Shown: positions 1 to 64,000 of the stretch, piece by piece
How the letters are laid out: each line of letters opens with the position of its first letter
How positions within the stretch are numbered: the stretch's first letter is position 1
Source: Escherichia phage ECP2303
DNA: 64,000 bases
Direction: 5' to 3' (one strand)
Sequence record: PP261279.1
Notes under the pieces: model-generated
Database searches by the model: none
What the model was told of the DNA's origin: nothing
Seen by the model: only the letters and a program-made list of their open reading frames with translations
Made by a program: the position numbers and the translations under genes

Positions 1-260
1 TCTTTTGCCCTATCCAGATAGAAATCGCTTTTCGATGCCCTATATGCTTCAATGTATCCCAGAATCAACACAGCTTGGGACTCATGCATTGCCCAATCAT
101 TATTTATCTTATTACCTGCCCACCCTGCAGCTATAAGACCATCAGGGTTTACTAGCTTATTTTGTGTAGGGGTGTTGGTAATACCTGTGTTGTTATCGAG
201 GCACTTCCTGTGCCCCTCAATCATCTGAAATACGTTATCAATGTTGTGTTGAATACGCAT
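1..260 (-). CDS. structural protein, N-terminal fragment (tail fibre or baseplate-associated); runs off the window edge
   Basis: Open minus-strand frame from an ATG immediately after the stop of the upstream gene (TAAGATG), continuing to position 1; last gene of the tail operon in view. Confidence 0.3.
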   Translation of the reverse strand, partial: MRIQHNIDNVFQMIEGHRKCLDNNTGITNTPTQNKLVNPDGLIAAGWAGNKINNDWAMHESQAVLILGYIEAYRASKSDFYLDRAK

Positions 261-261
261 C

Positions 262-930
262 TTAGATAGCTCCTGCGATAATCAGTGCCCCGTACCAAGT
301 TAACCCGTTGTCGTAGGTTTCCAACTTGAAAATATCTGTTGCACCAGCTGTAAATGTTAGGATAGGATCTCTTCCGTAGGACCATTTAACATTGTCAGGC
401 CAATAGACTTTGTTGCCGCCAGAGGTCTGAGTAATGCATACGGTTATAGTTCTCGCCACCCCTTCAAGACCTTCTGTTTGATTTTCAAAAGAGATTGTGG
501 TATTTGAAGTTAGTCGAACTTTAAAGGTATCCGCAACTTCAAGATCCATATCAAGCTGACCACCGATAGATCCGTAATCAACTATTCTGCCATAAGAAGT
601 TGCAGCAAGCTCACCAAAAACAGACCATGCATTTGCAGACACACCCCCAGCACCCTCTACAGTGGAGTCTGGGAGGATTATTTTAGGATAATCCCCGTTC
701 CACGTGTAGTAGCGCTTAGTCTCTGGGTCATAAGCAAAGTCCTTCTTGCTCTTAAGATAGCCACCCTCTGTGAAATAGACTATCTTAGTAATGCTAAGAT
801 CGTTGACAACATCGTCAATCTTAGCCTTTCTTGTCCCATCAGTCTGGTTGACAACCAAGAAGTCATCACTCAGGACTGTTTCTGCATCTTCAAGATCTGG
901 AATTGGTATTGTAGGATAAGCTACAGCCAT
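262..930 (-). CDS. tail/baseplate protein, hypothetical
   Basis: 222-aa ORF in the co-oriented tail module downstream of the baseplate spike gene. Confidence 0.4.
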   Translation of the reverse strand: MAVAYPTIPIPDLEDAETVLSDDFLVVNQTDGTRKAKIDDVVNDLSITKIVYFTEGGYLKSKKDFAYDPETKRYYTWNGDYPKIILPDSTVEGAGGVSANAWSVFGELAATSYGRIVDYGSIGGQLDMDLEVADTFKVRLTSNTTISFENQTEGLEGVARTITVCITQTSGGNKVYWPDNVKWSYGRDPILTFTAGATDIFKLETYDNGLTWYGALIIAGAI

Positions 931-939
931 GATTTCTCC

Positions 940-1656
940 TTAGTTAACATCAATAGCACGACCAGACTGGTTGGCAATGGCCTCATCATTGGAGGTAGCA
1001 ATAACACCAGAGTATTCGCGCTCATCTGGAGCAAGCGTCCAGGTATTGCGGTTAATGGTTTGTTCTGCCTCAGTCATCAGCAGATCTTTATCCTGAGTCA
1101 ACAGAGAGCCTACAGGGATCGGGTTTTCCATCTCAGGACCAGCATACTGGTTCCACCATGTGGCATCTCCGGTTCTAGGCAATCTGAAGTTGATCAGATA
1201 GTACAGTTTATTAGCCCACTTAATCCAACCCTCATCATCACAGAGAGAGGTTGTCCCAGAATCAGGCTGTGGGTAGGTGAACTGATCAAGACCTACGAAA
1301 GCCAGCCTTACAATCTCGTTCTCTTTGGTAACAACCTCAAAGAACGCTTGGTATGTTCTCGATCTTCGATCCATGGTAGACTGGAAGTTTATGATGTTTA
1401 GCACATCCGGCTCTTGTCTTGCCACTTCCATAATCTTGTTATCAAGAACAGTCTTCATGACCTTCTTACTGAGAAAGTCCATATAAGGGAAGCCAAACAA
1501 CTCGTCAAAGTACCAGCTCCCCTTCCACGTATTAAACCTCATCCACAAGCGCTGGCGCAGACTTACTTGGTTTGAATCTATCAACTCAAGACCTTTGTCT
1601 ATCGCCAAATCGCCTGTCTGTGGGTCCATCAATATATCACTATAAAGCGTAGCCAT
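940..1656 (-). CDS. baseplate protein, hypothetical
   Basis: 238-aa ORF, tightly packed in the tail module. Confidence 0.4.
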   Translation of the reverse strand: MATLYSDILMDPQTGDLAIDKGLELIDSNQVSLRQRLWMRFNTWKGSWYFDELFGFPYMDFLSKKVMKTVLDNKIMEVARQEPDVLNIINFQSTMDRRSRTYQAFFEVVTKENEIVRLAFVGLDQFTYPQPDSGTTSLCDDEGWIKWANKLYYLINFRLPRTGDATWWNQYAGPEMENPIPVGSLLTQDKDLLMTEAEQTINRNTWTLAPDEREYSGVIATSNDEAIANQSGRAIDVN

Positions 1657-1668
1657 GAAAGCCCTCTA

Positions 1669-2346
1669 TTAGTGCGGTCCACTTGTCTCGCCATCAGGGC
1701 AAGAGTGGGTATGACCTTTATATTCTGCATAGAATGAATCCAAATCCACACCAGCAGCAGTTATAATTCTACCAGATGGGTCTATTGTGGCACCATTCAT
1801 TCTGATATTTCCATCCACAGCAGCTCGCAAATTGGCAGCCCCGTTAGTGAAAGAAAACTCCCCGCTACTGTCGCACCGTAATGTCCCACCAGGTGTTTGA
1901 AGCTCAAAATCGCCAGAAGGTGTCAGTTTAAAATAAACCATATCATTCCATAACTCTACGTTATCAGGATCGATCTGTAAAGCGTTTGAGTCTGAATGAA
2001 CAGAGGTGATTGCCCACCCTGGAAACAGGCCGTGAGTTTGTTGATCGTCGTTATTGTTTTCATTTCTCTCTGAAAACTGCAATCCTACAACATCCCCAGC
2101 CTTAATAGGAAGTGTTAACCTTGCCTTTCCGCTGTTTGCAGACATCACCTGAATTGGAACGTCATAGATAAGAGGGTATCTCTCCACATCCCCGTCATCA
2201 AACGTGGTTTCAGCTATTGGCTGCACGGCTGCAGAAGGTATACTGTAGTCAACACTGACAACTCTGGCCCTGATACTGGTGTGATAGTCCCTCATTATTT
2301 TTTCTATAAAGGATCTTACAGCAGCATCTTTCCTATTTATTGCCAT
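1669..2346 (-). CDS. baseplate spike / gpV-like protein
   Basis: 225 aa with a C-terminal GHTHS (HxH) motif as in P2 gpV / Mu gp45-type spikes; position after the hub-like gene. Confidence 0.45.
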   Translation of the reverse strand: MAINRKDAAVRSFIEKIMRDYHTSIRARVVSVDYSIPSAAVQPIAETTFDDGDVERYPLIYDVPIQVMSANSGKARLTLPIKAGDVVGLQFSERNENNNDDQQTHGLFPGWAITSVHSDSNALQIDPDNVELWNDMVYFKLTPSGDFELQTPGGTLRCDSSGEFSFTNGAANLRAAVDGNIRMNGATIDPSGRIITAAGVDLDSFYAEYKGHTHSCPDGETSGPH

Positions 2347-3344
2347 TATACCTCCTCAGTTTTGTCAACAACTCCACCCACTGTTTCCCCAAGGCCAAGC
2401 TCTGTAGTGTAATCACCGCCTTCTATGGTGCCCTTATGATGCACCGTGATCACCTTATAGAAGCCTGTATATTGCCTGCTTTTAAGATAAATAGTGGACT
2501 CTGGGAGGATAGCTCCGTTAAGGCATGTGGTTACAGTAAGGCCAACATCCTCTCTCGGGTTTTTCTTTTTCTTACGTGTGCCACCTTTCGCAGCAGCTTT
2601 AGCTTTTCGCTTTTTAGCAGGTTCTGGGTTTTTAGGGGTAGGTGATCCGTGCATCCCAGACTCTGCACTTATTTCAAACACAGAGTCTTTAAACCTTTTT
2701 CCAACCTTAGTCCAATACAAAGCCCCATCCTGAACGCTAAATGTGGAGTTGGTCAGCCTTGCAAACCTGCGGAGGTTCTCTGCAGTGTTTCCAGAGAAAG
2801 CCATAGAGTATTGCAAAGTCTGGTTTCCAAAACCAACAACCCTACCTTTTGGCAAGTTCATATCCTTCAGCAGGTCATTAAGCACAGAGTTCAGAGGTGT
2901 ACCTTTCTGATAAGATCTTGTGCTTTGGCACTTAATGATGTTCTCAGTGCCATCCCCAAAGATGAACTTAGTTTTTCTGGTCGGGCCTTCCCATCTGTCC
3001 TCAACAAACTCTACAGTTCCAGAGAATATCAACTGGTTCTCATTGTCATAGCCAGCCTCAAACATAACTGCAAGAGCATCAGCTTGATGCATATCCAGAT
3101 AGTTAACTGTATCGTCAGACAGGTTGTAAACTGTCACATAGCCTTTGTTTGGCTCTTTGGTATTGTCCTTTTGTATGTCAAACTCTATATTGGCAGCACC
3201 AGTGTCCGAGCTAATCTCATAAACTCCGGAATCACTCTCTCCTTTCTTTTCAACAGATTTTGGGATATTGGTTTTTGATTTACCGCCATGCTCTACAGGA
3301 CGACCAAATAATAATCGCCATGTTCTACGTCTGTACTCTGCCAT
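2346..3344 (-). CDS. baseplate hub-like / tail protein
   Basis: 332-aa ORF downstream of the tape measure with a basic KKRKAKAAAKGGTRKKKK patch; call is by position only. Confidence 0.35.
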   Translation of the reverse strand: MAEYRRRTWRLLFGRPVEHGGKSKTNIPKSVEKKGESDSGVYEISSDTGAANIEFDIQKDNTKEPNKGYVTVYNLSDDTVNYLDMHQADALAVMFEAGYDNENQLIFSGTVEFVEDRWEGPTRKTKFIFGDGTENIIKCQSTRSYQKGTPLNSVLNDLLKDMNLPKGRVVGFGNQTLQYSMAFSGNTAENLRRFARLTNSTFSVQDGALYWTKVGKRFKDSVFEISAESGMHGSPTPKNPEPAKKRKAKAAAKGGTRKKKKNPREDVGLTVTTCLNGAILPESTIYLKSRQYTGFYKVITVHHKGTIEGGDYTTELGLGETVGGVVDKTEEV

Positions 3345-3724
3345 TATTCTAACCCTTGCTGTTCCTTGTAAAGATCAACTGGGGTGCCGTATACAAGCTG
3401 TAGCTCGGATCTTGCTCCAAGGTTGTATCTTCCAACCCTGCCCCAATATTGATCATCTTTAAACGACAGCGCCATCAATCTACCTTTCGGTAAATCGTCT
3501 CTGTAATGCAGTCCGTCTAAGATATCTTGACAAGCTGTTACTTTTCTGGTTACTAAAGGGCTGTCACCTACCGGACCAAGGGATAACCACCAAGACTCAT
3601 CCCTCTCATTCCATTGCATACGCATTTCATATGTTTCATTGTCTAAAACAACACGCATGGTTTGATCAGGAAAGCCGTCAATGTCCCACACAAAGGTGAT
3701 TATGCACCAATCTTTAAGCTCCAT
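3344..3724 (-). CDS. tail protein, hypothetical
   Basis: 126-aa ORF, start overlaps the upstream stop (translational coupling) in the tail module. Confidence 0.4.
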   Translation of the reverse strand: MELKDWCIITFVWDIDGFPDQTMRVVLDNETYEMRMQWNERDESWWLSLGPVGDSPLVTRKVTACQDILDGLHYRDDLPKGRLMALSFKDDQYWGRVGRYNLGARSELQLVYGTPVDLYKEQQGLE

Positions 3725-3736
3725 TACACGCTCCCC

Positions 3737-4648
3737 TTATTTTCCGTTAACTTTGTTGTAGTTTCCCTGCTCAGATGGGACTATGGTAGAAGGTCTTCCA
3801 TATTCCTGGTAATACCAATCCGCAGCAGATTGGGTAACACCGTTTTCATCTGTCCACATCATAGATTTGTATGGCTGCCACTCTTCTGCAGCATTTGTGG
3901 ATGCAGTGTCTGCAAATGCCCCTGTGTCCCTCTTGTTACCTACGTTACTGCCATTCTTACAATCGTTGACAGCACCTTTTTGCTGGGTCTTGCCTACTTT
4001 CTTAGGGTTGCTGTATACAGTTGCATTAACAACCTTGTTCAAGTAGAATGTGCGGAACTCTGTAAGTTCTACATCAAACACCATCGCAGCACCTTCACCA
4101 ACAGACTTGTTGGCAGAAAGACTGGTTATGATGTAGTTCTCAAGGAGCCTCTCCTCGGTAACCAAAGAAACCAACTGGCGCTTATTAATGATCTCAGTCA
4201 AAGCCTCCAGTGCAGCGCCTGGTCGCATAGATGCTGCAGGGTTTTTAGAGTCAGTATTCCTGTCAATGTAGTTTTGCTCATAGATTATGTGTGGTGATGT
4301 ATTTACCCTACCAGTAAAAGAAAATACACCATCTTTAATTACAGCGTGGTCTGACAGGGTAGATTTATCTTCCACCGCAAAATCAGTCTTATCAACAGAA
4401 TGTTTGAAAGAGTAATTCTCAATCTGATCGAAGATGATGGCAAGATCGTTAGTAAAGTTTTTGCCCTTCATCTCCGTATTGCGACCACCATAGTTAAGAC
4501 CGCTGACAAACATAGTGTACTTTACATCGCTTTCAGTTTGTTGCTCTGCCTTTTCAGCCTTTGGAGATTTAACCTCTTGAGGCTTGTACAGGTCTTTTTC
4601 ATCAACTATATTGCTTGGCATAACCTCTCCAGGACACTCCGATACCAT
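3737..4648 (-). CDS. tail protein, hypothetical
   Basis: 303-aa ORF immediately downstream of the tape measure gene and its terminator. Confidence 0.4.
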   Translation of the reverse strand: MVSECPGEVMPSNIVDEKDLYKPQEVKSPKAEKAEQQTESDVKYTMFVSGLNYGGRNTEMKGKNFTNDLAIIFDQIENYSFKHSVDKTDFAVEDKSTLSDHAVIKDGVFSFTGRVNTSPHIIYEQNYIDRNTDSKNPAASMRPGAALEALTEIINKRQLVSLVTEERLLENYIITSLSANKSVGEGAAMVFDVELTEFRTFYLNKVVNATVYSNPKKVGKTQQKGAVNDCKNGSNVGNKRDTGAFADTASTNAAEEWQPYKSMMWTDENGVTQSAADWYYQEYGRPSTIVPSEQGNYNKVNGK

Positions 4649-4685
4649 CTAAATATTGTATCATAAAATAGCCGTTTTTACAACA

Positions 4686-4714
4686 CCGATAAAATAAAGG
4701 GGGCCGGAGCCCCC
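4686..4714 (-). terminator. intrinsic terminator-like hairpin after the tape measure gene
   Basis: GGGGGC-CGGA-GCCCCC stem-loop followed on the minus strand by a T-rich run (TTTATTTTAT). Confidence 0.6.
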
Positions 4715-4727
4715 TGTGTGCTGTTTA

Positions 4728-7067
4728 TTACCAAAGATCTGTTGACATAAAGTTAATATCCTTGTTGTTCTCCCACTCAAGTTTTGCATCAAGTATTTTG
4801 CTAAACTCCCCCTCATCTATTGAAATCGTGATTTTACCATCACTAATCTCTAAAGGGAGCATTTCCATAGTTCTTAATTGAGAAGCAAAACCAGGGCCAC
4901 CGGGCAACGGAAGAGTCCCTCCCGGTAAGGTGTCCAAAGGATCAACAAACCCGTTACCTCCAGATATGATATCTTTGCGAATCATATCGCTGATAGTATC
5001 CAGTTGCTGATTTCTCTCACTCAGTGGGTTGAAACGGTCATTAAATAACTCCCCGGCGCTTAATATTGTACCGATAATACCAAGCTTACCAAGCAGGCCA
5101 ACTTTACCACCAGGTGTCTTGAGGCCACCTCCCCCTTTTCCTGCCGCACCACCACCAGATCCTTCTGTGGTAGCTGCACCTGCACCTGCTGCTCCAGCTG
5201 CACCTCTTATAGAACTAAGGAATTTGAAGGTTTTTACAAGCATAGATGCCATGACAAAACCTTTTGTCAGGGCGTTCACTACCAGCATAATGGCAGCAGC
5301 AAACCCTGCCCATTTAGCATAGCTAAAGGTGTCATTAAGCTCTTCAGAATATTCCTTCGTCTTAGCTGTTATGAGTCCCCATTTAATCCCCCATTCAAGG
5401 AAAAACATGCGGATCTTGACTATGGTATTGTTTAGTTCACCAACTACCCAGTTGAGACCTCTCACAAAACCACTAACAAAATCACCAGAGGCATCCCACA
5501 CAAATTGCAAAGTCTCACCAGTGCGAATCAGTGTATAATAGAACTCTGTTAGTTCATCAGCCCAACGGGTGAATAGTTTCTGACGAGACAGTTCAATGAA
5601 GGTTTTCAGTCTGTTTTCTGCCAGTACGTTAGACTTCTGCATTCTTTCATAACCAGCTGCAGATGCCTCGTTCATGTACTTAGCCACATACTTCATGATC
5701 TTGGCTGTCTTAACCTCACCTTTCTTCATCATGTCCATGAACTGATCCATGGATAGTTCAGAAAGACCAAAAGCCTCTTTGGTGGCTTTGATAAAAGGTT
5801 CGTATGCACCAGGCAATGCTTCAGCAAGTTGTTGCTTCAGTTCTTCGGACATTACCTGTCCTTTACCGAGCATTTGCTGGATTGCCATGATGCCACGCTG
5901 GTATTTTACCTCATCTGCACCGTAAGCAGCAGCATACTGTGAGTATGCAGAGAATAGCTCATGCACCTCTTGATTTGTCATCTGGTTTTTGGCGTTTACC
6001 GCCATCTGGGCGTAACCTTGAAGACCAGATTTGAGATCAAAACCAAGACGCATAGCCTCTTGCTGGACAAACGCAACCTCACTGTTGGCTTTGTTTGGAT
6101 CTCCAGTAACAGCAGTAAGAGCAGCACTTGCCCCCTCCATCATGTGACCAGATCTGTTCACAGCAGTAAATCCAGAGAAAGCCGTATACGCAGCTGTTGC
6201 ATTAATAACAGACCTACGTAAGTCTCTCATGGCATCACCAAGTGTAAGCGTTTGGCTGGTGGCGCTTTTAAATCCAGACTGCAGAGCTGACAGGTGGGCG
6301 TTAAAGGTTGACTTTTTCATCTCTCCGCGAGCAAACCTGGACTCTAACTCTGAGTATCCTGGCAAGCTTCCACGGAATCCGGCCCCATACTTGGCAGAAA
6401 GTCTTATCGCAGAGTTGTAGAGGTGGGTTCTCCTTGCCTCACGATCCGACATAAGCTTATTATCCATACCAGCTTTACTGTCTCTTCTTAGCTGCCTATG
6501 ATAACGATTCATAGCGGCTGTCTGAGCTTTCACAAGGTTAGGGTCGGAAGCCACACCACCCATATTAGGGTTACCTGGGATATACTTGAAAGATTTGGCA
6601 TTAGCCAAAACTCTTGCCTTAGGTGCCTTATAACCGCCGTAAGACACTGGTGCAGATTTGGTAGCCTTTTTGGCCTCTTTAGCTTGCTGCTGGTAGAACT
6701 TACGCATCCTAGCCATTTCTGGATTTTTAGCGGTAAGATTACCCACAGCTTGTTTACGTCTCGCGTTCTCCCTACGTTCTATTGCAGCCCTTACTGCAGC
6801 CTCTTTCTTGGCCTGTGCTACGCTCTCCCTGTGCAGTTTAGCATTTGCCTGATATTGCTGTCTGGCAACCCGCTGCATTGTTTGCTGGGTTTTAACAGCC
6901 ACTGCCTGCCATCTACTCATTGGGTTGGCTGAGTTAAAATCCTCGCCCAGTTTCCTGAACTCCCTCCCAATACTGCGAATTTTCTCTACAGCTTTTTTGT
7001 AGGAGGAGTTCTCTATCTCAAAGCCAATCTTGTTGACTGTTGTGGCAACTATTTTGTTTGTAGCCAT
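4728..7067 (-). CDS. tail tape measure protein
   Basis: 779 aa, long helical/Ala-rich protein with a Gly-rich segment, located directly downstream of the tail chaperone pair. Confidence 0.8.
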   Translation of the reverse strand: MATNKIVATTVNKIGFEIENSSYKKAVEKIRSIGREFRKLGEDFNSANPMSRWQAVAVKTQQTMQRVARQQYQANAKLHRESVAQAKKEAAVRAAIERRENARRKQAVGNLTAKNPEMARMRKFYQQQAKEAKKATKSAPVSYGGYKAPKARVLANAKSFKYIPGNPNMGGVASDPNLVKAQTAAMNRYHRQLRRDSKAGMDNKLMSDREARRTHLYNSAIRLSAKYGAGFRGSLPGYSELESRFARGEMKKSTFNAHLSALQSGFKSATSQTLTLGDAMRDLRRSVINATAAYTAFSGFTAVNRSGHMMEGASAALTAVTGDPNKANSEVAFVQQEAMRLGFDLKSGLQGYAQMAVNAKNQMTNQEVHELFSAYSQYAAAYGADEVKYQRGIMAIQQMLGKGQVMSEELKQQLAEALPGAYEPFIKATKEAFGLSELSMDQFMDMMKKGEVKTAKIMKYVAKYMNEASAAGYERMQKSNVLAENRLKTFIELSRQKLFTRWADELTEFYYTLIRTGETLQFVWDASGDFVSGFVRGLNWVVGELNNTIVKIRMFFLEWGIKWGLITAKTKEYSEELNDTFSYAKWAGFAAAIMLVVNALTKGFVMASMLVKTFKFLSSIRGAAGAAGAGAATTEGSGGGAAGKGGGGLKTPGGKVGLLGKLGIIGTILSAGELFNDRFNPLSERNQQLDTISDMIRKDIISGGNGFVDPLDTLPGGTLPLPGGPGFASQLRTMEMLPLEISDGKITISIDEGEFSKILDAKLEWENNKDINFMSTDLW

Positions 7068-7085
7068 GCTTTCCTCATAATAAAA

Positions 7086-7117
7086 AGGGCCAGATCCCAG
7101 AAAAGGAATCCGGCCCT
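7086..7117 (-). terminator. hairpin with T-run between chaperone and tape measure genes (terminator or attenuator)
   Basis: AAGGGCC...GGCCCTT dyad with an extended stem, followed on the minus strand by TTTTTAT. Confidence 0.45.
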
Positions 7118-7121
7118 TAGA

Positions 7122-7489
7122 TTATCCTCTCCTGCGCTTAGCTTTCGCAGCAGCTGCGGCAGCCTTCTGCTCCCGCTCCATTTCCCTGTTTTGGACGGTA
7201 TCTAGGAATTCTTCGATATCAAGATACTCACAGAGCTTCAGGAAATACGCCATATCTGCAAGATTTAGCGATTCAAAATTTTCCCCTTTGAAATTCTTGA
7301 GCACCCTGCACCAAAGAAAGTCGAACCAGTTAAGTGAACTGTTCTTAGCTGCCCACTCACTGGCCCTCACAACAACCTTGCTTATTCCTGCTCTTCCGGA
7401 GTCTGATCCAGATTGTTCACCTGCTGGATCATACCCATCTGCTGTAACATCTCCAGAAGGCTTCCTAAACCGTCTTGTGTGAAAAAACA
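7122..7489 (-). CDS. tail assembly chaperone -1 frameshift extension (lambda GT-like)
   Basis: The -1 frame opens just upstream of the slippery site and stays open to 7122; a shift at 7483-7489 fuses the first ~120 aa of the chaperone to this frame. Confidence 0.55.
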
Positions 7490-7855
7490 GCCGTAGTTAA
7501 CCTCCAGAACCTTACCTGCCAGCTTAATCATCTCCAGCAGATGCCCTGCAAACACAACATCAGGGTTAAGCTTATCCACACCATCCACGGTAATATCTTC
7601 GAACAAGATTTTAAATAACTCTTCAATAGAGTTATCATCAAGTTCTTGGAACAGGTAAGCTAGGGCTGTAGGAAGGACCTCTGCCATATTCTGACCGCCT
7701 GAGAGAATAGATCCACCGATAGCACCTAGCGGGACAGCCACAATCTTACCGATTTTAGGCATGTTTTTCATTGCTTTCATCGGTCCCCAGTGGGTGATCA
7801 CAAAGTTGTGCCCTGCTAAATCAATCTCTGTTGTAGGTCTAAAGTTTATAGCCAT
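7382..7855 (-). CDS. tail assembly chaperone (lambda G-like)
   Basis: 157 aa, acidic C-terminus, between tail tube and tape measure; contains the slippery heptamer near its 3' end. Confidence 0.6.
   Translation of the reverse strand: MAINFRPTTEIDLAGHNFVITHWGPMKAMKNMPKIGKIVAVPLGAIGGSILSGGQNMAEVLPTALAYLFQELDDNSIEELFKILFEDITVDGVDKLNPDVVFAGHLLEMIKLAGKVLEVNYGCFFTQDGLGSLLEMLQQMGMIQQVNNLDQTPEEQE
7483..7489 (-). other. -1 programmed ribosomal frameshift slippery heptamer U UUU UUC
   Basis: Minus-strand ...GGC UGU UUU UUC ACA... in the chaperone zero frame; the -1 frame has a stop just upstream (7497-7499) and is open downstream. Confidence 0.6.
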
Positions 7856-7968
7856 TTTATAGCATCCTTATTAGTCATGTTGTGCACCATATTTGTGTAT
7901 TTTACCATGATTACGGTGCATTGTCAATTTAACCTTTCAAGCAACTCAAGAACGTGTGTCAAAACCAT

Positions 7969-8003
7969 AAAAGCAAAAAGCCCCACCCGAAGGTGAGGCC
8001 TAT
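7969..8003 (-). terminator. terminator-like hairpin after the tail tube gene
   Basis: Imperfect CCCCACC-CGAA-GGTGAGG stem-loop followed on the minus strand by CTTTTTGCTTTT. Confidence 0.45.
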
Positions 8004-8017
8004 GCTAAAGTGTGCCC

Positions 8018-8491
8018 TTAGATAATACCTGCAAGACCTGCGAGGCCAGTGAGAGCACCAGTGATGTTGTCACGGTTGAGCCATGCATCCAGAATACCGA
8101 TATCCCAGTCCAGCTGACCTACTTCGGTTCCGTAAGTTAGGTCAGGCTGTTTCTGGATCCAACCGATTGTAGCAATGCCAGGGCCCTGGCTACCTTCCAG
8201 CAGAACCGGGAAGAATACCAGACCAGTAATAGATGCCTGTTTCTGCCAGTCAGAAAGGTAAGCGTTCCATACAGAAGTGTTCTGCAAGGATACAGTCATA
8301 ACACCAGATTGGTTACGAGACAGAGCTGCAGACATTTCACCATCCACACCAACGTGAGGGTAGATGTTGTCTTCGTTTCTTGAAACAACGATCTTGGTGT
8401 CAGCAGCGAAGCCAGTGACACGCTGCTGCATCAGATACAGTTTGACCTTTTTAGGGTCATACGCATAAGGAGTTAAAATTTGAGTTTCCAT
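8018..8491 (-). CDS. tail tube protein (putative)
   Basis: 157 aa, immediately downstream of the putative sheath gene and upstream of the chaperones. Confidence 0.5.
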   Translation of the reverse strand: METQILTPYAYDPKKVKLYLMQQRVTGFAADTKIVVSRNEDNIYPHVGVDGEMSAALSRNQSGVMTVSLQNTSVWNAYLSDWQKQASITGLVFFPVLLEGSQGPGIATIGWIQKQPDLTYGTEVGQLDWDIGILDAWLNRDNITGALTGLAGLAGII

Positions 8492-8501
8492 CTAGTCTTC
8501 C

Positions 8502-9878
8502 TTATTCAGTCATTGCAACAGCATTGGTGGATTTAGAACCAACTTTGTCCAGAAGGACGTTGATCCGGATACGAACGAAGTGCAGGGCGTTGTTATACAC
8601 CAGTTCTACTTTCACACCTTCCAGAACACGAGCAGCCAACTGATTGGTTGGGATTTCTGCACGTTTAGGAACTGTGATGATCGGGTCGTAGAATACATTA
8701 TTGTCTTCGTCAAAACCTGTCAGGATCGCACCATTTTTAATGCCAGTATTGATCGGGTTGTTCATCAGAACAGACTTGATAACCGGAAGATCATCATCAG
8801 ACATCTTCATGCTTAAGCCCATATTGGAGCGGCGATGCATGTACCCAAACATGGACTCTTCAGATCTGAACTTGATCCAGTGTGCAAAACGGATAGCGTC
8901 TGCATACTGACCTGAAGCACACTTACCTTCCCAGAAAGCGCCAACACCGTTAATCATTCTATAGAAGTTAACGTGGTTTTCCCAAATCGCCATACGCTGA
9001 GTTAAAGTCAGGGATGGTGCAATAACGCCCGGCATCTGTTTTAAATGCAAGCTGTCGCCGTAAGACGGATCGTTGGATGCCATAGCGCCTACGATACCAC
9101 CCTCTGGAAAATCTTTATCCGCACGAGGATCGTACATGCCGACACTATCATATTGTGCAGCCATCAGTTTGGTGGCGATGTTATTTTCTTTGCCAGTCAC
9201 ATCTTCTGCAGTAGAATAGACATGGAGCTTGTAGTTAGCCTGAGCCCACTTAGCACATGCTTCAATGTCGGTGTGGTCTTCATGGCACAGGAAGTACCAA
9301 TTATCACGCTCAGCATTGATCTTATCAACTACTGTAGAAGGTTTTTCAGAATTGGCGATATTTTTGATTGTATAGTTACCAGTATGATAACCAACAGTGC
9401 AGTCACCAGTGATGGTAATAACACCTTCAGAAGCCTCTACAGTGATATCGTTCAAGTTATCATCTGCTTCGATTTTAGTCTTCATTGATTCTGCAATCTG
9501 AGTTGCACCTGTTCCACCAGAGATAGGTACTATCAGAGAAGTATTGTAGCCACCTTTTGCAATGGTCATTACGACATCGGTATCAGCTGCGGCAGCAATA
9601 CCTTTAAAATCTACAGTGGTTTTTTCTTTAGCCTGTCTGCCGATCATAACGTATTGTGGAGGGAATACACCGCCGAAAGCTTTTGCTGCAAACTCATACG
9701 CTGCAGAGCCTTGTGCGAAACCGTCTTCCACCATCTGGTCCAGCTCCGCATACACGCGAGCTCGCTCAGTAAAGTTGTTGTGGATAGCGATGAACAGCGG
9801 GGTTTCGAAACCTACAGTGTCAATAGGCTGGGTTCCGAGGTTAACTGTAACATCTACCACTTTATCTAAATATGGCAT
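8502..9878 (-). CDS. tail sheath protein (putative)
   Basis: 458 aa, first large gene of the tail module, directly followed by the tube gene; call is by size and order only. Confidence 0.5.
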   Translation of the reverse strand: MPYLDKVVDVTVNLGTQPIDTVGFETPLFIAIHNNFTERARVYAELDQMVEDGFAQGSAAYEFAAKAFGGVFPPQYVMIGRQAKEKTTVDFKGIAAAADTDVVMTIAKGGYNTSLIVPISGGTGATQIAESMKTKIEADDNLNDITVEASEGVITITGDCTVGYHTGNYTIKNIANSEKPSTVVDKINAERDNWYFLCHEDHTDIEACAKWAQANYKLHVYSTAEDVTGKENNIATKLMAAQYDSVGMYDPRADKDFPEGGIVGAMASNDPSYGDSLHLKQMPGVIAPSLTLTQRMAIWENHVNFYRMINGVGAFWEGKCASGQYADAIRFAHWIKFRSEESMFGYMHRRSNMGLSMKMSDDDLPVIKSVLMNNPINTGIKNGAILTGFDEDNNVFYDPIITVPKRAEIPTNQLAARVLEGVKVELVYNNALHFVRIRINVLLDKVGSKSTNAVAMTE

Positions 9879-9950
9879 TTGTTTCCTCTTAATATCTGTG
9901 CACGGATATCAAACACGCAGTGTAATCATTACACTACACAATTATAACGA

Positions 9951-10502
9951 TTACTGACCACTGTCTGTAACCGATTTATCAGAATTGGGTGAAGGGAAGT
10001 GCGTGGTTATTTCAGCCTTAATTCCCTGAAGATCCTCAAAAGCCCCAATGTCTGTCTCAACAAACCTTACGTTAAATGTCAGCATTACCGTGGCTCTATT
10101 TTCATACGTCTGCTTATTCAACGGCACCCTTTGAGGGGAGATTGTTGAATTGTTAGAGTAAGCAAAGCACGACCCCAGAGGGAAATACTTGTCATAAAAC
10201 ATTGGAAGATTTATTGCTTGCAATACTCTGCTAAGTGCAGCATGTGCCCTGCCACGATAAGCTGTTAACAGATAGGTAACAGTGTAACTGTGTGTTACGT
10301 AAGCATTACCCTCCGCATCTTGAAACTCATTATCTTCCCAAGTGGTTGGATTGATCGCCAAGGTTTGTAAAAGTACAAACTCACCTTCCGGCTTCGGTAT
10401 GGTAGAGCTTTCTGCCAGAACTACAGTTCTTCCTGTGGCAACCTTGACAAGCTTAGCAATGGTTGTTTCAAGATCAGAAAAAACTTTTTCGAAAGCTTCC
10501 AT
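9951..10502 (-). CDS. head-tail joining / tail completion protein, hypothetical
   Basis: 183-aa ORF between the capsid and tail modules. Confidence 0.35.
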   Translation of the reverse strand: MEAFEKVFSDLETTIAKLVKVATGRTVVLAESSTIPKPEGEFVLLQTLAINPTTWEDNEFQDAEGNAYVTHSYTVTYLLTAYRGRAHAALSRVLQAINLPMFYDKYFPLGSCFAYSNNSTISPQRVPLNKQTYENRATVMLTFNVRFVETDIGAFEDLQGIKAEITTHFPSPNSDKSVTDSGQ

Positions 10503-10927
10503 CAGTCTTCTCCTTCAGGCTCTTCTACCACAAAAAATCTATATCTTCCACCACCAGACGTGACATATGCATCGCATTTTAAAACGGTAAACCATTTCAA
10601 GTCACCACGGATGTCAGGCAGCTGAATTTGATCAGCCATTGCATATGTTCCTTCATCTGGACTATACAACTTGGTTGAGGAGTAAACTGTAAAAGCCTCG
10701 TACTGTCTGTCACCTTCGGGATTTATTTGAGAGGAGTAATCTTTAGCTGCCCTTCCTGTCAACGGCTGCACAACACACTCTAAGACATCAAACTCTTCAT
10801 ACTCAAGTTCTAACCCCTCGTTAGCAAAAGGACCACCAACTGTTTTGTTATACACTCTGTGGCGACCTTTGAATGTTTTGCGGGGTATTAGCCTGTTCTT
10901 TCCTATCAGCTTATAACCTGCTGCCAC
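10502..10927 (-). CDS. head-tail joining protein, hypothetical
   Basis: 141-aa ORF, overlapping start/stop with neighbours. Confidence 0.35.
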   Translation of the reverse strand: MAAGYKLIGKNRLIPRKTFKGRHRVYNKTVGGPFANEGLELEYEEFDVLECVVQPLTGRAAKDYSSQINPEGDRQYEAFTVYSSTKLYSPDEGTYAMADQIQLPDIRGDLKWFTVLKCDAYVTSGGGRYRFFVVEEPEGED

Positions 10928-10936
10928 TCAACCCCC

Positions 10937-11413
10937 TTATTTTTGCTGTCCAATTTTAAAGGTTGCAGATTCCAGCAGCACATCGTAATGCCGCATAGCC
11001 TCGTTGAAGCCCTTCTCTTGTGCCCACTGCTCACTAACAGTAGGGTTACTAAACTGCCCAGCCTCAATAACAAACTGGATAGCTTTGGCTCCTGTGTCCC
11101 CCATCTGCTTAAGAACAGCCTCTGCACTTGATCCTCTAGCCATAGCTCTCAACAATTTTTCTGTCAAGGTCTGCAGTTGCGTGCTGTGAAATGCAAAGGC
11201 CGTCTCCATGAAATTGCGAACAGGCAGCCCGTTCCAACCGAAGTTGTGAATAGCTGCCAATGTTGCCATATTTAAGCCTGACGGGTGAGGTTCATCATAA
11301 AAGCCGTAGGTTATTGTTTTGCTTTCAAGTTTCACAAGGTCTTTATAAAAGCGATCTAAACGCTTTAAGTTGAACCTTGTTTGACATTTAACCTTTAGCA
11401 TTATATTCCTCAC
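10937..11413 (-). CDS. neck / head completion protein, hypothetical
   Basis: 158-aa ORF in the neck region. Confidence 0.35.
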   Translation of the reverse strand: MRNIMLKVKCQTRFNLKRLDRFYKDLVKLESKTITYGFYDEPHPSGLNMATLAAIHNFGWNGLPVRNFMETAFAFHSTQLQTLTEKLLRAMARGSSAEAVLKQMGDTGAKAIQFVIEAGQFSNPTVSEQWAQEKGFNEAMRHYDVLLESATFKIGQQK

Positions 11414-11454
11414 TAATGTATTTTACCACAAAGATACATCAAAAGCAACAATTT

Positions 11455-12132
11455 TTAAAAACTGCGTTTGCGTCTTGGGTGGCGAGGAGGTTGATTATTT
11501 AGACCACTGATAGGTGTAATCCCTTGGACATCGAAAGGGCCGTTACTGTTTTCATTAAATTTAACCCGAATTCCTTCGTCTACACGAACACCCCCAATGA
11601 TAATCATTCTGCTATAAGCATCTAACTCAGAGTCTACATAGTCAGGGTGTGCCAGCAGCCAATCAAGGAAATCTTTCCACTGGGCGTAGGAAGATCCACC
11701 ACGGATCTCTATGGTCTCATCACCTATCTTTTCCAGACGAGAAGTTATACTTGCATTACCGCTGGACACTTCCTGCATCATCAGCCACCGCACAAGCTGC
11801 ACAAGCACATTGTACTTAAGCAGTGGTAGCTTATCAGGGTCTGCCGGATAATTTAGTTTCAGCTTCTCCATGTCAAGGAATGTTTTAATTACTCCGTCAG
11901 GGAGTGTTTCCTCATCAATATTGCCAAGCAATAACCTCATAATATCAATAAGAGGTTGGTCTGGATCAGGTTCCGGAGGTACAGGATCTTCTTTTGGTGG
12001 TTCTTCTGGGGTATCGACTACACCATCATGGTTAGGCGGGGACGGGATAATCTCTTCATCTTCATACCATGCCATTTGAAAATACCTCGTAAAAATAAAG
12101 CCCCATTCCTGATTTGGAAGGGGCCTTAACAA
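11455..12132 (-). CDS. head-tail connector protein, hypothetical
   Basis: 225-aa acidic ORF in the neck region. Confidence 0.35.
   Translation of the reverse strand: MLRPLPNQEWGFIFTRYFQMAWYEDEEIIPSPPNHDGVVDTPEEPPKEDPVPPEPDPDQPLIDIMRLLLGNIDEETLPDGVIKTFLDMEKLKLNYPADPDKLPLLKYNVLVQLVRWLMMQEVSSGNASITSRLEKIGDETIEIRGGSSYAQWKDFLDWLLAHPDYVDSELDAYSRMIIIGGVRVDEGIRVKFNENSNGPFDVQGITPISGLNNQPPRHPRRKRSF
12088..12125 (-). terminator. terminator-like hairpin
   Basis: GCCCC..TTCC / GGAA..GGGGC stem followed on the minus strand by TTTATTTTT. Confidence 0.5.
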
Positions 12133-12134
12133 AA

Positions 12135-12989
12135 TTATGCCAGTGCAGCCTCAAAATCTTTCATCATATTTTGGAAAGTTTTTGCCTTACTTAAGGTAAC
12201 ACCGTACTCTTTAGCAAAGGTTTGGAGTGCATCTTTTGAACCACTTTTGTCATCTTCGTTGTTAAGAGCTGCGGCTTGCTGCAGTATGGCATCAGTATCA
12301 CTGTGAGAAGATCTTGATTCTTGTGCCTGTTCAGGATCCTGCTCAGTACCTTCCGTACCTTCCGGTGCAGTCGGGCCTGGTGATTCCTCGCCGCCACCAC
12401 CAGGTTCAGTAGGGCCTACAGGTGGCTCCGGCTCAGGTTCAGGCTCTGGAGCCACTGTAGAAGTTAGCCCAAGATTTACAACCTGAGAACGTTTCTTAGG
12501 CCACTCAATAGTGAAAGTTTGGGTATCTTCTTCATAAACAATGCTGCATTGCTCATCGTTTATGGTCACTTTTTTAGGCATCCCTACAGGGTCCCACAGA
12601 TGTCCCTCTGCCACGGAAACTTTGAAAGCGGCATCTACCTCTTTAAACACTGACGGAGTGAGTGTGATATTGACATCTCCGCTTTGCAGTGTTAAAGTGC
12701 TTTCATCAAGGTTCTCTGTGAAGAACAGAAGAATAACACCCATACGGATAGTTGAAATACCGGTATCAATTGGCAGGCCTGTATGTTTTGCAATCTTCTC
12801 GAAGAAGTCTACAATAGTTCTGCATGGATAGTGAACACTGCCAATAACGAATTCTGTTGGTGGCAGCAAGGCTGATAAACCAACATTGATTTCTGGGTTA
12901 TATTGTGCTAAAAATTGATAGAAACTTAACTGATTGTTGAAAACTCTTAATAGAGGATCATACTCAACTGGATATACGGCTCTCTTCAC
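12135..12989 (-). CDS. structural protein with Pro/Glu-rich linker
   Basis: 284 aa with a central PEPEPEPEPPVGPTEPGGGG linker separating two domains; sits just after the capsid gene terminator. Confidence 0.4.
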   Translation of the reverse strand: MKRAVYPVEYDPLLRVFNNQLSFYQFLAQYNPEINVGLSALLPPTEFVIGSVHYPCRTIVDFFEKIAKHTGLPIDTGISTIRMGVILLFFTENLDESTLTLQSGDVNITLTPSVFKEVDAAFKVSVAEGHLWDPVGMPKKVTINDEQCSIVYEEDTQTFTIEWPKKRSQVVNLGLTSTVAPEPEPEPEPPVGPTEPGGGGEESPGPTAPEGTEGTEQDPEQAQESRSSHSDTDAILQQAAALNNEDDKSGSKDALQTFAKEYGVTLSKAKTFQNMMKDFEAALA

Positions 12990-13007
12990 GGGACACTCCT
13001 GTTAAAC

Positions 13008-13045
13008 CCTAATAAATAAAAAGGGGAGGGGAGAACCCCCTCCCC
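13008..13045 (-). terminator. strong intrinsic terminator after the major capsid gene
   Basis: GGGGAGGGG-AGAA-CCCCCTCCCC stem-loop followed on the minus strand by TTTTTATTTATT. Confidence 0.75.
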
Positions 13046-13069
13046 ATATGGGATGAATCACCTTAGTGA

Positions 13070-14080
13070 TTAGCCACCGTTTTTCAGAGTTACTTTAACA
13101 ACCAACTCTGGACGGGTGTTAACTGCCAGCATGGAAGTTTCAGATTCAATCTTCTCTTCACGCAGGTATGCAGAGTGTTTGTACCACATATACAGTTCCT
13201 GTGCTGGAGTGTTTGCTTCGTTAACATCATCTGCCGGAGCAAAGTGCAGCTGGAACATCTGATCAATACCCATCGGCAGAATGCGAGCTTCTTTCTTAGG
13301 AATATTGCCAGAGATATCTTCGATAAAGGTGATACCTTTATGTTCAAACACACGGTATACGCTGTCTTGACCGCCAGCACCAAGACGGCGACGCAGAGGT
13401 TCCTGAGCAGAGCCGTAATAGGTGTATGCCAGTTCTACCAGCGGGTGATGGGTAATAGCACTGAAGAACTCTGGTGAGCACAGAGCTACAATACGATAGC
13501 CAGCTGCGTTATCACCAGCTTGCAGTGCGATGTGCAGACGAGCTTCTTCCAGAACCTCCATAGGATCCTGATCTGCTTTTGCAGGGTCAATCTCAACAGA
13601 TTTCTGTTCAACACCCCACAGAGTGTAGTAGTCATACTGACAGGTGGTGTCACCAGGTGCATAGGATTTACCCAGAATAGCCTGGAACAGCGCTTTCTCA
13701 CGCAGTGCTTCATGAGAAACACGGATACGGCGAACAACGCGGGTTACTACGTCCTGAACAGTTTTCGGAGCATCAGGGGTGAAGTAACGACGGAAGTTCT
13801 GAACATCTGCGGCAGTGATGCCTTTGTCCAGAGGGAAGAACGGGATGTTCAGGTTTTTAACCTGGGCACGTTCACTACCAACGTAGTTACGCTCACCACC
13901 ACGACGGCGTGCCGGAATGTCGGTTACAACTTCATCAACACGCTCGATCTGAGCAATCGTTGAGGTGCCGAGACGGGTTTCGAACAGATCCATACCAGTA
14001 ATCAGTCGGAATTGGCGCGGAACAAGTTCCAGAGTAGCACCTAAATCAACAATGCCAAATTCATCTTTACGAGTAATCAT
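13070..14080 (-). CDS. major capsid protein
   Basis: 336 aa, follows the decoration and scaffold genes in lambda-like order and is followed by the strongest terminator in the window. Confidence 0.7.
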   Translation of the reverse strand: MITRKDEFGIVDLGATLELVPRQFRLITGMDLFETRLGTSTIAQIERVDEVVTDIPARRRGGERNYVGSERAQVKNLNIPFFPLDKGITAADVQNFRRYFTPDAPKTVQDVVTRVVRRIRVSHEALREKALFQAILGKSYAPGDTTCQYDYYTLWGVEQKSVEIDPAKADQDPMEVLEEARLHIALQAGDNAAGYRIVALCSPEFFSAITHHPLVELAYTYYGSAQEPLRRRLGAGGQDSVYRVFEHKGITFIEDISGNIPKKEARILPMGIDQMFQLHFAPADDVNEANTPAQELYMWYKHSAYLREEKIESETSMLAVNTRPELVVKVTLKNGG

Positions 14081-14127
14081 TTATTTCTCCAAAGTAAAAC
14101 TTAAATATTTCCCGAACAATTTAGGGC

Positions 14128-14517
14128 TTACTCATCACCAAGGGTCTGGACTTGAACCTTGTTACCAAGGGCCTCAAGCTTGTCTAACACAGCCTGTGCT
14201 GCTTTAGCGCCACCAGTTGCCAGCAATTTATCCTTGGCAAAAGTAACACCACGTACAGCAACAACCAGTTTATATTTCTTTGTGCCAAGAGGTTCAGCGA
14301 TATGCACTTTACCAGCAGAGTCTGGAATTAAAGCACGATCCACCAGAACGCCGTAAGCGTCTGAACCGTCCTGATTGGCAATGCTACCATCTTTGGTCAC
14401 AACCGTGCCAGCGTGGTGATGCTCTGTCAGTGTAATTTCCATCTCTTTAAAATTGTAGCCAGCATCGCTAGAATCAACTTTGCCGAGCACGATATCAGAA
14501 TATTGAGCGGTAATCAT
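14128..14517 (-). CDS. head decoration protein (lambda D-like)
   Basis: 129-aa Gly/Ala-rich protein immediately upstream of the capsid gene, the position lambda gpD occupies. Confidence 0.4.
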   Translation of the reverse strand: MITAQYSDIVLGKVDSSDAGYNFKEMEITLTEHHHAGTVVTKDGSIANQDGSDAYGVLVDRALIPDSAGKVHIAEPLGTKKYKLVVAVRGVTFAKDKLLATGGAKAAQAVLDKLEALGNKVQVQTLGDE

Positions 14518-14537
14518 TTATTTCCCCCGTTAATGTC

Positions 14538-15515
14538 TTATTTGGTAGATTCTGCACGTGCACGAGCAAGTGCTTTTGCAACGTTTTCAGCAAGAATTTC
14601 TTCTGCGGATTTTGCAATATCATCCACAACAGGTTCGCCATCATTACCATGTTCAGTGGTGGCAAACTCTTCTTTGGTTTTATGCACCTCTGCTTCCAGC
14701 TCTTTAATTTTGGCTTGAGCTTTCTCCAGCATAGCTACGATAGGTTCGTTAGCTTTTTCCAGCATGAAGTCAACCAGGGTTGCATGATCTTCTTCACCAA
14801 CAAAGCTTAAAGCTTGAGCTTTAGCCAGCATTTTAGCTTTTTCAACTTCAACCTGGGCCTTGATGATTTCTTCAGCTTTACTCTGGGTTGCTTTCAGCTC
14901 TTCTACTTGCTTCAGCAGATCCAGATACTCTTTAGTTTTGGTTACGTCCACCGGATTCTCCTCGGTATTTGCGGATTTTGCAACATCATCCACCTCGGTA
15001 GTTTTATCCACCTCAGTAGGTTCCTGTACCGCCTTGATCAGGTTCCCTTCTTTATCGAAGAGATCAGCGGTTACTTGTTCAAAAATCTGTTGTGTTTTTA
15101 ACAGGCTGTACTGATCTACCACACTAAGCTGCTTGCCTTCTTTTGCAGCTTTATGAATGGTCACGTTATCACAACGCTCTTCCAGCCATGCAATGCAAGA
15201 CTCTGCGTCAGCTTGCGCCCATTCCCAATCAGGATGCTCTTTAGCCCAAGCTTCCTCTTCAATCTCAAAACCAAGCATGTGTGCGAGTGCTTTGGCATCG
15301 TCATACCACATATCGAAGAAACGACGCAGGTATTCTTCAAAACTCAGCTCCACAGTAACTTGGCGAAGTGCCTTAACAATATCGTCTGTTAACTGCTCAG
15401 GCTGAAGATCACTCTTCATCAAAAGAGATACAGGTCTGTTGTTAGCGCTATAGCCTTGAGCCTTATGGCACAGGGCAATCCCCTTCTCTTTAATAGTGAT
15501 TGTTTTTTCAGACAT
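14538..15515 (-). CDS. scaffolding protein (putative)
   Basis: 325 aa, acidic with long predicted coiled-coil stretches (EEL/KEL repeats), between portal and capsid genes. Confidence 0.5.
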   Translation of the reverse strand: MSEKTITIKEKGIALCHKAQGYSANNRPVSLLMKSDLQPEQLTDDIVKALRQVTVELSFEEYLRRFFDMWYDDAKALAHMLGFEIEEEAWAKEHPDWEWAQADAESCIAWLEERCDNVTIHKAAKEGKQLSVVDQYSLLKTQQIFEQVTADLFDKEGNLIKAVQEPTEVDKTTEVDDVAKSANTEENPVDVTKTKEYLDLLKQVEELKATQSKAEEIIKAQVEVEKAKMLAKAQALSFVGEEDHATLVDFMLEKANEPIVAMLEKAQAKIKELEAEVHKTKEEFATTEHGNDGEPVVDDIAKSAEEILAENVAKALARARAESTK

Positions 15516-15934
15516 TATTCATTGCCCTCTTCTACAACACTGATCCCGAAATTTACGTTGGTAATTTCGCCCGTCTCTTCATCAACATTGCCTGTTGCCT
15601 GAATGCTTAGGCCACCAACAATGCCAGCCTTCTTAGCTTCCCATAATTCAGGATTATTGTATTTAACTTTAGCAACCCAAGAGCCAGCCTTGATGACCTG
15701 CTCAGTACCAATTACTACAACATCAAACTCTTCTTGAATCCACGTCTTTTCAATAGTGAAAGCATCTGTAGAGGTCAAGTGGAAAAGGTTTTCAGAAACT
15801 AGGCCTGCGGCGTATGCTGCGTCCCAATTATCTTTAGCCTTTTTGATGGTGTCTTTACTCATCCACTCACCGTGAGCGTCTTTAGTGTCCGGTTCGTAGA
15901 TGATTTCGTAGGAAATCATTTCTTCCTGTGGCAT
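15515..15934 (-). CDS. head morphogenesis protein, hypothetical
   Basis: Track ORF 15515..16090 trimmed to an internal Met with a GGGGAA Shine-Dalgarno so it no longer overlaps the portal gene; coordinates approximate. Confidence 0.35.
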   Translation of the reverse strand: MPQEEMISYEIIYEPDTKDAHGEWMSKDTIKKAKDNWDAAYAAGLVSENLFHLTSTDAFTIEKTWIQEEFDVVVIGTEQVIKAGSWVAKVKYNNPELWEAKKAGIVGGLSIQATGNVDEETGEITNVNFGISVVEEGNE

Positions 15935-16001
15935 CTTATTCCCCATGTGGATTATTTTATCACGCCAAAGGAGGTTTTGCAACCCCCTGTGTTGATAATT
16001 T

Positions 16002-17558
16002 TTAATTTTCCATGTTGGATATGGAATTATCTCTGGTTGATGACATCTTAGAAGTGCCGTTGCCAGTGGATCCTGCAGCCATACCATCACCAGCCCTGCT
16101 GATATCCTGGCCCAAAAGCTTCATCAGCTCTTCTTGATCCATGTCTTCGTCAAATCTTTCATCAAACCCGCCTACTTCAAGAATCTTATTAATTACTGTA
16201 GGAGTTTTTGGCAAGTAACCTACAGCACCGATCCTCTGGACAAACTTGGAGAAGCTCTCCATGTCCACTTCTTCAATCAGACCAGGTTTCAGTTTAGGCA
16301 TATCATCATCTTCAAGGATGATACCATTCAATGCCAGAAGCTGTGGAATAAGATCTTTATTGAAGGCCTCAGTGATAATATCTATATCACGCTGAACAAA
16401 ATGCCCATGGATGGATTGTTTTGACTCAGACAGAGAGAAGGACCCAACGTTATCGTTACCAAGGTTAATAAAGCCAGCACCGAAACGGTCAAGAATCGCC
16501 TTCTTACGGGCATCAATCAAATCTTTAGTGGAATACTGCTTACCCATACCATCAACCCCCTTCAGGGTCATGGAGTAAAGCTCTTTACCAGACTTATCTC
16601 TATCAGACGGAAGTATAAAGAAACTTTGCTCCCCACTATGGGCGTTTGCTGCGTCCAACATAAGATCTGCAACCATTCTCCCTTCCATCGAATTCGGGTC
16701 AATGCTGGCCTTGTTCAAAATATTGGAAGGAATTTTCAGCTCAAGCACACCACCAAGGTCTTTGGAGCAGCCAACAACCTCAAGGTTTTCAATCAAAACT
16801 TTCTCACGGAAAGATCTGTAGCAACCTATCATCGGTGACACACCTGCAGGATTAGATTCTGTTCCTGACAGAGTCATGAGCATAAGCTTTTTAGCAGGGA
16901 TGAAAATTTCAGGCTCATTAAAGCCTTTTGAAGGCATTGCAGCAAGAGGACCAGCCCAGCGTGCATTCTGCGTGTTTAGAAATGCATTAGGTGATTGATA
17001 AATACCTGTCAGTGTTCTACTATTCTTGTCAAAGACAAACGGCTCTGATCTGGACAAACTGGCCTGTGGTCGGAACGCAATCTTATCAATAAGAAGCATC
17101 CCGGCGTATTTACCTTCTTTCTCTCTGCGGTATACTTTCTCAAACAGTGAAAAACCATACTCGTTAAAGGTAGCTGCGCTTCTTGCAATATCTCGAAGAG
17201 TTTGTTGGTTTGCCAAATTACGCAAAGAATACTCTACAAGCTCGGCAGCTTTCTTAGAGTCTTCACTTTTAACATTATAAAGTATCTTAAAATCATTAAA
17301 TGCTTTCGTGATGAAAACATATTTTGTATCTAAGGCAGTAGCAACTGTGGAATCACATTTCATAGTTTCCACTGTAGCAATCAGCTGAGGCCAACGCAAT
17401 TCCTCAACCATCATAGATTGTGATTCTGCCATAATTTGGGAAAGTGCGCCAGAACCGATCTCACTCATACGAACATTATGAGTTGGTGCGCCTGCGTTCC
17501 CAGATTTATTCACAGTTTTGGCTGTGGCGTTGTGTTTCCTGCGGTTCTTTTTGGACAC
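16002..17558 (-). CDS. portal protein (putative)
   Basis: 518 aa, immediately downstream of the terminase large subunit gene. Confidence 0.6.
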   Translation of the reverse strand: MSKKNRRKHNATAKTVNKSGNAGAPTHNVRMSEIGSGALSQIMAESQSMMVEELRWPQLIATVETMKCDSTVATALDTKYVFITKAFNDFKILYNVKSEDSKKAAELVEYSLRNLANQQTLRDIARSAATFNEYGFSLFEKVYRREKEGKYAGMLLIDKIAFRPQASLSRSEPFVFDKNSRTLTGIYQSPNAFLNTQNARWAGPLAAMPSKGFNEPEIFIPAKKLMLMTLSGTESNPAGVSPMIGCYRSFREKVLIENLEVVGCSKDLGGVLELKIPSNILNKASIDPNSMEGRMVADLMLDAANAHSGEQSFFILPSDRDKSGKELYSMTLKGVDGMGKQYSTKDLIDARKKAILDRFGAGFINLGNDNVGSFSLSESKQSIHGHFVQRDIDIITEAFNKDLIPQLLALNGIILEDDDMPKLKPGLIEEVDMESFSKFVQRIGAVGYLPKTPTVINKILEVGGFDERFDEDMDQEELMKLLGQDISRAGDGMAAGSTGNGTSKMSSTRDNSISNMEN

Positions 17559-17660
17559 AAGCTTTACCCCTCAAAACAGTATAACAAAATAGCCCTCGTG
17601 TCAGAGGGCTAGTATCTCCGATTACTCTATTCTACCACATCTAATTAAGATTGGCAACAC

Positions 17661-19208
17661 TTAGATAAAACGCTTGAACATAGAAGGTGATGAGATTGAT
17701 GGAATCACACAAGGCAGCGCTACCTCCTCTTTCTCTAGGAAATTAATCGCAGAAGCTACACAGTCGGCCCAGTCGTCTTTTCTGTTAAATGTTGATCTTT
17801 CCCCGTTGAACTTTTCAAGTTCAGTCAGAAATGCTTCCAGAGTGTCAGGATGGAAACTGGATTTTACAATCCTCACCATTCCTTGTTGGGCAAGATTGGC
17901 AAAAGGTGAGAACCTTGTCAGTTTAGATTTGTTGGAAGGCATTGGATCTTCTTCAACCCTGAACCCTTCGGCGAGCAAGGATCTGGATGAGGTTAAGAAC
18001 TCACTCTTACCTGCCTGGCCGGGGTCCACAGAAAATACGATTATGCAATCATCTCCATCAAACTGTGCCTGTTTCCTGATGATCACATCTCGTTCCCCAG
18101 CCTTTTTACAGAACTTGCCTTCCAGACCTGTGGAATACCTACCGTCATCCACGTTCTCAGGACAATAATCTCCGGACAGGTAATAAAAGCCGTCGCTATC
18201 TTTACTTACCTTAACACTGGCGGTAAAGTCAGGAAATTTATTACCGGAAGTTCTCTCGGTCCCTGCCTTATCCCATGCCCTGCAAGATACTGATCCAAGA
18301 GGTACTCTATCGGCATCCCGAAGGAAAGATCTTTGGAAATAGTTTGCACCCTCAGGTTTGGCAAACCAGTTGCCATGAAGAAGCTGGGCTTTTTCAAGCT
18401 CTGGCAGACCTTCAAGGAAAGCAAGGTATTCTGGGTTGTCTCTCAAGCAGACAGGATTATCGAAAATTGTTGCGCCTATAAACGAGAATGACAACGGTCT
18501 TGGCTTGATCTCCACACCCAGTCCGTTAACCGTGGTGTATTTCTCTATTAACTCTTCTTTAGAGTCTCCCCAAATAAATTCACCGTCGCGTCGGATAAAA
18601 TATCTTTTCTTACCACATTTCTCCGGATCTGGATACCCTTCATCGTCCAACCACCACCTAACCAGTTTGGCAAGCATGTGTTCTGAGTCGGGGTTACAGC
18701 TGATAACCATTCTTGATGGATACTTTGACTGAGATCGCAGACGAGACATCAAATAGTCTATCTGCTCCCATTCGAATTGCGTGCCTTCATCGAAGCAAAC
18801 CATGGTGTACTCAAGGCCTTGATGGTTAAGCTTATCTTGGACATACTCCATGTGGCAGTATTTTACAACGGCCCCCTTTTTGCTCCTATCCCACTTGCCA
18901 GTGCTCGGATCAAACCGTGGAAAAATAAACTTATGATCCTTCTCTCTGAACTTTGGTTTAATGTTTTCAGGCAGATCACTGTAAATAGCTACTGCTTTAG
19001 GCCATAGCCCACCCTCACCTTCCAACTGGGGAGTTGTTCTTCGGAACATAACCACAGAGCTGTGCGGGTCATCAATAATTTTAAGCGGCATTAGCTGCAA
19101 GAGGAACGACTTGCCAGACCCAGCTGCACCTCCGATCACCAAAATATCTGCATCGTTCTCTAGGATCATCTTCTGCTTTTCAGAACACGGTCCGTAAATC
19201 TTAGACAT
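17661..19208 (-). CDS. terminase large subunit
   Basis: 515 aa with an N-terminal Walker A (VIGGAAGSGKS) and a C-terminal nuclease-like region. Confidence 0.85.
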   Translation of the reverse strand: MSKIYGPCSEKQKMILENDADILVIGGAAGSGKSFLLQLMPLKIIDDPHSSVVMFRRTTPQLEGEGGLWPKAVAIYSDLPENIKPKFREKDHKFIFPRFDPSTGKWDRSKKGAVVKYCHMEYVQDKLNHQGLEYTMVCFDEGTQFEWEQIDYLMSRLRSQSKYPSRMVISCNPDSEHMLAKLVRWWLDDEGYPDPEKCGKKRYFIRRDGEFIWGDSKEELIEKYTTVNGLGVEIKPRPLSFSFIGATIFDNPVCLRDNPEYLAFLEGLPELEKAQLLHGNWFAKPEGANYFQRSFLRDADRVPLGSVSCRAWDKAGTERTSGNKFPDFTASVKVSKDSDGFYYLSGDYCPENVDDGRYSTGLEGKFCKKAGERDVIIRKQAQFDGDDCIIVFSVDPGQAGKSEFLTSSRSLLAEGFRVEEDPMPSNKSKLTRFSPFANLAQQGMVRIVKSSFHPDTLEAFLTELEKFNGERSTFNRKDDWADCVASAINFLEKEEVALPCVIPSISSPSMFKRFI

Positions 19209-19495
19209 TAACCTCTCTCCTTTGGAAACAGTGTTCTTATATAGTCTTGCAAAATGATCAATTTAGCTCTATCATTACTACAAGACAGGTTATTATCCCT
19301 CATAATGCCAGAATTCACCGCATCTGGCGCACCTTTCTTCAAAGGGATAGCTTTAGCAGGTGGTTTCATAGCACCCTCGGGAGGTTTAACAATCAACCTT
19401 CCTACATTCGGAGGGTCAATCTTGTATTCTCTCTCAACGCTGGTTGCACACCCACACAATAACAAGCACAAAACAACCAGTGCAGTAACTCTCAT
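19208..19495 (-). CDS. o-spanin (Rz1-like outer-membrane lipoprotein)
   Basis: 95 aa, signal peptide with lipobox LLLCGC, Pro-rich mature part, overlaps the upstream i-spanin-like gene by 4 nt. Confidence 0.6.
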   Translation of the reverse strand: MRVTALVVLCLLLCGCATSVEREYKIDPPNVGRLIVKPPEGAMKPPAKAIPLKKGAPDAVNSGIMRDNNLSCSNDRAKLIILQDYIRTLFPKERG

Positions 19496-19890
19496 CGAAC
19501 CTCCTGATTGATACTCTCATTATAAATATCTATTAGCTGATCAGGAAGTGTTGACTTCTTACCTTCAGGAGATTGGAGGTAGATAATCTGCTTTTCTTTA
19601 CCTGCCTTCTCAGCCATATTTAATTTATCCTGTAGATCAGAAAGAGATTTTTCAAGGTTTTTAACCTCCTCTGCGTGGCCCATTTTAATTTTGTCGGCCT
19701 GCTTTTGTTGTTGGTCAAGGATCCGTTCCCACTTTAACTCTGTTGCTGACACACCTTCTTGATAAGCATCATTGAGCTTAGAGTTAAACCAATACACGGC
19801 CCCAAGATAAGCCATGCCTATAGCCGCTGCAAAAACTAAACCTTTTATGATCCCTCTGTGTTTACTCATCAATGTTAAAACTGAAATCAT
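19492..19890 (-). CDS. i-spanin (Rz-like)
   Basis: 132 aa, N-terminal transmembrane segment then a coiled-coil periplasmic domain; GGAG Shine-Dalgarno upstream. Confidence 0.55.
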   Translation of the reverse strand: MISVLTLMSKHRGIIKGLVFAAAIGMAYLGAVYWFNSKLNDAYQEGVSATELKWERILDQQQKQADKIKMGHAEEVKNLEKSLSDLQDKLNMAEKAGKEKQIIYLQSPEGKKSTLPDQLIDIYNESINQEVR

Positions 19891-19996
19891 TTTTAAGGCT
19901 CCAGAAACGAAAAAACCCCGCAGCTATACAGCTAACGGGGCGGGTTAAAATTGAGTAACCTAAATAGATCGAAACTAACTAAAAGGAGACTAATAC

Positions 19997-20266
19997 TTAT
20001 CGAGGCACTCGGTGGATGATTCTGACAGTAACCGCATTCTCATTCATCAAGTAAGCATCCACATCTCTGTAAATATAAAACTTCTGCTCGCTATCAACAA
20101 CACAAGCTACTGCCCCTTCAGAGTTGTCTTCAAAGAAGACCACAACTGCATCGCAGCTTAGTTCATGATACGACTCTCGAAGATTTACAGCAAGAGGGTT
20201 GAAATCGTCACGAAGATCTAAAGTATGGGTTGGATTTACACGTTCTACAATTTTAAGTGTATACAT
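19997..20266 (-). CDS. hypothetical protein
   Basis: 89-aa ORF downstream of the tRNA cluster. Confidence 0.4.
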   Translation of the reverse strand: MYTLKIVERVNPTHTLDLRDDFNPLAVNLRESYHELSCDAVVVFFEDNSEGAVACVVDSEQKFYIYRDVDAYLMNENAVTVRIIHRVPR

Positions 20267-20312
20267 TTTAAAGGTTCCTTTTGTGTGTATATATTTAAAG
20301 TATAACTAAAGG

Positions 20313-20389
20313 TGGTCTCCACGGAGTGATTCGAACACTCGACCTCCTGATCCCAAATCAGGCGCTCTACCAAGCTGAGCTACGCGGAG
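20313..20389 (-). tRNA. tRNA-Pro (anticodon UGG)
   Basis: Hand-folded cloverleaf: T-loop TTCGAAT, anticodon loop UUUGGGA, CCA encoded. Confidence 0.7.
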
Positions 20390-20400
20390 TATTTATTATT

Positions 20401-20475
20401 TGGTGGCCCTGGGTGGAATTGAACCACCGTCTGGCGATTATGAGTCGCTTGCTTGAACCTTCCAGCTACAGGGCC
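20401..20475 (-). tRNA. tRNA-Met or Ile2 (anticodon CAU)
   Basis: Hand-folded cloverleaf: T-loop TTCAATT, anticodon loop CUCAUAA, CCA encoded. Confidence 0.65.
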
Positions 20476-20476
20476 A

Positions 20477-20552
20477 TGGTGCTGATGGCAGGACTTGAAC
20501 CTGCAACCTATTGATTACAAATCAATTGCACTGACAATTGTGCTACATCAGC
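20477..20552 (-). tRNA. tRNA-Thr (anticodon UGU)
   Basis: Hand-folded cloverleaf: T-loop TTCAAGT, anticodon stem AUUGA/UCAAU with loop UUUGUAA, CCA encoded. Confidence 0.65.
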
Positions 20553-20556
20553 AAAA

Positions 20557-20655
20557 GGTGCTAGGTGATGGAATCGAACCACCTATGTATTCAACGACTA
20601 CCTCGTCTATTTTCAGGATTAAAAATCCTCGCCCTTGCCAAAGGGCTTACCTAGC
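20557..20655 (-). tRNA. tRNA-like element, atypical (~99 nt; anticodon unassigned)
   Basis: Canonical acceptor stem (GCTAGGT/ACCTAGC), D arm and T arm (GGTGG-TTCGATT-CCATC), but two internal hairpins both have 5-nt loops, so there is no 7-nt anticodon loop. Confidence 0.4.
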
Positions 20656-20743
20656 GCAATATGTTGACCATGTGGCTAGTCGGCGATGACGACTGTAACA
20701 TTTGATAATCCGGTTCTGCTTCCGGCTTTCGCTTAATTACAAG

Positions 20744-20834
20744 GTCAACAATGTGGCGGAGAGTAATGGAATCGAACCATCATCGAGTTATCCTCAACGG
20801 GACGGTTTTCAAGACCGCTTGAGCACCATTGCTC
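20744..20834 (-). tRNA. tRNA-Ser (anticodon UGA)
   Basis: Class II tRNA with a long variable arm; anticodon loop CUUGAAA, T-loop TTCGATT, CCA encoded. Confidence 0.65.
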
Positions 20835-20958
20835 CCTACCCTCCTTTATAAATTACACTGATAATGACACTGATTTTCGAGCAGTTAGTGACTAGTATAA
20901 ACGACGATAAATATCAATGTCATTATCTGTATGATTTATGCATTTAAAAATATAAATT

Positions 20959-21045
20959 TGGTGGGGAGTGGTGGAGTCGAACCACCCGAGTCGCAATGAC
21001 AATAGATTTACAGTCTACACCGCTACCTCTACGGGATAACTCCCC
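20959..21045 (-). tRNA. tRNA-Tyr (anticodon GUA)
   Basis: Class II-like with a long variable arm; anticodon loop CUGUAAA, T-loop TTCGACT, CCA encoded. Confidence 0.6.
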
Positions 21046-21049
21046 AATT

Positions 21050-21124
21050 TGGCACCCCGTACTGGACTCGAACCAGTGTCAACGGCTTAGAAGGCCGCTG
21101 CTTTATCCACTAAGCTAACAGGGC
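21050..21124 (-). tRNA. tRNA-Arg (anticodon UCU)
   Basis: 75 nt; anticodon loop CUUCUAA, T-loop TTCGAGT, acceptor stem with two G-U pairs, CCA encoded. Confidence 0.6.
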
Positions 21125-21182
21125 ACTGGGTGGCTTTCTTTTACACCTGAGCCGCCAGAAAAGGTGGGAGACCATGTTTATA

Positions 21183-21211
21183 ATATTACACTGTTAGGCA
21201 AAGTTTGTCAA
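21183..21211 (-). promoter_or_regulatory. sigma70-like promoter upstream of the tRNA cluster
   Basis: Minus strand TTGACA-N17-TAATAT, about 60 nt upstream of the tRNA-Arg 5' end. Confidence 0.5.
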
Positions 21212-21220
21212 GAAAATATT

Positions 21221-21559
21221 TTAACTATTGCCAACAGGCTGTATTTCTGTGGTAAATGGCATAAAAGGTGCTGGTTTTTCAGCCTCTTCTACTACCACCT
21301 CTTCCTCTTCACCAAACATCTCATCATATTCTTCCTGCATTCGGTCTGCCTTATCAAGAACATACTCTGCAATGCTTTGACGAATATTTTGTTTGGTTTT
21401 CGGGTCCAACATCAGCTCTCTTAAAACTTTGTGAGCTTCTGGAACCATCGCTATAAAAGATTCCTTCATATCAAGGATGTTCTTCTCTAGCTGAATGGCG
21501 TTGGACTCCTCTTTCAGAGGTCTGCCTCTACGGCGACGCTTTTTAGTTGTATCCGCCAT
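21221..21559 (-). CDS. small basic protein, putative DNA-binding
   Basis: 112 aa from an internal ATG with GGAGGAAAC Shine-Dalgarno; N-terminal KKRRRRGRP patch; a TATCACGTGATA palindrome lies 12 nt upstream of the start. Confidence 0.5.
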   Translation of the reverse strand: MADTTKKRRRRGRPLKEESNAIQLEKNILDMKESFIAMVPEAHKVLRELMLDPKTKQNIRQSIAEYVLDKADRMQEEYDEMFGEEEEVVVEEAEKPAPFMPFTTEIQPVGNS

Positions 21560-21570
21560 GTTTCCTCCAT

Positions 21571-21599
21571 TATCACGTGATAGGTGGATTTTATCACGG
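21571..21599. promoter_or_regulatory. operator-like palindrome TATCACGTGATA plus a TATCACGG half-site
   Basis: Perfect 12-bp palindrome at 21571-21582 and TATCACGG at 21592-21599, in the 5' leader of the gene starting at 21559. Confidence 0.45.
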
Positions 21600-21904
21600 C
21601 AAATACTGATTGTCAAGTTCGCCGCAGGGTGGTATTCCCTGCGACTTGCCCAGCGTCCTGGACCAGCAAGACCCAACAAGTGGGTTACCAGATACCCATT
21701 ACCGCGCTCTGGCTCGACCTTATTACAGGTTGGCTGGGGTCACATCGTCATGTGCTGGCTGCCCCTACCATTTTAAGTGTGGTGCACTATCAAGCCCTCT
21801 AAGGGGAACTCAGACTTCTCCGAACCCTGTTTCAAAGCATCCGGAGATAAAGCCATCAAACTCATCTTTAAATTGGATATTCATCATGATACACGAAAAC
21901 AACC

Positions 21905-22147
21905 TCATTGTAAAGCACAAATAAATAAAACATACTTAATTTGTTTGTTATCGGGCTCAGGGTAGAAGTAGAAGATCTTGCTATCACCAATCTGCACACC
22001 ACCATCCCAACAACATAAACCATAACCCGTATTCATACAAGCTAAGTCGTTTGCAAAATCTATTGCATCATCTAGTGCACGAAATTCACCTTCATCTTCT
22101 AAATAATCCTCATTCATGGAACGGAAAACGAGCTTAACCTTAAACAT
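21905..22147 (-). CDS. hypothetical protein
   Basis: 80-aa acidic ORF. Confidence 0.4.
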   Translation of the reverse strand: MFKVKLVFRSMNEDYLEDEGEFRALDDAIDFANDLACMNTGYGLCCWDGGVQIGDSKIFYFYPEPDNKQIKYVLFICALQ

Positions 22148-22223
22148 AGCATTACCTGTAGACCTCGTAAGTTAAAATTGTATCACATCATATTGCAGAT
22201 CTTATCAGGTAACATTATTTTTG

Positions 22224-22412
22224 TCAACAGATTCCGGCCTTATCCCTCCTGTCTGCGTATTCTTTAATCGCAACCTCACCTGCATTGGTAACCAGATCTT
22301 CAAAGTAATTCTCAAGCTCCTCGTCAATGTCCGGTGACCAGCTCTTTTTCCTGTCAGTGTGAATTGCAGACTTGTTGAACTTATTACAATTCTTTGCTAC
22401 CGGATTGTTCAT
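22224..22412 (-). CDS. hypothetical protein
   Basis: 62-aa ORF co-oriented with neighbours. Confidence 0.3.
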   Translation of the reverse strand: MNNPVAKNCNKFNKSAIHTDRKKSWSPDIDEELENYFEDLVTNAGEVAIKEYADRRDKAGIC

Positions 22413-22422
22413 TAAGCTCTCC

Positions 22423-23001
22423 TCAACGTTCGTAGTAAATCTTATTCAACATTACCTCATCGTTTGCAGAAAGGATATCAAGATATGCATCACCAAATCT
22501 GCCTGCAACAACCTCTGCATGATACATCACTTCGTTAACATCGTCAAGAGTGATAACCGGATGACCATATCTTTCTGAATATTGTCTCAGTGTGCGATGT
22601 AACGAGTCGTCATCATATGCAGACTTTTTAATATCACAAACACGACGAATGGCCTTGATGTCGAAAAAACCTGTGCGATACCACCCAAGAAAAAAGTTCC
22701 GTGTAGTGTCAACATCTACATCAATACCATTAAGAACCTTATCTACAAGATAGCTGTCATCCTTTGGACTAGCGTCCTTAGTGCGAATGTAGTTGCCATC
22801 TTTTCCAGGTGATAGCTCCTTCTCATCACCAACTTGCATGCCATCATTTGGCGGTGTTAGCCACTTATCAGGATGCTTACGATCACGAGCGTTAGAATGA
22901 TTACGCTGGAAACCTGGCTTCCACTTGAAAGTTTTCTCCATCTGTTCTTCATTCTGATAACGTTTTGCAATCTTTTCACTGGCATCTTTGCGTGAACTCA
23001 T
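22423..23001 (-). CDS. hypothetical protein
   Basis: 192-aa ORF. Confidence 0.45.
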   Translation of the reverse strand: MSSRKDASEKIAKRYQNEEQMEKTFKWKPGFQRNHSNARDRKHPDKWLTPPNDGMQVGDEKELSPGKDGNYIRTKDASPKDDSYLVDKVLNGIDVDVDTTRNFFLGWYRTGFFDIKAIRRVCDIKKSAYDDDSLHRTLRQYSERYGHPVITLDDVNEVMYHAEVVAGRFGDAYLDILSANDEVMLNKIYYER

Positions 23002-23385
23002 AGCAGACTCCTCTTCAAGTTATAGAAAAACTCACTGTATCGCTTTGTAACGAGCTTTTCTATCAAACTGGTGCGATTGCCTTACTTGGTATAGTTTATA
23101 TAGCTGTGGAGCGATTTAGGGGCCTTCTTGTCAGTTTCCACACATAAACTTTATCCGAACTCGCGCGGGAGGCTCTCAACCGACTCCTTCCGGCGCTGGC
23201 AAGCTTTCGTCGGTGGTACACATTAGTGCTCGGCCTTTGGCCTGCGCTATCGCTTCGCTCCCACACATGTTAACAGTCCTGCATGTATGCACTTCTGTTA
23301 TTGTGTGCACTATGGAGGCCCGGCATCTCGCCCCTCGTAGGCGAGTGCCAATGAAGGGCCGACACTACCCATAATAAGTAATAAA

Positions 23386-23505
23386 TTTAAAACATGGTAC
23401 TTAGGATCTAGTATATTCTACATAAGTTAAGTATATGTACTTTAGTACCATAAGTACTAGATCTTTTATTTTTATTATTTAGTTATTTTAGTTATATTCT
23501 TTATG
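23386..23505. repeat. AT-rich region with dyad-symmetry elements (putative DNA-unwinding element)
   Basis: Inverted elements GATCTAGTA / TACTAGATC and CATGGTAC / GTACCAT, then a ~45-bp run of TTTTATT-type sequence. Confidence 0.5.
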
Positions 23506-23587
23506 TGTCCGTATCACGGACAGTTAGTGTCCGTATTACGGGCAGATGTGTCCGCGTGACGGACAGTAGTGTCCGTATCACGGACAG
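23506..23587. repeat. four tandem ~21-bp iterons, each an 18-bp palindrome TGTCCGTATCACGGACAG (two exact, two variant)
   Basis: Copies at 23506, 23528, 23549 and 23570 with 21-22 bp periodicity; each has arms TGTCCGT / ACGGACA around a 4-nt centre. Confidence 0.8.
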
Positions 23588-23661
23588 TTACTAACCTCTG
23601 TTCCAGAGTGAACATAAAACATACAAATCCTTATAGTACAGATGTTTAAGTTTTTACTGGT

Positions 23662-24012
23662 CTAACCAGTTGTTGACATTCGAATAACTTCTTCTGGTGG
23701 CAAAACTTTGTAAAATGTGCATCTTTTACCTCTCCCTTGTGTGGATATTTCAACCACTCCTGCACATTCTAAAGTTTTAACGCACGCTGCTGCTTTTGTT
23801 TTCTTTATCCCAACATCTGCTGCAATTTTCCTTGTGCTGGGTGTGAAGCGTGAATTTTCTCCAAGCTTATACCAGTTGTGCAGATAGCAGTATACGATCT
23901 TGTCATATAAGTCAAGAACAACAACCTCCCCAGTTGTGTCATTCAAAACTTTTGACATAGACAGTATTTCAAGGGGGACTTTAAGATATAGCAGCTTATC
24001 CCCATCTTTCAT
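23662..24012 (-). CDS. winged-helix DNA-binding protein (putative iteron-binding regulator or initiator)
   Basis: 116 aa with an HTH-like segment STRKIAADVGIKKTKAAACVKTLECAGVVE; its 3' end sits ~75 bp from the iteron array. Confidence 0.45.
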   Translation of the reverse strand: MKDGDKLLYLKVPLEILSMSKVLNDTTGEVVVLDLYDKIVYCYLHNWYKLGENSRFTPSTRKIAADVGIKKTKAAACVKTLECAGVVEISTQGRGKRCTFYKVLPPEEVIRMSTTG

Positions 24013-24059
24013 ATCTCCTGATTCTCCTTGTGTGGCAATTTTCTTTAAAATAGCAGGGA

Positions 24060-24614
24060 TTACTCCCCGCTGTCAATAGCAAGACTCATTGCAATACGGT
24101 ATGCCTCTTCTAATGGTAAGAGTCTCCCCCACACATCCCAACCGACATCAAACTGCCTGCCAAACAACTGCTGTGTGGTTCCGTGAGCATGACCGAACAG
24201 TTGGACTGATCCGTGAGGCTTTCTGTTCCACTTTGCAAACTGGTAATGGCTCATACAGATCAAATTCTTGTTGTGGCGAAGCTCGTAATAATCTACAACC
24301 TCATGACCGAACTCTTTCATAATTCTGACAGTCGTTCTTGTGTCATGGTTACCACGAACAAGAATAATATGTCCGTTCAACATATTTAGAACATCTGGAA
24401 GCAGTTTGTTGATATTCTTATCATTAGTGCACGCAATATCCCCCAAGTGAAACACAGTGTCTGCAGGTGACACAACAGAGTTCCACTTGGTGATGATTCC
24501 CGCATTCATACTGTCAAGATTGTGATCATACTGAGATCTGTGTTTTTGACATGAGTCGAACTCCATTACCCGCTGGTGGAGAAAGTGTGTGTCGCTTGTT
24601 ACAAAGTATTTCAT
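24060..24614 (-). CDS. calcineurin-like metallophosphoesterase
   Basis: Track ORF trimmed to the Met with a GAGGA Shine-Dalgarno; motifs SDTHF, GDIA, GNHD, GHAHG of the metallophosphatase superfamily. Confidence 0.7.
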   Translation of the reverse strand: MKYFVTSDTHFLHQRVMEFDSCQKHRSQYDHNLDSMNAGIITKWNSVVSPADTVFHLGDIACTNDKNINKLLPDVLNMLNGHIILVRGNHDTRTTVRIMKEFGHEVVDYYELRHNKNLICMSHYQFAKWNRKPHGSVQLFGHAHGTTQQLFGRQFDVGWDVWGRLLPLEEAYRIAMSLAIDSGE

Positions 24615-24621
24615 ACATTCC

Positions 24622-25032
24622 TCATTTAAGTTTAATGCAGTTTTTAAGCTGGCGTTCCATACGATCCACAACCCTGTCTGGAACATCATGAATGCTTTTA
24701 TTACCATGGCGGTTTTCAACCACGATCACGGTATAACTATATCCATGACTGATCGCCATGTCAATATATTCTTGCACATATTTTTCTTTTGTAAACGTAT
24801 TACTTACCACGATACGGTCGTAGCCCATACGCATCATATCTTCTACGTTATCTTTGCACCATTTTGCTGCAAGTGTTACTTTACTTGCATCCCAATTGTA
24901 ATTGCCGTCATCGTCGTACCAGAACATATCGTTCTCAAAATGTGGATACAGACCTTCTAAAGATAGCGCATTTGCCAGTGTTGATTTGCCAGACCCTGGT
25001 AGACCACGCACGATATATAGCATTTTAGACAT
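24622..25032 (-). CDS. P-loop polynucleotide-kinase-like protein
   Basis: 136 aa from the Met with a GGAGAG Shine-Dalgarno; Walker A GLPGSGKST and overall resemblance to the T4 Pnkp kinase domain (recalled from memory, not aligned). Confidence 0.6.
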   Translation of the reverse strand: MSKMLYIVRGLPGSGKSTLANALSLEGLYPHFENDMFWYDDDGNYNWDASKVTLAAKWCKDNVEDMMRMGYDRIVVSNTFTKEKYVQEYIDMAISHGYSYTVIVVENRHGNKSIHDVPDRVVDRMERQLKNCIKLK

Positions 25033-25060
25033 AGTAACTCTCCGTTTTAATTTTAATGAT

Positions 25061-25089
25061 AGTATACCTAACTGTTTTGTTAATTTCAA
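25061..25089 (-). promoter_or_regulatory. sigma70-like promoter for the kinase/phosphoesterase operon
   Basis: Minus strand TTGAAA-N17-TATACT about 25 nt upstream of the kinase start; divergent from the ligase promoter. Confidence 0.5.
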
Positions 25090-25092
25090 GTG

Positions 25093-25121
25093 TTGACACC
25101 AGGTTATTTGTGTGGCAGAAT
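25093..25121 (+). promoter_or_regulatory. sigma70-like promoter upstream of the RNA ligase gene
   Basis: TTGACA-N17-CAGAAT (weak -10) 30 nt upstream of the ligase start region. Confidence 0.4.
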
Positions 25122-25150
25122 AAAGGGACAAAATGACAAATGAGGAATGT

Positions 25151-26068
25151 ATGATGAAGTATTTTAATGCAGACGACCTGGTTGACAAAGGTCTTGTAAC
25201 CAGCAGATATTACCCAGATCTTGGATTAAAGATCTACAAATATGCCAGAAAAGTATTCTACAACAATTTATGGCATTTGTCTCCGCGTTTACTAGAGTGC
25301 CGAGGCATTGTTGTCGGTAATGAAGGAAATGTTGTGGCATGGCCCTTCACAAAAGTGTTTAATTTGGGAGAAAACTCCACCAACCTGCCTGACAATAAAC
25401 TTGTGACGGCGGTAGAGAAAAAGAACGGATTCCTTGGTGTGGTATCATCTCATAAAGGTGAACTATTGTTTTCAACAACCGGGTCTCTTGATTCTCCATA
25501 TTGTAACCTTGCAAAGGAAACCATCCAGGAGCAATGTGGTAATTTAGATCTCATCAAAAAGGTTATGGGCCATGAAAACATGACATTCATGTTTGAAATT
25601 TGTCACCCTTCAGATCCGCATATTGTTCAGGAAGACCATGGCGCATATTTGATAGGTTGCAGATATAACGATTCTGGAATAATGCTACCAGAAGCAGCTT
25701 TAGATGGGATTGCCAAATACCTTGGTGCAAAACGTCCTCACACTGTGCGTGAAATTCCGTTCAGCTATGCAAAAGAATTAGCTGCAGAAACAAGAGGTGA
25801 AGGGTATATGATTCGTAAGCCTTACTACCCTTATGATCTGCAGCTGAAGATCAAGTCTCCATACTATTTGGCACGGAAGGCCGTAATGAGGGGTAAAGCT
25901 TGGAAGATTTGGGATGATGATATCTTTAAACGTATTGACGAAGAGTTTTACGGCATGGTAAACTTCATTCGTAACAATTACACAGAAGATGTGTGGAACT
26001 GCCTCCTAGAGCAGGAACGCCGTGAGATACTTGACTGCTATTTCCACAACGAGGACTATATGCAATGA
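25151..26068 (+). CDS. RNA ligase, T4 Rnl1 (gp63)-like
   Basis: Blocks LECRGIVV, FNLGEN, EKKNGFL (KxxG nucleotidyltransferase lysine motif), FSTTGSL, FMFEICHP match T4 Rnl1 as recalled from memory; start taken at the ATG after GAGGAA (track start 25133 also possible). Confidence 0.75.
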   Translation: MMKYFNADDLVDKGLVTSRYYPDLGLKIYKYARKVFYNNLWHLSPRLLECRGIVVGNEGNVVAWPFTKVFNLGENSTNLPDNKLVTAVEKKNGFLGVVSSHKGELLFSTTGSLDSPYCNLAKETIQEQCGNLDLIKKVMGHENMTFMFEICHPSDPHIVQEDHGAYLIGCRYNDSGIMLPEAALDGIAKYLGAKRPHTVREIPFSYAKELAAETRGEGYMIRKPYYPYDLQLKIKSPYYLARKAVMRGKAWKIWDDDIFKRIDEEFYGMVNFIRNNYTEDVWNCLLEQERREILDCYFHNEDYMQ

Positions 26069-26415
26069 AGAAGTTGATTGTGTGGCTGGATGACTTGAGA
26101 GATCCGTCAAATTATGGGCTCCCAGATGCTCTTTGGCTAAAGAATTCCTCTGAGTTTATGGATTTTATTAACGATAAGGGAAAGCTCTACAGGCGCGTTT
26201 CTGAGTGGCACATGGACAACGACCTTGGAGAGGTATTTGAAGGGTACGATTGCCTATCTATGCTGGAGGAAAAATTTGTATTTGGTAAGCCTCCTGTAGT
26301 TGACAACGTGAAGATTTTCGTGCATACTTCTAACCCATCAGCTGCTCGTAAATTCATGCTTGCTGCTGACTCGTTTAAAAAGTTTGGAATAGAGATTAAA
26401 CAAAACATCTACTGA
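26065..26415 (+). CDS. hypothetical protein co-transcribed with the RNA ligase
   Basis: 116 aa, start overlaps the ligase stop (ATGA). Confidence 0.5.
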   Translation: MKKLIVWLDDLRDPSNYGLPDALWLKNSSEFMDFINDKGKLYRRVSEWHMDNDLGEVFEGYDCLSMLEEKFVFGKPPVVDNVKIFVHTSNPSAARKFMLAADSFKKFGIEIKQNIY

Positions 26416-26423
26416 GGACACTT

Positions 26424-27185
26424 ATGCGACGACTGATCATTATCTCCGGTGCTGGTTTGAGCGCTGAATCTGGTATCCCAACTTTCCGATCTGGTGGCAC
26501 TGCAATGTGGGAGAATTTCAGCATCGATGAGGTGTGTAACATCCACACCTTTGCCAAGAACTACTATAAGGTTCATGACTTTTACAATGCACGGCGTGTA
26601 GCTCTTGGCAGTGTTGATCCTAACCTTGCACATCTCCGGATCGCTGAGTGGTATTCCCGCTGGTCTGGTCGTGTGATCAACCTGACCACCAATGTAGATG
26701 ATTTGCTGGAGCGTGCTGGTGTAAAACATGAAGATATTTTACATGTCCACGGATATTTGCCAGAAATAGTCTACAAGGATGATGAAGGGAGTAACGTCAT
26801 TAAAGACATTGGATACTCTGAGGTAGATGCAAGCAAGTATACTTGGGTTAAGCCTAATGTAGTGTTCTTCGGAGAAGTAGCTCCAAAGTATACAGACATG
26901 TATGACCTGTTGACTTCTCTGACGAGCAATGATATGGTTATCCTTGTAGGGTGCTCCAACACAGTTATCAATTTTAACTGGGAGCTATTCCCTGCCTGTA
27001 ATAAGGGGACCAAACTGCTGATCGTTAACAAATACGACTCACAGCATTTAGGGGAGAATGGCATTTCACGTAGTGACATTTACCAGTATGAGGATCGCGG
27101 CATCCCAGTTTGGTTTAACGGGGCTGTTGACGCTTTCTCTGATAAAACATTCATTGACATCGTAGAAAACTTTATGGAACTGTAA
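26424..27185 (+). CDS. Sir2-family NAD+-dependent protein (deacylase or ADP-ribosyltransferase-like), no Zn ribbon
   Basis: GAGLSAESGIPTFRS, TTNVDDL, HVHG, FFGE and ILVGCS sirtuin motifs are present; no Cys cluster between HG and FGE. Confidence 0.75.
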   Translation: MRRLIIISGAGLSAESGIPTFRSGGTAMWENFSIDEVCNIHTFAKNYYKVHDFYNARRVALGSVDPNLAHLRIAEWYSRWSGRVINLTTNVDDLLERAGVKHEDILHVHGYLPEIVYKDDEGSNVIKDIGYSEVDASKYTWVKPNVVFFGEVAPKYTDMYDLLTSLTSNDMVILVGCSNTVINFNWELFPACNKGTKLLIVNKYDSQHLGENGISRSDIYQYEDRGIPVWFNGAVDAFSDKTFIDIVENFMEL

Positions 27186-27199
27186 GCGGAGGCCTTTTA

Positions 27200-27913
27200 A
27201 TGCTGAATACTAAACTGATTGACAACTTGGAAAAACTGTCTCAGCCTGAAAACTACCTTTGGTCTGCCAACTGGGTGGAAAATTGGAACCGTGTAGCAGC
27301 TAAAGTGAAAAAATCATACACACCATTCGAACTTCAGCTGAGTTTCATTGAGGAAGAGTTCAATGAAGTTTTGGAAGAGTTGGAGAAAGGTGATGGTGGG
27401 GATCATCTCCTAAAAGAGGCCTGCGATCTTCACGTTGTCACAAGTTATGCCGCTTATCTTGTTAACGATAACCATGAAAAGTGGTCAAACCTGTTTGATA
27501 ATCCGCGAGGTCTTAAGTTTAAGATCGGTGAATTTTATGATACATTGATCGCTGCGAAAAATACCTCTAAGCAAAGAGCGTCTGCTTACCGCTTAGCAGA
27601 GTTGTCAACAGCTTTGCTGTTCCAGCTTCGCGGTGATGTGTGCGGGATGATGCGGAAGGTTCTAAAATCTAATGACAGCAAGTTTGCACGCGTCAACCAT
27701 CTGCGGTATTCACACGGTGCCAGTGCAGATATGCCTGCTGAACAACTTATCGAGTTGGAGATTAAAGATCTTGAGCGACGCTTTGATGGTCGCTATGAAG
27801 GTTTTGTTGCTAAAGAAGAATTCTACAACGGAAATAAAGTTATCATATTCCTCGACAGTAAAGGTAAGATTATGAAGCCTTCAAGCTTCAAGGATGTAAC
27901 AGAATATATTTAA
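27200..27913 (+). CDS. MazG-like nucleotide pyrophosphohydrolase domain protein (putative)
   Basis: N-terminal EEEFNEVLEELEKGD...LLKEACDL resembles the MazG EExxE...ExxD metal-binding pattern; 237 aa. Confidence 0.45.
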   Translation: MLNTKLIDNLEKLSQPENYLWSANWVENWNRVAAKVKKSYTPFELQLSFIEEEFNEVLEELEKGDGGDHLLKEACDLHVVTSYAAYLVNDNHEKWSNLFDNPRGLKFKIGEFYDTLIAAKNTSKQRASAYRLAELSTALLFQLRGDVCGMMRKVLKSNDSKFARVNHLRYSHGASADMPAEQLIELEIKDLERRFDGRYEGFVAKEEFYNGNKVIIFLDSKGKIMKPSSFKDVTEYI

Positions 27914-27919
27914 TAACAT

Positions 27920-27945
27920 AGCCGGGGCGATCCCGGCTTTACTTG
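27920..27945 (+). terminator. intrinsic terminator
   Basis: AGCCGGG-GCGAT-CCCGGCT hairpin followed by a T-rich tract. Confidence 0.6.
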
Positions 27946-27977
27946 TTTAGGAAAGTATGCAAGTGAGGTAGAAAGTT

Positions 27978-28286
27978 ATGTACAAGCACTCCAGAGATCT
28001 TGAAAACGATGCTGTGTTTGGGGATCAGATGAAAGAATTGGTTAAACTTATAGGTAGGATAGAGGATAAGTTTGACACTAAGATCTACATCGACAGCAAA
28101 GTATTCAACCACAAAATATGGACAAATCTGTGTGTTGGACTGCATGGAGATAAAGATGTGGTAAATTTAGTTGTAATTAAGTTCATAGTGTGGCAGAATA
28201 AAACTATAAATTATTACGATCCGCACCTGCTTGTTTACCCGATAAAAGACCTATTAGAGAAGGAGGACTGCAATGCCGTTATTTAA
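27978..28286 (+). CDS. hypothetical protein
   Basis: 102-aa ORF with a GTGAGG Shine-Dalgarno. Confidence 0.5.
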   Translation: MYKHSRDLENDAVFGDQMKELVKLIGRIEDKFDTKIYIDSKVFNHKIWTNLCVGLHGDKDVVNLVVIKFIVWQNKTINYYDPHLLVYPIKDLLEKEDCNAVI

Positions 28287-28542
28287 TCTTGCTAAACCTG
28301 TAGAAGCACACCAGTTTGACGGAAGCTCTTCATCAGTATCTGATCTGCAACGGTGGATTGATACAGGTGTGTTTACACCGTCACCTGTTCGGACCAGAGA
28401 TATTCTTCGCATGTGTGAGCTTGTGGAGCCGTTTGGTAACCTGGTCTTGTACCAAGGGGATTGGTTAGTTGACTTTATGGGAGACTGGTTGGTAATGAGC
28501 AAAGAAGAGATGTTTAAAATTTTTAAGGAAGAGGCTGAGTAA
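28273..28542 (+). CDS. hypothetical protein
   Basis: 89-aa ORF with AAGGAGGA Shine-Dalgarno. Confidence 0.5.
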   Translation: MPLFNLAKPVEAHQFDGSSSSVSDLQRWIDTGVFTPSPVRTRDILRMCELVEPFGNLVLYQGDWLVDFMGDWLVMSKEEMFKIFKEEAE

Positions 28543-29825
28543 TGCATCAGATCAAAACAACACTGTACGCACTGAACAAAGATGGCAGCTACCAACAGTG
28601 GAAAGTATTCACGGATGGTGATAAGGTTATTGTAGAGTTTGGCAAGCTTGATGGTAAACTGCAATACAAAGAGACGATCTGCACACCTAAGAACGTGGGT
28701 CGTGCCAATGAAACTACAGCTGAGCAACAGGCTGAGCTGGAAGCGATCAGTAAGTGGGAAAAACAAGTCCGTCTGGGGTATGTTGAAAATATGGAAGATT
28801 GCGAGCAGGGTGTTGACCTTTTACCCATGCTGGTGCATGACTACCTGAAGCGTGGAAAGGCACTTAAATTACCTTGCTGGATCTTGCGTAAGTTAGATGG
28901 CCTTCGTCTACTGGTTGTTTTCCAAAACGGTGAGCCTAAATTTATTTCCCGTGGTAATAAGTCCTACCCTATTCAAGGAAAGCTTCTGGAGCAACTTCGT
29001 TCTTTCCACTTCACCACCGGGATTAAACAGCTCGACGGAGAGATCTATATTCATGGTCTGCCTCTGCAGAAAATAGTGTCTCTTGCTAAACGTTGGCGCA
29101 CACAGGAAGAGATTCAGGCCGAGATCGATAAAGACTACGAGGCAGATAAAAAACGCCGTCATGCCGCAATTAAGGCAGGCTTATCAACATACAAAAACTT
29201 CAATAAGGTAGATATTCCTGTTGATGTTGAGCCTGTTCGTGATGATTTGCGTTACGGAGGGTACTGTAGCTATGACTTAGAGTATCATATTTTCGACATT
29301 CCTAGTGACAAGGTATGGTGGGATCCTGAAACAGAATCTGGACGATGCAAGGATCTTATGGATGCAGAAGATACCATTACCACCCTGATGCTTGACCATA
29401 TCAAGGTTGTTGACGCAGAGCTTGCGTACACAGTTGATCATTGCGAAGAATCTGTTGGTGTATTCATGTCCGAAGGATATGAAGGTACTATCATGCGTAA
29501 CTTCTGTGGTAAATATGAATATGGTCAGCGAACATCTGAAGCATTGAAATGGAAAAAGTTCAACGATGCTGAGGTGAAAGTTATTGACGTTGAGAAAGAT
29601 AAGAATGATGAAGGTGTTCTTATCTGCGTTGACAAGGAAGGTATAGTTGTTAAAATGAAGATGAAAGGCACGCACGAGGAGCGTAGCTATGACAGGATGC
29701 AGGAAATGATCGGCAAGTTTGTCACCTTCAAATATCAAGCAAGGACAGAAGACAACAACTACCAATTCCCTGTCGGCATCTGCGTCCGAAATGTTAACCC
29801 GGACACTTGGGAGGTTCTGGAATGA
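28542..29825 (+). CDS. ATP-dependent DNA ligase (putative)
   Basis: 427 aa with a KxDG adenylation motif (LRKLDGLR) and an EGTIMR-type motif. Confidence 0.65.
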   Translation: MHQIKTTLYALNKDGSYQQWKVFTDGDKVIVEFGKLDGKLQYKETICTPKNVGRANETTAEQQAELEAISKWEKQVRLGYVENMEDCEQGVDLLPMLVHDYLKRGKALKLPCWILRKLDGLRLLVVFQNGEPKFISRGNKSYPIQGKLLEQLRSFHFTTGIKQLDGEIYIHGLPLQKIVSLAKRWRTQEEIQAEIDKDYEADKKRRHAAIKAGLSTYKNFNKVDIPVDVEPVRDDLRYGGYCSYDLEYHIFDIPSDKVWWDPETESGRCKDLMDAEDTITTLMLDHIKVVDAELAYTVDHCEESVGVFMSEGYEGTIMRNFCGKYEYGQRTSEALKWKKFNDAEVKVIDVEKDKNDEGVLICVDKEGIVVKMKMKGTHEERSYDRMQEMIGKFVTFKYQARTEDNNYQFPVGICVRNVNPDTWEVLE

Positions 29826-29949
29826 TGTAGGAAGGTTTAGTAGGTAACGGTAGCCAATTGAATGATGGTTTTTCAATTGGCACCTGCATAACCACATTAT
29901 GCAGTGTTGTTGATCGGGTTAGTTATGAGTAAATTGGAGAGTATGAAAA

Positions 29950-30420
29950 ATGAAACTTGATAAAAATGTTCAACGAAAAGCTTTCTTGGATATGATCGCA
30001 TATTCAGAAGGTACAGATAACGGTAGACAACCTACCAAGGATCGGGGCTATGATGTCATAGTCGGTGGCAAGCTGTTTAGCGATTACAGCAAGCATCCGG
30101 GTGTGTACGTTAAGCTAAATGCTAAACTTACCTCCTCTGCTGCGGGGCGCTACCAAGTTTTGGAGAAGTTTGCTAAACACTATATGAAACAGTTAGGATT
30201 ACCAGATTTTGGCCCTGCCAGTCAGGATAAGATCGCACTACAATTGATCCGTGAGTGCAAGGCGCTCGATGATATTGATGAAGGTCGTATTCATCAGGCC
30301 ATCCATCTTTGCAGATCCCGATGGGCAAGCCTTCCTGGTGCAGGGTATGGTCAGCACGAACAGAAGATCGAAAAGTTGATCGAGGTGTTTAAAAAGTCAG
30401 GCGGTGTTGTCCTAGATTAA
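29950..30420 (+). CDS. endolysin, lambda R-like lytic transglycosylase
   Basis: 156 aa; near-collinear similarity to lambda R as recalled from memory (QRKAFLDMIAYSEGTDNGRQ, YDVIVGG, AGRYQ, WASLPGAGYGQ). Confidence 0.8.
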   Translation: MKLDKNVQRKAFLDMIAYSEGTDNGRQPTKDRGYDVIVGGKLFSDYSKHPGVYVKLNAKLTSSAAGRYQVLEKFAKHYMKQLGLPDFGPASQDKIALQLIRECKALDDIDEGRIHQAIHLCRSRWASLPGAGYGQHEQKIEKLIEVFKKSGGVVLD

Positions 30421-30423
30421 TCA

Positions 30424-30452
30424 TTGACATGACCACATGGATGTGGTATTGT
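30424..30452 (+). promoter_or_regulatory. sigma70-like promoter with embedded palindrome
   Basis: TTGACA-N17-TATTGT; the spacer contains the inverted repeat CCACATGGATGTGG. Confidence 0.45.
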
Positions 30453-30483
30453 TACCCAGTAAAATGTTAAGGAGAGTTTAACC

Positions 30484-30690
30484 ATGAAAGATTTTCTGTT
30501 GGCAATTTTATTCATGGCAGCATGCTTTGCCTGTGGTGTCGTGTTTGCAGGTGAAACAGCGTATCTTGTAGATGTATATCGGGACAATGGTAAACGTATT
30601 TGCCTTTATGAAACAAGCCAAGGTGAGCTCTACGAGCTTGTGAAACAAGGCGAGGCTGGATCTTGTCCTCGGACTCACTTCTTCGAATAA
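30484..30690 (+). CDS. small secreted or membrane-anchored protein
   Basis: 68 aa with a single N-terminal hydrophobic segment (LLAILFMAACFACGVVFAG). Confidence 0.5.
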   Translation: MKDFLLAILFMAACFACGVVFAGETAYLVDVYRDNGKRICLYETSQGELYELVKQGEAGSCPRTHFFE

Positions 30691-30700
30691 GGGTGGTAAT

Positions 30701-30919
30701 ATGGCTTTAGAAGGCACTGATTATATTCACGATTATCGTGGGAGTGCAGTGTATGTGGGAGATACTGTTGCAGTATACTACGGTTATGGTTCCCTAGAAA
30801 CAGCGAAGGTCATACAGATCAAGAATGACCGTGCTAAGCTTGAAGTTTATTACTCTAATGGCGAAAGATCGATTTCTAAGTGGAAAGATGGTCATTGTAT
30901 GGTCAAATTGGAGGGCTGA
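30701..30919 (+). CDS. hypothetical protein
   Basis: 72-aa ORF; stop overlaps the next start. Confidence 0.5.
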   Translation: MALEGTDYIHDYRGSAVYVGDTVAVYYGYGSLETAKVIQIKNDRAKLEVYYSNGERSISKWKDGHCMVKLEG

Positions 30920-31383
30920 TGGAAGACGGACGTTTAATGAAGTCTGAACGCAGGCTTATTGTGCAACTGATCCCGGAAACAGCTTGGTATAATAACCTCA
31001 GAAACGCTGTGAAGAAGAGTGAGTGGGATAAGATCCGTAAGAAGTGCTACAGAGAAGCCAACTACACTTGTGAGGTGTGCGGTGGTAAAGGCAGCAAACA
31101 TCCGGTGGAGTGTCATGAACTTTACACTTTCGAAGATGGAGTGATCCGGCTTGTCGGACTGATAGCGTTGTGCCCAGATTGTCACACATCGGTGCATCCT
31201 GGGTTAGCAAATATCCGTGGAAAGTATGCTCAGGCAGTTAATCAGTTGGCTAAGGTGAATAAGATCACCAAGGGTATGGCAGAGGCGTATTACCGAGACT
31301 GCTTTGCAGAGTGGCGTGAGCTTAGTAAAGTTCCAGAATGGAAGACTGACTTTTCGTGGATAGAGGGTTACCTTGATGGCTAA
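30919..31383 (+). CDS. Zn-binding HNH-like protein (putative nuclease)
   Basis: Trimmed to the ATG after GGAGGG; CEVCGG...ECHEL...CPDCH Cys/His cluster. Confidence 0.45.
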   Translation: MEDGRLMKSERRLIVQLIPETAWYNNLRNAVKKSEWDKIRKKCYREANYTCEVCGGKGSKHPVECHELYTFEDGVIRLVGLIALCPDCHTSVHPGLANIRGKYAQAVNQLAKVNKITKGMAEAYYRDCFAEWRELSKVPEWKTDFSWIEGYLDG

Positions 31384-31666
31384 GAAACCTGTAAAAGAGA
31401 AATTCGATAAGACAGCTTTTGTATTTGATACGCCTCTGGACGACATTATCAGAGGTATGCAAGCACTGTATCGAAAGGCTGAATCTGAGCAGTTGTCTGA
31501 ATCAGAACTTTACTGGCTTGGTTGGTGGGAGTTAAACCTGCCTAAAGCTGAAAGTTCTTGTCTGAGAACTGTTAAAACGTGCGCCCAAGAAAACGCTGCA
31601 CTTGGAATCTACCACAAAAGGAAAAGATCAACAAAAGGCTCTCCAAGAAAGACTAAAAAGTCTTGA
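31373..31666 (+). CDS. hypothetical protein
   Basis: 97-aa ORF with a basic C-terminal tail. Confidence 0.45.
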   Translation: MMAKKPVKEKFDKTAFVFDTPLDDIIRGMQALYRKAESEQLSESELYWLGWWELNLPKAESSCLRTVKTCAQENAALGIYHKRKRSTKGSPRKTKKS

Positions 31667-31692
31667 CAAAAGTGCTATTAATCTGATATTAT
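31663..31692 (+). promoter_or_regulatory. sigma70-like promoter
   Basis: TTGACA-N18-TATTAT, followed by an AGGAG Shine-Dalgarno and the ATG at 31726. Confidence 0.55.
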
Positions 31693-31725
31693 CAGTCAGA
31701 TATTTATAAACTAGGAGAACTAGAC

Positions 31726-32034
31726 ATGCTTAAAATTTTTATTGTTGAAGATAAAGATATTGTCCAGTTGTATGCAAACGAGAATCATAAAGGTATGATC
31801 CTGAAGAAGGCAAGCAACCTTCATGAAAACACCATTCAACCTGGCGATGTAATTAAGATCTGTGGCTATCTGATACCAGACTCCTTGATGAAAATAACCC
31901 ACCACTGGGGGTCTAATCCGTTCCTTTTTGAAAAATATTGGGATGTTGAGTCGCTTATTGCAGAGAGTGATGATGCATTCCATTACAGCATCCAACCATC
32001 TTGCAGAATAACTAACAGGAGGGTCTTTGAGTAG
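31726..32034 (+). CDS. hypothetical protein
   Basis: 102-aa ORF with strong Shine-Dalgarno downstream of a promoter. Confidence 0.55.
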   Translation: MLKIFIVEDKDIVQLYANENHKGMILKKASNLHENTIQPGDVIKICGYLIPDSLMKITHHWGSNPFLFEKYWDVESLIAESDDAFHYSIQPSCRITNRRVFE

Positions 32035-33166
32035 AGAATATCCGCTTATTGAGTCCATAGATTGTCTAGCTGATCTTCTTGAACCTGACGCTATAGTTTA
32101 TTATGACTTCGATCAGGTTGCATATCAAGCTGCAGCAAGTTGTGAAAAAAGGACAATTGAGGTAACACATAAAGCCTCAGGACGTAAGAAGGTGTTTAAA
32201 ACACGAACAGAGTTTTGGGGGAGGCAGAAGAACGCAGTTGGCGGCTGGTTAAAGGCTGAGAACACCAACCGTGAAGCTGCATGTAAAAAAGCTGGCAAGG
32301 AGTTTATTCCGTGGACACGCGAAGATTTCGATGTCTTGGATATCCAAACCCCCGATCCTGTAGAGAACTGCTTGCACACAATTAAGTGTAAAGCTAATGC
32401 AGTCCTTAACTATCTAGGTATTCCTGAAGATCGGTGCGTAGGAGTGCTTGGGGGTACTGGTAATTTCAGACTAGATCTTCCCATGCCGGAACGATATAAA
32501 GCCAACCGTAACAATACTCTTCGACCACTGTTGCTTGAAGATGCAAGACAGTATCTCCAAAAGCAATATAACGCTCAAGTGATCAACGGTATTGAAGCTG
32601 ACGACTGGTTAGCTATCCAGCAATTTGAAGGTTGGAACCACTACCAGAAAACAGGAAAGTTCAACAAGTTTATTATCTCTATAGATAAGGACCAGCGAAC
32701 ACTTCCTGGGCTTGTATTCGATCCGATGAGGAACGATAAAGGTGATTTTGTAAGAGAAACCCCTATGCTCATTGATAACGGTATGGGTAACATATTCATG
32801 AAGCCAAACGGTGATGTTGGTGGGTATGGAATGTTGTTCTTCGGTTATCAAATGCTGTGTGGTGATTCGGCTGACAATATTAAGCCTTACCAAGGGCTTA
32901 TTGGTAAAGGAAAGTTCGGGGATGCATCTGCATTCTCCTTACTGTCTCAGTGCAGCACACCGAAAGAGATGTGGTTAGCAATCATTGATCAGTATAAAAA
33001 ATGGTTTCCGAAAGGTGCCGTTAAGTATACTGATTTCAATGGCATAGACCGTAGGATTTCCGTAGGTCAGTGGATGAGTATAATTTTCGACTGTTTGTAT
33101 ATGAAGCGATCATTCAATGACCAAACAAAACTTGTTAACGTTCTTAGAAATGTTGGAGCAATTTGA
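32027..33166 (+). CDS. 5'-3' exonuclease / flap endonuclease (FEN family)
   Basis: 379 aa; YKANR and GDSADNIKPYQG motifs typical of FEN / Pol I 5' nuclease domains; likely TTG start after AGGAGGG. Confidence 0.65.
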   Translation: MSREYPLIESIDCLADLLEPDAIVYYDFDQVAYQAAASCEKRTIEVTHKASGRKKVFKTRTEFWGRQKNAVGGWLKAENTNREAACKKAGKEFIPWTREDFDVLDIQTPDPVENCLHTIKCKANAVLNYLGIPEDRCVGVLGGTGNFRLDLPMPERYKANRNNTLRPLLLEDARQYLQKQYNAQVINGIEADDWLAIQQFEGWNHYQKTGKFNKFIISIDKDQRTLPGLVFDPMRNDKGDFVRETPMLIDNGMGNIFMKPNGDVGGYGMLFFGYQMLCGDSADNIKPYQGLIGKGKFGDASAFSLLSQCSTPKEMWLAIIDQYKKWFPKGAVKYTDFNGIDRRISVGQWMSIIFDCLYMKRSFNDQTKLVNVLRNVGAI

Positions 33167-33489
33167 TGACTAAAAATTCTGTAGATAATGCAATTATGGA
33201 AGCTGTTTTTGAGGATGACCATACAACAGGTACCATTAAAACAAAAAATACATTTATTGTTGCCACAGGTATGTGGCGGTTGTATGAAGATGACACTATT
33301 GCATACATCCTGTATACTGATGATTACGCAGATGATCGTGTATGGTCTGCTGTTTTAAAAGAGGATTGCGAGCTGATTGAGGGCGAGCGGTTATGCATGT
33401 TTACCAGCGTGGAAACAGACGTTAAGCTTTGCTCTCTTGTGCTATTCAAAGACAAAGCTTATTCTCCAGATGAAGAGGAAACAGCATGA
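33163..33489 (+). CDS. hypothetical protein
   Basis: 108-aa ORF, overlapping start/stop with neighbours. Confidence 0.5.
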   Translation: MMTKNSVDNAIMEAVFEDDHTTGTIKTKNTFIVATGMWRLYEDDTIAYILYTDDYADDRVWSAVLKEDCELIEGERLCMFTSVETDVKLCSLVLFKDKAYSPDEEETA

Positions 33490-34115
33490 GAGAAAGACTG
33501 CTGTCTATAGACCAGTCTCTTACCCACACAGCCTGTGTTGTATGGGACGATGGTAGGCCTGTTCATAAGGTTGTGTTACGCACACAAAGCTCATCTGCAA
33601 AAGAGAAGAAACCAGGGACGGTTTCTTTTGCAACAGCTGCTGAGCGTATTGACTGGATCTGCAAACAGGTTAGATATTATATCCACACGCACGGCGTTGA
33701 CACCGTGGTTATGGAAGGGCTCTCCTTCGGATCGCGAGGAGATGCCACACGTGAACTGGCTGGGTTGTTTTACGGTCTTGAAGTTATGCTTTGGGATGCT
33801 TTAGCAGATTGTGAAAATGACGGCCTGTTTAAGGTTCACACAGTGACACCAACAACTGCCAAAAAGTTTGCTCGTAGTCATCTTCCTGAAGAACTTGCTT
33901 TTGAGGAGAAGAAAAAGCTTGACAAAAGGACAGGTAAAGAGCATACTGTGAAGAAACCTGTTACGATGGATAAAAAGTTGATGGTTAAGGCCTGTGAAGT
34001 ATCTGAACCTGGGTTCCTGGATGGGATCAACTTGGTACAAGGTAAGGCCGATCTCGCAGATGCTTATTGGATAGGTAGGGCGCATCTGGAGGGATTATCG
34101 CAAAGCGTAAAATAA
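33486..34115 (+). CDS. RuvC-like Holliday junction resolvase (putative)
   Basis: 209 aa; acidic residues in LSIDQS, VVMEGLSF and DLADAYWIGR match RuvC-fold catalytic positions. Confidence 0.5.
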   Translation: MRERLLSIDQSLTHTACVVWDDGRPVHKVVLRTQSSSAKEKKPGTVSFATAAERIDWICKQVRYYIHTHGVDTVVMEGLSFGSRGDATRELAGLFYGLEVMLWDALADCENDGLFKVHTVTPTTAKKFARSHLPEELAFEEKKKLDKRTGKEHTVKKPVTMDKKLMVKACEVSEPGFLDGINLVQGKADLADAYWIGRAHLEGLSQSVK

Positions 34116-34192
34116 GAAAGAAAGCTGTCAAAGCCCCCGTCCATAGCGGGTGGCTAAAAGATTCTAAGGACATAGCCGACTTTCGGAAAGAA

Positions 34193-34672
34193 TTGTCAGA
34201 AGAGCAGGATGGTCTTGATCCAATCTTGTGCGAACCACTTCGTAAGCCTTGTTTAGACCATGATCATCTGACTGGTCGTTGCAGGGGTGTTTTGTCCCAA
34301 TGCACTAATACCTTTGAGGGGTATGTGCTTAAATACTGGATGAAATACTGTAACGAGTATACAGATTGCAGTTTATCAGAGGCGTTACGCCGGATGGCTG
34401 ACTATCTGGAGAAAGACTACAGCGACTTCCCGCTCCACAAAAACTACAGAGATGATATGACAAAGTTCTTGAGGAGATGCTCTAAAGCTACGATTATTGC
34501 ACGTGCAGAATCAGATCTCGGTCTTGTCATTAATTCAGAGTATACCAAGCATGAGGCTATTGAGGCCTACATGCAGGAGTTTATAAAGAAAACTGAGGAG
34601 AGAGATTTCTATGGGGACGAAAAAGGTATTCAATCCTTGCGATTCAGTTCTGATCAGGATGAAATACCGTAA
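34193..34672 (+). CDS. endonuclease VII-like HNH protein
   Basis: CEPLRKPCLDHDHLTGRCRGVLSQCTN matches the T4 endonuclease VII family signature; likely TTG start. Confidence 0.65.
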   Translation: MSEEQDGLDPILCEPLRKPCLDHDHLTGRCRGVLSQCTNTFEGYVLKYWMKYCNEYTDCSLSEALRRMADYLEKDYSDFPLHKNYRDDMTKFLRRCSKATIIARAESDLGLVINSEYTKHEAIEAYMQEFIKKTEERDFYGDEKGIQSLRFSSDQDEIP

Positions 34673-34832
34673 CTGGAAAGGTGTTGTTGCAGATCGCTGC
34701 GTTACTGAGCCTAATTTATGGTTTGGCTCTACAGAGTATCATAAAGAAGAGCAGTGGTTGATGCATGCATTTGACGTAGATAAGGGCGAATACCGTGACT
34801 TCGCTTTAAAAGACATTCTTCAGTTTTACTAA
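34659..34832 (+). CDS. hypothetical protein
   Basis: Track ORF 34611..34832 trimmed to an internal ATG to reduce overlap with the upstream gene. Confidence 0.35.
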   Translation: MKYRNWKGVVADRCVTEPNLWFGSTEYHKEEQWLMHAFDVDKGEYRDFALKDILQFY

Positions 34833-34844
34833 GGAATCTTAACG

Positions 34845-35828
34845 ATGATGACAAAGTTAACTCTTGAGCAAATTTTAACACTAAAGCAACAGGGATACAC
34901 TAATAGACAAATTGCTCGTGAATTTTTAGGGCGTGAGTCGCGTGAGAGCTGGATCCGACTACAGCTTAAACGTGCACAAGAGAATATGTCAGAGATTGTA
35001 GGAGAGGCAACGGAGCGCTTCCTTGAAGAACATAAAGGTGCTAAAGTTTGGGTGTATGACACAGAGACATCTCCAACAAACGGCTGGTTCTTTGGGCATT
35101 ATAAGACCAACATTCAAACCTGCGGTATTGAAATTATGCCCTATATGCTGACTTTCGCAGGTAAGTGGTTAGATAGCCCTAGCGTGGTTGACTGTGGTCT
35201 TCCTGATTACAAAATGTGGGACGAGGATATTCACAACGATCTTGAACTGATTCAAGATTTGTGGTATTATCTGGATAAATGTGATGTCGCAGTAGCGCAC
35301 AACTCCGGTTTTGACTGTGGATGGGCCAACCAACGATTTGCATTTCACGGTTTGCCTCCAACAAGTCCATACAAAGAGGTTGACACCCTCAAGATGATTA
35401 AAAAGGCATTCCGTTTGAATGCAAACACGTTAGAGTATGCATGTAAATACTTCCAACTGGCCCGACAGAAGCTGATTGACCACACATTTGAAATGTGGAT
35501 CAAGTGTGTTCATGGTGATCTTGAGGCGTTTAAACAGATGCGGGAGTATAATGTTGGGGACATCTTGTCTCTGGAAGGCCTGTATTTGCTGGCGCGTCCG
35601 TTTGCTAAGCAGCACCCTAACATGTCATTGTACTACCAAGATGAGGAGTCAAAAGTTCGTTGCCCACGTTGTGGTGGAGAACACCTTCACGAGGAAGAAG
35701 CTTTGGCGTATACTCAGCTGAGTGCATTTAAAACATACCGCTGCGAAAGTTGTGGATCTGTTGTTCGTGATCGTAACAACATCCGTACTAGGGAAGAGAT
35801 GAAAAACACCCTTATTCAGATAATCTAA
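34845..35828 (+). CDS. DEDD-family 3'-5' exonuclease with N-terminal HTH and C-terminal Zn ribbon (putative)
   Basis: 327 aa; exonuclease motifs VYDTET, HNSGFD, YACKYF; C-terminal CPRCGG...CESCGS. Confidence 0.55.
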   Translation: MMTKLTLEQILTLKQQGYTNRQIAREFLGRESRESWIRLQLKRAQENMSEIVGEATERFLEEHKGAKVWVYDTETSPTNGWFFGHYKTNIQTCGIEIMPYMLTFAGKWLDSPSVVDCGLPDYKMWDEDIHNDLELIQDLWYYLDKCDVAVAHNSGFDCGWANQRFAFHGLPPTSPYKEVDTLKMIKKAFRLNANTLEYACKYFQLARQKLIDHTFEMWIKCVHGDLEAFKQMREYNVGDILSLEGLYLLARPFAKQHPNMSLYYQDEESKVRCPRCGGEHLHEEEALAYTQLSAFKTYRCESCGSVVRDRNNIRTREEMKNTLIQII

Positions 35829-35836
35829 CAAGTAGA

Positions 35837-35866
35837 GGGAGGCTTGCGCCTCCCTTTTCCTTTTGG
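35837..35866 (+). terminator. intrinsic terminator
   Basis: GGGAGGC-TTGC-GCCTCCC hairpin followed by TTTTCCTTTT. Confidence 0.7.
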
Positions 35867-35873
35867 AGGCACT

Positions 35874-36680
35874 TTGAGCAAGAAAGAGTCCAACGACAAA
35901 TATTACACAGACCCCGAGTATGCAGAATATCTTGTTGGTAAAGTAAAAGGTAAGTATGGGAATTGTGCATACGTTGAGCCTTCTGCTGGAAAGGGTTCTT
36001 TTTCAAAACTATTTTCAGAGATACTGTCGTATGATTTGGTACCAGATCCTGAATTTGAAGGCCCAACCCCGTGTATTAAGGCAAACTTCTTAGAGGTGTA
36101 TCCCAAGGCTGATGTATTCATAGGTAATCCTCCATTCGGCAAAAATTCGTCTTTAGCTTGCAAGTTCTTTAACCACTGTGCATCATTGCTAGAGCCTGGT
36201 GGAGCTATAGCCTTCATCTTGCCACGGACTTTTGAAAAAATATTTTTTGCAAACAAACTGGACATGTCGATGCACCTTATTTATAGCGAAAGGTGCCCCA
36301 AGAACTCGTTTTTACTTAACGGCAAACCTTATGACGTGCCATGTGTTTTCCAAATTTGGGAGAAAAAGGTGTGCAGTAGGGATCCTGTAGAGATCGGGGA
36401 GAATAAGTTATTTTCTTTTAGCACTCCGGATGATTACGACTTCTGTATAAGACGTGTTGGGTATAATGCTGGGAAAGTATTGGGAGAGGATGACCCAAAA
36501 TCTGAAGAATCAACATATTTCATAAAATCTTTAGTTGATGGTGTTGACAGAGTGTTTGCTGAGTGCTATTCTTCTTTTCAAGAAGAAGCAGGTAAGACTG
36601 CTGGAATGAAGAGTATAGGCAAGAAAGAACTACAATACATTTTGGAGACCAGGTATGATCAAAAGCATAGACTTGACTAA
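35874..36680 (+). CDS. DNA N6-adenine methyltransferase (orphan)
   Basis: Motif I-like EPSAGKGSF and motif IV NPPF; likely TTG start after GGAGG (track ORF begins 35844 inside the terminator). Confidence 0.65.
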   Translation: MSKKESNDKYYTDPEYAEYLVGKVKGKYGNCAYVEPSAGKGSFSKLFSEILSYDLVPDPEFEGPTPCIKANFLEVYPKADVFIGNPPFGKNSSLACKFFNHCASLLEPGGAIAFILPRTFEKIFFANKLDMSMHLIYSERCPKNSFLLNGKPYDVPCVFQIWEKKVCSRDPVEIGENKLFSFSTPDDYDFCIRRVGYNAGKVLGEDDPKSEESTYFIKSLVDGVDRVFAECYSSFQEEAGKTAGMKSIGKKELQYILETRYDQKHRLD

Positions 36681-37113
36681 AGAGCTTTCCGATGCAAAAG
36701 CTTTTGGTGAGACAGCCGTGCAAAGGGGACAGGCTATGGGGCTGGCACTACCTTTTGTCTTAAAAGAGCATTTTACAGATTTTCAGCTTATCCGGGGTGA
36801 AAAGGGTATGCTTATTCTGGAACATAAGCTGAGTAAGAAACGTTATAAAGTTGTTTTTAATTCTAAAGCTCCAACAAAACTTGGATTCAGAACTTACAAT
36901 CTCAACCCTTCTTATACTAAGGGTGTTGGAAGAGTGGAGCAGCAGCATTTCAGTGCTAGAGCTTCTTTAGCCCCTTTGATGATAAATTTCTCAGGTGTGG
37001 CTTTAGGATACCTAGATAAGAAAAGAGTTCTTCATGTTCGTTTTACAGACTTTGTAACGCTTTTAGCTAACAACGAAGTAGATGAAAAGGGACGTGTAAA
37101 AACAAACTTCTAA
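36655..37113 (+). CDS. hypothetical protein (possible PD-(D/E)xK-like)
   Basis: 152 aa directly after the methyltransferase; a weak D...EHK pattern is the only hint. Confidence 0.35.
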   Translation: MIKSIDLTKELSDAKAFGETAVQRGQAMGLALPFVLKEHFTDFQLIRGEKGMLILEHKLSKKRYKVVFNSKAPTKLGFRTYNLNPSYTKGVGRVEQQHFSARASLAPLMINFSGVALGYLDKKRVLHVRFTDFVTLLANNEVDEKGRVKTNF

Positions 37114-37128
37114 TAACGCACAATATGA

Positions 37129-37332
37129 TTGGAGACCGCAATGACACCAGAGTTAACAATTCCAGACAGCTTTTCAGAAGACTTTGTTCCAGAGATGATG
37201 GGGAAGATGCGAACACTACTTGATCAGATTGAGGAGGCTGTTTGGGAAGATGATGCTGTAGTGGCTAACGAGCTGGTAGATAAGTGTAAAAGTATTATTG
37301 ATGCAGTCGAAGAATATCACGGAGGTTTTTAA
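37129..37332 (+). CDS. hypothetical acidic protein
   Basis: 67-aa ORF with Shine-Dalgarno. Confidence 0.45.
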   Translation: METAMTPELTIPDSFSEDFVPEMMGKMRTLLDQIEEAVWEDDAVVANELVDKCKSIIDAVEEYHGGF

Positions 37333-37946
37333 TGGATATTATTGTTCTTAATGCCCCACCAAGTTCTGGAAAAGACCATATCGCAGATCTTTTGTTGGAA
37401 GCTATTCCAAACTCGCATCACCGCGAGGTAAAGGAAATGCTATTCAGCGTGGCAATTAAGGCAGCAGGTATTTCACCACAGTTGTGGAATGCATTCTATG
37501 ATCGCCGCTATAAAGAAGAGCCGTGCCCGTTCTTGATGATCGATGGCAAGCACGTTTCTCCTCGTGAGTGGATGATCCATTGTAGCGAGGCCCTGATTAA
37601 ACCTGTATTCGGCAGTGATGCCTTCGGAAAGGCCAGTGTTGCTTCTCTGGAGAAAGATTTCCCAGAAGGTAAAGGGGTTGTTGTTTACTCCGATGGTGGC
37701 TTCAAAGAGGAGCTGGCATGCCTTAGCGAGTACGCATACAGCACAGGTGGAGATCTGTTGTTGTTCCGTATTCACCGGGCCGGATATGACTGGGGAAATG
37801 ATTCCAGAACCTATCTAAGTCTGGAAAAGAACGGAATAAAAGGAATTGAGTTCGATGTTGTAAACCCTGAAGGTGCACCTTGGGAATGTGCATCGGAGAT
37901 TGTGTGCAAGTATATTGATGCTAAAGAGGCCCAAGAAGAATGTTAA
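37332..37946 (+). CDS. P-loop nucleotide kinase (putative dNMP kinase)
   Basis: 204 aa with N-terminal Walker A LNAPPSSGKD, in the nucleotide-metabolism block. Confidence 0.45.
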   Translation: MDIIVLNAPPSSGKDHIADLLLEAIPNSHHREVKEMLFSVAIKAAGISPQLWNAFYDRRYKEEPCPFLMIDGKHVSPREWMIHCSEALIKPVFGSDAFGKASVASLEKDFPEGKGVVVYSDGGFKEELACLSEYAYSTGGDLLLFRIHRAGYDWGNDSRTYLSLEKNGIKGIEFDVVNPEGAPWECASEIVCKYIDAKEAQEEC

Positions 37947-38533
37947 TCGGAATTGATGTAGATTTGACACTGGTAGATTCAGGAACAGCATGGTGGGAGT
38001 GGTTGGAGCGTTTGTATGGTCCAGCCAGTAAGACAGTTGCTAAACCTTCTAACGGACTGATGTATTACGATCTGTCAAAGTATTGGCCTGATCGCCCCAA
38101 AGAAAACATCATAGGGCCTTTTGATTTCTGGAGTGATCCGTTCCTCTACGACTTTCTTAAGCCTGAAGAGGGGGCTATTGAGGTTATGAAAGATTTGGTG
38201 GCTCGTGGTCACAAGCTTGCATTTATCTCGGTATGCAAGAAAGGTCACCTTGCATCTAAATCAAGGTTCTTAAAGCGTTGGACCAGTGATTTTATGGATC
38301 TGGACGATCACACCCAGGGCCACGGCTTCTACGCCACACATTTCAAAGGTAATGTGGCTGTAGATGTTATAATTGACGACAGGCATGAATACCTGAACCA
38401 ATTCGCTTCACGCCCTGAAGTTATTAAAATCTTAAAAGACACTCCTTATGAGCAATTCGAGGAGTTGAAGGTCAGTGTTGACTATACCACCAATAGTTGG
38501 TATAAAATAGGAAAGTTTTTAGAAGGTATTTGA
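37940..38533 (+). CDS. HAD-family phosphatase (putative 5'-deoxyribonucleotidase)
   Basis: HAD motif I GIDVDLT at the N-terminus; start overlaps the upstream stop. Confidence 0.5.
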   Translation: MLIGIDVDLTLVDSGTAWWEWLERLYGPASKTVAKPSNGLMYYDLSKYWPDRPKENIIGPFDFWSDPFLYDFLKPEEGAIEVMKDLVARGHKLAFISVCKKGHLASKSRFLKRWTSDFMDLDDHTQGHGFYATHFKGNVAVDVIIDDRHEYLNQFASRPEVIKILKDTPYEQFEELKVSVDYTTNSWYKIGKFLEGI

Positions 38534-38534
38534 A

Positions 38535-38735
38535 ATGGGCAGATGTTCTAAAGGTGGCGATCCTGTAGTCAGATACGGTGACTGGCTAGAGGTATATGAT
38601 CTTGGAGGTAAGCTAGTGTATGCCTCCAGGATCACCCAAGACATGTGCTCTGATATGTTTAACAGATACCTTGCATTTAAGGCCAACATAAACCCAGACG
38701 AAATTTCCAAAATTAAAACAAGGAGAGCTAAATAA
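38535..38735 (+). CDS. hypothetical protein
   Basis: 66-aa ORF. Confidence 0.4.
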   Translation: MGRCSKGGDPVVRYGDWLEVYDLGGKLVYASRITQDMCSDMFNRYLAFKANINPDEISKIKTRRAK

Positions 38736-39718
38736 TGCTAAAACTGTGCACTGCAAAGATTATTGCCGACAGTATTTCCGAGAAAGGTAAGCGTATCACC
38801 ACTTTTGAGCTAGAGTATCCTCGAATTATTCACTCAGAGCTTATGACACATCGAGTGTTCAGCCGAAACGCCATGTCTTCTCGTGCAGTTCCTGTCGGTA
38901 AGATGCTGCAGCAGATCGTGGAGAATCCGGCAATGCCAGTTCGCTTCGGTGTAAATAAGCGAGGGATGGAAGATGGTGGGGAACACGATCAAAAGATCCG
39001 TGTAGAGTATACCGACATGGAGTTAACTCCTGAAGAGTTTTGGAAAGAAGCTGCAAAAAACGCCGCGTGGCATGCAGAGAAGTTCGCCCTTGCTGGTTAC
39101 CATAAGCAGGTATGTAATCGCTTAGTGGAGCCGTTTCAGCGCATGAAAACAGTTGTAACAAGCACCGAGTGGAATAATTTTTTCCACCTGCGTTGCTGGC
39201 ACGATGCTGATCCTACGATTCAGATGCTGGCTAATTGTATGTGGGATGCTCTTATGAATAGCACTCCTGAAACCCTTAAACCGGGTCAATGGCACACCCC
39301 ATATGTAGAGCACGTTTATTTGGACGGTGAGTTTAACTACGCTGTACGTGACACAGAAGGGAAGCTATGCATTCTCGATACTAAAGAAGCCCTATCTATT
39401 AGTGCTAGTTGCTGTGCACAAGTATCTTATCGAAATATTGACAGCACGTTTGAAAAGGCAGACAGTGTGGCTAAAAAATTGATTGGCGGGGATCGTATTC
39501 ATGCAAGCCCTTACGAGCACCAGGCAACACCTATGGATCACGATAACGCAATGGAACGTTTAAACTACTACCTGTCTTCATGTGAAATCACACAGGACAG
39601 CTGTGTTTGGCAGGAAGGTGTAACCCATCAAGACCGTGATGGTAAATTCTGGTCTGCCAACTTTTGTGGGTGGGTTCAGCACAGACAGCTGCTTAATAAC
39701 CACTTCATGAAAGGTTAA
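38735..39718 (+). CDS. thyX: flavin-dependent thymidylate synthase (ThyX-like, putative)
   Basis: THRVFSRNAMSSR resembles the ThyX RHR-x7-S signature with the first Arg replaced; 327 aa is longer than a typical ThyX. Confidence 0.5.
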   Translation: MLKLCTAKIIADSISEKGKRITTFELEYPRIIHSELMTHRVFSRNAMSSRAVPVGKMLQQIVENPAMPVRFGVNKRGMEDGGEHDQKIRVEYTDMELTPEEFWKEAAKNAAWHAEKFALAGYHKQVCNRLVEPFQRMKTVVTSTEWNNFFHLRCWHDADPTIQMLANCMWDALMNSTPETLKPGQWHTPYVEHVYLDGEFNYAVRDTEGKLCILDTKEALSISASCCAQVSYRNIDSTFEKADSVAKKLIGGDRIHASPYEHQATPMDHDNAMERLNYYLSSCEITQDSCVWQEGVTHQDRDGKFWSANFCGWVQHRQLLNNHFMKG

Positions 39719-39747
39719 TCCTATCACAGCGATAGGTAACTTTTGTG

Positions 39748-39776
39748 TTGACTAATAGTATTAGATAATCTATAAT
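39748..39776 (+). promoter_or_regulatory. strong sigma70-like promoter
   Basis: TTGACT-N17-TATAAT. Confidence 0.6.
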
Positions 39777-39816
39777 AATGGCTCACTTTGTTGGTGAGCC
39801 AGAAATGGAGACAGAT

Positions 39817-40278
39817 ATGAGTAATGTTATGATTCCTAAAAAGACATTTATTTCAGTTACTTTAGATTTCCTATCTACTGTTCCCGGATTTAACGTTCGC
39901 ACACGAAACGGTCTCCGAGCTGCACTCTTTGCTGTAGGGTTTGATTTAAAAAATATTGATGTTCTTCGTGGAAAAAACGTTCGATGCAAAAATAAGCCAA
40001 CACATTATAGAAAGGCAGATGTATTTGCTGGTGTCATGCGTGCAGACTTTAGATACCCGCAAATGTATAACGGTGTAGATATTTTAGATGTAGATAAAGC
40101 ACCCGATGAGGCAATGCTTGTTCAAGATCTTCCCTATGATATCCCTGTAGAAGATCGTGTTAATGTAAGAAAGTATACAAAACAATCTGAAAAGGCTGAA
40201 GATATTCATATTGTTGATGAACCTTTCAATTTTGAAGATCTGCATCGCCTGGAAAAATTATTCGGTATTGAAAGCTAA
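39817..40278 (+). CDS. hypothetical protein
   Basis: Track ORF 39778..40278 trimmed to the ATG downstream of the promoter -10 with a GGAGA Shine-Dalgarno. Confidence 0.45.
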   Translation: MSNVMIPKKTFISVTLDFLSTVPGFNVRTRNGLRAALFAVGFDLKNIDVLRGKNVRCKNKPTHYRKADVFAGVMRADFRYPQMYNGVDILDVDKAPDEAMLVQDLPYDIPVEDRVNVRKYTKQSEKAEDIHIVDEPFNFEDLHRLEKLFGIES

Positions 40279-40288
40279 GGTGGTGAAG

Positions 40289-40519
40289 ATGAGTCATAAC
40301 TCCAAGTGGAAGGATCTTGGTTTTGCAAGTCGGGCAGAATATGTTGGTTGGCTTTGGTTCAACGGTCTGACAAACGATATTAAAATGTATGATGATGTTT
40401 ACTATGACGAGTATACAGGTAAAATTATAAATATCTCTGTAGAAGAGGATACCTTTGTCCAGCAAGATACTGATACCTGCCTTGATAAATACGTTGATGA
40501 AGTGGAGGAAGCAAATTGA
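40289..40519 (+). CDS. hypothetical protein
   Basis: Trimmed to the ATG with AAGGTGG Shine-Dalgarno; 76 aa, acidic. Confidence 0.5.
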   Translation: MSHNSKWKDLGFASRAEYVGWLWFNGLTNDIKMYDDVYYDEYTGKIINISVEEDTFVQQDTDTCLDKYVDEVEEAN

Positions 40520-42831
40520 TCACCAAGGTAATTAAAAGCAACGGATGTGAAGTGGCATTCGATCCAGAACGTTTAAATAAGGCGGCTATTTTCGGTGACG
40601 ACGGTAACGGCAATTGGTCACATATTGCACTGGATGCATACAAGCGGCTGTATGATGGATGTACAACCAAAGAAGTTAACCAAGCTATTATAGACTCTTG
40701 TGTTAGCCGTAAAGACGAAGCACATTCCCGTATGGCTGGTCGTGTTCTTATTGGTCAGATTTATAAAGAGGCTTTTGGAGGGTTTACAAAGATCCCTTCC
40801 TTACCATCATTTTACAATACCATGGTTGAGAAAGGGTATTGGGAGGATATGGGTTATAGCTTTACCGAGCTAAACACTTTAGACGCTGTTATTGACCACA
40901 GTAAAGATCTCGGTTATGGCTATGCAGTCCTTAAACAGTTTCGAGACAAATACGGGATCAAGGATACTCTTAAAGACACCCTGTTCGAATCTCCACAGAT
41001 GATGTTTATGGGGATAGCGATGGCTGTCATGAAAAATATGCCGAAAGAACGCCGTATTGACGATGTTGTAAAATTATACACTTATCTGTCAGACTTAAAG
41101 ATCAATGCCCCGACACCGTACTTAAACGGTCTACGCACAGGTAAGACAGGGTATGCATCTTGTTGTGTAATAAAAGCTGACGATACAGCAAAATCTATTG
41201 GTGTGGCACGTGAAGTTGCGTACACAATGACGGTTAACCAAGCAGGTATCGGCTACTATTTATCATCAAGATCTGCAGGCGATGGTGTTCGTGGTAACAC
41301 TATTAAACATATGGGTAAGATTCCATATTATCGAGGTATTGATGCTGGGGTTAAGGAGAACAGACAACAATCACGTGGCGGTTCTGCAACAGTATCATTC
41401 CTTGCACTGGACCCGCAGATTGATGAGCTAATCCGTTTGAGAAACCCTATGACTGTTGCTTCAAAAAGAATCAACACCATGGACTACTCCATCGGTATTA
41501 ATAGGTCGTTTATCAACCGTGTGGCTAAGAATTTAGATTGGATGCTTGTTTCTTATAAGCACGCTCCTCAACTGCATGAGGGTATCTTCACCATGTCTAT
41601 GGAGGAGTTTGATGCAGAGGTTGAGCGTATTGCTAAAGATGACAGTATTCCTAAAACATGGATCCGAGCCAGAGATCTTGCTGTTGAACTGATCACGCAG
41701 CGTACTGAGGTGGGAAGGCTGTATGTATACTGGACAGATGAGATGAATAGACATACACCTTTTAAAGATGTGATCTATTCAAGTAACCTGTGTGCAGAAA
41801 TAGCCCTCCCGACAAAAGGCTATTCAGATATGCGTAATATCTTCAAGTACGATGCTGATGATGGAGAGGTTGCATTGTGCTTCCTGTCATCTCTTGTAGC
41901 TGGAAGGGTTACTCCAGAGGAGTATGAGGATGTTGCATACTACACGGTGCTTATGATTGACAATGTTATGGAAATCATGACATATCCGTATGAAAATATG
42001 GAAAGCACAGTTAAAAAACGCAGATCCATCGGGGTTGGCCTTACCAATGTTGCACATTTTATTGCCAGCCACAAGGTTACTTACGGATCTCCTGAAAGTA
42101 AACAGCTCGTTCACGATCTTGCAGAACTTCACAGCTACAGCTTGCATAAGGCAAGTTTACGGTTGGCAAAAGAGCGTGGTGTCTGCGAGTGGATGCATAA
42201 AACAAAATATCCAGAAGGTTGGTTACCAATCGACACCTATAACAAAGAGGTCGATAGCGTGGTGAAAGATCCTTCTCTTAAACAGGATTGGGAAGGGTTA
42301 CGTAAAGAAATCATTGAAAATGGTGGGCTACGTAATAGCGTTCTTGAAGCATATATGCCTAATGAAAGCTCTTCGCTGGCAACAAACACCACTAACGGGG
42401 TTTATCCTGTCCGTGAGCACATTATCTTTAAAAAGTCGCCACAAGGGCAGGTGCTGTTTATCGTTCCTGACTATGATGAGTTGAAAGAGTATTACACTTC
42501 GGCTTGGGACGTTGATACTAACGACATGATCGATATGTATGCTGTGATTCAAAAATTCACAGGTCAGGCAATCAGCGCGGATTTATACATAGACTACACC
42601 AAGTTGAAAGATGGTAAAATTTCAATGAAGGAGCAGCTAGGGTACCTTATCCGTGCCACTAAATTCGGGATGAAGACATGGTATTATTTAAACTCTAGGG
42701 TTGGTGCTGGTGACTCCTTGGCAGAGGAACTTCATGCCAAGAAACAGGCTGAAGATGAAACCAGAAAGAATTATCCTTTGATTGCAGATAGTTCAGTTGA
42801 AGATCCGTATTGCGAAAGTTGTGCACTATAA
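40516..42831 (+). CDS. nrdA: ribonucleotide reductase class Ia alpha subunit
   Basis: 771 aa with an N-terminal ATP-cone-like start (VIKSNGCEVAFDPERL); adjacent to nrdB; likely TTG start overlapping the upstream stop. Confidence 0.85.
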   Translation: MITKVIKSNGCEVAFDPERLNKAAIFGDDGNGNWSHIALDAYKRLYDGCTTKEVNQAIIDSCVSRKDEAHSRMAGRVLIGQIYKEAFGGFTKIPSLPSFYNTMVEKGYWEDMGYSFTELNTLDAVIDHSKDLGYGYAVLKQFRDKYGIKDTLKDTLFESPQMMFMGIAMAVMKNMPKERRIDDVVKLYTYLSDLKINAPTPYLNGLRTGKTGYASCCVIKADDTAKSIGVAREVAYTMTVNQAGIGYYLSSRSAGDGVRGNTIKHMGKIPYYRGIDAGVKENRQQSRGGSATVSFLALDPQIDELIRLRNPMTVASKRINTMDYSIGINRSFINRVAKNLDWMLVSYKHAPQLHEGIFTMSMEEFDAEVERIAKDDSIPKTWIRARDLAVELITQRTEVGRLYVYWTDEMNRHTPFKDVIYSSNLCAEIALPTKGYSDMRNIFKYDADDGEVALCFLSSLVAGRVTPEEYEDVAYYTVLMIDNVMEIMTYPYENMESTVKKRRSIGVGLTNVAHFIASHKVTYGSPESKQLVHDLAELHSYSLHKASLRLAKERGVCEWMHKTKYPEGWLPIDTYNKEVDSVVKDPSLKQDWEGLRKEIIENGGLRNSVLEAYMPNESSSLATNTTNGVYPVREHIIFKKSPQGQVLFIVPDYDELKEYYTSAWDVDTNDMIDMYAVIQKFTGQAISADLYIDYTKLKDGKISMKEQLGYLIRATKFGMKTWYYLNSRVGAGDSLAEELHAKKQAEDETRKNYPLIADSSVEDPYCESCAL

Positions 42832-42835
42832 TTTT

Positions 42836-42857
42836 AAAGGGGCTTCGGCCCCATTTT
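42836..42857 (+). terminator. intrinsic terminator after nrdA
   Basis: GGGGC-TTCG-GCCCC hairpin followed by ATTTTA. Confidence 0.6.
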
Positions 42858-42870
42858 AGAGGTTAGAATA

Positions 42871-43959
42871 ATGGCTGTATTTAATGCTGAGAACACCGCT
42901 CATAAAACTGGTGATTATCCGCTGTTTCTAGGACAGCAGATGGGGATGTACGACTCTATTAACAAAAAGTACCCACAACTGTTTGAACTATATAAAAAAC
43001 AAAAAGAACAGGATTGGGCAGAGGACGAAGTAGATTTGTCACAGTCTATTTCGGATTTCGTAACATGCTCAAAGTCAACTTACGATGTGATGGTGCAGAC
43101 ACTGATGTGGCAATGGGAGGCAGACAGTGTTGCAGCAAGATCTATCATTTGCCTGTTTTCACCATTTATCACCAATAGTGAGCTTTTCACCTTGTTGATG
43201 AAGCAGTCTGAGATTGAGGTTCTTCATGCACTAACTTACTCAGAGATTGTTAGACAATGCCTTCCTAATGCTCGTGAGATTATAGAAGAGATCCAGGAAA
43301 ACCAGAACGTGCTGAGCAGATCTGGAGTTATTGTCAAATATATGCAAGAGCTTGAGGTTATTGGTGCAAAATACCGACTGGATACTTCCAGTGTTGAAGA
43401 AGATGTTGTACGGAAATGTATCCTTAGAGCACTTTTTGCACTTTTAGCTTTAGAAAGTATTGAGTTTATTGCAAGTTTTGCATGTACGTTCGCAGTAGCT
43501 GAGCAAGGTATTTTTGTTCAAGTGGCACAACTTGTTCAAAAAATTATGCTTGATGAAATGCTGCATTCGAAAGGTGATTTTGCTATCATCGATATCCTGC
43601 TTGATGATCCTGCATGGGAGCAAAGCTTCCTTGAGATTAAGGGTGAGTTAAAAGAAATTCTTGACGAAGTGCGGACCAAGGAGTACGGTTGGAGTGACTA
43701 TATTTTCAGCGAAGGAAGAGCGATTATAGGTCTTAATTCACCGTTGCTTAAAGAATGGGTTGACTATAACTGCTCACCGATTTATGATTATTACGACATC
43801 GACAAAGACTTTGTGCCGCCAACAAAAGACCCGCTACCGTTTATGCAGGTGTGGATGAAACCTTCACTGCAACAGACGGCTAACCAGGAAATGTCTAACA
43901 CCGACTACCGCGTCAACACAACCGTTAACGACGCTGAAGAAGAAATTTGGGAGTTTTAA
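42871..43959 (+). CDS. nrdB: ribonucleotide reductase class Ia beta subunit
   Basis: 362 aa, helical protein immediately after nrdA. Confidence 0.8.
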   Translation: MAVFNAENTAHKTGDYPLFLGQQMGMYDSINKKYPQLFELYKKQKEQDWAEDEVDLSQSISDFVTCSKSTYDVMVQTLMWQWEADSVAARSIICLFSPFITNSELFTLLMKQSEIEVLHALTYSEIVRQCLPNAREIIEEIQENQNVLSRSGVIVKYMQELEVIGAKYRLDTSSVEEDVVRKCILRALFALLALESIEFIASFACTFAVAEQGIFVQVAQLVQKIMLDEMLHSKGDFAIIDILLDDPAWEQSFLEIKGELKEILDEVRTKEYGWSDYIFSEGRAIIGLNSPLLKEWVDYNCSPIYDYYDIDKDFVPPTKDPLPFMQVWMKPSLQQTANQEMSNTDYRVNTTVNDAEEEIWEF

Positions 43960-43962
43960 TAT

Positions 43963-44241
43963 ATGAGCTGCGAAAAATCTTTTTTCATCATCATTTACGG
44001 CAAGGATAACTGCCCACATTGTGTAAGAGCAAAAGAATTTGCAGTCAGCAAAGGCATACCTTTCGTATACAAGACGCTAGGTGAGGGATACACAAAAGAA
44101 GAGCTTATCGAGAAGTGTAGCCCATTTGTTCCCAGAACGTTGCCTCAGATCTTCTTGGAAAGCAACCTTGACAGTATCCACATAGGTGGTGCTGACGATT
44201 TCATCTCTTTTGTTAAGAATGGTTTTGGAGAGAAAAAGTGA
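43963..44241 (+). CDS. glutaredoxin/thioredoxin-like protein
   Basis: 92 aa with a CPHC active-site motif near the N-terminus, between nrdB and nrdD. Confidence 0.65.
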   Translation: MSCEKSFFIIIYGKDNCPHCVRAKEFAVSKGIPFVYKTLGEGYTKEELIEKCSPFVPRTLPQIFLESNLDSIHIGGADDFISFVKNGFGEKK

Positions 44242-46358
44242 AAGTTGTAAAACGGGACGGTAGAGAAGAGTTTTATAACGGAATTAAGGTGATCAAGGCG
44301 GCAGAGTCCGCCTTACTTGAGTCTGGACATACTGAAGAAGAAGCTTACCGGATTGCCTGTGCGGTTAATGAAGTTGTTGCCAACAATCTGCCAACCGACC
44401 AGTGCACGATCTCTGTAAAAAATATCCATATCCTTGTTGAAGATGCTCTTATGGATATGGGTTTAAAATGTGCAGCCAGAGAATACATCCAGTATAGACA
44501 GACAAGAGATAATAACAGAGAGGCAGGTGGAAAACTGCTTGCAGATATTAGTGGCTTCTTGGATCGTACTTGTGATGAATTTACAAAAGAAAACGCAAAT
44601 AAGCCTACTAATCATGTACACACTCATCGTGACCTGCTTGCAGGTATCCTTAGCAAACACCTTGCATCAACACAGATCCTGCCAGATCGTGTCTCAGAAG
44701 AGCACAACAAGGGCTTCATCCATGTGCATGATCTTGACTACTTGATCAGCCCGTTAACAAACTGTTGTTTGGTGAATTATCCGGATATGCTGGAAAACGG
44801 ATTCAACATTGGCAACGCCCATGTCAGTAAGCCGAAGTCAATAGGGGTTGCAACAACAATCCTTAGCCAAATCTCTAGTGCAGTAGCTAGTGCTCAATAT
44901 GGCGGTCAGACCATGAGCCATATTGATCATTATCTGGCACAGTATGCTGAAGCAACCTATGAGAAGAACCTTAAATTTTGTCAGGAACATTGGTTGCCAG
45001 ATGCTGAGACTGTTGCAATGCAAATGACAGATAAAGACGTGTTTGATAGTATGCAAACTTTGCTCTACCAAATCAATACGTTAACTTCTGTCAACGGGCA
45101 AACTCCATTCATCACACTAAGTTTAGGGCTGGATACCTCGGTCTTTGGTAGAATGATTACCAAAAACTACTTGAAAGTTCACAAAATGGGTCTCGGTGAA
45201 GAACGGATCACACCTGTGTTCCCTAAAGTGCTGTTCTTCTTAGAGGAGGGTGTCAACATGAACCCTGGGGATCCTAACTATGATTTGAAACGATTGGCAT
45301 TAGAATGCTCTGCAGAGCGGATTTATCCTGACTTTGTTTCTGTTCCGCTAAATCGTAAAGTGACAGGTTCAACAGACGGCAAAGTAACAAGCATGGGATG
45401 TAGGTCGTTCCTTGGAAAATACGTTACACCGGAGGGTGATGAAAAATACCTTGGCAGATTCAACTTGGGTGTTGTTAGCCTTAACCTACCAATGATTGCG
45501 GCAAAAGCTAAGACGGAAGGTATTGATTTCTTTGCAGTTCTTGACGAATACTTGGATCTTGCATACGAGGCTCACCTTGTAAGGGTTAACCGTCTAAAAG
45601 GAACAAAGGCAGGGCAGAACCCTATCATGTGGTGTGAAGGAGCTCTTGCTCGCCTGGATCCTGAAGAGAGTATCGATAAACTCTTCTATGACGGGTACGC
45701 TTCCATCAGTATTGGGTATATTGGTGTGTATGAAACCTGTCAGATTTTGGGTAGAGAGGGTGACAAGGCTTTAGCTCTTGAAATCCTTCAGCACATGAGA
45801 GATGCTTGTGAGCGATACAAGAAGGAAAGTAGACTAGCATTTAGCTTGTACGGCACTCCTTCTGAGAGTCTATGCTATAAAGCTGCAACCTGTCTGGATC
45901 GTGAATATCCGGAAGTGTTGAAGCACGAGCATGAATATCTCACCAACAGTTTCCATCAGCCAGTATGGATAAATAGCTCCCCTTTTGATAAGTGGGAGTA
46001 TGAGGAAGGTTTTGCTATGATCTCCTCCGGTGGCAACATCGGATACGTAGAGACACCTAACCTGAAAAACAACCTGGATGCTTTAGAGGCTCTTGTTGAC
46101 TTCGGGTATAAACATATTATGTATTTTGGTATTAACCAACCTGTGGATAAATGTCTCAAGTGTGGTTTCTCTGGTGAGTTCAGTGCAACAGCTAAAGGCT
46201 TTGTATGCCCAGAGTGTGGAAACCATGAAGAGGGAACGATCAGTGTAATTCGACGTGTGTCTGGATACCTTTCCAGTCCTAACTCCCGTCCTTACAATAA
46301 AGGTAAGCAAGCGGAAGTTATCGAGCGAGTTAAGCACTATGGAAGTTGTAGTTGCTGA
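44238..46358 (+). CDS. nrdD: anaerobic ribonucleotide reductase (class III)
   Basis: 706 aa with a C-terminal Zn-ribbon (CLKCG...CPECG) and glycyl-radical motif RRVSGYL. Confidence 0.85.
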   Translation: MKVVKRDGREEFYNGIKVIKAAESALLESGHTEEEAYRIACAVNEVVANNLPTDQCTISVKNIHILVEDALMDMGLKCAAREYIQYRQTRDNNREAGGKLLADISGFLDRTCDEFTKENANKPTNHVHTHRDLLAGILSKHLASTQILPDRVSEEHNKGFIHVHDLDYLISPLTNCCLVNYPDMLENGFNIGNAHVSKPKSIGVATTILSQISSAVASAQYGGQTMSHIDHYLAQYAEATYEKNLKFCQEHWLPDAETVAMQMTDKDVFDSMQTLLYQINTLTSVNGQTPFITLSLGLDTSVFGRMITKNYLKVHKMGLGEERITPVFPKVLFFLEEGVNMNPGDPNYDLKRLALECSAERIYPDFVSVPLNRKVTGSTDGKVTSMGCRSFLGKYVTPEGDEKYLGRFNLGVVSLNLPMIAAKAKTEGIDFFAVLDEYLDLAYEAHLVRVNRLKGTKAGQNPIMWCEGALARLDPEESIDKLFYDGYASISIGYIGVYETCQILGREGDKALALEILQHMRDACERYKKESRLAFSLYGTPSESLCYKAATCLDREYPEVLKHEHEYLTNSFHQPVWINSSPFDKWEYEEGFAMISSGGNIGYVETPNLKNNLDALEALVDFGYKHIMYFGINQPVDKCLKCGFSGEFSATAKGFVCPECGNHEEGTISVIRRVSGYLSSPNSRPYNKGKQAEVIERVKHYGSCSC

Positions 46359-46360
46359 TA

Positions 46361-46392
46361 CTTGACAAAAGCCACAAGGATGTGGCATATTA
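46361..46392 (+). promoter_or_regulatory. sigma70-like promoter with embedded palindrome
   Basis: TTGACA followed by a spacer containing CCACAAGGATGTGG and a TATTAT-like -10. Confidence 0.4.
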
Positions 46393-46421
46393 TTGGCACA
46401 CAGTGAGCTAGGAGGTACAGT

Positions 46422-46538
46422 ATGTCTAAAGGTATTTATAAAATTTGCAAGTGTGGTTGTCGTTGTAATCTTCGGTGGTGCAAGGCATTAGACGATTTTA
46501 TTTGGCATTGCCCTAAATGCGATGCGGAGTACTTATAA
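46422..46538 (+). CDS. Cys-rich zinc-ribbon mini-protein (38 aa), not in the ORF track
   Basis: TAGGAGGT Shine-Dalgarno 6 nt upstream of the ATG; MSKGIYKICKCGCRCNLRWCKALDDFIWHCPKCDAEYL. Confidence 0.5.
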   Translation: MSKGIYKICKCGCRCNLRWCKALDDFIWHCPKCDAEYL

Positions 46539-46553
46539 GCATAAGGGGTCGAA

Positions 46554-46658
46554 ATGCGGAAATCTATCAAGAAAATCAAGATAAAATTGTTAGCACTGAA
46601 GCGTAAGTATAAAAAGTTATACGGCTTCATCAAATGGACTTTTATAGGTTTATCTTGA
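46554..46658 (+). CDS. small basic peptide (34 aa), not in the ORF track
   Basis: AAGGGG Shine-Dalgarno; MRKSIKKIKIKLLALKRKYKKLYGFIKWTFIGLS. Confidence 0.3.
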   Translation: MRKSIKKIKIKLLALKRKYKKLYGFIKWTFIGLS

Positions 46659-46689
46659 ATAGAAGCACACCACAGAAGAGAGGTTCCTT

Positions 46690-46926
46690 ATGATAGGTGT
46701 CTGTGTAAAAGCTAACAGATGGTTTACATTCGGTAAGGATTACGAAATTATCTTTCATTCGGACAGAGCCACAACAGTAGAAAGCGATGATGGGTGCCAC
46801 TGGTTCGTTAGTTACCATGGTGATGGGTATTATAGATCTACTGATTCCAGAGGGGAAGAAGCTGTTTTCTTGGATAGAGCTTATTGTGGGCCTGAATATC
46901 CTTACCTAAAAGAGGATAAGGAATGA
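46690..46926 (+). CDS. hypothetical protein
   Basis: 78-aa ORF upstream of nrdG. Confidence 0.5.
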   Translation: MIGVCVKANRWFTFGKDYEIIFHSDRATTVESDDGCHWFVSYHGDGYYRSTDSRGEEAVFLDRAYCGPEYPYLKEDKE

Positions 46927-47396
46927 ATGTTGTTAATATTATAGAGTGTAGCATGGTTGACGGCCCAGGCATTAGGACAACGGTGTTCTGTTCTGGTTGC
47001 CCACATCACTGCGTCGGTTGCCAAAACAAAAGTGTTTGGTCGCCAGCTAAAGGGGAACCGTTAACAAATGACACTATTGAGAGTATACTTCACTCTATAG
47101 AGCCGAAACACATTACTGGCGTTACATTATGCGGTGGCGAACCTTTAGCGCCTTACAATATTGAGGGTATGTACTCGATCATTCGCGCTATCCGTGAACA
47201 CTTCGGCAACACAAAAACTATCTGGGTGTACACAGGGTATTTGTTTGAAGAGGTTCCCGATTACATTAAAGATAGTGTCGATTACATTATGGATGGTAAG
47301 TACGAAAAAGATAACCCAACCAAAAAACCCTTCAGAGGTAGTGATAACCAAAGAATGTTTAAAAAGGTAGCAGGTGGTTGGGTTCAGGTTGACTAA
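46923..47396 (+). CDS. nrdG: anaerobic ribonucleotide reductase activating protein (radical SAM)
   Basis: 157 aa with Cys cluster CSGCPHHCVGC near the N-terminus. Confidence 0.8.
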   Translation: MNVVNIIECSMVDGPGIRTTVFCSGCPHHCVGCQNKSVWSPAKGEPLTNDTIESILHSIEPKHITGVTLCGGEPLAPYNIEGMYSIIRAIREHFGNTKTIWVYTGYLFEEVPDYIKDSVDYIMDGKYEKDNPTKKPFRGSDNQRMFKKVAGGWVQVD

Positions 47397-47399
47397 TTG

Positions 47400-47429
47400 T
47401 TGACAAAGTTTTGTTAAGTTGGTTATAAT
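47400..47429 (+). promoter_or_regulatory. sigma70-like promoter
   Basis: TTGACA-N18-TATAAT. Confidence 0.55.
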
Positions 47430-47458
47430 TAGCGTAATGAAAGCAGAGGAGGTGCCAA

Positions 47459-47572
47459 ATGGCTAAAAAAGCCTTGAAGAAGGCGTACAAGAAAGAGATT
47501 GCGCTTGAGCTTAAGAAAAAACACAAGCGTGAAAAGAAACATCATGAAGATGAAGAGGGGGTGCAACAGTGA
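47459..47572 (+). CDS. small Lys-rich protein (37 aa), not in the ORF track
   Basis: GAGGAGGTG Shine-Dalgarno; MAKKALKKAYKKEIALELKKKHKREKKHHEDEEGVQQ. Confidence 0.5.
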   Translation: MAKKALKKAYKKEIALELKKKHKREKKHHEDEEGVQQ

Positions 47573-47919
47573 CACAAGAACGTATCGATTTGGCTAATAA
47601 GTTTGTAGACCTCATTTTGCCACGGTTAGTTACTCAACATGCAGATGCTATTTCTACTAATCTTGATGGCTTACGCCTAATGCTGAATCGCACAGATGAC
47701 CCTCGTATTCGGGCTGATTTAGAAGCCTCTGCCAACAAACTGGAAAAGTTCTTGCAAGTAGACACGCAAGAAGCCTTGCACAAGATTATGGTGGAAGGTT
47801 TCTCTAAAGAATTTACCATTAAAGAGCTTAAGGAGCTGATCCACCAAGAAGAGATGAATATCCGAGTTCAGGCTGTTGCAAGCAGCATGGAAGCGGCTAT
47901 TGAAAAACTGTTGCAGTAA
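47569..47919 (+). CDS. hypothetical protein
   Basis: 116-aa helical ORF, probable GTG start overlapping the upstream stop. Confidence 0.45.
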   Translation: MTQERIDLANKFVDLILPRLVTQHADAISTNLDGLRLMLNRTDDPRIRADLEASANKLEKFLQVDTQEALHKIMVEGFSKEFTIKELKELIHQEEMNIRVQAVASSMEAAIEKLLQ

Positions 47920-47957
47920 AAGTACTTGGCACATCTCAATCTGAAAGGAGTCCCAAC

Positions 47958-48746
47958 ATGGGTCGAGCTAAAGAAACAAAACGCATGCGTGATGAAGCTA
48001 GAGAGGCTCGCAAATCTGATCGCCTGCGTAAGGCTGCTGAGAAATTTGCTGACGAAAGAGAGCACACCGCTCCAGCTCTCCGACCAATGAATAAGAAGCA
48101 GCAAAAGTATCTTGATTATCTAGGGTCACGTAAGATTATTATTGTAAACGGTGTGTTTGGATCCGGTAAGACATTTATGGCATCTGCATATGCAGGTGAT
48201 CTTCTGCGTAAGAACGAGATTGATAAGATCATTGTTGCACGTCCTTACGTCCAGACAGGAAAGACTTCAGGATTTAAACCTGGAAATGCAATGCAGAAAC
48301 TGTGGCCCTATCTTAGAAGCATGATGGACACGATTTGTCGTCGTGTTGGCAAAGGTGCTTTTGCAGCAATGCTTGGGGACGGTCAGAACAGCCGTATCGA
48401 GATTTGTGAGGTTGAAAGCATTCGTGGTCGTAGTTTTGATGAACGATGCTTTGTCCTTATTGATGAAGCACAGCAAACTAACCCTGAAGAAATGTTGTCA
48501 ATTATCACAAGGATCTCTGATCAGGCCACCCTTGTAATTATGGGTGATAATAGCCAACGTGACATCCCTGGTAAATCTGGCCTTGCATGGGTGACAGATT
48601 TCTTTACTCGCCATCCAGATCCTGATGTTGGAATGATTAGCTTTGATAGTCCAGACGATGTCGTTCGTTCCGGGTTAGGCCGTCAGATTGCACTCAATCT
48701 TATTGAGGATCGTGCAAATCATATTTGGACTCCTGTTTCCGAGTAA
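47958..48746 (+). CDS. phoH: PhoH-like ATPase
   Basis: 262 aa; Walker A GVFGSGKTF and Walker B LIDEAQ. Confidence 0.8.
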   Translation: MGRAKETKRMRDEAREARKSDRLRKAAEKFADEREHTAPALRPMNKKQQKYLDYLGSRKIIIVNGVFGSGKTFMASAYAGDLLRKNEIDKIIVARPYVQTGKTSGFKPGNAMQKLWPYLRSMMDTICRRVGKGAFAAMLGDGQNSRIEICEVESIRGRSFDERCFVLIDEAQQTNPEEMLSIITRISDQATLVIMGDNSQRDIPGKSGLAWVTDFFTRHPDPDVGMISFDSPDDVVRSGLGRQIALNLIEDRANHIWTPVSE

Positions 48747-48751
48747 TACAG

Positions 48752-48775
48752 AAGGGTGGTTATTCCACCCTTAAA
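48752..48775 (+). terminator. intrinsic terminator after phoH
   Basis: GGGTGG-TTATT-CCACCC hairpin followed by TTAAATAT. Confidence 0.55.
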
Positions 48776-48790
48776 TATCTAAAACAGTTG

Positions 48791-48819
48791 TTGACAAACA
48801 GGTGAGCTTTAGATATTAT
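48791..48819 (+). promoter_or_regulatory. sigma70-like promoter
   Basis: TTGACA-N17-TATTAT. Confidence 0.55.
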
Positions 48820-48849
48820 TATTGGACAAAACAAGGAGAAGGGCACAGT

Positions 48850-49161
48850 ATGGCTACAATACAAGAGAGACTGAATAAAATATACTGCCTGTTTGTGCAT
48901 AACGGCGAGACAATTTTGGCAAATAAGGGATTCAAGAATGTGTGGACCAAGGACAGTGGTGGTAATATAATCAACCTAGCGTTGCTACGTGAGCGCCGAC
49001 ACAGATTCTTTATCGAGTCTCGGATTATTGAAAGCAGCACCTGCTACAGAACAGGCGATAAAGTAATTGTTGACAATGATACGTGGTATGTGGTAGACTG
49101 GCAATCATTGAGCTGTGATGCTTCTGACAATCGTAAGTATTCTATAGTGATTGCTAAATAA
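48850..49161 (+). CDS. hypothetical protein
   Basis: Trimmed to the ATG with AAGGAGAAGGG Shine-Dalgarno; 103 aa. Confidence 0.5.
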   Translation: MATIQERLNKIYCLFVHNGETILANKGFKNVWTKDSGGNIINLALLRERRHRFFIESRIIESSTCYRTGDKVIVDNDTWYVVDWQSLSCDASDNRKYSIVIAK

Positions 49162-49221
49162 AGGTAAATGTGAATCAGGTTTAAATAAATAGCTTTCAAC
49201 TTCCAATATTAAGGATTTCTC

Positions 49222-50271
49222 ATGAATTTAACACCTCGCAGCACCATGGTACACGGCATGAAAGAAAAACAGAACGGTTTCGAACCTATGAGTAATAAAA
49301 TGTTCGGTATGCCGGGTGGTATTATGGAGACATACAGCTACCCAACACCTGTTGTTGACCACGTTCTTTATATCGACGATTTGGAAGACCTGCAGGATCA
49401 TATGTCTCGCCTGCAGACGATCCGTATGGCTCAGCCTGAAGAAAGCATTCGAGTGATCATTAACAGCCCTGGTGGTTGCGTGCACATTGCGATGGCTTAT
49501 CTGCAGGCATTCCGCGAGTCTCAGGCAAGCGTTGTTGCACATGCGGAAGGGATGTGCTGCTCTGCGGGAACAATCTTATGGCTGGGTTGCAAAGAACGTA
49601 CTGTGGCTCCGGACACAGAATTTATGTTCCACTACTATCAAGGTGGCACTTATGGTAACGGTGTGAACATGAATACTCAGGTCAGCTACTGGAAAAAGCG
49701 TTTCGAACGCCTGATCGAAAAATACTACGGTTGGGTGCTGACAGAAGATGAGATCGCATCCATCACAGCTGGTGGTGAAGTGTGGTTGGACGGAGAGGAG
49801 CTGGCAGCTCGAACTGGAGCTATCATTCTGGATGAAGGTAACATACAACGCATCCAGAACGGACAAAAACCGAAAAAGCTTCTGGCAAAAGGTGATGAAG
49901 AAGGTGTGTTAGGTGAAGCAGGTCTCCCGGAGATTCACCAGTGTACCTCTTTAGATGAGTTAGTTCATGCTGTTGAATCTGCAAAAGCTGGTGGTTCGAA
50001 AGGTGATGTTCACACTGTGTTCCTGAACCTGCAGATGGAAAGTGGTGAGACCGTTAAGATTGCCTTAGGTGAGATTACCTCAGAAGATCTGCAGCGATTC
50101 TCTGTCGTTGAACTTCAAGACATTTTGTCCCAATTGAAGACAACCCTAAACGGCGGTGAAGAGGTTAAGGTAAAAGATAAGACTCGCAAGCGTCTGGTGG
50201 ACAATATTATTAAAACAGCAAAAGAGCTCAATGAAAAAATCCTGGGTGCAGGAATTGTCGAAGAAGCTTAA
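49222..50271 (+). CDS. ClpP-family serine protease with C-terminal extension
   Basis: 349 aa; INSPGG, GMCCSAGT (Ser) and MFHYYQGG (His) match ClpP catalytic regions; extra ~150-aa acidic C-terminal domain. Confidence 0.65.
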   Translation: MNLTPRSTMVHGMKEKQNGFEPMSNKMFGMPGGIMETYSYPTPVVDHVLYIDDLEDLQDHMSRLQTIRMAQPEESIRVIINSPGGCVHIAMAYLQAFRESQASVVAHAEGMCCSAGTILWLGCKERTVAPDTEFMFHYYQGGTYGNGVNMNTQVSYWKKRFERLIEKYYGWVLTEDEIASITAGGEVWLDGEELAARTGAIILDEGNIQRIQNGQKPKKLLAKGDEEGVLGEAGLPEIHQCTSLDELVHAVESAKAGGSKGDVHTVFLNLQMESGETVKIALGEITSEDLQRFSVVELQDILSQLKTTLNGGEEVKVKDKTRKRLVDNIIKTAKELNEKILGAGIVEEA

Positions 50272-50283
50272 ACATTAATTCTA

Positions 50284-50306
50284 AAGCCCTCTTCGGAGGG
50301 CTTTTA
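50284..50306 (+). terminator. intrinsic terminator
   Basis: AAGCCCTC-TTCG-GAGGGCTT hairpin followed by TTAT. Confidence 0.65.
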
Positions 50307-50322
50307 TGATCTGGAGATTTGC

Positions 50323-50856
50323 ATGACTTGTGCTCGAAAACCTGATGAACAACGTAACGCCTACGATGAGTATGTGACACCGGAGTGGTGTGCAGAAGGG
50401 CTGTATGACCTTATTCCGTTCCCAGAAGACTGGACCTACTTAGAGCCTTGCAGGAATAGTGCCTCAGGTGTGTTCTACTCCCGTATGCCGTTAGGATCTG
50501 CATGGGGAGAAATCCAAGAAGGTGTTGACTATCTGAATACAGAATACAACCATGTTGACTGTATTATCACCAACCCACCATACAGTTTGGCTCGTGAGTT
50601 TGTAGACAAGGCGTTGAAAGATGCTGACGTAGTTATTATGCTTTTGCGTCTTAATTTTCTGGAAAGCAAAGCCAGATTTGAATGGTGGCTTGATAATGCA
50701 CCTACCACTGTGATCACAATATCTAAGCGTCCATCTTTTCAATCAAATGGCAGAACTGACGGGCAAGCATATGCATATTTTGTGTGGGATAAGAAAAACC
50801 GTTTAGGCTTGCCGCCGTTTATGTGGTTGGCACCCCCAGAGGTAGACCTGAAATGA
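50323..50856 (+). CDS. small DNA N6-adenine methyltransferase (orphan)
   Basis: 177 aa with an NPPY catalytic motif (CIITNPPYSLA). Confidence 0.6.
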   Translation: MTCARKPDEQRNAYDEYVTPEWCAEGLYDLIPFPEDWTYLEPCRNSASGVFYSRMPLGSAWGEIQEGVDYLNTEYNHVDCIITNPPYSLAREFVDKALKDADVVIMLLRLNFLESKARFEWWLDNAPTTVITISKRPSFQSNGRTDGQAYAYFVWDKKNRLGLPPFMWLAPPEVDLK

Positions 50857-51137
50857 AAATGAGTGCTAAGGACAAATTACACCAGCTAGCGCTAAAACGC
50901 CCTGTAACGCTCCCTGACGAGCTTAACTCCATTTATGATGCGATTGTAGGGGAGATACAAAATAAAGCGTTAGCAGGCTTTCTGGGGTGCGGATTTTCGA
51001 TAAATCTACCCTCGCATCTCTCAGATTACTTCCCGCACATTGTTGGAGATTTAAGGGCAGGAGGTCTGCAGGTAGATGTTGTTGGCATCTCCCCAGAGAA
51101 AAATAATACGGTTGCCTACTTGACAGTAACCTGGTAG
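50853..51137 (+). CDS. hypothetical protein
   Basis: Trimmed to the ATG overlapping the upstream stop (ATGA). Confidence 0.45.
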   Translation: MKMSAKDKLHQLALKRPVTLPDELNSIYDAIVGEIQNKALAGFLGCGFSINLPSHLSDYFPHIVGDLRAGGLQVDVVGISPEKNNTVAYLTVTW

Positions 51138-51172
51138 TTGTGTATTGTTGTTTTCAACAAGAGGGGTCATTT

Positions 51173-51412
51173 ATGTACAAGTCATTTTCAATCTACTCAA
51201 GACAGGCGAAACACTACACAGAGATCCTGATCACTCAGAAAAAATCTGTGGAAGGTGAGTGGGAATATCACCATAAAATGTTGCGTCCAGACTGGGTTTT
51301 TGATAGACTTATTGCTATGATCCCTCTCGGAGAAGTATACCCTCTGACAGCCCATCGCGATGCTTGGGATTTAATTGATTACATAGATTCATTTAAGGAG
51401 CCTAGATTATGA
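51173..51412 (+). CDS. hypothetical protein
   Basis: Trimmed to the ATG with AGAGGGG Shine-Dalgarno. Confidence 0.45.
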   Translation: MYKSFSIYSRQAKHYTEILITQKKSVEGEWEYHHKMLRPDWVFDRLIAMIPLGEVYPLTAHRDAWDLIDYIDSFKEPRL

Positions 51413-51807
51413 AGATTGAGATTACTAAAGAAGGTAAGAAAGTGTCCGGCAACTATGCAACAGTAATTCGGGATTTAATGTTTGAAGCCACCAAGATCGG
51501 TACATCTAAAGTTGGTCAAACTGTTAGTGTGAAAAGTAATATCTCCACAGGAGAGAAGGTATTCATTGTGGTCAAAGGGCAGGATCCCGTGGAAGGAACA
51601 GTGGGCCGAGGTGGCTACCTGTGCATTTCTGAAGAGCCGCGTATGTTAGTGGCTGACGCTACTATGGGTGGGAAACGTGTGTGCGAGGCGGATGAGGTAA
51701 TGATTATCCAACCTGTTGATCCAGATGACCCAGCAACTTGGGTGGTAGGAAATGAAATCTTCTCTTTAGAAGAGTTATCCTTCCCAGCACCGCGCTCTGT
51801 TCAGTAA
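51409..51807 (+). CDS. small protein, MK(I/V)-start paralogous family member
   Basis: 132 aa starting MKIEIT with a VVKGQDP motif. Confidence 0.45.
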   Translation: MKIEITKEGKKVSGNYATVIRDLMFEATKIGTSKVGQTVSVKSNISTGEKVFIVVKGQDPVEGTVGRGGYLCISEEPRMLVADATMGGKRVCEADEVMIIQPVDPDDPATWVVGNEIFSLEELSFPAPRSVQ

Positions 51808-51844
51808 TAATTTATCTTACCAGGGACGGTAGGTAGGAGGTAGC

Positions 51845-52078
51845 ATGAAAGTTAAATTTCTTACAGATTTAGGGTACCCTTCCTTGGTTGACTGTGTTGG
51901 TAAAATTGTGGAAGCAAAACGGCTATCTGCAAACGAGAATGTTGTCCTGGTTAAAGGGAAGGATTTACTAGCTGCAGGTGCAGAGTCTGGCAGGATCTCT
52001 CCTGATTATATGTATTACCTATCTTTAAGTAATCTGCCAGAGCGAGGCGGTAAAGGCCTTGAAGTTGTGGAGGAGTGA
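51845..52078 (+). CDS. small protein, MKVK/VKGxDL paralogous family
   Basis: 77 aa; MKVKFLTDLGY...VGKIVEA...VLVKGKDLLAAGAESG; strong Shine-Dalgarno. Confidence 0.55.
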   Translation: MKVKFLTDLGYPSLVDCVGKIVEAKRLSANENVVLVKGKDLLAAGAESGRISPDYMYYLSLSNLPERGGKGLEVVEE

Positions 52079-52083
52079 CAGGT

Positions 52084-52608
52084 ATGCTTCTGATTAACTG
52101 GGAAGACCTCTATGGGGACAAAGACCCTGTTGCGTTTGTTGATCGTAGGTGGAGATACACTGAAGAACAACTGGCGGCAAAAAATTTAACTGCAAAACGC
52201 AGAAAGATCATCCAGTGCAAGTACAAATACGCACAGTTTGCTGCAAAAGTGTCTCCACAAATCGAGAGCTTTGTGCTTAAATTGTATGACGAGTACCTCA
52301 AATTCAAATTGGATTTTGTGCAGGTGTACCGTGCACAGGTACGACCAGATACCAACATATGTAGATGGAAGGTTGTTTGTGAAGGTAAAGATTTGCCGCT
52401 CAGCTTGACAATTGAGTGGCGTTATGGGTATCATGAGTGTGGTCTGTATGATATTTGGGATGTCATTGTAGATCCTGCTAAGCATCTGAACACAGAGGAG
52501 CTGGAATATATCAATAAGGTTATTCTCGATATGTTTTTCAGCTACACACATGAAAACTCTGAGAAAGAACGGGATAATTTTCTTGACACCCTCAGCGACC
52601 ATTTGTAG
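52084..52608 (+). CDS. hypothetical protein
   Basis: Trimmed to the ATG after GGAGGAG; ~175 aa. Confidence 0.5.
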   Translation: MLLINWEDLYGDKDPVAFVDRRWRYTEEQLAAKNLTAKRRKIIQCKYKYAQFAAKVSPQIESFVLKLYDEYLKFKLDFVQVYRAQVRPDTNICRWKVVCEGKDLPLSLTIEWRYGYHECGLYDIWDVIVDPAKHLNTEELEYINKVILDMFFSYTHENSEKERDNFLDTLSDHL

Positions 52609-52611
52609 TAT
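52583..52611 (+). promoter_or_regulatory. sigma70-like promoter
   Basis: TTGACA-N17-TAGTAT within the 3' end of the upstream gene. Confidence 0.45.
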
Positions 52612-52638
52612 ACAATTTAACCTACAAAGGGAGGACCA

Positions 52639-52866
52639 ATGAGTATAAATGTTGTGCTAATAGGTTACCTGGTAATGTCCGTTATAACAGCGGTATTCTT
52701 GACAGGTGTATGCATCGTGTCCAGACGAAGGGTGAAGTTTGATGATTTTATCACCATCATCACTGCTGCACCTTTTTGGCCTGTTGTTATCTTCATCGTA
52801 ATAATGTGCCTAGTTGATTACTACAAGAATATCAGGAAGGAGAGTAGGGATGGAGACCGCACCTAA
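52639..52866 (+). CDS. two-TM small membrane protein (holin-like candidate)
   Basis: 75 aa with two hydrophobic helices and a charged C-terminus; AAGGGAGGA Shine-Dalgarno. Confidence 0.5.
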   Translation: MSINVVLIGYLVMSVITAVFLTGVCIVSRRRVKFDDFITIITAAPFWPVVIFIVIMCLVDYYKNIRKESRDGDRT

Positions 52867-53002
52867 AACTATCTATACTGTTCTTAAAGAGATTGCGTTC
52901 TACGCAGATCTTAGCCAGGCACCTTTATGGGAAAAGAGCATGTATTTAAAATGGTGCGTTAATTTAGGGAGACCTTCCAGTGTTTCAAGCCATGTTTATT
53001 GA
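52850..53002 (+). CDS. hypothetical small protein
   Basis: Trimmed to the ATG with GGAAGGAGAG Shine-Dalgarno; 50 aa. Confidence 0.35.
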   Translation: METAPKTIYTVLKEIAFYADLSQAPLWEKSMYLKWCVNLGRPSSVSSHVY

Positions 53003-53085
53003 GATGCTATCTGGGATATTGTTACTGGTAGCCATCTTAGGTGGTGCAGTTCTGATGTATAACTATCTTGAAAAAGGAGACAGCA

Positions 53086-53271
53086 ATGGTAAAAAATAAA
53101 TCTTTAGAGCAGGCTGAAAACCTTCTCCACGAGCTGGTAAAGGAGTGGAAAGTTGAATACTCAGATTTTAATGCACGAGAGGGTGAAGATTATTGGCCTA
53201 CGGAGCGCTCAGAGGGCGAATGGTATCAAGATTTTATAGAGTGGTTATATCAGACGTGCGATGAGGGGTGA
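53086..53271 (+). CDS. hypothetical protein
   Basis: Trimmed to the ATG with AAAGGAGA Shine-Dalgarno; acidic. Confidence 0.45.
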   Translation: MVKNKSLEQAENLLHELVKEWKVEYSDFNAREGEDYWPTERSEGEWYQDFIEWLYQTCDEG

Positions 53272-53738
53272 CGATGTTTGTTAAATATGTAAAAACGTGC
53301 CTCAACAGTCTTGGCAGAGAGCATTGGTACACCTTGCTTGAAAAAGGGGAAATTTTAACAAAATCTGGAAAGATAACTTTGATACCTCTTGATAGTAAAG
53401 GTAAAGACCCGTCACGACTTGTTATAGATGATTACGTTACAGGTGTGACGTTCGAGGTCTCTGTGGAGAGGTTAATACGCAGAGCTGGCGGCCCTTATGA
53501 CCGAAGAGAGTATGTTTTCGATTCCGTTACAGAGATGGGGGAGCATCCGTCTTTAATGTTCAGGATGGTAATCAGAGATATGAGGTCATCTATAGATAGG
53601 ATCGTAAAGGACATTAAGGAACCTTTTAGAGTAAAAGTTAAGAAGTTTTTCGATTCTAAGATTAACATACTCGCCGTTGCACTAGGTGTAGTTCAACTTC
53701 TGTTAATTTTGCACTATTTTGAACTACTATTTAAGTAG
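53268..53738 (+). CDS. hypothetical protein with C-terminal TM anchor
   Basis: 156 aa; C-terminal hydrophobic segment ILAVALGVVQLLLILHYF. Confidence 0.5.
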   Translation: MTMFVKYVKTCLNSLGREHWYTLLEKGEILTKSGKITLIPLDSKGKDPSRLVIDDYVTGVTFEVSVERLIRRAGGPYDRREYVFDSVTEMGEHPSLMFRMVIRDMRSSIDRIVKDIKEPFRVKVKKFFDSKINILAVALGVVQLLLILHYFELLFK

Positions 53739-53800
53739 TAGTTGAGATATGGCACAAAGGATGTGCCATAGTGAAATAAACTAAGAAAGAGGTAGAGAGA

Positions 53801-54148
53801 ATGCCAAAGATTAAAACGTTATTACTGTGGGTAGCTGTTTTAGCTTTTATAGGGTACTGGACTTGGGAAACTGAATTAAAAGATATCGGATATACCAGTC
53901 TTGAGAGCAAGGCGTGCATTGGCATAACCGATGCGTTCAGGCAAAATGCTATGGATCACGAATGTGTTGATGCAGATATAGATGAGAAACTGTCTAAGGA
54001 CAAAGATTTTTACCATGGGTATGCTTTACTTGATAGTGGTGACACTGTAGAGTTCTGGTCGTGGTTTCGTGAAGATGGAACAATAAAAACAGCAGTAAAG
54101 ATCTCTAACAAAGAGTTAATGCTGTTGCAGCAAAAGGAGGCTCAATGA
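53801..54148 (+). CDS. hypothetical protein with N-terminal signal/TM
   Basis: 115 aa; N-terminal LLLWVAVLAFIGYW. Confidence 0.5.
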   Translation: MPKIKTLLLWVAVLAFIGYWTWETELKDIGYTSLESKACIGITDAFRQNAMDHECVDADIDEKLSKDKDFYHGYALLDSGDTVEFWSWFREDGTIKTAVKISNKELMLLQQKEAQ

Positions 54149-54432
54149 TCTGGATATCCTATGCTGATGGCACCATGCTGTATACTGCAGGTACCAGATA
54201 TGAAGTTCAGGAGAACGATAAAAAATTTATCGTAAAAACATTTGACAAGGACGACAACCTTTTGCTAGAATTGACTTACAAAGTTGGAGAGGTATCCAAT
54301 ATCCAGTTGGATTGTGGTCATAAAGATAATCCACTCAAAAAACCTGGAGTAGGTAAGGCTTCAGAAGAACGTCTGTCTCGTATTGCAGAAAGCGTTTCTC
54401 CCCAAAAATCTAAGAAGAGGACTAGAAAATGA
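54145..54432 (+). CDS. hypothetical protein
   Basis: 95-aa ORF with overlapping start/stop. Confidence 0.45.
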   Translation: MIWISYADGTMLYTAGTRYEVQENDKKFIVKTFDKDDNLLLELTYKVGEVSNIQLDCGHKDNPLKKPGVGKASEERLSRIAESVSPQKSKKRTRK

Positions 54433-54623
54433 AAAACTTACGTTTTAACACTTATTACTACAACACATTGAATGATTTGTATTATATTGTTCGAAGTAAA
54501 AGTCCTGAAACAGTCCTATTCTGCCGCGAACCTTTCAAAGGGGAGGAAGTAGAGTCTGAGATGAATGTTAGCCAGATCACCTCTTTGTTGCTCTCAGGCG
54601 CAATGGAAGAAGCAATATTCTAA
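54429..54623 (+). CDS. hypothetical protein
   Basis: 64-aa ORF. Confidence 0.4.
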   Translation: MKNLRFNTYYYNTLNDLYYIVRSKSPETVLFCREPFKGEEVESEMNVSQITSLLLSGAMEEAIF

Positions 54624-54641
54624 ACCAGGCAGGAGGGTTTT

Positions 54642-54827
54642 ATGAAGCACTATTGCCTGTCTGGTAGAATGGGTGCAGATTGTGATTGGGTTTTCTTAAA
54701 ACTTGTCAGCATTCGAGAGTTCATCCCAGAGGAAGAGCAAGAAAGCGAGCTGATGTCATGGATCAACCATTACGGTAACACTTTTCGGCATGTTAAGGTA
54801 GAAGAGTTGCCAAGCGAGGCTGATTGA
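54642..54827 (+). CDS. hypothetical protein
   Basis: 61-aa ORF with GGAGGG Shine-Dalgarno. Confidence 0.45.
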   Translation: MKHYCLSGRMGADCDWVFLKLVSIREFIPEEEQESELMSWINHYGNTFRHVKVEELPSEAD

Positions 54828-54829
54828 CT

Positions 54830-54919
54830 ATGATTGCATCAATATTAACGTTTATAGGTGGCGTGGCATTCGGATTCATTGTTTGCCTGTTTATAGTGAT
54901 TATGTCTATGCGAGGCTGA
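54830..54919 (+). CDS. hydrophobic micro-protein (29 aa), not in the ORF track
   Basis: MIASILTFIGGVAFGFIVCLFIVIMSMRG; fills the gap between flanking genes. Confidence 0.35.
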   Translation: MIASILTFIGGVAFGFIVCLFIVIMSMRG

Positions 54920-54922
54920 ATT

Positions 54923-55219
54923 ATGAAACTTTTTGAGTGGTTTAAAAAGTTTAAATATAAAGCTGTAGCCATCGTGCCGTGGTCCATTCAGTGGGTTGAT
55001 GAAGGTGGTCTACCGATACCTGGTGACAAAGATACTGGGTACTGGATTATGATGGAGAACGGGTTTGGAAAGCGAAAGTATACGTGCACAAACTCTACTC
55101 GATCTGCACTTAATAGAGTTCCTGGTTACAAACTTATGGTTGTGTGGAAAATGTCAGGCGTGCCTCCAGCCAATGCTCAATTTCTTACTGACAATCCGAC
55201 CACGGTAGAGGGAGATTGA
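54923..55219 (+). CDS. hypothetical protein
   Basis: 98-aa ORF. Confidence 0.45.
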   Translation: MKLFEWFKKFKYKAVAIVPWSIQWVDEGGLPIPGDKDTGYWIMMENGFGKRKYTCTNSTRSALNRVPGYKLMVVWKMSGVPPANAQFLTDNPTTVEGD

Positions 55220-55503
55220 TAATGAAAAAGATTAACAGTAGTGAAGTAGAGTTTAAACTTGTCGGAAAAGGCACTTACTGGGAAGTTCGTCAAAAGGTAT
55301 ATTTGTTCGGTATTATTCCCTACTGGTCTAAATTCTACTGGGGAGCTAACGAGTGGGGAAGATACGCCACCAAATCAATGGCACTTATTGGTATAGCAGA
55401 GTACATTGCAGCCCGAGATAGGGTTGGAACCACTTATTACTACACTGCTGACGATATTCGTAACAGTGTTTACGTCCCACAACCGCCTGAGGGAGACCGT
55501 TGA
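55216..55503 (+). CDS. hypothetical protein
   Basis: 95-aa ORF. Confidence 0.45.
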   Translation: MIMKKINSSEVEFKLVGKGTYWEVRQKVYLFGIIPYWSKFYWGANEWGRYATKSMALIGIAEYIAARDRVGTTYYYTADDIRNSVYVPQPPEGDR

Positions 55504-55727
55504 TGAAAGTTAAAGTTTTAGATTCAAGCTTCTATATTGGTCAGGAGCCTTTAGTGGGGAAAGTGTTTACCGCTATCCCTAACGAAGATTATCCTGACCT
55601 TTTAAAAATAAAAGGTGCAGATCTTATTTCCGCTGGTGCATCTCAGGACTGCTTTGACAGCCAGTGGACCTACAACTTTGCCCTTGGTGAGGATGTAGAG
55701 ATAGTGGAGGACGAGAATGAAGGTTAA
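55500..55727 (+). CDS. small protein, MKVK/VKGxDL paralogous family
   Basis: MMKVKVLDSSFYIGQ...VGKVFTA...LKIKGADLISAGAS. Confidence 0.55.
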   Translation: MMKVKVLDSSFYIGQEPLVGKVFTAIPNEDYPDLLKIKGADLISAGASQDCFDSQWTYNFALGEDVEIVEDENEG

Positions 55728-55971
55728 AATTCTTGATTCTAACGTCTACTTGGGACAATCCTTCCTGAAGGGAAAGGTCGTTCCTGCGGTATACTTTGAA
55801 GGGTTGCCGTGGGATGATCCTGTGCGGCAACATCACAGTTATGTAGGCCACAACGTGGTGTTTATCTTGGGATCAGACCTGATCGCTGCTGGTGCACCGG
55901 AATATTATTTCGGGGAAGAATCCTATTATGCCTTTGGGGCAGGGTCAGATGCAGATATTGTAGAGCTGTGA
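55717..55971 (+). CDS. small protein, MKVK/VKGxDL paralogous family
   Basis: MKVKILDSNVYLGQ...KGKVVPA...FILGSDLIAAGAP; tandem to the previous paralog. Confidence 0.55.
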   Translation: MKVKILDSNVYLGQSFLKGKVVPAVYFEGLPWDDPVRQHHSYVGHNVVFILGSDLIAAGAPEYYFGEESYYAFGAGSDADIVEL

Positions 55972-55983
55972 TGGGTAACCGTT

Positions 55984-56382
55984 GTGAAAAATAAACTGTT
56001 CAGAGTTACAATGAAAATTCGCGGAGCTTGGAGCGTAAAGCAAGGGCGTATTCCAGAATTTGAGAAAAACTTCTACGTAGTCTCCACCTCGGAGGAGGCT
56101 GCATGCTGGCAAGCTGGCTATGCCTATGCAAGAACCTGGTACGAAGGATACCAGACTGGAGGCTATGACGGAGAAATTATCAGCAAGGGTGTAGAAGAAA
56201 TTAATGTGTTGACAAGTGAAAAAGTTTTTGTTATAGTGCATCCAGATTCCAGAGTGAAGCATTACTGGAATGCCAGAACAAAAACTTGGACACCGTTTGC
56301 AGATTCTGCTACGCCACTTTTAAACCAGAAAGCTCTTGACTCTGCCCCAAGTTATGGGGTTGTTGAAGAAAAGCTAAACTGA
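55984..56382 (+). CDS. hypothetical protein, paralog of 58189..58584
   Basis: Shared blocks with 58189..58584 (EG, KxFV..HP.S...YW, WTP, AT.L); possible GTG start. Confidence 0.5.
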   Translation: MKNKLFRVTMKIRGAWSVKQGRIPEFEKNFYVVSTSEEAACWQAGYAYARTWYEGYQTGGYDGEIISKGVEEINVLTSEKVFVIVHPDSRVKHYWNARTKTWTPFADSATPLLNQKALDSAPSYGVVEEKLN

Positions 56383-56399
56383 AACAGTGAGGTGCCACT

Positions 56400-56690
56400 A
56401 TGATGGATTTAGTTCGGAATATTGATAACGCAGGAGAGCTTAAAGACGATGGTGTAACAAGCATGGACAAACCCTGCTCTGCAGAGGTTGACTCAAAATG
56501 GACCTACAAGTTTGACGGAGAGATCTTCGCAAATGATGAGAAGGTTGTGGATGCTGCAGCCATTTTGAACGCTCTAGGGTACGACCCTGTGAATTCTTTG
56601 ATCAAGGATCCTGTTGAGTTTGCAGAGTATGTTCGAAAAATGGCAGATCTTGCTGTGGATATTTTAAAAACTATCGACGACAAGCTGTAA
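56400..56690 (+). CDS. hypothetical protein
   Basis: 96-aa acidic ORF. Confidence 0.45.
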   Translation: MMDLVRNIDNAGELKDDGVTSMDKPCSAEVDSKWTYKFDGEIFANDEKVVDAAAILNALGYDPVNSLIKDPVEFAEYVRKMADLAVDILKTIDDKL

Positions 56691-56696
56691 AAACTG

Positions 56697-56725
56697 TTGA
56701 CACAACGCTTCAGATTTAGTATCAT
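56697..56725 (+). promoter_or_regulatory. sigma70-like promoter
   Basis: TTGACA-N17-TATCAT. Confidence 0.45.
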
Positions 56726-56772
56726 TGTTTTCAAAGAGGGTTTGGTTCCCTCTTCTTTAAAAGGAACACGTT

Positions 56773-57090
56773 ATGCAAATTGAAATCACTGGCAACGTAG
56801 AAATCACTGAAGGTATGGTGTCTTTCATTTCCCACAAAATGTCTAAGCTGGAGCGTTTGCACCCCTCTGCCAACTATGCACGTGTGAGTGTAAAAGTTGA
56901 AAATGATCACCAGGAAGTTATGGCGTTCATTTTTGACAATTCTGGAAAAGAAGTTATTGCCAAAGCTAAAGGCAGTGATGCTTACGAGGCAACTGACCGT
57001 ATGGTAGATGTTGCAGCACGTCAACTGGCTAAATGCGGTGGAAAGAAAGGTAAGGGGAAAGGCAAAGTAAAGATTGACTTTGGAGAATGA
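56773..57090 (+). CDS. hypothetical protein
   Basis: 105-aa ORF with AAAGGAA Shine-Dalgarno and basic GKKGKGKGK tail. Confidence 0.5.
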   Translation: MQIEITGNVEITEGMVSFISHKMSKLERLHPSANYARVSVKVENDHQEVMAFIFDNSGKEVIAKAKGSDAYEATDRMVDVAARQLAKCGGKKGKGKGKVKIDFGE

Positions 57091-57099
57091 GGTGCTACA

Positions 57100-57201
57100 A
57101 TGGGTGTGATCAAGAAATTAGTCCCAAATGTAGAGATTGCATGCTTTGAAATTATGTTTGCAATCGCAGTTGTAGTTAATGTGTTAGGTTACGGCTATTA
57201 A
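57100..57201 (+). CDS. hydrophobic micro-protein (33 aa), not in the ORF track
   Basis: TGAGGTG Shine-Dalgarno; MGVIKKLVPNVEIACFEIMFAIAVVVNVLGYGY. Confidence 0.4.
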   Translation: MGVIKKLVPNVEIACFEIMFAIAVVVNVLGYGY

Positions 57202-57227
57202 TATCAAATAATTGAGGAGACCTCTAA

Positions 57228-57497
57228 ATGAAAATTAAATTATTCAAAACTGAGCTGGCAGACAAAAACTGTGGACTGGTTGAAGGTATGATTGTCGAAG
57301 CACAACCAGTTGACTATATGAAGGTGGTTCGTGATGCCCTGGGTGAAGGTTTTGATCTGATGGAGCCAGCTCTGCGAGAAGATGTTATCGAGATGGCTAA
57401 AAAGCACACACCTGAAGGCATGGTGGTGTTTGTTGCACCGGGTAACGGAGAAGAGTTGATTGTAACTCCGGATGTGTATGAGATTGTAGAGGAATAA
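57228..57497 (+). CDS. small acidic protein, MKIK-start family
   Basis: 89 aa beginning MKIKLFKTEL with GAGGAGA Shine-Dalgarno. Confidence 0.5.
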   Translation: MKIKLFKTELADKNCGLVEGMIVEAQPVDYMKVVRDALGEGFDLMEPALREDVIEMAKKHTPEGMVVFVAPGNGEELIVTPDVYEIVEE

Positions 57498-57588
57498 TCC
57501 TGCTTGGATTAGCATACTTCCTCGATAAGGAAGGTTTGTAATTATTTGTGGGAAAGGAATCCCAATCTCTTACCAGAGGTGATACTAT

Positions 57589-57852
57589 ATGATTGTTTAT
57601 TTTAAAACTTCAGGTGGATACCCTGATTCTCAAAGCTTGATCGGAAAAACGTGCACAGCATACTCACCTCTTGATGAGGAGGTAGGCGATATTCTACGAA
57701 ATATGTATCGGATTGACCCCCAAGAAGCCTTTGATCAAAACCTTGTATTTGTCAAGGGCTCAGATATGAAGTCTTTGGGAGCATTCCCTGAAGCAGATGA
57801 TGATGCCGTTTATTCGTTCATGACTCCTTTTGAAGCTATGGTTGTTGGGTGA
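57589..57852 (+). CDS. small protein, VKGxDL paralogous family
   Basis: LIGKTCTA...LVFVKGSDMKSLGAF motif. Confidence 0.5.
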   Translation: MIVYFKTSGGYPDSQSLIGKTCTAYSPLDEEVGDILRNMYRIDPQEAFDQNLVFVKGSDMKSLGAFPEADDDAVYSFMTPFEAMVVG

Positions 57853-57856
57853 TAAT

Positions 57857-58189
57857 ATGAAAGTACGCTTTATTGGTGAAACAATTCCTGTGCATCTCCG
57901 GTCTCCTGAGGATTCTGCAGATCTTGCATCTCAAAAGGCGAGAGGTTATGATAAGAAAGTAACCTCAACCGATGTAGTGCTTGAGGCTACCAGTCTACCT
58001 GACCCTGCGGCATTCTTTAATCATTATGGGTACTATTTCAGCAATCTGATGAATATCGGTGAGCTTGTGTTTATTAGTGGTGGAGAGATTGTTAGCAAGC
58101 TTGGCGGCGATCCAGATGTCTTTCATGAAACCTGTCCTTTTGCATTTGTGGTAGGTTCAGATGTGGAAGTTATTGAGGAGGTGCGGTAA
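57857..58189 (+). CDS. small protein, MKV-start family
   Basis: Trimmed to MKVRFIGET; ELVFISGGEIVSKLGG motif. Confidence 0.45.
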   Translation: MKVRFIGETIPVHLRSPEDSADLASQKARGYDKKVTSTDVVLEATSLPDPAAFFNHYGYYFSNLMNIGELVFISGGEIVSKLGGDPDVFHETCPFAFVVGSDVEVIEEVR

Positions 58190-58584
58190 TGGTAAGCCTG
58201 TACCGTGTTGAGTATAGCTCAGATACTGTATACAACGTAAGAAGCAAAGATCGCAGCGACAGAGTGCAAGAAATGTATGTTCTTGCCGACAGTCCGTTAT
58301 CTGCAGCGTTCAAGGCAGGGGCTCTTGCATCTCGTTGGAAATTTGAAGGGGGATCTTTCTATGAAGAAACCCTTGAAGATTCTGTTGTTATTTCTTCTGT
58401 AGAGGTTTCAGACGACTACGAAGGGAAAAAGTTCGTAATGCGGCACCCACACAGCAACATTGCGTACTACTGGGATGTTCTGAACAACGAGTGGACCCCA
58501 GATCTTCAGAAGGCTACTGTGCTAACACCGTTTTTGGCAGATAAGTTCCCACCAGAAGGTAATTTATCCGCACTGTTTCAGTAA
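58189..58584 (+). CDS. hypothetical protein, paralog of 55984..56382
   Basis: Shared blocks with 55984..56382 (see that entry). Confidence 0.5.
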   Translation: MVSLYRVEYSSDTVYNVRSKDRSDRVQEMYVLADSPLSAAFKAGALASRWKFEGGSFYEETLEDSVVISSVEVSDDYEGKKFVMRHPHSNIAYYWDVLNNEWTPDLQKATVLTPFLADKFPPEGNLSALFQ

Positions 58585-58602
58585 TTTTCTTGCACACAGG
58601 TG

Positions 58603-58631
58603 TTGACAACGCCAACCCTGTGTGAAATAAT
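58603..58631 (+). promoter_or_regulatory. sigma70-like promoter flanked by an 8-bp inverted repeat
   Basis: TTGACA-N17-AATAAT; CACACAGG (58592-58599) and CCTGTGTG (58617-58624) bracket the -35. Confidence 0.4.
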
Positions 58632-58663
58632 ACCTTCATCTTAACAAGACAGGAGACCGATTG

Positions 58664-58921
58664 ATGAAGATTAAATTGAAAAACCTTGAAACGGCAGAGA
58701 TTCAGGACGGTGTTGATTTCCGTTCTAAAGATGGTGACATCTTAGAGGTAAATATTCCAACCTACAAGCTGATTAAAGGTTTTGGCAACGTTCCGGAAGA
58801 GGATATTACAGAAATTCTTATGATGTTGATTCTTGACGGAACTGTGTTTGTAGGTGAAGGTGAGAACGCTATTGCAATCCCAGGCCATTTTTATGAAGTA
58901 GTTGACGAAGAGGTGCTGTAA
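58664..58921 (+). CDS. small acidic protein, MKIK-start family
   Basis: MKIKLKNLE with AGGAGA Shine-Dalgarno. Confidence 0.5.
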   Translation: MKIKLKNLETAEIQDGVDFRSKDGDILEVNIPTYKLIKGFGNVPEEDITEILMMLILDGTVFVGEGENAIAIPGHFYEVVDEEVL

Positions 58922-59272
58922 ATGAAAGTAGAAATTACTGGTTTTGATGTGAATGTGGTTCCGGAAGATATTTTAGCTAAACTCCCGGAAGGTTTTGGTA
59001 ACGGTGTTGTGGTGGATGCTGTTCCTCCTACCAAAGACATTCTGCTGCAGTATGGTGTAGCAGAGGAAGATGTCGATAAAGTTCTTACAATGATGGCAAT
59101 CGATCGTGTTGTCGTTGTTAAAGGTCTCGATAATTTTGAGAGTGATCCCCTGATTATTCGTGGAGATGACTATAAAATCATCGATAATGAAGGCCAAGAG
59201 TTCTATGAGCCTTGTGCAGAAGATATTCTTAACTTATTACTGGAAGCAGGTACCGAAGAGGAGGACGAATAA
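58922..59272 (+). CDS. small acidic protein, MKV-start family
   Basis: MKVEITGFD...VVVKGLDN. Confidence 0.5.
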   Translation: MKVEITGFDVNVVPEDILAKLPEGFGNGVVVDAVPPTKDILLQYGVAEEDVDKVLTMMAIDRVVVVKGLDNFESDPLIIRGDDYKIIDNEGQEFYEPCAEDILNLLLEAGTEEEDE

Positions 59273-59601
59273 TGAAGATTGACCCGTTACTGAAGGCTCG
59301 TGCAGAAAAAGCGTACACCATTAAGCTGACCAACCTGGTTCCTACTTGTCATCCAGATGTAGGTTGGCCTGAAGGTCTGGTAGAGGGGACTGTAACAGCT
59401 GCATACCTCCCTAACATCAAATACCTTATGGAAATCTTGGAGCTGGATGAGGAAACGGCAGAAGAGTTACAGTTGGACATGAAACAAAGTGGGACTCTGG
59501 TTATTCACGGGTGGTATAATACTAAAGACGCAGAAGACCCTCTTGTAACTTCTAATCTGGCATATGAAATCTTAGGACCTTTGAACCTGGGGGAAGACTA
59601 A
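59272..59601 (+). CDS. small acidic protein
   Basis: 109-aa ORF starting MKIDPLL; overlapping start/stop. Confidence 0.45.
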   Translation: MKIDPLLKARAEKAYTIKLTNLVPTCHPDVGWPEGLVEGTVTAAYLPNIKYLMEILELDEETAEELQLDMKQSGTLVIHGWYNTKDAEDPLVTSNLAYEILGPLNLGED

Positions 59602-59888
59602 TGAAAGATCTGGTTAAGATTAAGATTAAAGATACCAACGGCGAACTCAGCCATTTTGGAATTAATGATGGTGACGAGCTGATCGCACACCTGCCTACCA
59701 AGGAAGTTGTAAGCAAAGCAGTTGCCGGAGAAGAAGCTGCAATGCAGGCTGCAGGTGTTGATGAAAACTATGTAGCTATGTGCATGTGCCGAGATCAGGT
59801 TGTTCTGTATAAAGCGTATCGACCAAACGGAGCCACGGAGTGGCTTGTATTCCGACCCGAAGGGTATGAAATCTTAGAGGCACTATGA
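59601..59888 (+). CDS. small protein
   Basis: 95-aa ORF starting MKDLVKIKIK. Confidence 0.45.
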   Translation: MKDLVKIKIKDTNGELSHFGINDGDELIAHLPTKEVVSKAVAGEEAAMQAAGVDENYVAMCMCRDQVVLYKAYRPNGATEWLVFRPEGYEILEAL

Positions 59889-59968
59889 TAAATCTTGCCA
59901 AGGTTGCAATGGTCCTGCTAATTATTTGCTGGTCAGTAACCTTAACACTGTGTCTTGTATTTCAGTAA
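59885..59968 (+). CDS. hydrophobic micro-protein (27 aa), not in the ORF track
   Basis: ATG overlaps the upstream stop (ATGA); MINLAKVAMVLLIICWSVTLTLCLVFQ. Confidence 0.35.
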   Translation: MINLAKVAMVLLIICWSVTLTLCLVFQ

Positions 59969-59977
59969 GGTGCTTGT

Positions 59978-60241
59978 ATGAACATCCTGATGTGGGTTGT
60001 AGCAGTGGCGTTTGTTGCATGTTTTTGCTGCTGGGTTGCGGTGAGGATTTCTGTAGCTACCCTTCGGAAGTTGGGGTTCTCAGAGTGGGATATTAATATC
60101 CTTTCTTTTCGCAATGAAACAATCTCAGCCGCCCTGCTCTGTAAGAAATTCAAGTGGGAACCTTGTGAGGTCATGAACTATCTAAGAACGGGGGATATCC
60201 CTGAAAGATTTAAAAAAGTTCTTGACGGCAAGGATAAATGA
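59978..60241 (+). CDS. membrane protein
   Basis: 87 aa with N-terminal TM MNILMWVVAVAFVACFCCWVAV. Confidence 0.5.
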   Translation: MNILMWVVAVAFVACFCCWVAVRISVATLRKLGFSEWDINILSFRNETISAALLCKKFKWEPCEVMNYLRTGDIPERFKKVLDGKDK

Positions 60242-60269
60242 TAGTATAGTGACTAACAAGAGGTGAGGA

Positions 60270-60410
60270 ATGACTGATTTTACTGAAGCTTTAATGATGG
60301 CCTTGTCTGTTTTAGCGCTATCGGTGTGTTTTGGGGCGTTATTCACATCTCTGGTTAAAGTTTTACATACAGTATTATTACCCAAGGAGCGCAGTAATGA
60401 CGAAGATTGA
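60270..60410 (+). CDS. hydrophobic micro-protein (46 aa), not in the ORF track
   Basis: GAGGTGAGG Shine-Dalgarno; central TM segment ALMMALSVLALSVCFGALF. Confidence 0.4.
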   Translation: MTDFTEALMMALSVLALSVCFGALFTSLVKVLHTVLLPKERSNDED

Positions 60411-60648
60411 CTTGAATGCTGGCGACCATGTTGTTGTCAAATGCATCGGAGATTATCTTGGATTCACAATCGGCAATACTTACGAGGCGGTAGTGGCGAA
60501 GGTTTACCATGATAAAGTCCTCAGTCTTGTATTTGACTGTGATGATGATGGGGATGACCGATACGTCTGTGAGGTGCTGGCACGAGACGATAGTGAAGAC
60601 CAGAAATTCCTGGTTATTGAACTGAACGGTATTTTTGTAGAACGTTAA
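60397..60648 (+). CDS. hypothetical protein
   Basis: Trimmed to the ATG with AAGGAG Shine-Dalgarno; 83 aa. Confidence 0.5.
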   Translation: MTKIDLNAGDHVVVKCIGDYLGFTIGNTYEAVVAKVYHDKVLSLVFDCDDDGDDRYVCEVLARDDSEDQKFLVIELNGIFVER

Positions 60649-60676
60649 TTTAAAACAATATAAGGAGACTCTTACT

Positions 60677-60982
60677 ATGGCTAAATCTAAAGTTGAACTG
60701 TTCACCTCTCTTCCTTCTGACACTGCAGAACGTGATCGCCTTCGCAAAACAATCGAAGAACTGGTGGAACTCCAGCTTCAGATTAAAGACCTGAAAGATG
60801 CCATCAAGGATATCATTCTCGTTGAGAAGCAGGATCATCTGTATTCTCCTAAATTCATCAAATCTCTGGTGGCTACAGAGTTTGATATCCGCTACGAAGC
60901 TGAAAAACGTCGCGCTAAGATTGAAGAAGAGGTTGAGCACATGTCTGAGGCAGACATTCTGTTCAAACGCTCTGTAGAATAA
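60677..60982 (+). CDS. hypothetical coiled-coil protein
   Basis: 101 aa with AAGGAGA Shine-Dalgarno, followed by a terminator. Confidence 0.5.
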   Translation: MAKSKVELFTSLPSDTAERDRLRKTIEELVELQLQIKDLKDAIKDIILVEKQDHLYSPKFIKSLVATEFDIRYEAEKRRAKIEEEVEHMSEADILFKRSVE

Positions 60983-60987
60983 TATGG

Positions 60988-61013
60988 CAGAGGGGCTACG
61001 GCCCCTCTTTCAC
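60988..61013 (+). terminator. intrinsic terminator
   Basis: GAGGGGC-TAC-GGCCCCTC hairpin followed by TTTCACTATTT. Confidence 0.65.
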
Positions 61014-61034
61014 TATTTGCAAAAGGAACCAGCT

Positions 61035-61361
61035 ATGAGAATACCAATCACTGTGAAAGAGCTAAATGAACGTGATGCAGGCGGTATATGGCCTGCACGA
61101 AAAATCCGCTGCGTTTATATGAAAGAGAATCTTGAACATCTTGATCAACAGATCAAGGTAGGTGATATTTTTGAGGTCTTCTATTCCAATCGTCGCAACT
61201 GGGAAACCATTCAGCCTTCTGGTTTTGTTCTTGCCAAACTTGACACCGGAGAAGTGATTATCCCTGGGTTAGATATTGTCTTCGAAATTATCCAGGAGTG
61301 GGATCCGGATAAGATTAGATACGAAGAGTTATTCGGTAAAGGTATTATCAAACCTGTGTGA
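61035..61361 (+). CDS. hypothetical protein
   Basis: Trimmed to the ATG downstream of the terminator; 108 aa. Confidence 0.45.
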   Translation: MRIPITVKELNERDAGGIWPARKIRCVYMKENLEHLDQQIKVGDIFEVFYSNRRNWETIQPSGFVLAKLDTGEVIIPGLDIVFEIIQEWDPDKIRYEELFGKGIIKPV

Positions 61362-61369
61362 GGTGGATT

Positions 61370-61669
61370 ATGTCTACAAAGGCGGCTAAATACTCCTACA
61401 TGCCATCAACCTCTGCAGAGGTAGACTTTAGTTTCGATGTGTTTCCACTGTTTGAGGTGGTTCTGGCATACCCAACAATACTATCTACTCCTGAATCACT
61501 TGTGCCTGTTAAGTTGCAGAACGCTATGCATTCTATGCACTACAACAATAAATGTAGGCACAGATGGTGTCAGGACGAGGAAAAAGATTTGGATAGTTTG
61601 AGGGATTTTGACAGTCACCTTTTGACACCTTTTAGCTACTCCAATCTTGATAAGCCCTCCTGGGTATAG
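61370..61669 (+). CDS. hypothetical protein
   Basis: Trimmed to the ATG with GAGGTGG Shine-Dalgarno. Confidence 0.45.
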   Translation: MSTKAAKYSYMPSTSAEVDFSFDVFPLFEVVLAYPTILSTPESLVPVKLQNAMHSMHYNNKCRHRWCQDEEKDLDSLRDFDSHLLTPFSYSNLDKPSWV

Positions 61670-61693
61670 CAAAATATCAAATTTAAGACACCT

Positions 61694-61716
61694 AGGACGC
61701 TCTGTGGCGTCCTTTT
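61694..61716 (+). terminator. intrinsic terminator
   Basis: AGGACGC-TCTGT-GGCGTCCT hairpin followed by TTTCTTT. Confidence 0.65.
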
Positions 61717-61882
61717 CTTTATCTGGTGCACGATTGCATACCTTTGACAGATAATCTCATTACAGAGCGTTTAAGAGCTTCCTACAAACAAATCTCTCTT
61801 TCGAGCGTAGCGAGAACGCACGTCCGTTTTGACCCAAATCACCATACGCTCGGATTTTAACCAAACCCTCGCGGCGTTTCTG

Positions 61883-61911
61883 TTGACACATTACCGCTCC
61901 AGTGATAGTAT
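61883..61911 (+). promoter_or_regulatory. sigma70-like promoter
   Basis: TTGACA-N17-TAGTAT upstream of the micro-ORF at 61932. Confidence 0.5.
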
Positions 61912-61931
61912 CCACACATAGTTTGGAGAAT

Positions 61932-62033
61932 ATGGAATACACAATGAGAACATTGTCCGAAGTTTTAGTGGTGATCCTGATGATCATTACGTCCATAGCG
62001 GCTGTTGCCGGAATACTCACAGGTGGGACATGA
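61932..62033 (+). CDS. hydrophobic micro-protein (33 aa), not in the ORF track
   Basis: GGAGAA Shine-Dalgarno; MEYTMRTLSEVLVVILMIITSIAAVAGILTGGT; stop overlaps the next start. Confidence 0.4.
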   Translation: MEYTMRTLSEVLVVILMIITSIAAVAGILTGGT

Positions 62034-62242
62034 TCAACACACATGCATCTGAAGAGACATCCAAAGGAGTGACCATATGTCCCTTGGCTGAGCCAGTTAA
62101 AGAGGAAAACTTAGATTCTGAGGACTCTTCATCTTCGTCCCAGACAGATCCTGAGGCTGATGACCTAACGTGGGAAGACATCGTAGATATCTGGTTCTCT
62201 ATTATGCCTGAGCACGAAGAGTTCAGAGGTGGCAGACTATGA
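62030..62242 (+). CDS. small acidic protein
   Basis: 70-aa ORF, Ser/Asp/Glu-rich. Confidence 0.4.
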   Translation: MINTHASEETSKGVTICPLAEPVKEENLDSEDSSSSSQTDPEADDLTWEDIVDIWFSIMPEHEEFRGGRL

Positions 62243-62363
62243 AGCACCGAGCCCACACAGGTTCCTCATGCTAAAGCATGGCCTGAAGAGGCAAACGTGT
62301 ATAATTATTGTGCATTGGAACGTATAAAACCCTGTTCACACTCTCATTCCCAGAGGAGATTTT

Positions 62364-62579
62364 ATGAAGATAGAGATATTTGGTGGAGCTGACAACACTC
62401 GTGGCCTGATTTACCTTGAATTCGATGAATCATACCTGCCAGAGGTGTTAAATATAGACTCTGTTGCTGAGGCTTTGGGAGTAAACCCTAAAGAACTCCA
62501 CTCTTGTGCTGAGATCGATGGCTGGGAAGAGACCATGAACATTGATTTCAGTGAAGTAGAGGATGAACCGCTGGACTGA
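62364..62579 (+). CDS. small acidic protein
   Basis: 71-aa ORF with GAGGAGA Shine-Dalgarno; last clear gene before the ORF-poor region. Confidence 0.45.
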   Translation: MKIEIFGGADNTRGLIYLEFDESYLPEVLNIDSVAEALGVNPKELHSCAEIDGWEETMNIDFSEVEDEPLD

Positions 62580-62930
62580 CACACAATTAGCTGCCCGGCT
62601 AAAGTGCTGGAAGCACCTATAACACATCTTTCAACTAAATTTCCCACCACCACAATCACTTACCTTCCACACATGACTGTTTGCTTGTTTAGTGAGCAGT
62701 CATGCCTTGACATTCTTGCCTATCCTGATAAAATTAAGTTCTTCTCTTTTCTTTTACCGAGTAATTCGGGTTTTCTGTTCTCTTCGGTTTGAAGGGGGTA
62801 TGGAGATACACCTGAGTGAACAGGGTGAACAACCGAACATTTGGCTATGGCATTAGCATGGCGAAGCGGACGGGTGACGAAAGAGGGGCCGGAGGACACC
62901 AGTCACTGCCATATGACATATGGGTGATAA

Positions 62931-63473
62931 CCTGAAGAGTCTGAATAAGTGTTTAAGTACCAGTCAGAGGAAAAGGTGAATGGTAGCCGAAGGGGAGGGG
63001 GGTTTCTTGTATCTTTAATTTGTATATTATGTATACACTTGTAAACCAATATCATCTAAATCTGTTTACCACACAAAGTGGATAGAGACAAATATTACCT
63101 ATTAAACTTGAATTATTTATAGAAAATACCACAACACCACTTAAGTCTTTGATTTTACACACAAATCTTACAGATATTCAACCTCCATATTTAACATACC
63201 TGTAACATATTCCATACTCTACCTGCCTGATCAATTTCCCCAACTACATCCTCATATTTTCCCTGTCTGTACTACCCCTGCCCCGCCGGGAGTCCCGTCA
63301 TATCTGGCTTTCCAGCAAATATCACACCCACAAATATCATTGCCTGAAGAGGGTTTCATCCCATAATACCTGCCTTACCTGAAGAGCGCTTCATACACCA
63401 CGTAAATTTTTTTTTTTTAATTGACCCCCTGCCCCGCCGGAGAGGTTGGCTTTTCCCACACAGACCTGAAGAG
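62931..63473. repeat. dispersed short direct repeats in an ORF-poor region
   Basis: CCTGAAGAG at 62931, 63343, 63378, 63465; CCCTGCCCCGCCGG at 63276 and 63426; T12 homopolymer at 63407-63418. Confidence 0.6.
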
Positions 63474-64000
63474 TCAGCCAGAAATATCTGAACAGGTCTA
63501 GTTCTGCCACGATTTTGACCTGACCTACAGGAGAGCTGCCAGGCGGACGAAATGGGAATACTTCTCATTCTTATAACAATTCTCAAATATCAAGGCAGTG
63601 AGGCAAATTAATAGGTGAGGCCGTTCACACAGTGGCACAACATTTGCAACCTATCTTGTGTGGAGGAATGAGAATACCTATCATTGTGAGAACCATTATC
63701 ATTACGGGCAATTTAACATAATACCCATTATGCGCACCACTGGCGATACATACAGGGATTGATAACATGAGTTACTGTTTACGCATATAACAATTATATT
63801 TCTTACTATTTGTGTGGGATATAGTTAGCAACCAATAGATTAGATATTGACCTGCAGACTTCTGACCGTCCAGACGTCTAAACGCCCACACACCAAGGGT
63901 TATACATACATTCCTGAATGTAAACAGGGCCGCAAAAATGCTACCATACCAGTTTGTAAATTTTTCATGCAGCACTTGACAAAGAGGAGAAAAACTTGTC

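Follow-up and report, generated by a model that had tools for sequence, protein, structure and literature searches.

What might a phage sirtuin that has shed its zinc-binding cysteines do with NAD+ in the midst of genes for RNA repair? The question is raised by a locus in the window, i.e. the whole 64 kb stretch of DNA analyzed here, which is the last 64 kb of the record of a phage of the genus Vequintavirus (rV5 genus) that infects E. coli. A reading of the letters alone had led to the prediction of a Sir2-family gene at 26424-27185, which would be co-transcribed with an RNA ligase gene and followed by a MazG-like gene at 27200-27913. Both the Sir2 gene (253 aa; labeled "Sir2-like protein" in GenBank) and the MazG-like gene (237 aa) are present as described. 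The features that bear on the question are as follows.

20313-21124, minus strand: tRNA cluster (Pro, Met, Thr, an atypical 99-nt tRNA, Ser, Tyr, Arg; ARAGORN and Rfam tRNA matches)
24060-24614, minus strand: calcineurin-like metallophosphoesterase (Pfam Metallophos_2 and Metallophos, E ~4e-6; PHROG 547 'phosphoesterase', E 5e-52; annotated 'phosphoesterase')
24622-25032, minus strand: small P-loop kinase, AAA_33 / polynucleotide-kinase-like (Pfam AAA_33, E 1e-9; PHROG 2071, E 9e-59; PHROG 505 'polynucleotide kinase', E 9e-10)
25093-25121, plus strand: sigma-70-like promoter candidate (TTGACA-17-CAGAAT with an upstream TG, 10/12 matches; consensus match only)
25154-26068, plus strand: T4 Rnl1-family RNA ligase (Pfam RNA_lig_T4_1, E 8e-15, whole profile; PHROG 562, E 2e-66)
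26065-26415, plus strand: cREC, cyclic-phosphate processing receiver-like domain, 116 aa (Pfam cREC_REC PF20274, E 4.5e-14)
26424-27185, plus strand: sirtuin with a class III-like SIR2 domain that lacks the Zn-ligand cysteines (Pfam SIR2 PF02146; PHROG 2162 'Sir2')
27200-27913, plus strand: all-alpha NTP-pyrophosphohydrolase-like protein (MazG/HisE/dimeric dUTPase superfamily) with an uncharacterised C-terminal extension (PHROG 671 'nucleotide pyrophosphohydrolase', E 5e-22)
27920-27938, plus strand: GC-rich hairpin, then a T-rich tract (RNA fold -16.4 kcal/mol, z -2.5)
28542-29825, plus strand: ATP-dependent DNA ligase (Pfam DNA_ligase_A_M and OB)

The locus and its counterparts in other phages

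The cREC gene between the ligase and the sirtuin, as well as the kinase/phosphoesterase pair, were absent from the original prediction. The P-loop kinase and the metallophosphoesterase are transcribed divergently from the Rnl1-cREC-Sir2-MazG genes, which form a tight same-strand unit: the stop codon of the ligase gene overlaps the start codon of the cREC gene (ATGA), and the remaining gaps are 8 and 14 nt. The promoter candidate lies in the divergent intergenic region ahead of this unit, and the hairpin past the MazG-like stop codon is, judging from its sequence, likely to be the intrinsic terminator that ends it. From this geometry, we infer that the four genes are co-transcribed, as had been proposed for the sirtuin and the RNA ligase.

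In the translation of the ligase gene (for which an alternative ATG lies upstream, at 25133), stretches resembling the ligase motifs KxNG, EGYMIRK and LKIK can be recognized by eye. The kinase, with its start taken from the GenBank annotation, contains the Walker A motif GLPGSGKST and is a candidate RNA 5'-OH kinase; the metallophosphoesterase is a candidate for RNA 3'-end healing or phosphate removal. In the cREC family alignment, D51, D53, H87-T88-S89-N90-P91 and K96 are invariant, with D9 and D10 nearly so. The MazG-like assignment holds at the level of the family but not for the window protein taken by itself: apart from the PHROG 671 match, PRA-PH matches all 17 family members (best E 4.8e-6) and MazG 15 of the 17, whereas the window protein scores 13.7 bits with PRA-PH against a Pfam cut-off of 21.3. 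The acidic motifs EEEFNE and KEACD are conserved in this family, and the structural model is helical, with dimeric dUTPases as the best, albeit weak, Foldseek matches (E ~1). A sequence search of the PDB yielded no matches for the MazG-like protein or the RNA ligase, and chance-level matches only for cREC. As to the flanks, the DNA ligase is a conserved neighbor whose functional part in the cassette is uncertain, and the tRNA cluster, ~3 kb from the cassette and absent from the annotation of the GenBank record, is given for context only, phage tRNAs being plausible clients of tRNA repair.

The sirtuin, RNA ligase, cREC, kinase, MazG-like and phosphoesterase genes all lie inside 24060-27913. 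This set is identical to the sirtuin neighborhood type 2 of Iyer et al. 2022, the prototypes of which are Escherichia phage V5 and Proteus phage Mydo (PMC9503650, section 3.7.3), and includes the T4-like RNA ligase, the nucleotide kinase, the MazG-superfamily pyrophosphatase and the calcineurin-like phosphoesterase of that neighborhood; there is no substantive difference, and the window locus is a member of this type. In Mydo-like phages (~146 kb), the same genes occur in another order, namely phosphoesterase, Rnl1, cREC, kinase, Sir2, DNA ligase and MazG, with the DNA ligase immediately 3' of Sir2. At 28 T5-like loci, an HAD_SAK_2 'Swiss-army-knife' RNA-repair phosphatase is encoded ~1 kb downstream of Sir2. 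Both contexts (V5/Mydo and T5-like) were described by Iyer et al. 2022, together with a third one, in jumbo phages, that includes 2H, Nudix, cREC and PIN (PMC9503650). The metallophosphoesterase accompanies the cassette in Mydo-like as well as phi92-like phages; the latter have a cREC-phosphoesterase-Rnl1-kinase-ligase-MazG cassette, with the DNA ligase within it, but without Sir2, which is found ~32 kb off. At ~20 of the 63 Sir2 loci, no cassette partner was detected, and the cases of linkage come largely from related phage lineages and so are not fully independent. The profiles used recognized no repair partners at the distant cREC loci (L080-L083), and Pfam and PHROGs gave no informative family for the Sir2 neighbors in one phi92-like phage (L002) or for the 118-aa ORF beside Sir2 in Erwinia phage KEY. 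The gene itself is widespread: it has its own PHROG and is annotated in >100 GenBank phage records.

Active site and zinc module of the phage sirtuin

The Pfam SIR2 profile (PF02146) matches ORF 26424-27185 over positions 1-178 of 180, with E 9.8e-27 and 94.5 bits (cut-off 24), and PHROG 2162 'Sir2' matches it with E 8e-109. Every NAD+-binding and catalytic sirtuin signature that had been reported for this protein was found, in alignment with E. coli CobB. Specifically, residues 9-22 are GAGLSAESGIPTFR; residues 88-92 are TTNVD, with N90 and D92 invariant in the family and T where Q is usual; the catalytic histidine is H109, followed by G110; and further on come F149-G150-E151 (FGE) and VGCS at 175-178. 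Among 41 diverse homologues, G9-A10-G11, S16, G17, F21, R22, N90, D92, H109, G110, F149, E151, G176 and S178 are invariant. The AlphaFold model (pLDDT 89.8) has the sirtuin fold, and the catalytic His and Asn are retained, so that the original prediction is refuted on neither count. Judged from its sequence, ORF 26424-27185 is a real CobB-like sirtuin gene with an intact NAD+-cleaving active site. The possibility of a pseudogene or a degraded sirtuin is ruled out by the clade-wide invariance of the catalytic residues.

Canonical sirtuins typically carry a Cys4 zinc site, yet membership in the superfamily does not require one. The phage protein has no such site: its cysteines are C38, C177 and C192, with none in residues 111-142, the Cys4 zone of sirtuins, and none in the spacer between the catalytic His and FGE. 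The same holds across the clade, with 0-1 Cys in the spacer of 30-49 aa in each of the 113 close homologues (out of 120) that could be parsed. However, the small module itself is still there. AlphaFold places strands at 110-118, 124-128 and 142-146, with pLDDT ~95 over residues 111-140, and the spacer is nearly equal in length to that of Zn-bearing relatives. With high confidence, the model indicates a module that was kept as a predicted beta-sheet, with its ligands replaced and its second knuckle shortened, and not deleted; what had been claimed about the zinc ribbon is borne out for the ligand cysteines but not for the module that normally holds them. The loss of the zinc site in phage Sir2/CobB was already reported by Skliros et al. 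2016 (PMC5107563), and no mention of Zn-ligand loss was found in the main text of Iyer et al. 2022 (PMC9503650). The clade is acidic (median pI 5.1, net charge ~-12), at least 80% K/R conservation is seen at 10 of the 253 positions of the sirtuin, and no extra nucleic-acid-binding patch is evident from the conserved K/R positions.

Candidate reactions

To what end, then, would NAD+ be cleaved? The suggestion made at the outset, of an enzyme that either manipulates the pool of NAD+ or nucleotides or modifies some target, is too unspecific for a test, and the gene context appears to point more specifically to the healing and sealing of RNA ends. We propose, with a probability of roughly 40%, that the sirtuin is an active, NAD+-cleaving member of a phage heal-and-seal cassette for RNA (probably tRNA) and acts in a KptA/Tpt1-like manner; NAD+-dependent removal of RNA 2'-phosphates of the KptA/Tpt1 type was predicted for phage sirtuins by Iyer et al. 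2022 (PMC9503650). As for the substrate, chemistry and order of steps, we infer the following pathway. The cyclic phosphate would be opened by cREC and/or the metallophosphoesterase, the 5'-OH would be phosphorylated by the P-loop kinase, the break would be sealed by the Rnl1-type ligase, and the leftover 2'-phosphate, either terminal or at the junction, would be moved to NAD+ by the sirtuin, a putative non-homologous analogue of KptA/Tpt1. In particular, a phosphate oxygen would attack C1'' of NAD+, with departure of nicotinamide, and His109 would activate the ribose 2''-OH for attack on phosphorus; the NAD+-derived product could then be degraded by cREC, the MazG-like pyrophosphatase and the phosphoesterase. 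That the sirtuin acts directly on RNA, and not on protein lysines, and so brings a second, non-homologous form of Tpt1/KptA chemistry to phage tRNA repair, is a tentative proposal to which we give somewhat less than an even chance. A speculative variant is that the sirtuin strips acyl groups from RNA-linked substrates, e.g. the N-acetyl-aminoacyl-tRNA produced by GNAT toxins.

The RNA-repair reading is supported by the invariant active site, the confident model of the sirtuin fold, the tight, flanked gene unit and the recurrence of the cassette, as well as by the invariant Y54/R57 pair (see below), the nearby tRNA cluster and a Macro domain encoded in the genome. It is further supported by the status of 2'-phosphate transfer by Tpt1/KptA, the only NAD+-consuming step of RNA repair described as established in PMC6097658 and PMC6573784. 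Several observations weaken it: the acidity of the clade and its few conserved basic positions; the location of Sir2 outside the phi92-like cassette, the partnerless loci and the relatedness of the lineages; the sufficiency of the kinase, the metallophosphoesterase and Rnl1, which alone would complete a T4 Pnkp/Rnl1-type pathway with no need for a 2'-phosphate step; and the likeness of the protein to bona fide lysine deacylases, with the substrate-tunnel motifs kept. Our literature search turned up no experiment on any phage sirtuin of this clade.

The last of these observations underlies the main rival explanation. The nearest solved relatives by sequence are CobB, SIRT5 and Sir2Af1, and CobB ranks top in a Foldseek search with the sirtuin model (E ~2e-18). 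The phage protein shares with these class III sirtuins the fold, the NAD+ motifs, the catalytic His, the VVxFGE tunnel motif (here VVFFGE) and the FYNARR/YxxR anion-binding motif; F53-Y54-N55-A56-R57-R58 is the same as FYNARR of CobB, and Y54 and R57, the class III YxxR pair, a motif to which acidic acyl groups bind in that class, are invariant in the family. By both sequence and predicted structure, it appears closest to the class III deacylase sirtuins and not to the defense-type SIR2 NADases. Hence, the protein might be a CobB/SIRT5-like NAD+-dependent lysine deacylase (deacetylase/desuccinylase) of host or phage proteins, possibly of cassette or translation enzymes, with the O-acyl-ADP-ribose cleared by the MazG-like enzyme, cREC and the Macro domain; the same argument was made by Skliros et al. 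2016 for the zinc-less KVP40-type phage Sir2 (PMC5107563). We consider this explanation unlikely, although it is the strongest competitor. Apart from the missing Zn-ligand cysteines, TQNID is replaced by TTNVD, GTS by GCS and VYPAA by VINFNW, such that the peptide-staple motif GTS-x-x-VYPAA has become GCSNTVINFNW; the phage clade has its own C-terminal region of ~50 residues; and the scores fall far short of the cut-offs of the NCBIfam CobB/deacylase equivalog models (121.1 vs 243 bits for NF001753, 102.4 vs 320 for NF040867). Besides, a deacylase would leave unexplained the recurring linkage to RNA end processing in three phage lineages (PMC9503650).

Clearly less probable is that the sirtuin ADP-ribosylates a macromolecule, be it RNA, at its ends in the manner of some Tpt1 enzymes, or a host protein, and that this mark is the end product, serving to protect the repaired RNA or to hijack the host factor. 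In the view of Iyer et al., viral sirtuins are at base ADP-ribosyl-transferring enzymes (PMC9503650), and the Macro domain of the phage could reverse such a mark; however, the Macro gene is ~84 kb off in the record, unlike in SirTM systems, where the two genes form a tightly linked pair, the sirtuin is far nearer to deacylases than to SirTM, and no target suggests itself.

The analogy that had been drawn with 'minimal' defense SIR2 domains is not supported, given the comparison with CobB, SIRT5 and Sir2Af1, the top Foldseek rank of CobB and the invariance of YxxR. The defense-type proteins (ThsA, DSR2, SIR2-HerA/Nezha, Avs5/AVAST5) belong to the same superfamily and likewise have no Cys4 zinc site, but their structures rank well under the deacylases in the structure comparison; none of the PADLOC defense SIR2 models matches the sirtuin, the sole marginal PADLOC match being PDC-S65 (34 residues, E 0.011); and the sirtuin is a standalone protein of 253 aa among RNA-repair neighbors, with no sensor or partner of the SLOG, HerA, Ago or STAND kind fused to it or encoded next to it. 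It is therefore very improbable that the enzyme is a free NADase or reshapes the NAD+ pool for host shutdown or for disrupting NAD+-based defense signaling, the direction in which the original prediction leaned, even though defense SIR2 domains are NADases, a nucleotide pyrophosphatase-like gene adjoins the sirtuin gene and the KVP40 homologue was first described as an NAD+ hydrolase, as cited in PMC5107563: the NAD+ salvage genes that would shield the phage from its own NADase are not annotated in the record, and an NAD+-dependent step of the phage's own cassette would starve. A SirTM-type toxin is ruled out by the lack of an adjacent, operonic or fused Macro gene, and a role in NAD+ reconstitution by the lack of an annotated Nampt, Nmnat or similar gene in the record.

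Relation to known systems

The literature already describes the sirtuin gene, the loss of the zinc site and the set of genes around it (Iyer et al. 2022; Skliros et al. 2016). The remaining value lies in the biochemistry of the predicted activity and not in the detection of the gene; a demonstration would be new enzymology, although the idea is in print (Iyer et al. 2022). If the KptA-like activity of the sirtuin is real, sirtuin chemistry would widen from acyl-lysine to nucleic-acid phosphates, and phages would possess a complete yeast-style pathway, with a cyclic phosphodiesterase, kinase, ligase and 2'-phosphate removal. Such a pathway would undo the cleavage of tRNA by host anticodon nucleases, which matters both for the host range of phages and for their resistance to defense systems that target RNA.

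Among phage sirtuins, a close parallel is the zinc-less Sir2/CobB of KVP40-like Vibrio phages, whose small 'finger' domain likewise has no zinc ligand site, although both the lysine tunnel and the catalytic His are preserved (PMC5107563). It belongs, however, to another phage lineage, is accompanied by NAD+ salvage genes and not by an RNA-repair cassette, and has FNE/INP in the tunnel motif, in place of FGE/VINF here. KptA/Tpt1, in turn, is described as occurring beside cyclic-phosphate-processing enzymes (PMC6097658; PMC9503650), much as the sirtuin does. Still, KptA/Tpt1 is of the ART superfamily, whereas the phage protein is an acidic, Rossmann-type sirtuin with a predicted activity; it does not have the ART-superfamily fold (PF01885) and would be a functional analogue at most, not a member. 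As a whole, the cassette resembles the T4 Pnkp/Rnl1 and yeast Trl1/Tpt1 pathways in combining a kinase, a phosphoesterase for 3'-end healing and an Rnl1-family ligase, and the candidate cyclic phosphodiesterase and the putative NAD+-dependent step mirror the yeast route. Unlike in T4 and yeast repair, the phage activities are split over six small genes, and the healing enzymes have different folds (cREC, calcineurin-like).

Gene map and transcription unit

Escherichia phage ECP2309 (PP464953.1, Vequintavirus, rV5 group) matches the stretch 25133-29825 at 100% identity, and by coordinates the window corresponds to the final 64 kb of this entry; 120 other phage records are 90-99% identical over 25133-29825. 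Over the same stretch, 18 "Campylobacter phage" records (host Campylobacter jejuni in 16) show at least 90% identity to E. coli Vequintavirus, and their Campylobacter host assignment is surprising. The gene under study (Sir2, 253 aa) already bears the GenBank label 'Sir2-like protein'. The original prediction named its ligase and MazG-like neighbours but overlooked cREC and the divergent kinase/phosphoesterase pair.

Genes of the RNA-repair cassette and its downstream flank
24060-24614, minus: calcineurin-like phosphoesterase
24622-25032, minus: small P-loop kinase, polynucleotide-kinase-like
25154-26068, plus: T4 Rnl1-family RNA ligase
26065-26415, plus: cREC, 'cyclic-phosphate processing receiver domain' (PF20274)
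26424-27185, plus: SIR2
27200-27913, plus: MazG/HisE-like protein
27978-28286, plus: small unknown ORF, 102 aa (PHROG 7684)
28273-28542, plus: small unknown ORF, 89 aa (PHROG 14585)
28542-29825, plus: ATP-dependent DNA ligase

The two small ORFs accompany the repair cassette in Mydo-like phages despite the shuffled gene order there, and may be further components of it.

The RNA ligase stop overlaps the cREC start (ATGA), the cREC-Sir2 and Sir2-MazG gaps are 8 and 14 nt, with ribosome-binding sites GAGGA and GGAGG, a promoter-like site (TTGACA-17-CAGAAT) is found at 25093-25121, and the sole strong hairpin (27920-27938; -16.4 kcal/mol, z -2.5) lies directly 3' of the MazG-like stop. These features make the claimed co-transcription with the RNA ligase, here of ligase, cREC, Sir2 and MazG-like genes, plausible, although we infer it from gene layout only. 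In cREC, the acidic pocket of the receiver type is kept, with D51, D53, the HTSNP motif and K96 invariant and D9 and D10 nearly so. The label 'MazG-like' is acceptable at the superfamily level: the protein matches PHROG 671 'nucleotide pyrophosphohydrolase' (E 5e-22), its homologues match PRA-PH (17/17, best E 4.8e-6) and MazG (15/17), and the acidic motifs EEEFNE and KEACD are conserved in the family. The window's own protein, however, stays under the Pfam thresholds and has no match in a PDB sequence search; it is predicted to fold into a helical bundle, extended at the C-terminus by a beta-hairpin, and its best fold matches are dimeric dUTPases, at a weak E of about 1.

A cluster of seven tRNA genes, absent from the GenBank annotation, lies at 20313-21124 (minus strand), about 3 kb from the cassette: Pro-TGG, Met-CAT, Thr-TGT, one atypical, Ser-TGA, Tyr-GTA and Arg-TCT. 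The tRNA-like gene at 20557-20655 (minus, 99 nt), with an odd four-base 'atcc' anticodon in ARAGORN, matches the Rfam tRNA model end to end at 35.5 bits, against a gathering score of 29, so that an insertion of about 26 nt (an intron or a long extra arm) is implied. Since the ORF 23662-24012 (minus) matches PHROG 12838 'replication initiation protein' (E 2e-78) and the helix-turn-helix families HTH_36/DUF6945, its annotation as 'DsrC like protein' is probably wrong. No gene is annotated in the adjoining 660 bp or so (23002-23661), which contain short ORFs only and lie near the switch of strand and GC skew at about 25 kb; scanning 19900-23700 with Rfam gave no match inside them.

A sirtuin with a lost zinc site

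The Sir2 ORF matches Pfam SIR2 (E 9.8e-27, near-complete profile coverage) and PHROG 2162 (E 8e-109). In a 41-sequence family alignment, G9-A10-G11, S16, G17, F21, R22, N90, D92, H109-G110, F149, E151, G176 and S178 are invariant, and the NAD+-binding and catalytic residues line up one to one with those of E. coli CobB. The only cysteines are C38, C177 and C192, none of them between the catalytic His and FGE, and 113 parsable close homologues have 0-1 Cys each in this spacer. Hence the initial observation, of a sirtuin that keeps its NAD+-binding and catalytic signatures, including the catalytic His and Asn, and is missing the zinc-site cysteines, is confirmed.

As judged from the AlphaFold model (pLDDT 89.8), the small module is not deleted, with strands at 110-118, 124-128 and 142-146 and a confidence of about 95 over residues 111-140. 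Within the top 150 representatives found in a library of 1.8 billion proteins, the closest relatives show 0 Cys; others, a little further off, retain CxxC...CxxC with a nearly equal spacer length and a common (D/E)IGY motif, and intermediates with 1-3 Cys occur. Y117 stands at the position of the first Cys in Zn-bearing relatives, whose second knuckle is a few residues longer. The Zn-less forms are also altered elsewhere, namely TQN(I/V)D to TTNVD and GTS to GCS. Modest additions of this analysis are the stepwise loss of the zinc site inside a compact-ribbon lineage that retained the module, and the co-occurrence of this loss with the TQNID to TTNVD and GTS to GCS changes.

Association with the cassette in other phages

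The ORFs of 63 viral loci with Sir2 relatives were searched using the window's proteins. An rV5-like locus (L005) has the window's layout; Mydo-like phages of about 146 kb (7 loci, one being a 4.8-kb fragment) have the same gene set on a single strand in a different order (phosphoesterase, Rnl1, cREC, kinase, Sir2, DNA ligase, MazG); and 4 further loci share the gene set, with cREC undetected in 3. At 28 T5-like loci, a HAD_SAK_2 phosphatase gene lies about 1 kb downstream of Sir2; in Erwinia phage KEY, it adjoins Sir2 immediately upstream. The remaining loci, about 20 and mostly from phi92-like phages of about 150 kb, carry Sir2 without any of these partners.

A cREC-based search recovered phi92-like phages with a cREC-phosphoesterase-(Rnl1-kinase)-DNA ligase-MazG cassette from which Sir2 is absent. 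Pairing of cREC and Sir2 loci (L075/L035, L077/L038, L078/L037, L079/L036) places Sir2 on the same contig, about 32 kb away where coordinates were compared (the first two pairs), among ORFs without recognisable family. This separation is another modest addition of this analysis; together with the partnerless loci, it means that the Sir2-cassette association is recurrent, not obligatory. Linkage to the cassette is closer for the MazG-like gene than for Sir2.

Candidate activities and comparison with known sirtuins

Sir2 belongs to a known, already described clade of phage sirtuins for which a functional hypothesis is in print. Iyer et al. 2022 (PMC9503650), who described the present neighbourhood with phage V5 as its prototype, and also HAD-type and jumbo-phage-type contexts, proposed that these sirtuins remove RNA 2'-phosphates in a KptA-like manner, with neighbours that either make the 2'-phosphate or degrade ADPr>P; their main text was not found to mention the zinc loss. 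Skliros et al. (Front Microbiol 2016, PMC5107563) reported Sir2/CobB proteins of phiSt2, phiGrn1 and KVP40 without the zinc ligand site, named T5 and Klebsiella phage JD001 among other carriers, and favoured a deacetylase role. We found no experimental characterisation of the clade in the literature; the remaining interest of Sir2 is modest and rests on its enzymology.

We tentatively adopt the RNA-repair reading, at a probability of roughly 40%. Sir2 would remove a 2'-phosphate at the expense of NAD+: an oxygen of the substrate would attack C1'' of NAD+ and displace nicotinamide, and the 2''-OH, activated by His, would then attack the adduct, a chemistry that would map well onto the established sirtuin mechanism. 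In favour of RNA repair are the tRNA genes nearby, the invariant YxxR pair, which could serve as an anion holder, and a Macro domain gene of the same phage (PP464953.1 15070-15528, L085, outside the window; Pfam E 1.3e-7), the product of which could process ADP-ribose-1''-phosphate or O-acyl-ADP-ribose formed downstream of Sir2. PP464953.1 has no annotated gene for NAD+ salvage. Against RNA repair, the clade is acidic (median pI 5.1); kinase, phosphoesterase and Rnl1 already make up a full pathway of the T4 type; the Sir2 gene of phi92-like phages is not linked to the cassette; and the protein looks most like a lysine deacylase.

The main rival is a CobB-like deacylase, which we consider rather unlikely. 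Sequence and structure agree on the kind of sirtuin: among solved structures, CobB, SIRT5 and Sir2Af1/Af2 come closest in sequence, and Foldseek places CobB first (E about 2e-18, TM 0.73-0.85). Figures for the model-based ranking, again a modest addition, run from Sir2Af1 (22.1), PfSir2A (20.2) and Hst2, SIRT2, SIRT1 and SIRT4 (about 18) through SirTM (15.4) and SIRT6 (14.5) to the defence proteins PsSIR2 (14.1), Nezha Sir2 (12.4), ThsA (12.0) and AVAST5 (9.9). An ADP-ribosyltransferase appears improbable, and a free NADase more so.

The original interpretation is right in part, in that the RNA-repair operon includes an enzyme that uses NAD+, but its likening to 'minimal' defence SIR2 NADases is not supported: sirtuins are nearer to the model than defence structures, the PADLOC defence SIR2 profiles gave no match, and the class III hallmark FYNARR (YxxR), invariant across the clade, is the same in CobB. 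Unlike CobB itself, Sir2 reaches NCBIfam scores of about half of the cut-offs or less, and has VINFNW instead of the class III VYPAA staple motif, which rules it out as a CobB equivalog.

Follow-up and report, generated by a model that had tools for sequence, protein, structure and literature searches.

Conserved micro-genes, most of them for predicted single-helix membrane peptides, in the gaps of a gene block of Escherichia phage ECP2303

Micro-genes of the rightward gene block

The window analysed here is a 64,000-nucleotide stretch of Escherichia phage ECP2303 (PP261279.1), a Vequintavirus of the rV5 group. It contains a tightly packed rightward block of nucleotide-metabolism and small accessory genes, in which a first-pass annotation had reported seven micro-ORFs (m1–m7) filling the gaps between larger genes. 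All seven were recovered at the reported coordinates on the + strand, each in such a gap (Table 1). Between 46.3 and 62.4 kb there are 13 gaps of at least 79 nt; a candidate is present in eight of these and an rV5-annotated promoter in three. Two further ORFs had been left off the list, namely the membrane candidate x8 and a Lys-rich ORF at 46554–46658.

Table 1. Micro-genes and associated features, in order of position in the window.
Feature	Coordinates	Strand	Properties
m1	46422..46538	+	38 aa, 7 Cys; GGAGG Shine-Dalgarno (SD), −11.5 kcal/mol
Extra Lys-rich ORF	46554–46658		34 aa; same kind as the candidates
Promoter-like site	47400..47429	+	TTGACA-18-TATAAT, 12/12 matches; rV5 promoter P118
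m2	47459..47572	+	37 aa, Lys-rich; annotated in ECP2309; rV5 ORF118
x8	52980..53099	+	39 aa, GTG start, single-helix membrane; rV5 ORF131; in ECP2309 as 52992–53099
Direct repeat GCGAGGCTGA, left copy	54814..54823	+	10 bp; contains SD core GAGG
m3	54830..54919	+	29 aa, hydrophobic; KD19 2.73; alternative TTG start 54824
Direct repeat GCGAGGCTGA, right copy	54910..54919	+	supplies m3 stop codon and next gene's SD
m4	57100..57201	+	33 aa, single-helix; annotated in ECP2309; rV5 ORF145; PHROG 15151
m5	59885..59968	+	27 aa, hydrophobic; KD19 2.65; ATG overlaps upstream stop (ATGA)
87-aa protein	59978..60241	+	N-terminal membrane helix; KD19 2.62 at residues 3–21; PHROG 13956
m6	60270..60410	+	46 aa, single-helix; annotated in ECP2309; rV5 ORF156; PHROG 16755
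Terminator-like hairpin	61694..61713	+	8 pairs, then T-run; ends preceding transcription unit
Promoter-like site	61883..61911	+	TTGACA-17-TAGTAT, extended −10; upstream of m7
m7	61932..62033	+	33 aa, single-helix; annotated in ECP2309

The composition ascribed to the set was largely borne out. The five hydrophobic members (m3–m7) reach a best 19-residue Kyte-Doolittle mean (KD19) of 2.3–2.95, the Lys-rich member is m2 (12 Lys in 37 residues), and m1 is indeed rich in Cys, although its description as a zinc ribbon is plausible only (AF2 pLDDT 70, no significant fold match). Hydrophobic micro-ORFs are rare by chance in the window: among the 474 ORFs of 25–50 aa in all six frames, a KD19 of at least 2.2 is reached by 10, six of which are candidates. 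As had also been claimed, the candidates have an SD sequence or a stop-start overlap. Their anti-SD duplex energies (−5.8 to −13.3 kcal/mol) are in the same range as those of the long genes, for which the median is −8.3, as compared with −2.4 for other ATGs. m2 and m7 are promoter-proximal, as m1 and m6 may be.

The micro-genes are real and conserved, with most of them already in public records, and the finding is largely ordinary. The label 'unannotated' is wrong for the majority, as PP464953 (ECP2309), which is 100% identical to the window, annotates m2, m4, m6 and m7; among the relatives, MaxTheCat and PMBT16 annotate six of the seven, all except m5, the sole member that each of the 15 annotated records inspected leaves without annotation. 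PHROG families are matched by m1, m2, m4, m6 and m7 (5/7), and PHROGs 7670, 15151, 16755, 15251, 20137 and 34195 represent the same gene families as the micro-genes of the window; the profiles of m1 (20137, E = 4e-31) and m7 (34195) are matched end to end. Likewise, rV5 ORF118, ORF145, ORF156 and ORF131 (rv5_gp113, gp140, gp151 and gp126) belong to the families of m2, m4, m6 and x8, to which they are 94–100% identical at the same genome positions, and in the 2013 rV5 paper ORF145, ORF156 and ORF131 each appear as 'membrane protein, 1 TMD'. These rV5 and PHROG relatives differ from the genes of the window by strain-level substitutions only.

Conservation and selection

The reading frames are kept in relatives and show no disruption in any Vequintavirus locus examined, which was the conservation check proposed in the first-pass annotation. 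Pooled pN/pS values relative to the window are 0.07 for m1, 0.06 for m2, 0.10 for m7 and 0.21 for m4, with higher values for m6 (0.32), m5 (0.37) and m3 (0.54); relative to the divergent locus L007, they are 0.05 for m1 and m2, 0.23 for m4 and 0.28 for m6. m1, m2, m6, m7 and x8 are under purifying selection (pN/pS 0.05–0.32), and each shows a significant excess of changes at third codon positions. For m3, m4 and m5 this excess is not individually significant because few substitutions are available.

m3 is carried on a 96-nt presence/absence cassette flanked by the 10-bp repeat GCGAGGCTGA. It occurs in about 90 records, being annotated in MaxTheCat, MiataMamis and PMBT16, and is precisely absent from Murica and from loci L007 and L021; at the junction Murica has a single copy of the repeat. 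Given its absence from Murica-type phages, m3 is dispensable in nature. m5 is present at full length in 117 records, and 27-codon orthologs with a KD19 of 2.65–2.73 are found in locus L022 (62% identity) and in L007 and L021 (33% identity). Across four lineages the boundaries of m5 are unchanged, although between 18 and 46 of its 84 nt differ (up to 55% nucleotide divergence), and its pN is 0.20, versus 0.02 for the upstream gene.

It is unlikely, in our estimation, that m3 and m5, as the shortest and least constrained members, are not genes at all, with their gaps serving as spacer or regulatory DNA (a promoter or 5′ leader) and the ORFs being incidental. Several features do agree with this reading: pN/pS is only 0.4–0.5 without a significant third-position excess; a promoter-like site (54807–54834) overlaps the m3 start, where a promoter is also marked in the Gotham record; the SD of m5 is the weakest of the set (−5.8 kcal/mol) and is weaker still in the FV3-like cluster, with GAGA in place of GAGG, and m5 has escaped annotation in the 15 records; and the +2 frame of either ORF is also stop-free. 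However, chance seldom yields hydrophobic ORFs of this size, and m5 has held its 27 codons and a KD19 above 2.6 through the divergence described above, a retention of length and hydrophobicity with P = 5e-4 under simulated neutral drift. Neither a promoter-like site nor an Rfam family match was found in the m5 gap. As for m3, none of its 12 substitutions falls at a second codon position (probability about 0.008 if positions are equally likely), and its cassette brings its own stop codon and a duplicated, SD-bearing junction.

m2 is the first ORF downstream of a consensus sigma-70 promoter, and has an SD energy of −13.3 kcal/mol and a pN/pS of 0.05–0.09. Mydovirus KB57 and Seunavirus LNA4 carry 46-aa homologs, in both cases followed by the counterpart of the downstream gene, such that the pair is kept in three Vequintavirinae genera. 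A terminator-promoter pair precedes m7 (113 records), which is the first ORF behind it; HdK5 has a terminator annotated at the equivalent place. The m7 start is ambiguous, at 61932 (33 aa) or 61944 (29 aa), and the 29-aa profile of PHROG 34195 begins at M5. Its pN/pS is 0.10 in the m7 frame versus 0.92 in the frame used by rV5 gp157.

The seven Cys of m1 are located at positions 9, 11, 13, 15, 20, 30 and 33, pN/pS is 0.05–0.11, and full-length matches are found in about 120 phage records. In the SP6-like podophage ACG-C91 an unannotated 36-aa homolog is flanked by genes for a DUF3310 protein and a DNA ligase. PHROG 20137 carries the label 'ribonucleotide reductase', which is not supported for m1. 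The AF2 model consists of short beta-hairpins, and no significant sequence or fold match was obtained for m1; weak, non-significant matches are to the zinc-ribbon proteins eL43, PolD DP2 and a FYVE-type finger. Similar to zinc-ribbon and zinc-knuckle micro-proteins, m1 has an N-terminal Cys pair and a C-terminal CPxC knuckle. In the window its first knuckle is CxC and not the CxxC of a zinc ribbon; in SophiaRose-type variants it is CxxC. A simple zinc ribbon also has nothing equivalent to three other invariant Cys of m1. m1 is probably cytoplasmic and metal-binding. Counting against m1 as a gene, Murica's authors placed a terminator inside it.

m2 and m7 overlap the next gene (47569 and 62030, the latter at its ATG) by 4 nt, as m1 does with nrdG in MiataMamis, JES2013 and ECP26, and its ACG-C91 homolog with the ligase gene. 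Together with the promoter-like sites just upstream of m2 and m7, these overlaps are what might be expected if m2, m7 and, in most relatives, m1 were leader ORFs only, with translation opening the mRNA and delivering ribosomes downstream and the peptides themselves having no function. We regard this as improbable in view of the strong purifying selection on the amino acids (pN/pS 0.05–0.10), the retention of all seven Cys by m1 after transfer to an unrelated phage, and the 53% identity of m2 across the three genera; moreover, coupling and peptide function are compatible.

m4 starts 9 nt past the stop of a ribosome-hibernation-factor homolog and has two conserved Glu within its helix; it is found in 117 records at 91–100% identity, with residues 11–33 invariant even in L007 and L021. 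m6 closes a run of consecutive membrane proteins that begins with m5 and the 87-aa protein. It has an acidic C-terminal tail, a 14-nt overlap with the next gene and a pN/pS of 0.26–0.32, and its homologs, all from Vequintavirus records or metagenome contigs, are 78–96% identical. In x8 the SD precedes the GTG, pN/pS is 0.05, and substitutions at the three codon positions number 2, 2 and 22.

Possible roles of the peptides

Searches of Pfam, NCBIfam and PDB gave no homolog of known function for m1–m7, and the ribosome-hibernation-factor homolog is the only neighbour with a functional label; the mechanism proposed here is therefore drawn by analogy. Literature searches on rV5-like phages returned neither expression nor translation data. 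We think it rather likely that m1–m7 are genuine translated micro-genes and that the hydrophobic ones are accessory inner-membrane proteins acting on host or phage membrane proteins. Judged by hydropathy, with the TMHMM/Phobius calls of the rV5 paper for m4 and m6 as the one addition, m3–m7 and x8 would insert as single helices into the E. coli inner membrane, where they would most likely act by helix-helix contact on membrane proteins of the host or the phage. They may thus serve as accessory host-interaction factors and not as core lysis proteins. The patchy natural occurrence of m3 and the rapid amino-acid change in m5, in which hydrophobicity is preserved, fit dispensable genes of this kind. 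As for the remaining two, m1 is perhaps a peptide that moves between unrelated phages, in every case placed directly before a nucleotide- or DNA-metabolism gene and coupled to it, while m2 may be a basic helical peptide acting together with the product of the next gene, a protein of 116 aa.

T4 Imm, Sp and rI, the lambda S107 antiholin and P22 SieA, which serve superinfection exclusion or lysis control, are small, non-essential phage membrane proteins that are produced in the course of infection and vary between relatives; they are at least 80–100 aa long, and many have two helices or a periplasmic part. The micro-peptides are likewise predicted small phage membrane proteins, but they are shorter (27–46 aa) and no homology to these proteins was found. 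A second parallel is offered by small bacterial inner-membrane proteins of up to 50 aa, among them AcrZ, MgrB, KdpF, CydX, PmrR and MgtS (reviewed in PMC12648545). The hydrophobic micro-peptides resemble these in size, in their single helix with flanking charges and in being encoded by genes that annotation often misses, and binding to a larger membrane protein is the action expected of both. They differ in being phage-encoded and confined to one genus, and in having no sequence similarity to such proteins in NCBIfam or Pfam. The roles suggested in the first-pass annotation (holin or antiholin, superinfection exclusion, transporter inhibition) are generic; of these, the peptides may conceivably exclude superinfecting phages or inhibit some host membrane protein.

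The first-pass annotation had also offered a holin or antiholin role, and single-helix membrane peptides could in principle be parts of a lysis system (holin, antiholin or spanin-like) that times or executes lysis, particularly as a putative holin (rV5 ORF129, 2 TMD, 52639–52866) lies in the same block with x8 two genes downstream. Yet none of the seven adjoins this holin or the endolysin (rV5 ORF89), the latter lying about 15 kb upstream. Holins usually have 2–3 TMDs, except for the large class III holins, and peptides of 27–46 aa with one helix are shorter than holins. Direct reading of m1–m7 gave no lipobox before a Cys, and m3 is missing from viable Murica-type phages. For these reasons a lysis function is disfavoured, and we assign it little probability. 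No more credible is that the hydrophobic peptides are toxin-like disruptors that depolarise the host inner membrane to stop host functions, in the manner of the type I toxins TisB, Hok, Ibs and ShoB: these are of similar size and composition, and the two acidic residues inside the m4 helix would suit oligomeric pores, but no toxin family in NCBIfam or Pfam matches in sequence, and six different depolarising peptides before replication would cost the phage.

Location and annotation of the micro-ORFs

The seven micro-ORFs of 27-46 aa considered here, m1 to m7, were all found where the first-pass annotation had placed them, on the coding strand (seven of seven). The surrounding region (46300-62100) matches ECP2309 (PP464953; genus Vequintavirus) at 100% identity and ~125 further rV5-like genomes at 90-98%. 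It is part of a rightward gene block that carries nrdD and nrdG (anaerobic ribonucleotide reductase), PhoH, ClpP and a methyltransferase, followed by a long run of small genes without assigned function; the 2013 rV5 paper describes this block as "88 mainly small ORFs" with sigma-70-type promoters (PMC3606486). The micro-ORFs had been proposed to fill otherwise empty gaps, and the layout agrees: of the 13 intergenic gaps of at least 79 nt (counting genes of 50 aa or more), a candidate micro-ORF occupies eight, and another three contain promoters known from the rV5 annotation.

Micro-ORFs and associated features (m1 to m7 on the plus strand; pooled pN/pS from relatives compared against the window sequence)
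Feature	Coordinates	Character	PHROG family (full-length profile match)	Anti-Shine-Dalgarno duplex (kcal/mol)	Pooled pN/pS
m1	46422-46538	seven-Cys peptide	20137 (4e-31)	-11.5	0.07
m2	47459-47572	Lys-rich	7670 (2e-20)	-13.3	0.06
m3	54830-54919 (alternative start 54824)	hydrophobic, predicted single helix		-7.6	0.54
m4	57100-57201	hydrophobic, predicted single helix	15151 (4e-26)	-6.9	0.21 (range 0.21-0.38)
m5	59885-59968	hydrophobic, predicted single helix		-5.8	0.37 (m3 and m5: about 0.4-0.6)
m6	60270-60410	hydrophobic, predicted single helix	16755 (4e-36)	-7.1	0.32
m7	61932-62033 (or from 61944)	hydrophobic, predicted single helix	34195 (4e-21)	-6.4	0.10
x8	52980-53099	hydrophobic, predicted single helix			0.07 for 52992-53099 (0.05 also given)
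Insert ORF, 34 aa	46554-46658	Lys-rich; rV5 gp110
Insert ORF, 78 aa	46690-46926	PHROG 3249
Putative holin gene	52639-52866	rV5 ORF129
Gene upstream of m5	59601-59888	95 aa
Terminator-like hairpin	61694-61713	upstream of m7
Promoter-like site	61883-61911	upstream of m7

The ORFs had also been described as unannotated, which fails for most of them. The ECP2309 record calls m2, m4, m6 and m7, together with 52992-53099 (the additional ORF x8); m1, m2, m3, m4, m6 and m7 are called in both MaxTheCat (Bas57) and PMBT16, and m1 and m3 are also annotated in the MiataMamis record. Table S3 of the rV5 paper includes m2 as ORF118 and lists ORF145 (m4), ORF156 (m6) and ORF131 (x8) as "membrane protein, 1 TMD" (PMC3606486). 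Furthermore, five of the peptides match PHROG families made up of Vequintavirus hypothetical micro-proteins, and no PHROG family was matched by m3 or m5. Only m5 is without annotation in all of the annotated records inspected (15/15, out of about 120 Vequintavirus genomes), probably because its 84 nt, stop codon included, fall short of the length cut-off that widely used gene callers apply. The ORFs are real and conserved, yet mostly known already as hypothetical genes.

Coding signatures and selection

The hydrophobic character predicted for m3 to m7 was borne out in all five, with a best 19-residue Kyte-Doolittle mean (KD19) of 2.27-2.95 and a stretch long enough for one bilayer span (at least ~19 residues); the proposed Cys-rich and Lys-rich compositions were likewise recovered, with seven Cys in m1 and 12 Lys in m2. 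A TMHMM and Phobius proteome scan in the rV5 paper also marks ORF145 and ORF156 with one TMD (PMC3606486). Such hydrophobicity is rare: just 10 of the 474 ORFs of 25-50 aa in the six frames of the 64-kb window have a KD19 of at least 2.2. Six of these are m3 to m7 plus x8, and two arise from m1 and m2 read in another frame or in antisense. The sole others, both outside the region studied, are a 42-aa ORF at 22857-22985 (-) and a 31-aa ORF at 9329-9424 (-).

The ribosome-binding sites first noted from the sequence are supported by anti-Shine-Dalgarno duplex energies of -5.8 to -13.3 kcal/mol across m1 to m7, as compared with medians of -8.3 kcal/mol for 42 long genes (interquartile range -9.3 to -6.3) and -2.4 for other ATGs. 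Conservation of the reading frames in relatives had been put forward as a check, and all Vequintavirus loci fetched keep the frames intact. In the alternative frames, pN/pS is ~1 or higher. Third-position substitutions are significantly in excess in m1, m2, m6, m7 and x8; in m4 they are not, because substitutions are few. Against a distant uncultivated relative (IMG/VR contig L007), pN/pS is 0.05 for m1 and m2, 0.23 for m4 and 0.28 for m6. Judged from these alignments, the bias towards synonymous changes is clear for m1, m2, m6, m7 and x8. We regard m1, m2, m4, m6 and m7 as very likely genes, and m3 and m5 as likely ones.

No transcriptome, Ribo-seq or infected-cell proteome of rV5-like phages was found in the literature, and the mass spectrometry of rV5 covers virions only (PMC3606486). 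An IMG/VR scan with a neighbouring protein as query returned one locus. In a DNA-level search outside the genus, a transcriptional-regulator gene was the sole match; the gene order of Mydovirus and Seunavirus is not syntenic with the window.

Features of the individual micro-ORFs

m5 is present at full length in 117 records. Three more divergent contigs carry an ORF of exactly 27 codons at its position, with the same overlap with the upstream stop; identity is 62% in one of them (L022) and 33% in the other two (L007 and L021), with hydropathy means of 2.65-2.73. L007 differs from the window at 46 of the 84 bases. Only 0.05% of replicates in a neutral-drift simulation retained the start, the stop and the open frame together with a mean of at least 2.0. 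Because m5 diverges about tenfold more than the upstream gene at the amino-acid level (pN 0.20 versus 0.02), selection on m5 appears to preserve the helix rather than a particular sequence. The upstream gene itself corresponds in rV5 to two overlapping ORFs, gp148 and gp149 (70 aa and 44 aa; 13808-14078 of the rV5 locus), and its alignment with rV5 has a 1-nt gap; the split reflects either a frameshift or an error made in sequencing the reference genome.

For m3, none of 12 substitutions falls at the second codon position, the position that sets hydrophobicity, although they are too few for a ratio test. m3 sits in a 96-nt cassette that reads GCGAGGCTGA-(m3)-GCGAGGCTGA in the window, while Murica has a single GCGAGGCTGA at the equivalent junction and, having no m3, flanking genes that overlap directly. 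The repeat holds a Shine-Dalgarno core and a stop codon, and therefore m3 and the next gene share an identical ribosome-binding junction. m3 occurs in ~90 records and is lacking in phages of the Murica type as well as in L007 and L021, both divergent contigs; hence, it is dispensable and was probably acquired within the genus.

m2 is preceded by a perfect TTGACA-18-TATAAT site (rV5 P118) and runs into the start of the next gene, which encodes 116 aa. A local tblastn on fetched loci located homologs of the pair, with gene order kept, in Klebsiella phage KB57 (Mydovirus; KB57_139 and KB57_140) and Escherichia phage LNA4 (Seunavirus), with 53% identity over the first 32 residues of m2. Because of these homologs of m2 and its downstream gene, m2 is, by sequence comparison, the most widely conserved of the set, and it may act as a basic partner of the downstream gene's product.

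By comparison, m4, m6 and m7 were seen solely in Vequintavirus records or metagenome contigs (78-96% identity). m4 starts 9 nt beyond the stop codon of the gene for a homolog of a ribosome hibernation factor, and two Glu inside its helix are kept in all relatives. Together with an 87-aa protein that has a helix at its N-terminus, m5 and m6 make up three consecutive predicted membrane proteins (59885-60410). The m6 start is ATG in the window, GTG in rV5, MaxTheCat and HdK5, and a non-start codon (read as Arg) in SYGMH1; in PMBT16 the annotated form is shorter, beginning at Met9. Conservation of residues 2-8 nevertheless favours the long form. The terminator-like hairpin and promoter-like site are followed by m7 as the first ORF; m7 overlaps the next start and may begin at 61932 or at 61944. 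We rejected m7 as the N-terminal part of the downstream gene (rV5 gp157), that frame having a pN/pS of 0.92 and the two ORFs lying 8 nt apart in L007. The selection pattern contradicts the annotated N-terminal extension of gp157, which overlaps m7 in the wrong frame. It should also be noted that x8, which was not on the original list, is under strong purifying selection; it is 39 aa long from GTG or 35 aa from ATG, and the putative holin gene is found two genes upstream.

m1 lies between nrdD and nrdG, its stop overlapping the nrdG start in many relatives, and several records name it "ribonucleotide reductase". When compared with the phage's own NrdD by BLASTP, just CPxC was aligned (E = 0.28), and m1 has no Pfam or NCBIfam match. 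The label is not supported and reflects annotation by adjacency alone. The notion that m1 is left over from the zinc site of NrdD was dropped, NrdD similarity being absent. The two candidate Cys knuckles of m1, CxC at residues 9-11 and CPKC at 30-33, are invariant. In an AF2 model of modest confidence (pLDDT 70), m1 forms four short strands plus a helix; a Foldseek search of the PDB with this model gave nothing significant (best E = 9.5), and no Pfam zinc-ribbon family was matched. A zinc ribbon is a plausible candidate fold for m1.

A 36-aa homolog of m1, with 82% identity over 34 residues and 7/7 Cys kept, is present and unannotated in the SP6-like podophage ACG-C91. Its neighbours there are a DUF3310 gene on one side and a gene for an ATP-dependent DNA ligase on the other; it fills the gap, with its stop overlapping the next start, and no nrd gene was found in the 8 kb fetched. 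A phmmer search of 1.8 billion representative proteins yielded only three further true relatives; three other matches (P0001, P0004 and P0007) were discarded as repeat-driven. Both alternative frames of m1 have a pN/pS of 0.8-1.6. One of these, a hydrophobic frame (46393-46491; rV5 ORF114) that is 75 aa long in rV5 but 32 aa in the window, was rejected as a candidate. rV5 gp109, the ORF114 product annotated as a 75-aa "membrane protein", is thus in the wrong frame, contradicted by the selection pattern.

An insert of ~380 bp (46539-46922) parts m1 from nrdG in the window, rV5, MaxTheCat, HdK5 and PMBT16, and is missing in MiataMamis, JES2013, ECP26, WM, Murica and L007, where m1 and nrdG overlap. 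A 62-aa metagenomic protein (P0006) fuses the m1 N-terminus to the C-terminus of the 78-aa insert protein. Homing-endonuclease genes interrupt the nrdD region in other Vequintaviruses (relatives L003, L008 and L015): SYGMH1 has a gene annotated as a homing endonuclease there, in WM two pieces of nrdD flank a hypothetical gene of 310 aa, and in SophiaRose a gene for a GIY-YIG nuclease adjoins a 41-aa variant of m1. The nrdD-nrdG locus seems to be a hotspot where mobile elements insert.

Possible functions and significance

The best-supported reading, for which bacterial small membrane proteins (PMC12648545) and phage exclusion proteins serve as analogies, is that the membrane micro-peptides would be accessory components of the inner membrane that act on membrane proteins of the host or the phage. 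m1, in turn, may be a mobile peptide of the cytoplasm that binds metal. When the micro-ORFs and ten neighbouring genes were scanned against Pfam, NCBIfam and PHROG, there was a single match of known function, the Ribosomal_S30AE (hibernation factor) homolog upstream of m4.

A more specific proposal, that at least one of m5, m3 or m1 is a specific inhibitor of a host protein, we consider rather improbable. The target of m3 or m5 could be an inner-membrane transporter, protease, sensor or defence component, and that of m1 a cytoplasmic nucleic-acid or nucleotide-metabolism factor. If this were true, a phage peptide of 27-38 aa would be a determinant of host range, anti-defence or superinfection exclusion, and m1 would represent a new mobile metal-binding family of phage micro-proteins, common to a myophage genus and an SP6-like podophage.

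The first-pass annotation also suggested holin or antiholin components, a role that gene position and architecture do not support. None of the seven adjoins the putative holin gene or the endolysin gene (rV5 ORF89), the latter ~15 kb upstream, and none is an alternative-start (dual-start antiholin) form of ORF129. Each has one helix in 27-46 aa, unlike the usual two to three TMDs with a charged C-terminus. As for spanins, the residues up to the Cys are LIIC in m5, FIVC in m3 and LSVC in m6, with no G, A or S at -1 as a lipobox would have. Given the distance from the endolysin, the single helix, the small size, the lack of a lipobox and the natural absence of m3 from some phages, a lysis role is unlikely. 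Type I toxins were also considered, and there was no NCBIfam or Pfam toxin match and no Rfam family in the region.

These results leave the current understanding of phage biology unchanged and are of modest importance only. Modestly new are the m5 gene missed by annotation, the direct-repeat cassette of m3, the occurrence of m1 in an unrelated podophage, and the public annotations that need correction. Their practical value lies in correcting the annotation of m5, rV5 gp109, the gp157 extension and the name of m1. rV5-like phages are in use for E. coli O157 typing and biocontrol, and their small-gene block is the expected place of host-specific functions. Six conserved, predicted membrane micro-proteins and two soluble ones, with m3 naturally variable, provide defined targets for deletion or expression screens. 

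Finally, ~18 records named "Campylobacter phage" (MG0656xx, host C. jejuni) are 95-98% identical to the window over the whole region and are probably mislabelled or contaminating rV5-like phages. Elsewhere in the window, a cluster of seven tRNAs lies at 20313-21124 (-): Pro, Met, Thr, one odd call with a 4-base anticodon, Ser, Tyr and Arg. The stretch at ~62600-64000, where no Rfam family or tRNA was matched, is the beginning of what the rV5 paper termed non-coding (rV5 104013-106618), and some later records (MiataMamis) annotate many very small ORFs in that non-coding stretch.

Follow-up and report, generated by a model that had tools for sequence, protein, structure and literature searches.

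ClpP and HslV are both cores of two-component ATP-dependent proteases. Phages also encode ClpP-like proteins on their own, annotated as ATP-dependent proteases (PHROG families 5410 and 1827), such as rV5 gp122, ICP1 gp211, PAK_P2 gp169 and Barbavirus gp072, which are encoded in surroundings of the same kind, close to PhoH and to genes of DNA metabolism. The rV5 protein has an entry in rV5 Table S3 and has been labelled "ClpP protease subunit" since 2013. In the searchable literature we found no experiment on this stand-alone family, nor anything relevant on the function of phage ClpP-like or HslV-like proteins.

A gene of this kind was analysed in Escherichia phage ECP2303, within a stretch of 64,000 nucleotides of the record PP261279.1 (the window). 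An earlier note on this DNA had placed the gene far from a head module in which no obvious maturation protease was seen, and had offered two alternatives for its product, a displaced prohead protease or a stand-alone protease with host or phage proteins as its targets.

The ClpP-like protein of ECP2303

The gene for the ClpP-like serine peptidase occupies positions 49222-50271 of the plus strand, and its earlier reading as a real gene is confirmed by an ATG start, a translation of 349 aa and an AAGGA Shine-Dalgarno sequence at 49211-49215. It corresponds to rV5 gp122 and to PHROG 5410, the profile of which is matched over the full length with an E-value of 7.7e-155 (residues 24-345 on positions 4-322 of 323). 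The DNA of the window shows 100% identity to APECc02, and that of the gene 97% identity to rV5-derived isolates. More than 110 Vequintavirus records contain the gene, labelled as an ATP-dependent or ClpP-like protease, and the family reaches about 940 phage records. It is an ordinary member of an already known and annotated phage family.

The first 43 residues (49222-49350, plus strand) form an N-terminal tail predicted to be disordered, with pLDDT values of 27-35 in the AlphaFold2 model; in an alignment of 21 family members Y40 and P41 were invariant and F28 and G29 nearly invariant. According to the alignment, this tail takes the place of the axial-loop and helix-A region of ClpP and has no counterpart in the E. 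coli protein. It is followed by the ClpP-fold catalytic domain (residues 45-215; 49354-49866, plus strand) and by a mostly disordered linker (residues 216-243; 49867-49950, plus strand), with pLDDT below 50 at residues 223-240, which differs in length and sequence among family members. The C-terminal domain (residues 244-342; 49951-50247, plus strand) consists of a helix, a beta-hairpin and a helix-loop-helix, with F293, E297 and R322 invariant, and its approximately 100 aa are confined to the Vequintavirinae-type members of the family. The acidic C-terminal extension described earlier is real, spanning residues 216-349 as a disordered linker and a folded part, but it is just mildly acidic: residues 200-349 have a pI of 5.06 and a charge of -7, not above that of the protease domain. 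We also considered that the C-terminal domain could be a capsid-targeting module shared with the scaffold, an idea that was rejected as BLASTP against the 325-aa scaffold gave nothing (E-values of 0.28 or worse).

The Pfam CLP_protease model matched residues 59-168 with 47.6 bits (cut-off of 20.2; E-value of 2.3e-12), the AlphaFold2 model showed a ClpP fold with the handle helix kept and a pLDDT of about 90 over residues 45-215, and the top Foldseek matches in the PDB were all ClpP, with a probability of 1.0, E-values of about 1e-9 and target TM-scores of about 0.7. Ser114 (codon 49561-49563) and His137 (codon 49630-49632) are invariant in the 21 family members, in nine stand-alone phage homologues and in E. 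coli ClpP, and the oxyanion Gly-Gly is invariant in all the homologues aligned. The position of Asp171 in ClpP is taken here by Glu186 (codon 49777-49779), by Gln in most other genera, and by Asp in the homologues of ICP1, KEY, PVA23 and XacN1. The ClpP catalytic signatures claimed earlier are confirmed in part, for the Ser and the His only. The positions of Asp171 and of Arg170 were mapped with the phmmer alignment, because past His122 the alignment that MAFFT gave with E. coli ClpP was unreliable. Such invariance of the Ser, the His and the oxyanion glycines argues for catalysis, and the protein would be active.

The NCBIfam models for ClpP gave 33-39 bits and none of their cut-offs (228-309) was reached, and the model NF045542, for ClpP-related head maturation proteases, gave 60.3 bits, below its cut-off of 120. 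Several PHROG families of head maturation proteases matched the protein, with E-values between 1e-14 and 1e-21. For the catalytic domain, phrog_1684 and NF045542 scored 77 and 60 bits, versus 33 bits for TIGR00493, so by score this domain appears to be nearer to the ClpP-related head-maturation protease families of phages than to cellular ClpP.

The head module and its XkdF-type protease

The genes of the head module are found on the minus strand in the order portal, XkdF-like protease, scaffold, decoration and capsid. The portal protein (16002-17558) matches phrog_113 and Pfam Portal_Mu, the scaffolding protein (14538-15515; 325 aa, pI of 4.7) matches phrog_2970 and is named "head scaffold protein" in BASEL records, the head decoration protein (14128-14517) matches phrog_2680, and the major capsid protein (13070-14080) is of the lambda gpE type, with a Pfam Phage_cap_E match over residues 12-331 (E-value of 8e-40). 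By position, the best match of the scaffold in rV5 Table S3 is the ICP1 protein corresponding to gp124, identified as the scaffold by experiment. No sizeable N-terminal propeptide is cleaved off the major capsid protein, because the peptides of rV5 gp60 detected by mass spectrometry begin at residue 5.

The gene at 15515-15934, also on the minus strand, encodes a prohead protease candidate of the XkdF type (Peptidase_S78_2) of 139 aa. It was matched by Pfam PF14550 with 64.6 bits (cut-off of 24; E-value of 1.1e-17) and by phrog_3017, "head maturation protease", with an E-value of 1.2e-13, and PF14550 was present in all of the 120 clusters listed from the 288 of its homologues. In a subset of 16 diverse homologues D19, H21, H52 and S110 were invariant, the codons of His52 and Ser110 being at 15779-15781 and 15605-15607. 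Many GenBank records label it as "prohead protease" (BASEL), "XkdF-like serine protease" or "peptidase", and it is 41% identical to ICP1 gp125, labelled as a capsid protease. Contrary to what had been claimed, the head module does not lack a recognisable maturation protease: the protein matched by PF14550 and phrog_3017 was already labelled as one, and the anomaly of a protease-less head module is gone once it is recognised. A sequence-profile search gave no relative of the XkdF-like protease in the PDB, and we found no experiment on the cleavage of scaffold or head proteins by a protease of this type.

Proteases often exit the capsid once maturation is done, and because of this the absence of the ClpP-like protein from virions is weak evidence. 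By mass spectrometry, it was not among 19 virion proteins of rV5 or 26 of CB7, and the XkdF-like protein CB7_5 was detected in CB7 virions. The rV5 dataset is shallow; the portal gp64 was detected in it, the decoration protein gp61 was covered to 85%, and the scaffold was represented by only 2 spectra.

The protease slot downstream of PhoH

The ClpP-like gene is located about 33 kb from the head module, on the opposite strand and within the nucleotide-metabolism arm, where it follows NrdAB, NrdDG and PhoH, in agreement with the earlier note. Its conserved upstream neighbour is a PhoH-like ATPase (47958-48746, plus strand; BASEL annotation and synteny), and its conserved downstream neighbour is an N6-adenine DNA methyltransferase (50323-50856, plus strand; BASEL annotation, with weak Pfam matches to Dam and EcoRI_methylase). 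This cassette, PhoH ... protease - methyltransferase, is kept in four Vequintavirinae genera, and PhoH was found upstream of the protease slot in Seunavirus-like phages, Mydovirus, Certrevirus, ICP1, Barbavirus, Stephanstirmvirinae and Shewanella phage 1/4. In all nine lineages inspected, the ClpP-like homologues were never in the head module and had as neighbours genes for replication, for nucleotide metabolism or for other non-structural functions; examples are Barbavirus, a T4-like Schizotequatrovirus, the T5-like KEY, Pakpunavirus and the jumbo phage XacN1.

A sigma70-type promoter (TTGACA-17-TATTAT, 11/12 consensus positions) was found at 48791-48819 on the plus strand, equivalent to the rV5 promoter P121, which rV5 Table S4 places directly 5' of genes 121 and 122. 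Downstream of it lies a small gene (48850-49161, plus strand; 103 aa), corresponding to rV5 gp121 and phrog_5456 (E-value of 7e-38), for whose product no Pfam match was obtained. Orthology of this small upstream gene across genera was considered and rejected, as the position is occupied in other genera by a different family, phrog_7224, and ESCO13 gp080 and CR9 gp222 have no similarity. At the other end, an intrinsic terminator (GCCCTC-TTCG-GAGGGC-TTTTAT; 50286-50307, plus strand) was identified from the sequence, equivalent to rV5 t122, which Table S4 places immediately 3' of gene 122 with -14.9 kcal/mol; a simple scan overlooked it because its T-run has only 4 T. The late-promoter motif TGGTAAAATA was found on the structural arm, with one-mismatch copies just 5' of the portal and XkdF-like genes. 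Regarding expression, ICP1 gp211 was classed as "middle-late", with nucleotide-metabolism genes peaking at 12 min, a timing that comes from ICP1 and not from a Vequintavirus; no relevant transcriptomes of Vequintavirinae were found in the searchable literature. A relation of the ClpP-like gene to defence systems was also considered and discarded, as PADLOC gave no match for the protease or gp121, and its matches to PhoH were those of a generic P-loop.

The slot can be occupied by another peptidase. In Stephanstirmvirinae, a sister subfamily in which the XkdF-type protease is present, an HslV-like peptidase bearing Thr-Thr at its N terminus is encoded between PhoH and the orthologous methyltransferase, and an HslV-like peptidase is likewise found in the PhoH-adjacent slot of Shewanella phage 1/4. 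The methyltransferase of ECP2303 is 48% identical to that encoded downstream of the HslV-like gene in ESCO13, where one hypothetical gene (gp078) separates the two. Among Escherichia phage records, 218 have an XkdF-like gene, versus 106 with a ClpP-like plus 107 with an HslV-like gene, so that the counts are nearly complementary; the apparent absence of ClpP-like genes from Stephanstirmvirinae is based on these counts and on the initial 50 kb of the ESCO13 genome. Many ClpP-like and HslV-like copies carry their own C-terminal tail. In HslV-like proteins a tail motif was observed that resembles L-T-x-E-D-L-x-x-F-S-x-x-E-L; homology between the C-terminal motif of the ClpP-like protein and the HslV-like tail was considered and found to be unsupported, with hhalign probabilities of 21% for one sequence and 3% for profile-profile comparison.

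Probable role and relation to known proteases

The reading that we favour, with a probability of around 0.7, is that the ClpP-like protein is a non-structural accessory peptidase of ClpP fold that belongs to the replication and nucleotide-metabolism arm, head maturation being the job of the XkdF-type protease. What we infer for ECP2303 about activity, oligomeric state, host-unfoldase independence, substrates and timing is as follows. Catalysis would be carried out by Ser114 and His137, probably with Glu186 as the acid, in a protein transcribed together with one small upstream gene from what would be a host-type sigma70 promoter. By analogy with ClpP, it would most likely assemble into oligomeric rings that enclose a proteolytic chamber, and in the middle phase it would cleave peptides or unfolded proteins inside the infected cell. 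The C-terminal domain, on its flexible linker, is the best candidate for the choice of substrates or partners. Host Clp ATPases are probably not used in the canonical way, because the docking residues, the sensor pair of Arg and Asp and the gating loops of the N terminus all appear to be replaced.

It seems unlikely that the protein instead serves the AAA+ unfoldases of the host (ClpX, ClpA or other) as an alternative proteolytic core, with targets chosen by the C-terminal domain, so that a ring supplied by the phage, ClpP-like here and HslV-like in sister phages, redirects ATP-dependent degradation. Such a partnership would fit with a ClpP fold that keeps the handle helix, with the public label "ATP-dependent protease subunit", and with rV5 Table S3, where there is no Clp- or HslU-type unfoldase and the sole AAA+ ATPase given is of the MoxR type and encoded elsewhere in the genome; and the presence of HslV-like peptidases in the same slot of Stephanstirmvirinae and Shewanella phage 1/4 could equally mean that host unfoldases are borrowed. 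However, the hydrophobic pocket for ClpX/ClpA docking and the N-terminal axial loops of ClpP seem to be missing. By alignment only, the residues which we take to form the pocket for ClpX and ADEP in E. coli ClpP (Y60, Y62, F82, I90, M92, F112 and L114) correspond to R77, V/I79, E99, H107, E109, T127 and S/A129, that is, none of the seven is kept, and a charged or polar residue stands at each except for the V/I at the Tyr62 position, five of them being invariant and the other two showing conservative variation. In addition, R170 and D171 of E. coli ClpP become G185 and E/Q186 in the family, with loss of the Arg-Asp pair, the N-terminal loops are replaced by the disordered tail, and the scores are far under every NCBIfam cut-off for ClpP. 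That same tail could suggest a ClpP mimic, irrelevant as a catalyst, which would bind to the Clp machinery of the host or poison it, for example by docking a hydrophobic-Gly-hydrophobic motif into the pockets of host ClpP as the IGF loops of ClpX do. The tail, predicted as disordered, has a conserved F-G-[MFYLI] tripeptide, which is presumably similar to the IGF/IGL loops that ClpX and ClpA have, but this motif is missing from the homologues of ICP1, PAK_P2 and Barba, and the invariance of Ser114, His137 and the oxyanion Gly-Gly across homologues argues for catalysis; a mimic is highly improbable.

A second or displaced head-maturation protease, which would be directed into procapsids by the C-terminal domain and cut scaffold or internal proteins, alone or with the XkdF-like protein, is improbable too. 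In its favour, NF045542 is the best curated family and PHROG families of head maturation proteases match the protein; moreover, prohead proteases typically have a C-terminal extension, the homologue in ICP1 is "middle-late" and not early, and among the weakest tblastn matches the family merges gradually into genuine ClpP-like proteases of head modules. Nevertheless, the score for NF045542 is 60 bits against a cut-off of 120, and the canonical position is occupied by the S78_2 protease, which is more conserved among related phages (60-79% versus about 45% identity). The neighbourhood is non-structural in nine of nine lineages, T4-like and T5-like phages included. Phages of these two types possess prohead proteases of their own. 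The ClpP-like protein went undetected in virions, its promoter is of the sigma70 type and not late, and in related phages that have the XkdF-type head protease the slot is occupied by an HslV-like gene. Of the two alternatives in the earlier note, the stand-alone protease fits all the evidence gathered, and displacement started from a false premise, as the product of 15515-15934 belongs to the XkdF/S78_2 family, with invariant His52 and Ser110, and its relative ICP1 gp125 is part of the late capsid operon gp122-126. No link of the ClpP-like protein to head assembly emerged from its promoter, the virion lists or its absence from head modules. The note had named as evidence against its own proposal a maturation protease at 15515-15934 or in the scaffold region, together with a ClpP-like gene with no link to the head and no proteolytic activity; by computation, the first two are what we find, and the invariant Ser and His speak against the last.

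Beyond the favoured role as an accessory peptidase, it is possible, although we would not bet on it, that the slot after PhoH holds an interchangeable chambered-peptidase core, a portable "mini-proteasome" of the middle phase of phage infection. In this reading, several unrelated groups of large virulent phages fill the slot with a ClpP-like protein (Vequintavirinae, ICP1 and Barbavirus) or an HslV-like one (Stephanstirmvirinae and Shewanella phage 1/4). If true, this mini-proteasome would capture host unfoldases, or by itself reshape the host proteome, provide amino acids or break down defence proteins of the host, and it might also be the trigger recognised by immune systems that sense proteases. 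Bas48-59 are restricted by the CBASS system EcCdnG, and Bas51 is still restricted when the residues for sensing T4 gp21 are mutated; a 2023 paper on CBASS escape covers only Drexlerviridae. Should these proteins be shown to work in host takeover, to counter defences or to trigger immunity, they would constitute an accessory module of wide occurrence, and it would also become clear to which Vequintavirinae protease of the two a protease-triggered CBASS responds.

Compared with known systems, the ClpP-like protein has in common with bacterial ClpP (MEROPS S14; E. coli 1TYF) the fold with its handle helix, the SPGG oxyanion motif, and Ser and His in register. It differs from the E. coli protein in that identity is about 20%, a C-terminal addition of 134 aa is present, Asp171 is replaced by Glu (Gln in most genera) and Arg170 by Gly, the pocket is polar or charged, and the axial loops are replaced. 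The ClpP-related head maturation proteases (NF045542; PHROG 1684, 94, 2976 and 133) are the top-scoring curated relatives of its catalytic domain and also tend toward C-terminal extensions; unlike them, the protein reaches half of the cut-off score, is encoded outside the head module, coexists with a separate S78_2 protease and is absent from the virion lists. Among stand-alone phage relatives, ICP1 gp211 is 36% identical over the protease core, with the Ser, the His, the Gly-Gly and the PhoH neighbourhood in common, whereas its C-terminal extension is unrelated to the Vequintavirinae-type domain; the PAK_P2, KEY, Barba and XacN1 homologues have short charged tails or none. The XkdF-like protein, for its part, shares with XkdF/Peptidase_S78_2 prohead proteases the Pfam match, the invariant His and Ser and the position between portal and scaffold, but many of these relatives have an N-terminal extension of about 65 aa, whereas the copy here is short (139 aa) and lacks it, and the scaffold is a separate gene. 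Finally, the HslV-like peptidases (ESCO13 gp079; "putative proteasome component" in Bas62) have in common with the ClpP-like protein the slot, a chambered-protease core and an acidic C-terminal tail, with an unrelated fold, that of an Ntn-hydrolase with an N-terminal Thr as the nucleophile.

Fold and C-terminal domain of the ClpP-like protein

The ClpP-like gene is a real ORF of 1050 bp (49222-50271, plus strand; 349 aa) with an ATG start and a Shine-Dalgarno sequence, AAGGA, at 49211-49215 (+). Megablast recovered a copy of 100% identity from Escherichia phage APECc02 and copies of 90-99% identity from over 110 Vequintavirus records, where the labels are "ATP-dependent protease", "ClpP-like protease" or "hypothetical protein". 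The product of the same gene in rV5, the type phage, is gp122, a "ClpP (ATP-dependent) protease subunit" of 349 aa and pI 5.0 (Kropinski et al. 2013, PMC3606486, Table S3), and the protein gave a full-length match to PHROG 5410 (E 7.7e-155). Therefore, the gene belongs to a known, named family and was already annotated; a search of the accessible literature revealed no study of its function.

Pfam CLP_protease matched residues 59-168 above threshold (47.6 vs 20.2 bits), and in an AlphaFold2 model built on 21 family members residues 45-215 adopt a confident ClpP fold, with Foldseek returning only ClpP structures from the PDB (E about 1e-9, probability 1.0). The ClpP catalytic signatures reported in the earlier note hold for Ser114, His137 and the SPGG oxyanion motif, which match those of E. 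coli ClpP (sequence checked against 1TYF, then aligned to the family) and are invariant both in the family and in the stand-alone homologues of eight other phages (seven lineages beyond Vequintavirus), but not for the third position of the triad, in such a way that ClpP Asp171 corresponds to Glu186. Most other Vequintavirinae genera have Gln there; the ICP1, KEY, PVA23 and XacN1 homologues have Asp.

Residues 1-43, the N-terminal tail, and 223-240, a linker, are disordered in the model, and residues 244-342 form a second folded region consisting of a helix, a beta-hairpin and a helix-loop-helix, in which F293, E297 and R322 are invariant. The extension previously described as acidic is thus real and includes a folded part, but its acidity is mild (residues 216-349 have a pI of about 5.1 and a net charge of -6) and comparable to that of the remaining protein. 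Its folded domain had no match in Pfam, no similarity to it was found in the scaffold protein, and its single significant match in BFVD was an unnamed 303-aa viral protein. A profile search over 1.84 billion representative proteins detected it only in the ClpP-like protease family; it is a lineage-specific domain.

Two motifs are conserved in the disordered N-terminal tail, F-G-[MFYLI] (F28-G29, 49303-49308) and Y-P (Y40-P41, 49339-49344). The former is similar to IGF/IGL, the tripeptide with which ClpX and ClpA dock, and may serve for binding or be a site of processing. The homologues of ICP1, PAK_P2 and Barba do not have this tail.

The XkdF-like protease of the head module

The minus-strand head module encodes, in this order, TerL (17661-19208), the portal (16002-17558), a 139-aa protein (15515-15934), a 325-aa acidic scaffold (14538-15515), the decoration protein (14128-14517) and the major capsid protein (13070-14080). 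The 139-aa protein matched Pfam PF14550, Peptidase_S78_2 or XkdF (E 1.1e-17, 64.6 vs 24 bits), and also phrog_3017, "head maturation protease". It has 288 homologue clusters, with PF14550 in all 120 among the matches listed; a diverse subset that was aligned is 55-79% identical, and D19, H21, H52 (NLFH) and S110 (GGLS) do not vary within a subset of 16 sequences. GenBank labels for this gene include "prohead protease" (BASEL phages), "XkdF-like putative serine protease", "peptidase" and "prohead core protein protease", with "head scaffold protein" for the adjacent gene. An XkdF-like protease thus lies between portal and scaffold, and the premise of a head module devoid of protease was wrong; as far as sequence analysis reaches, the 15515-15934 product is the maturation protease.

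Its homologue in ICP1 (41% identity) is gp125, the "capsid protease", encoded within the late capsid operon gp122-126. The scaffold of ICP1 was demonstrated by experiment to be gp124 (PMC10002752), which is the best match of the rV5 325-aa protein judging by accession order in rV5 Table S3. In Certrevirus CB7 the XkdF-like protein was detected in virions. Capsid-protein peptides of rV5 start at residue 5, and therefore the capsid protein is not trimmed at its N terminus; likely substrates of the protease are the scaffold and minor proteins.

Several RefSeq (NC_011041, NC_041871, NC_024134, NC_028248) and pharokka-style annotations label the XkdF-type ORF (15515-16090, minus strand) as "DNA methyltransferase", as does phrog_1530, which matches it at E 4.6e-54. 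This looks like a propagated misannotation that would conceal the head protease from readers of product names. Many homologues have an N-terminal extension of ~65 aa with the consensus MKY.SIADLPASVS.LSL.QKSK..., which the Vequintavirus protein lacks, and the rV5 annotation has 190 aa, being prolonged upstream into the portal gene. The large terminase is here a single uninterrupted ORF of 515 aa (17661-19208, minus strand); for rV5, splicing of TerL from pieces and a neighbouring HNH endonuclease gene were described (PMC3606486, Table S3).

Expression, gene neighbourhood and alternative readings

The ClpP-like gene and an upstream 103-aa ORF (48850-49161, +; phrog_5456) are bracketed by a sigma70-type promoter, TTGACA-17-TATTAT (48791-48819, +), and an intrinsic terminator, GCCCTC-TTCG-GAGGGC-TTTTAT (50286-50307, +), which are P121 and t122 of the rV5 tables. 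The proposed late-promoter motif of rV5, TGGTAAAATA, is present on the structural arm, with one-mismatch minus-strand copies about 70 nt upstream of the portal start (17628-17637) and 19 nt upstream of the XkdF-like protease start (15953-15962); at up to one mismatch it is enriched, with 17 matches in the window against 6.1 expected. In the other three Vequintavirinae genera inspected phrog_5456 is replaced by the unrelated phrog_7224 (L004, Seunavirus-like, 2999-3490; L005, Mydovirus, 2990-3442; L006, Certrevirus, 3052-3528), whose stop codon touches or overlaps the start of the protease gene, which suggests that the two are coupled in translation.

The location among nucleotide-metabolism genes was confirmed, with NrdAB, glutaredoxin, NrdDG and PhoH upstream and an N6-adenine methyltransferase downstream, and a Seunavirus-like Salmonella phage, Mydovirus and Certrevirus all share the arrangement PhoH - (DprA-like) - small ORFs - ClpP-like - methyltransferase. 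The ClpP-like core was found by tblastn in about 940 phage records, and in all the cases inspected the neighbours of the gene serve replication, nucleotide metabolism or other non-structural functions and are never head genes. It is found between PhoH and Dam in Barbavirus, between frd and a recombination protein in the T4-like Schizotequatrovirus, after a dNMP kinase in the T5-like phage KEY, between ligase and primase in the jumbo phage XacN1, and in PAK_P2 among small genes of unknown function, about 3.5 kb upstream of dCMP deaminase and DNA ligase. T4-like and T5-like phages have their own prohead proteases, so this stand-alone class is accessory. In ICP1 the homologue is gp211, 36% identical over the core but with a different C-terminal extension, encoded three genes after PhoH, within a block that has nrdB as its upstream and DNA ligase as its downstream boundary. 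By RNA-seq it is "middle-late", with nucleotide-metabolism genes peaking at 12 min, and the capsid operon peaks at 16 min (PMC7567579).

These data favour, with a probability of about 0.7, a picture in which a ClpP-fold Ser/His peptidase would be made from a host-type promoter alongside DNA-metabolism genes, probably forming rings that cleave peptides or unfolded proteins in the infected cell, with the C-terminal domain on its flexible linker choosing partners or substrates, and the head being matured by the predicted XkdF-type protease. Its best supported part is that the protein is non-structural and not the prohead protease; oligomer, substrates and independence from host ATPases are inferences. 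Accordingly, of the two interpretations in the earlier note only the stand-alone protease is supported, and the displaced prohead protease is not.

A genuine ATP-dependent core using host unfoldases would agree with the intact fold, Ser and His, but is unlikely. What we take to be the ClpX/ADEP docking pocket of E. coli ClpP (Y60, Y62, F82, I90, M92, F112, L114) aligns to R77, V/I79, E99, H107, E109, T127 and S/A129 in the family, and ClpP Arg170 to an invariant Gly185; therefore, the "ATP-dependent protease subunit" label is not supported by the predicted docking features. NCBIfam ClpP models gave 33-39 bits against cut-offs of 228-309. The top NCBIfam match, the ClpP-related head maturation protease NF045542 (60 bits vs a cut-off of 120), would fit a second head protease, which the gene neighbourhoods make still less probable. 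Neither the rV5 virion dataset (19 proteins) contains gp122 nor the 26 CB7 virion proteins a ClpP-like protein, a weak negative, since the rV5 dataset is shallow and a protease may be lost from the capsid once this has matured. Least credible of all is a non-catalytic mimic acting on the host Clp machinery, against which the invariant Ser and His speak.

According to a recent preprint (PMC12991175), cleavage by phage proteases activates EcCdnG, a CBASS enzyme that restricts Bas48-59 (Vequintavirinae), and Bas51 is still restricted by EcCdnG mutated at the T4 gp21-sensing residues.

HslV-like peptidases in the PhoH-adjacent slot

Remaining interest lies in the function of this widespread accessory class and in its replacement next to PhoH. 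Stephanstirmvirinae (phAPEC8- and phi92-like phages) have the XkdF-type protease as well. In ESCO13 (NC_047770.1, 29126-32136; compare 47958-50856 here) the position after PhoH is occupied by a 230-aa HslV-family peptidase that begins Met-Thr-Thr, has an acidic C-terminal tail and matches T. maritima HslV at E 4.9e-9; a single hypothetical gene (gp078) separates it from a methyltransferase 48% identical to that of the window. The phi92-type Bas62 (1721-4622) has the same arrangement, the gene being labelled "putative proteasome component". Shewanella phage 1/4 (1635-3223) shows PhoH - HslV ... ligase, and its peptidase likewise has an N-terminal Met-Thr-Thr and an acidic tail at the C terminus; the orthologous adenine methyltransferase follows the HslV-like gene in Stephanstirmvirinae but not in this phage. 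Homology between the C-terminal tails of both peptidases was considered and rejected, the common short motif having no statistical support. Aeromonas phage 4L372D (Plateaulakevirus, 1932-3385) has two adjacent HslV-family genes, the second with a long C-terminal extension ending in a helix-extended-helix-like motif.

"Escherichia" records number 218 for the XkdF-like, 106 for the ClpP-like and 107 for the HslV-like protein, and "Campylobacter" records 23, 18 and 5. Some 18-23 records bear the name "Campylobacter phage" (GenBank MG0656xx, host C. jejuni). In the genes tested they share 90-99% identity with E. coli phages of the rV5-like or phAPEC8-like kind, and they are probably mislabelled or contaminant coliphages. 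These counts, taken by record, suggest a near mutual exclusion of the ClpP-like and HslV-like genes in phages with the XkdF-type protease. Thus, phages with the same kind of head protease use either of two unrelated chambered peptidases at the PhoH-adjacent locus. This speaks against a role of the ClpP-like protein that is bound to head assembly, and in favour of a general "chambered peptidase" function during the middle phase.
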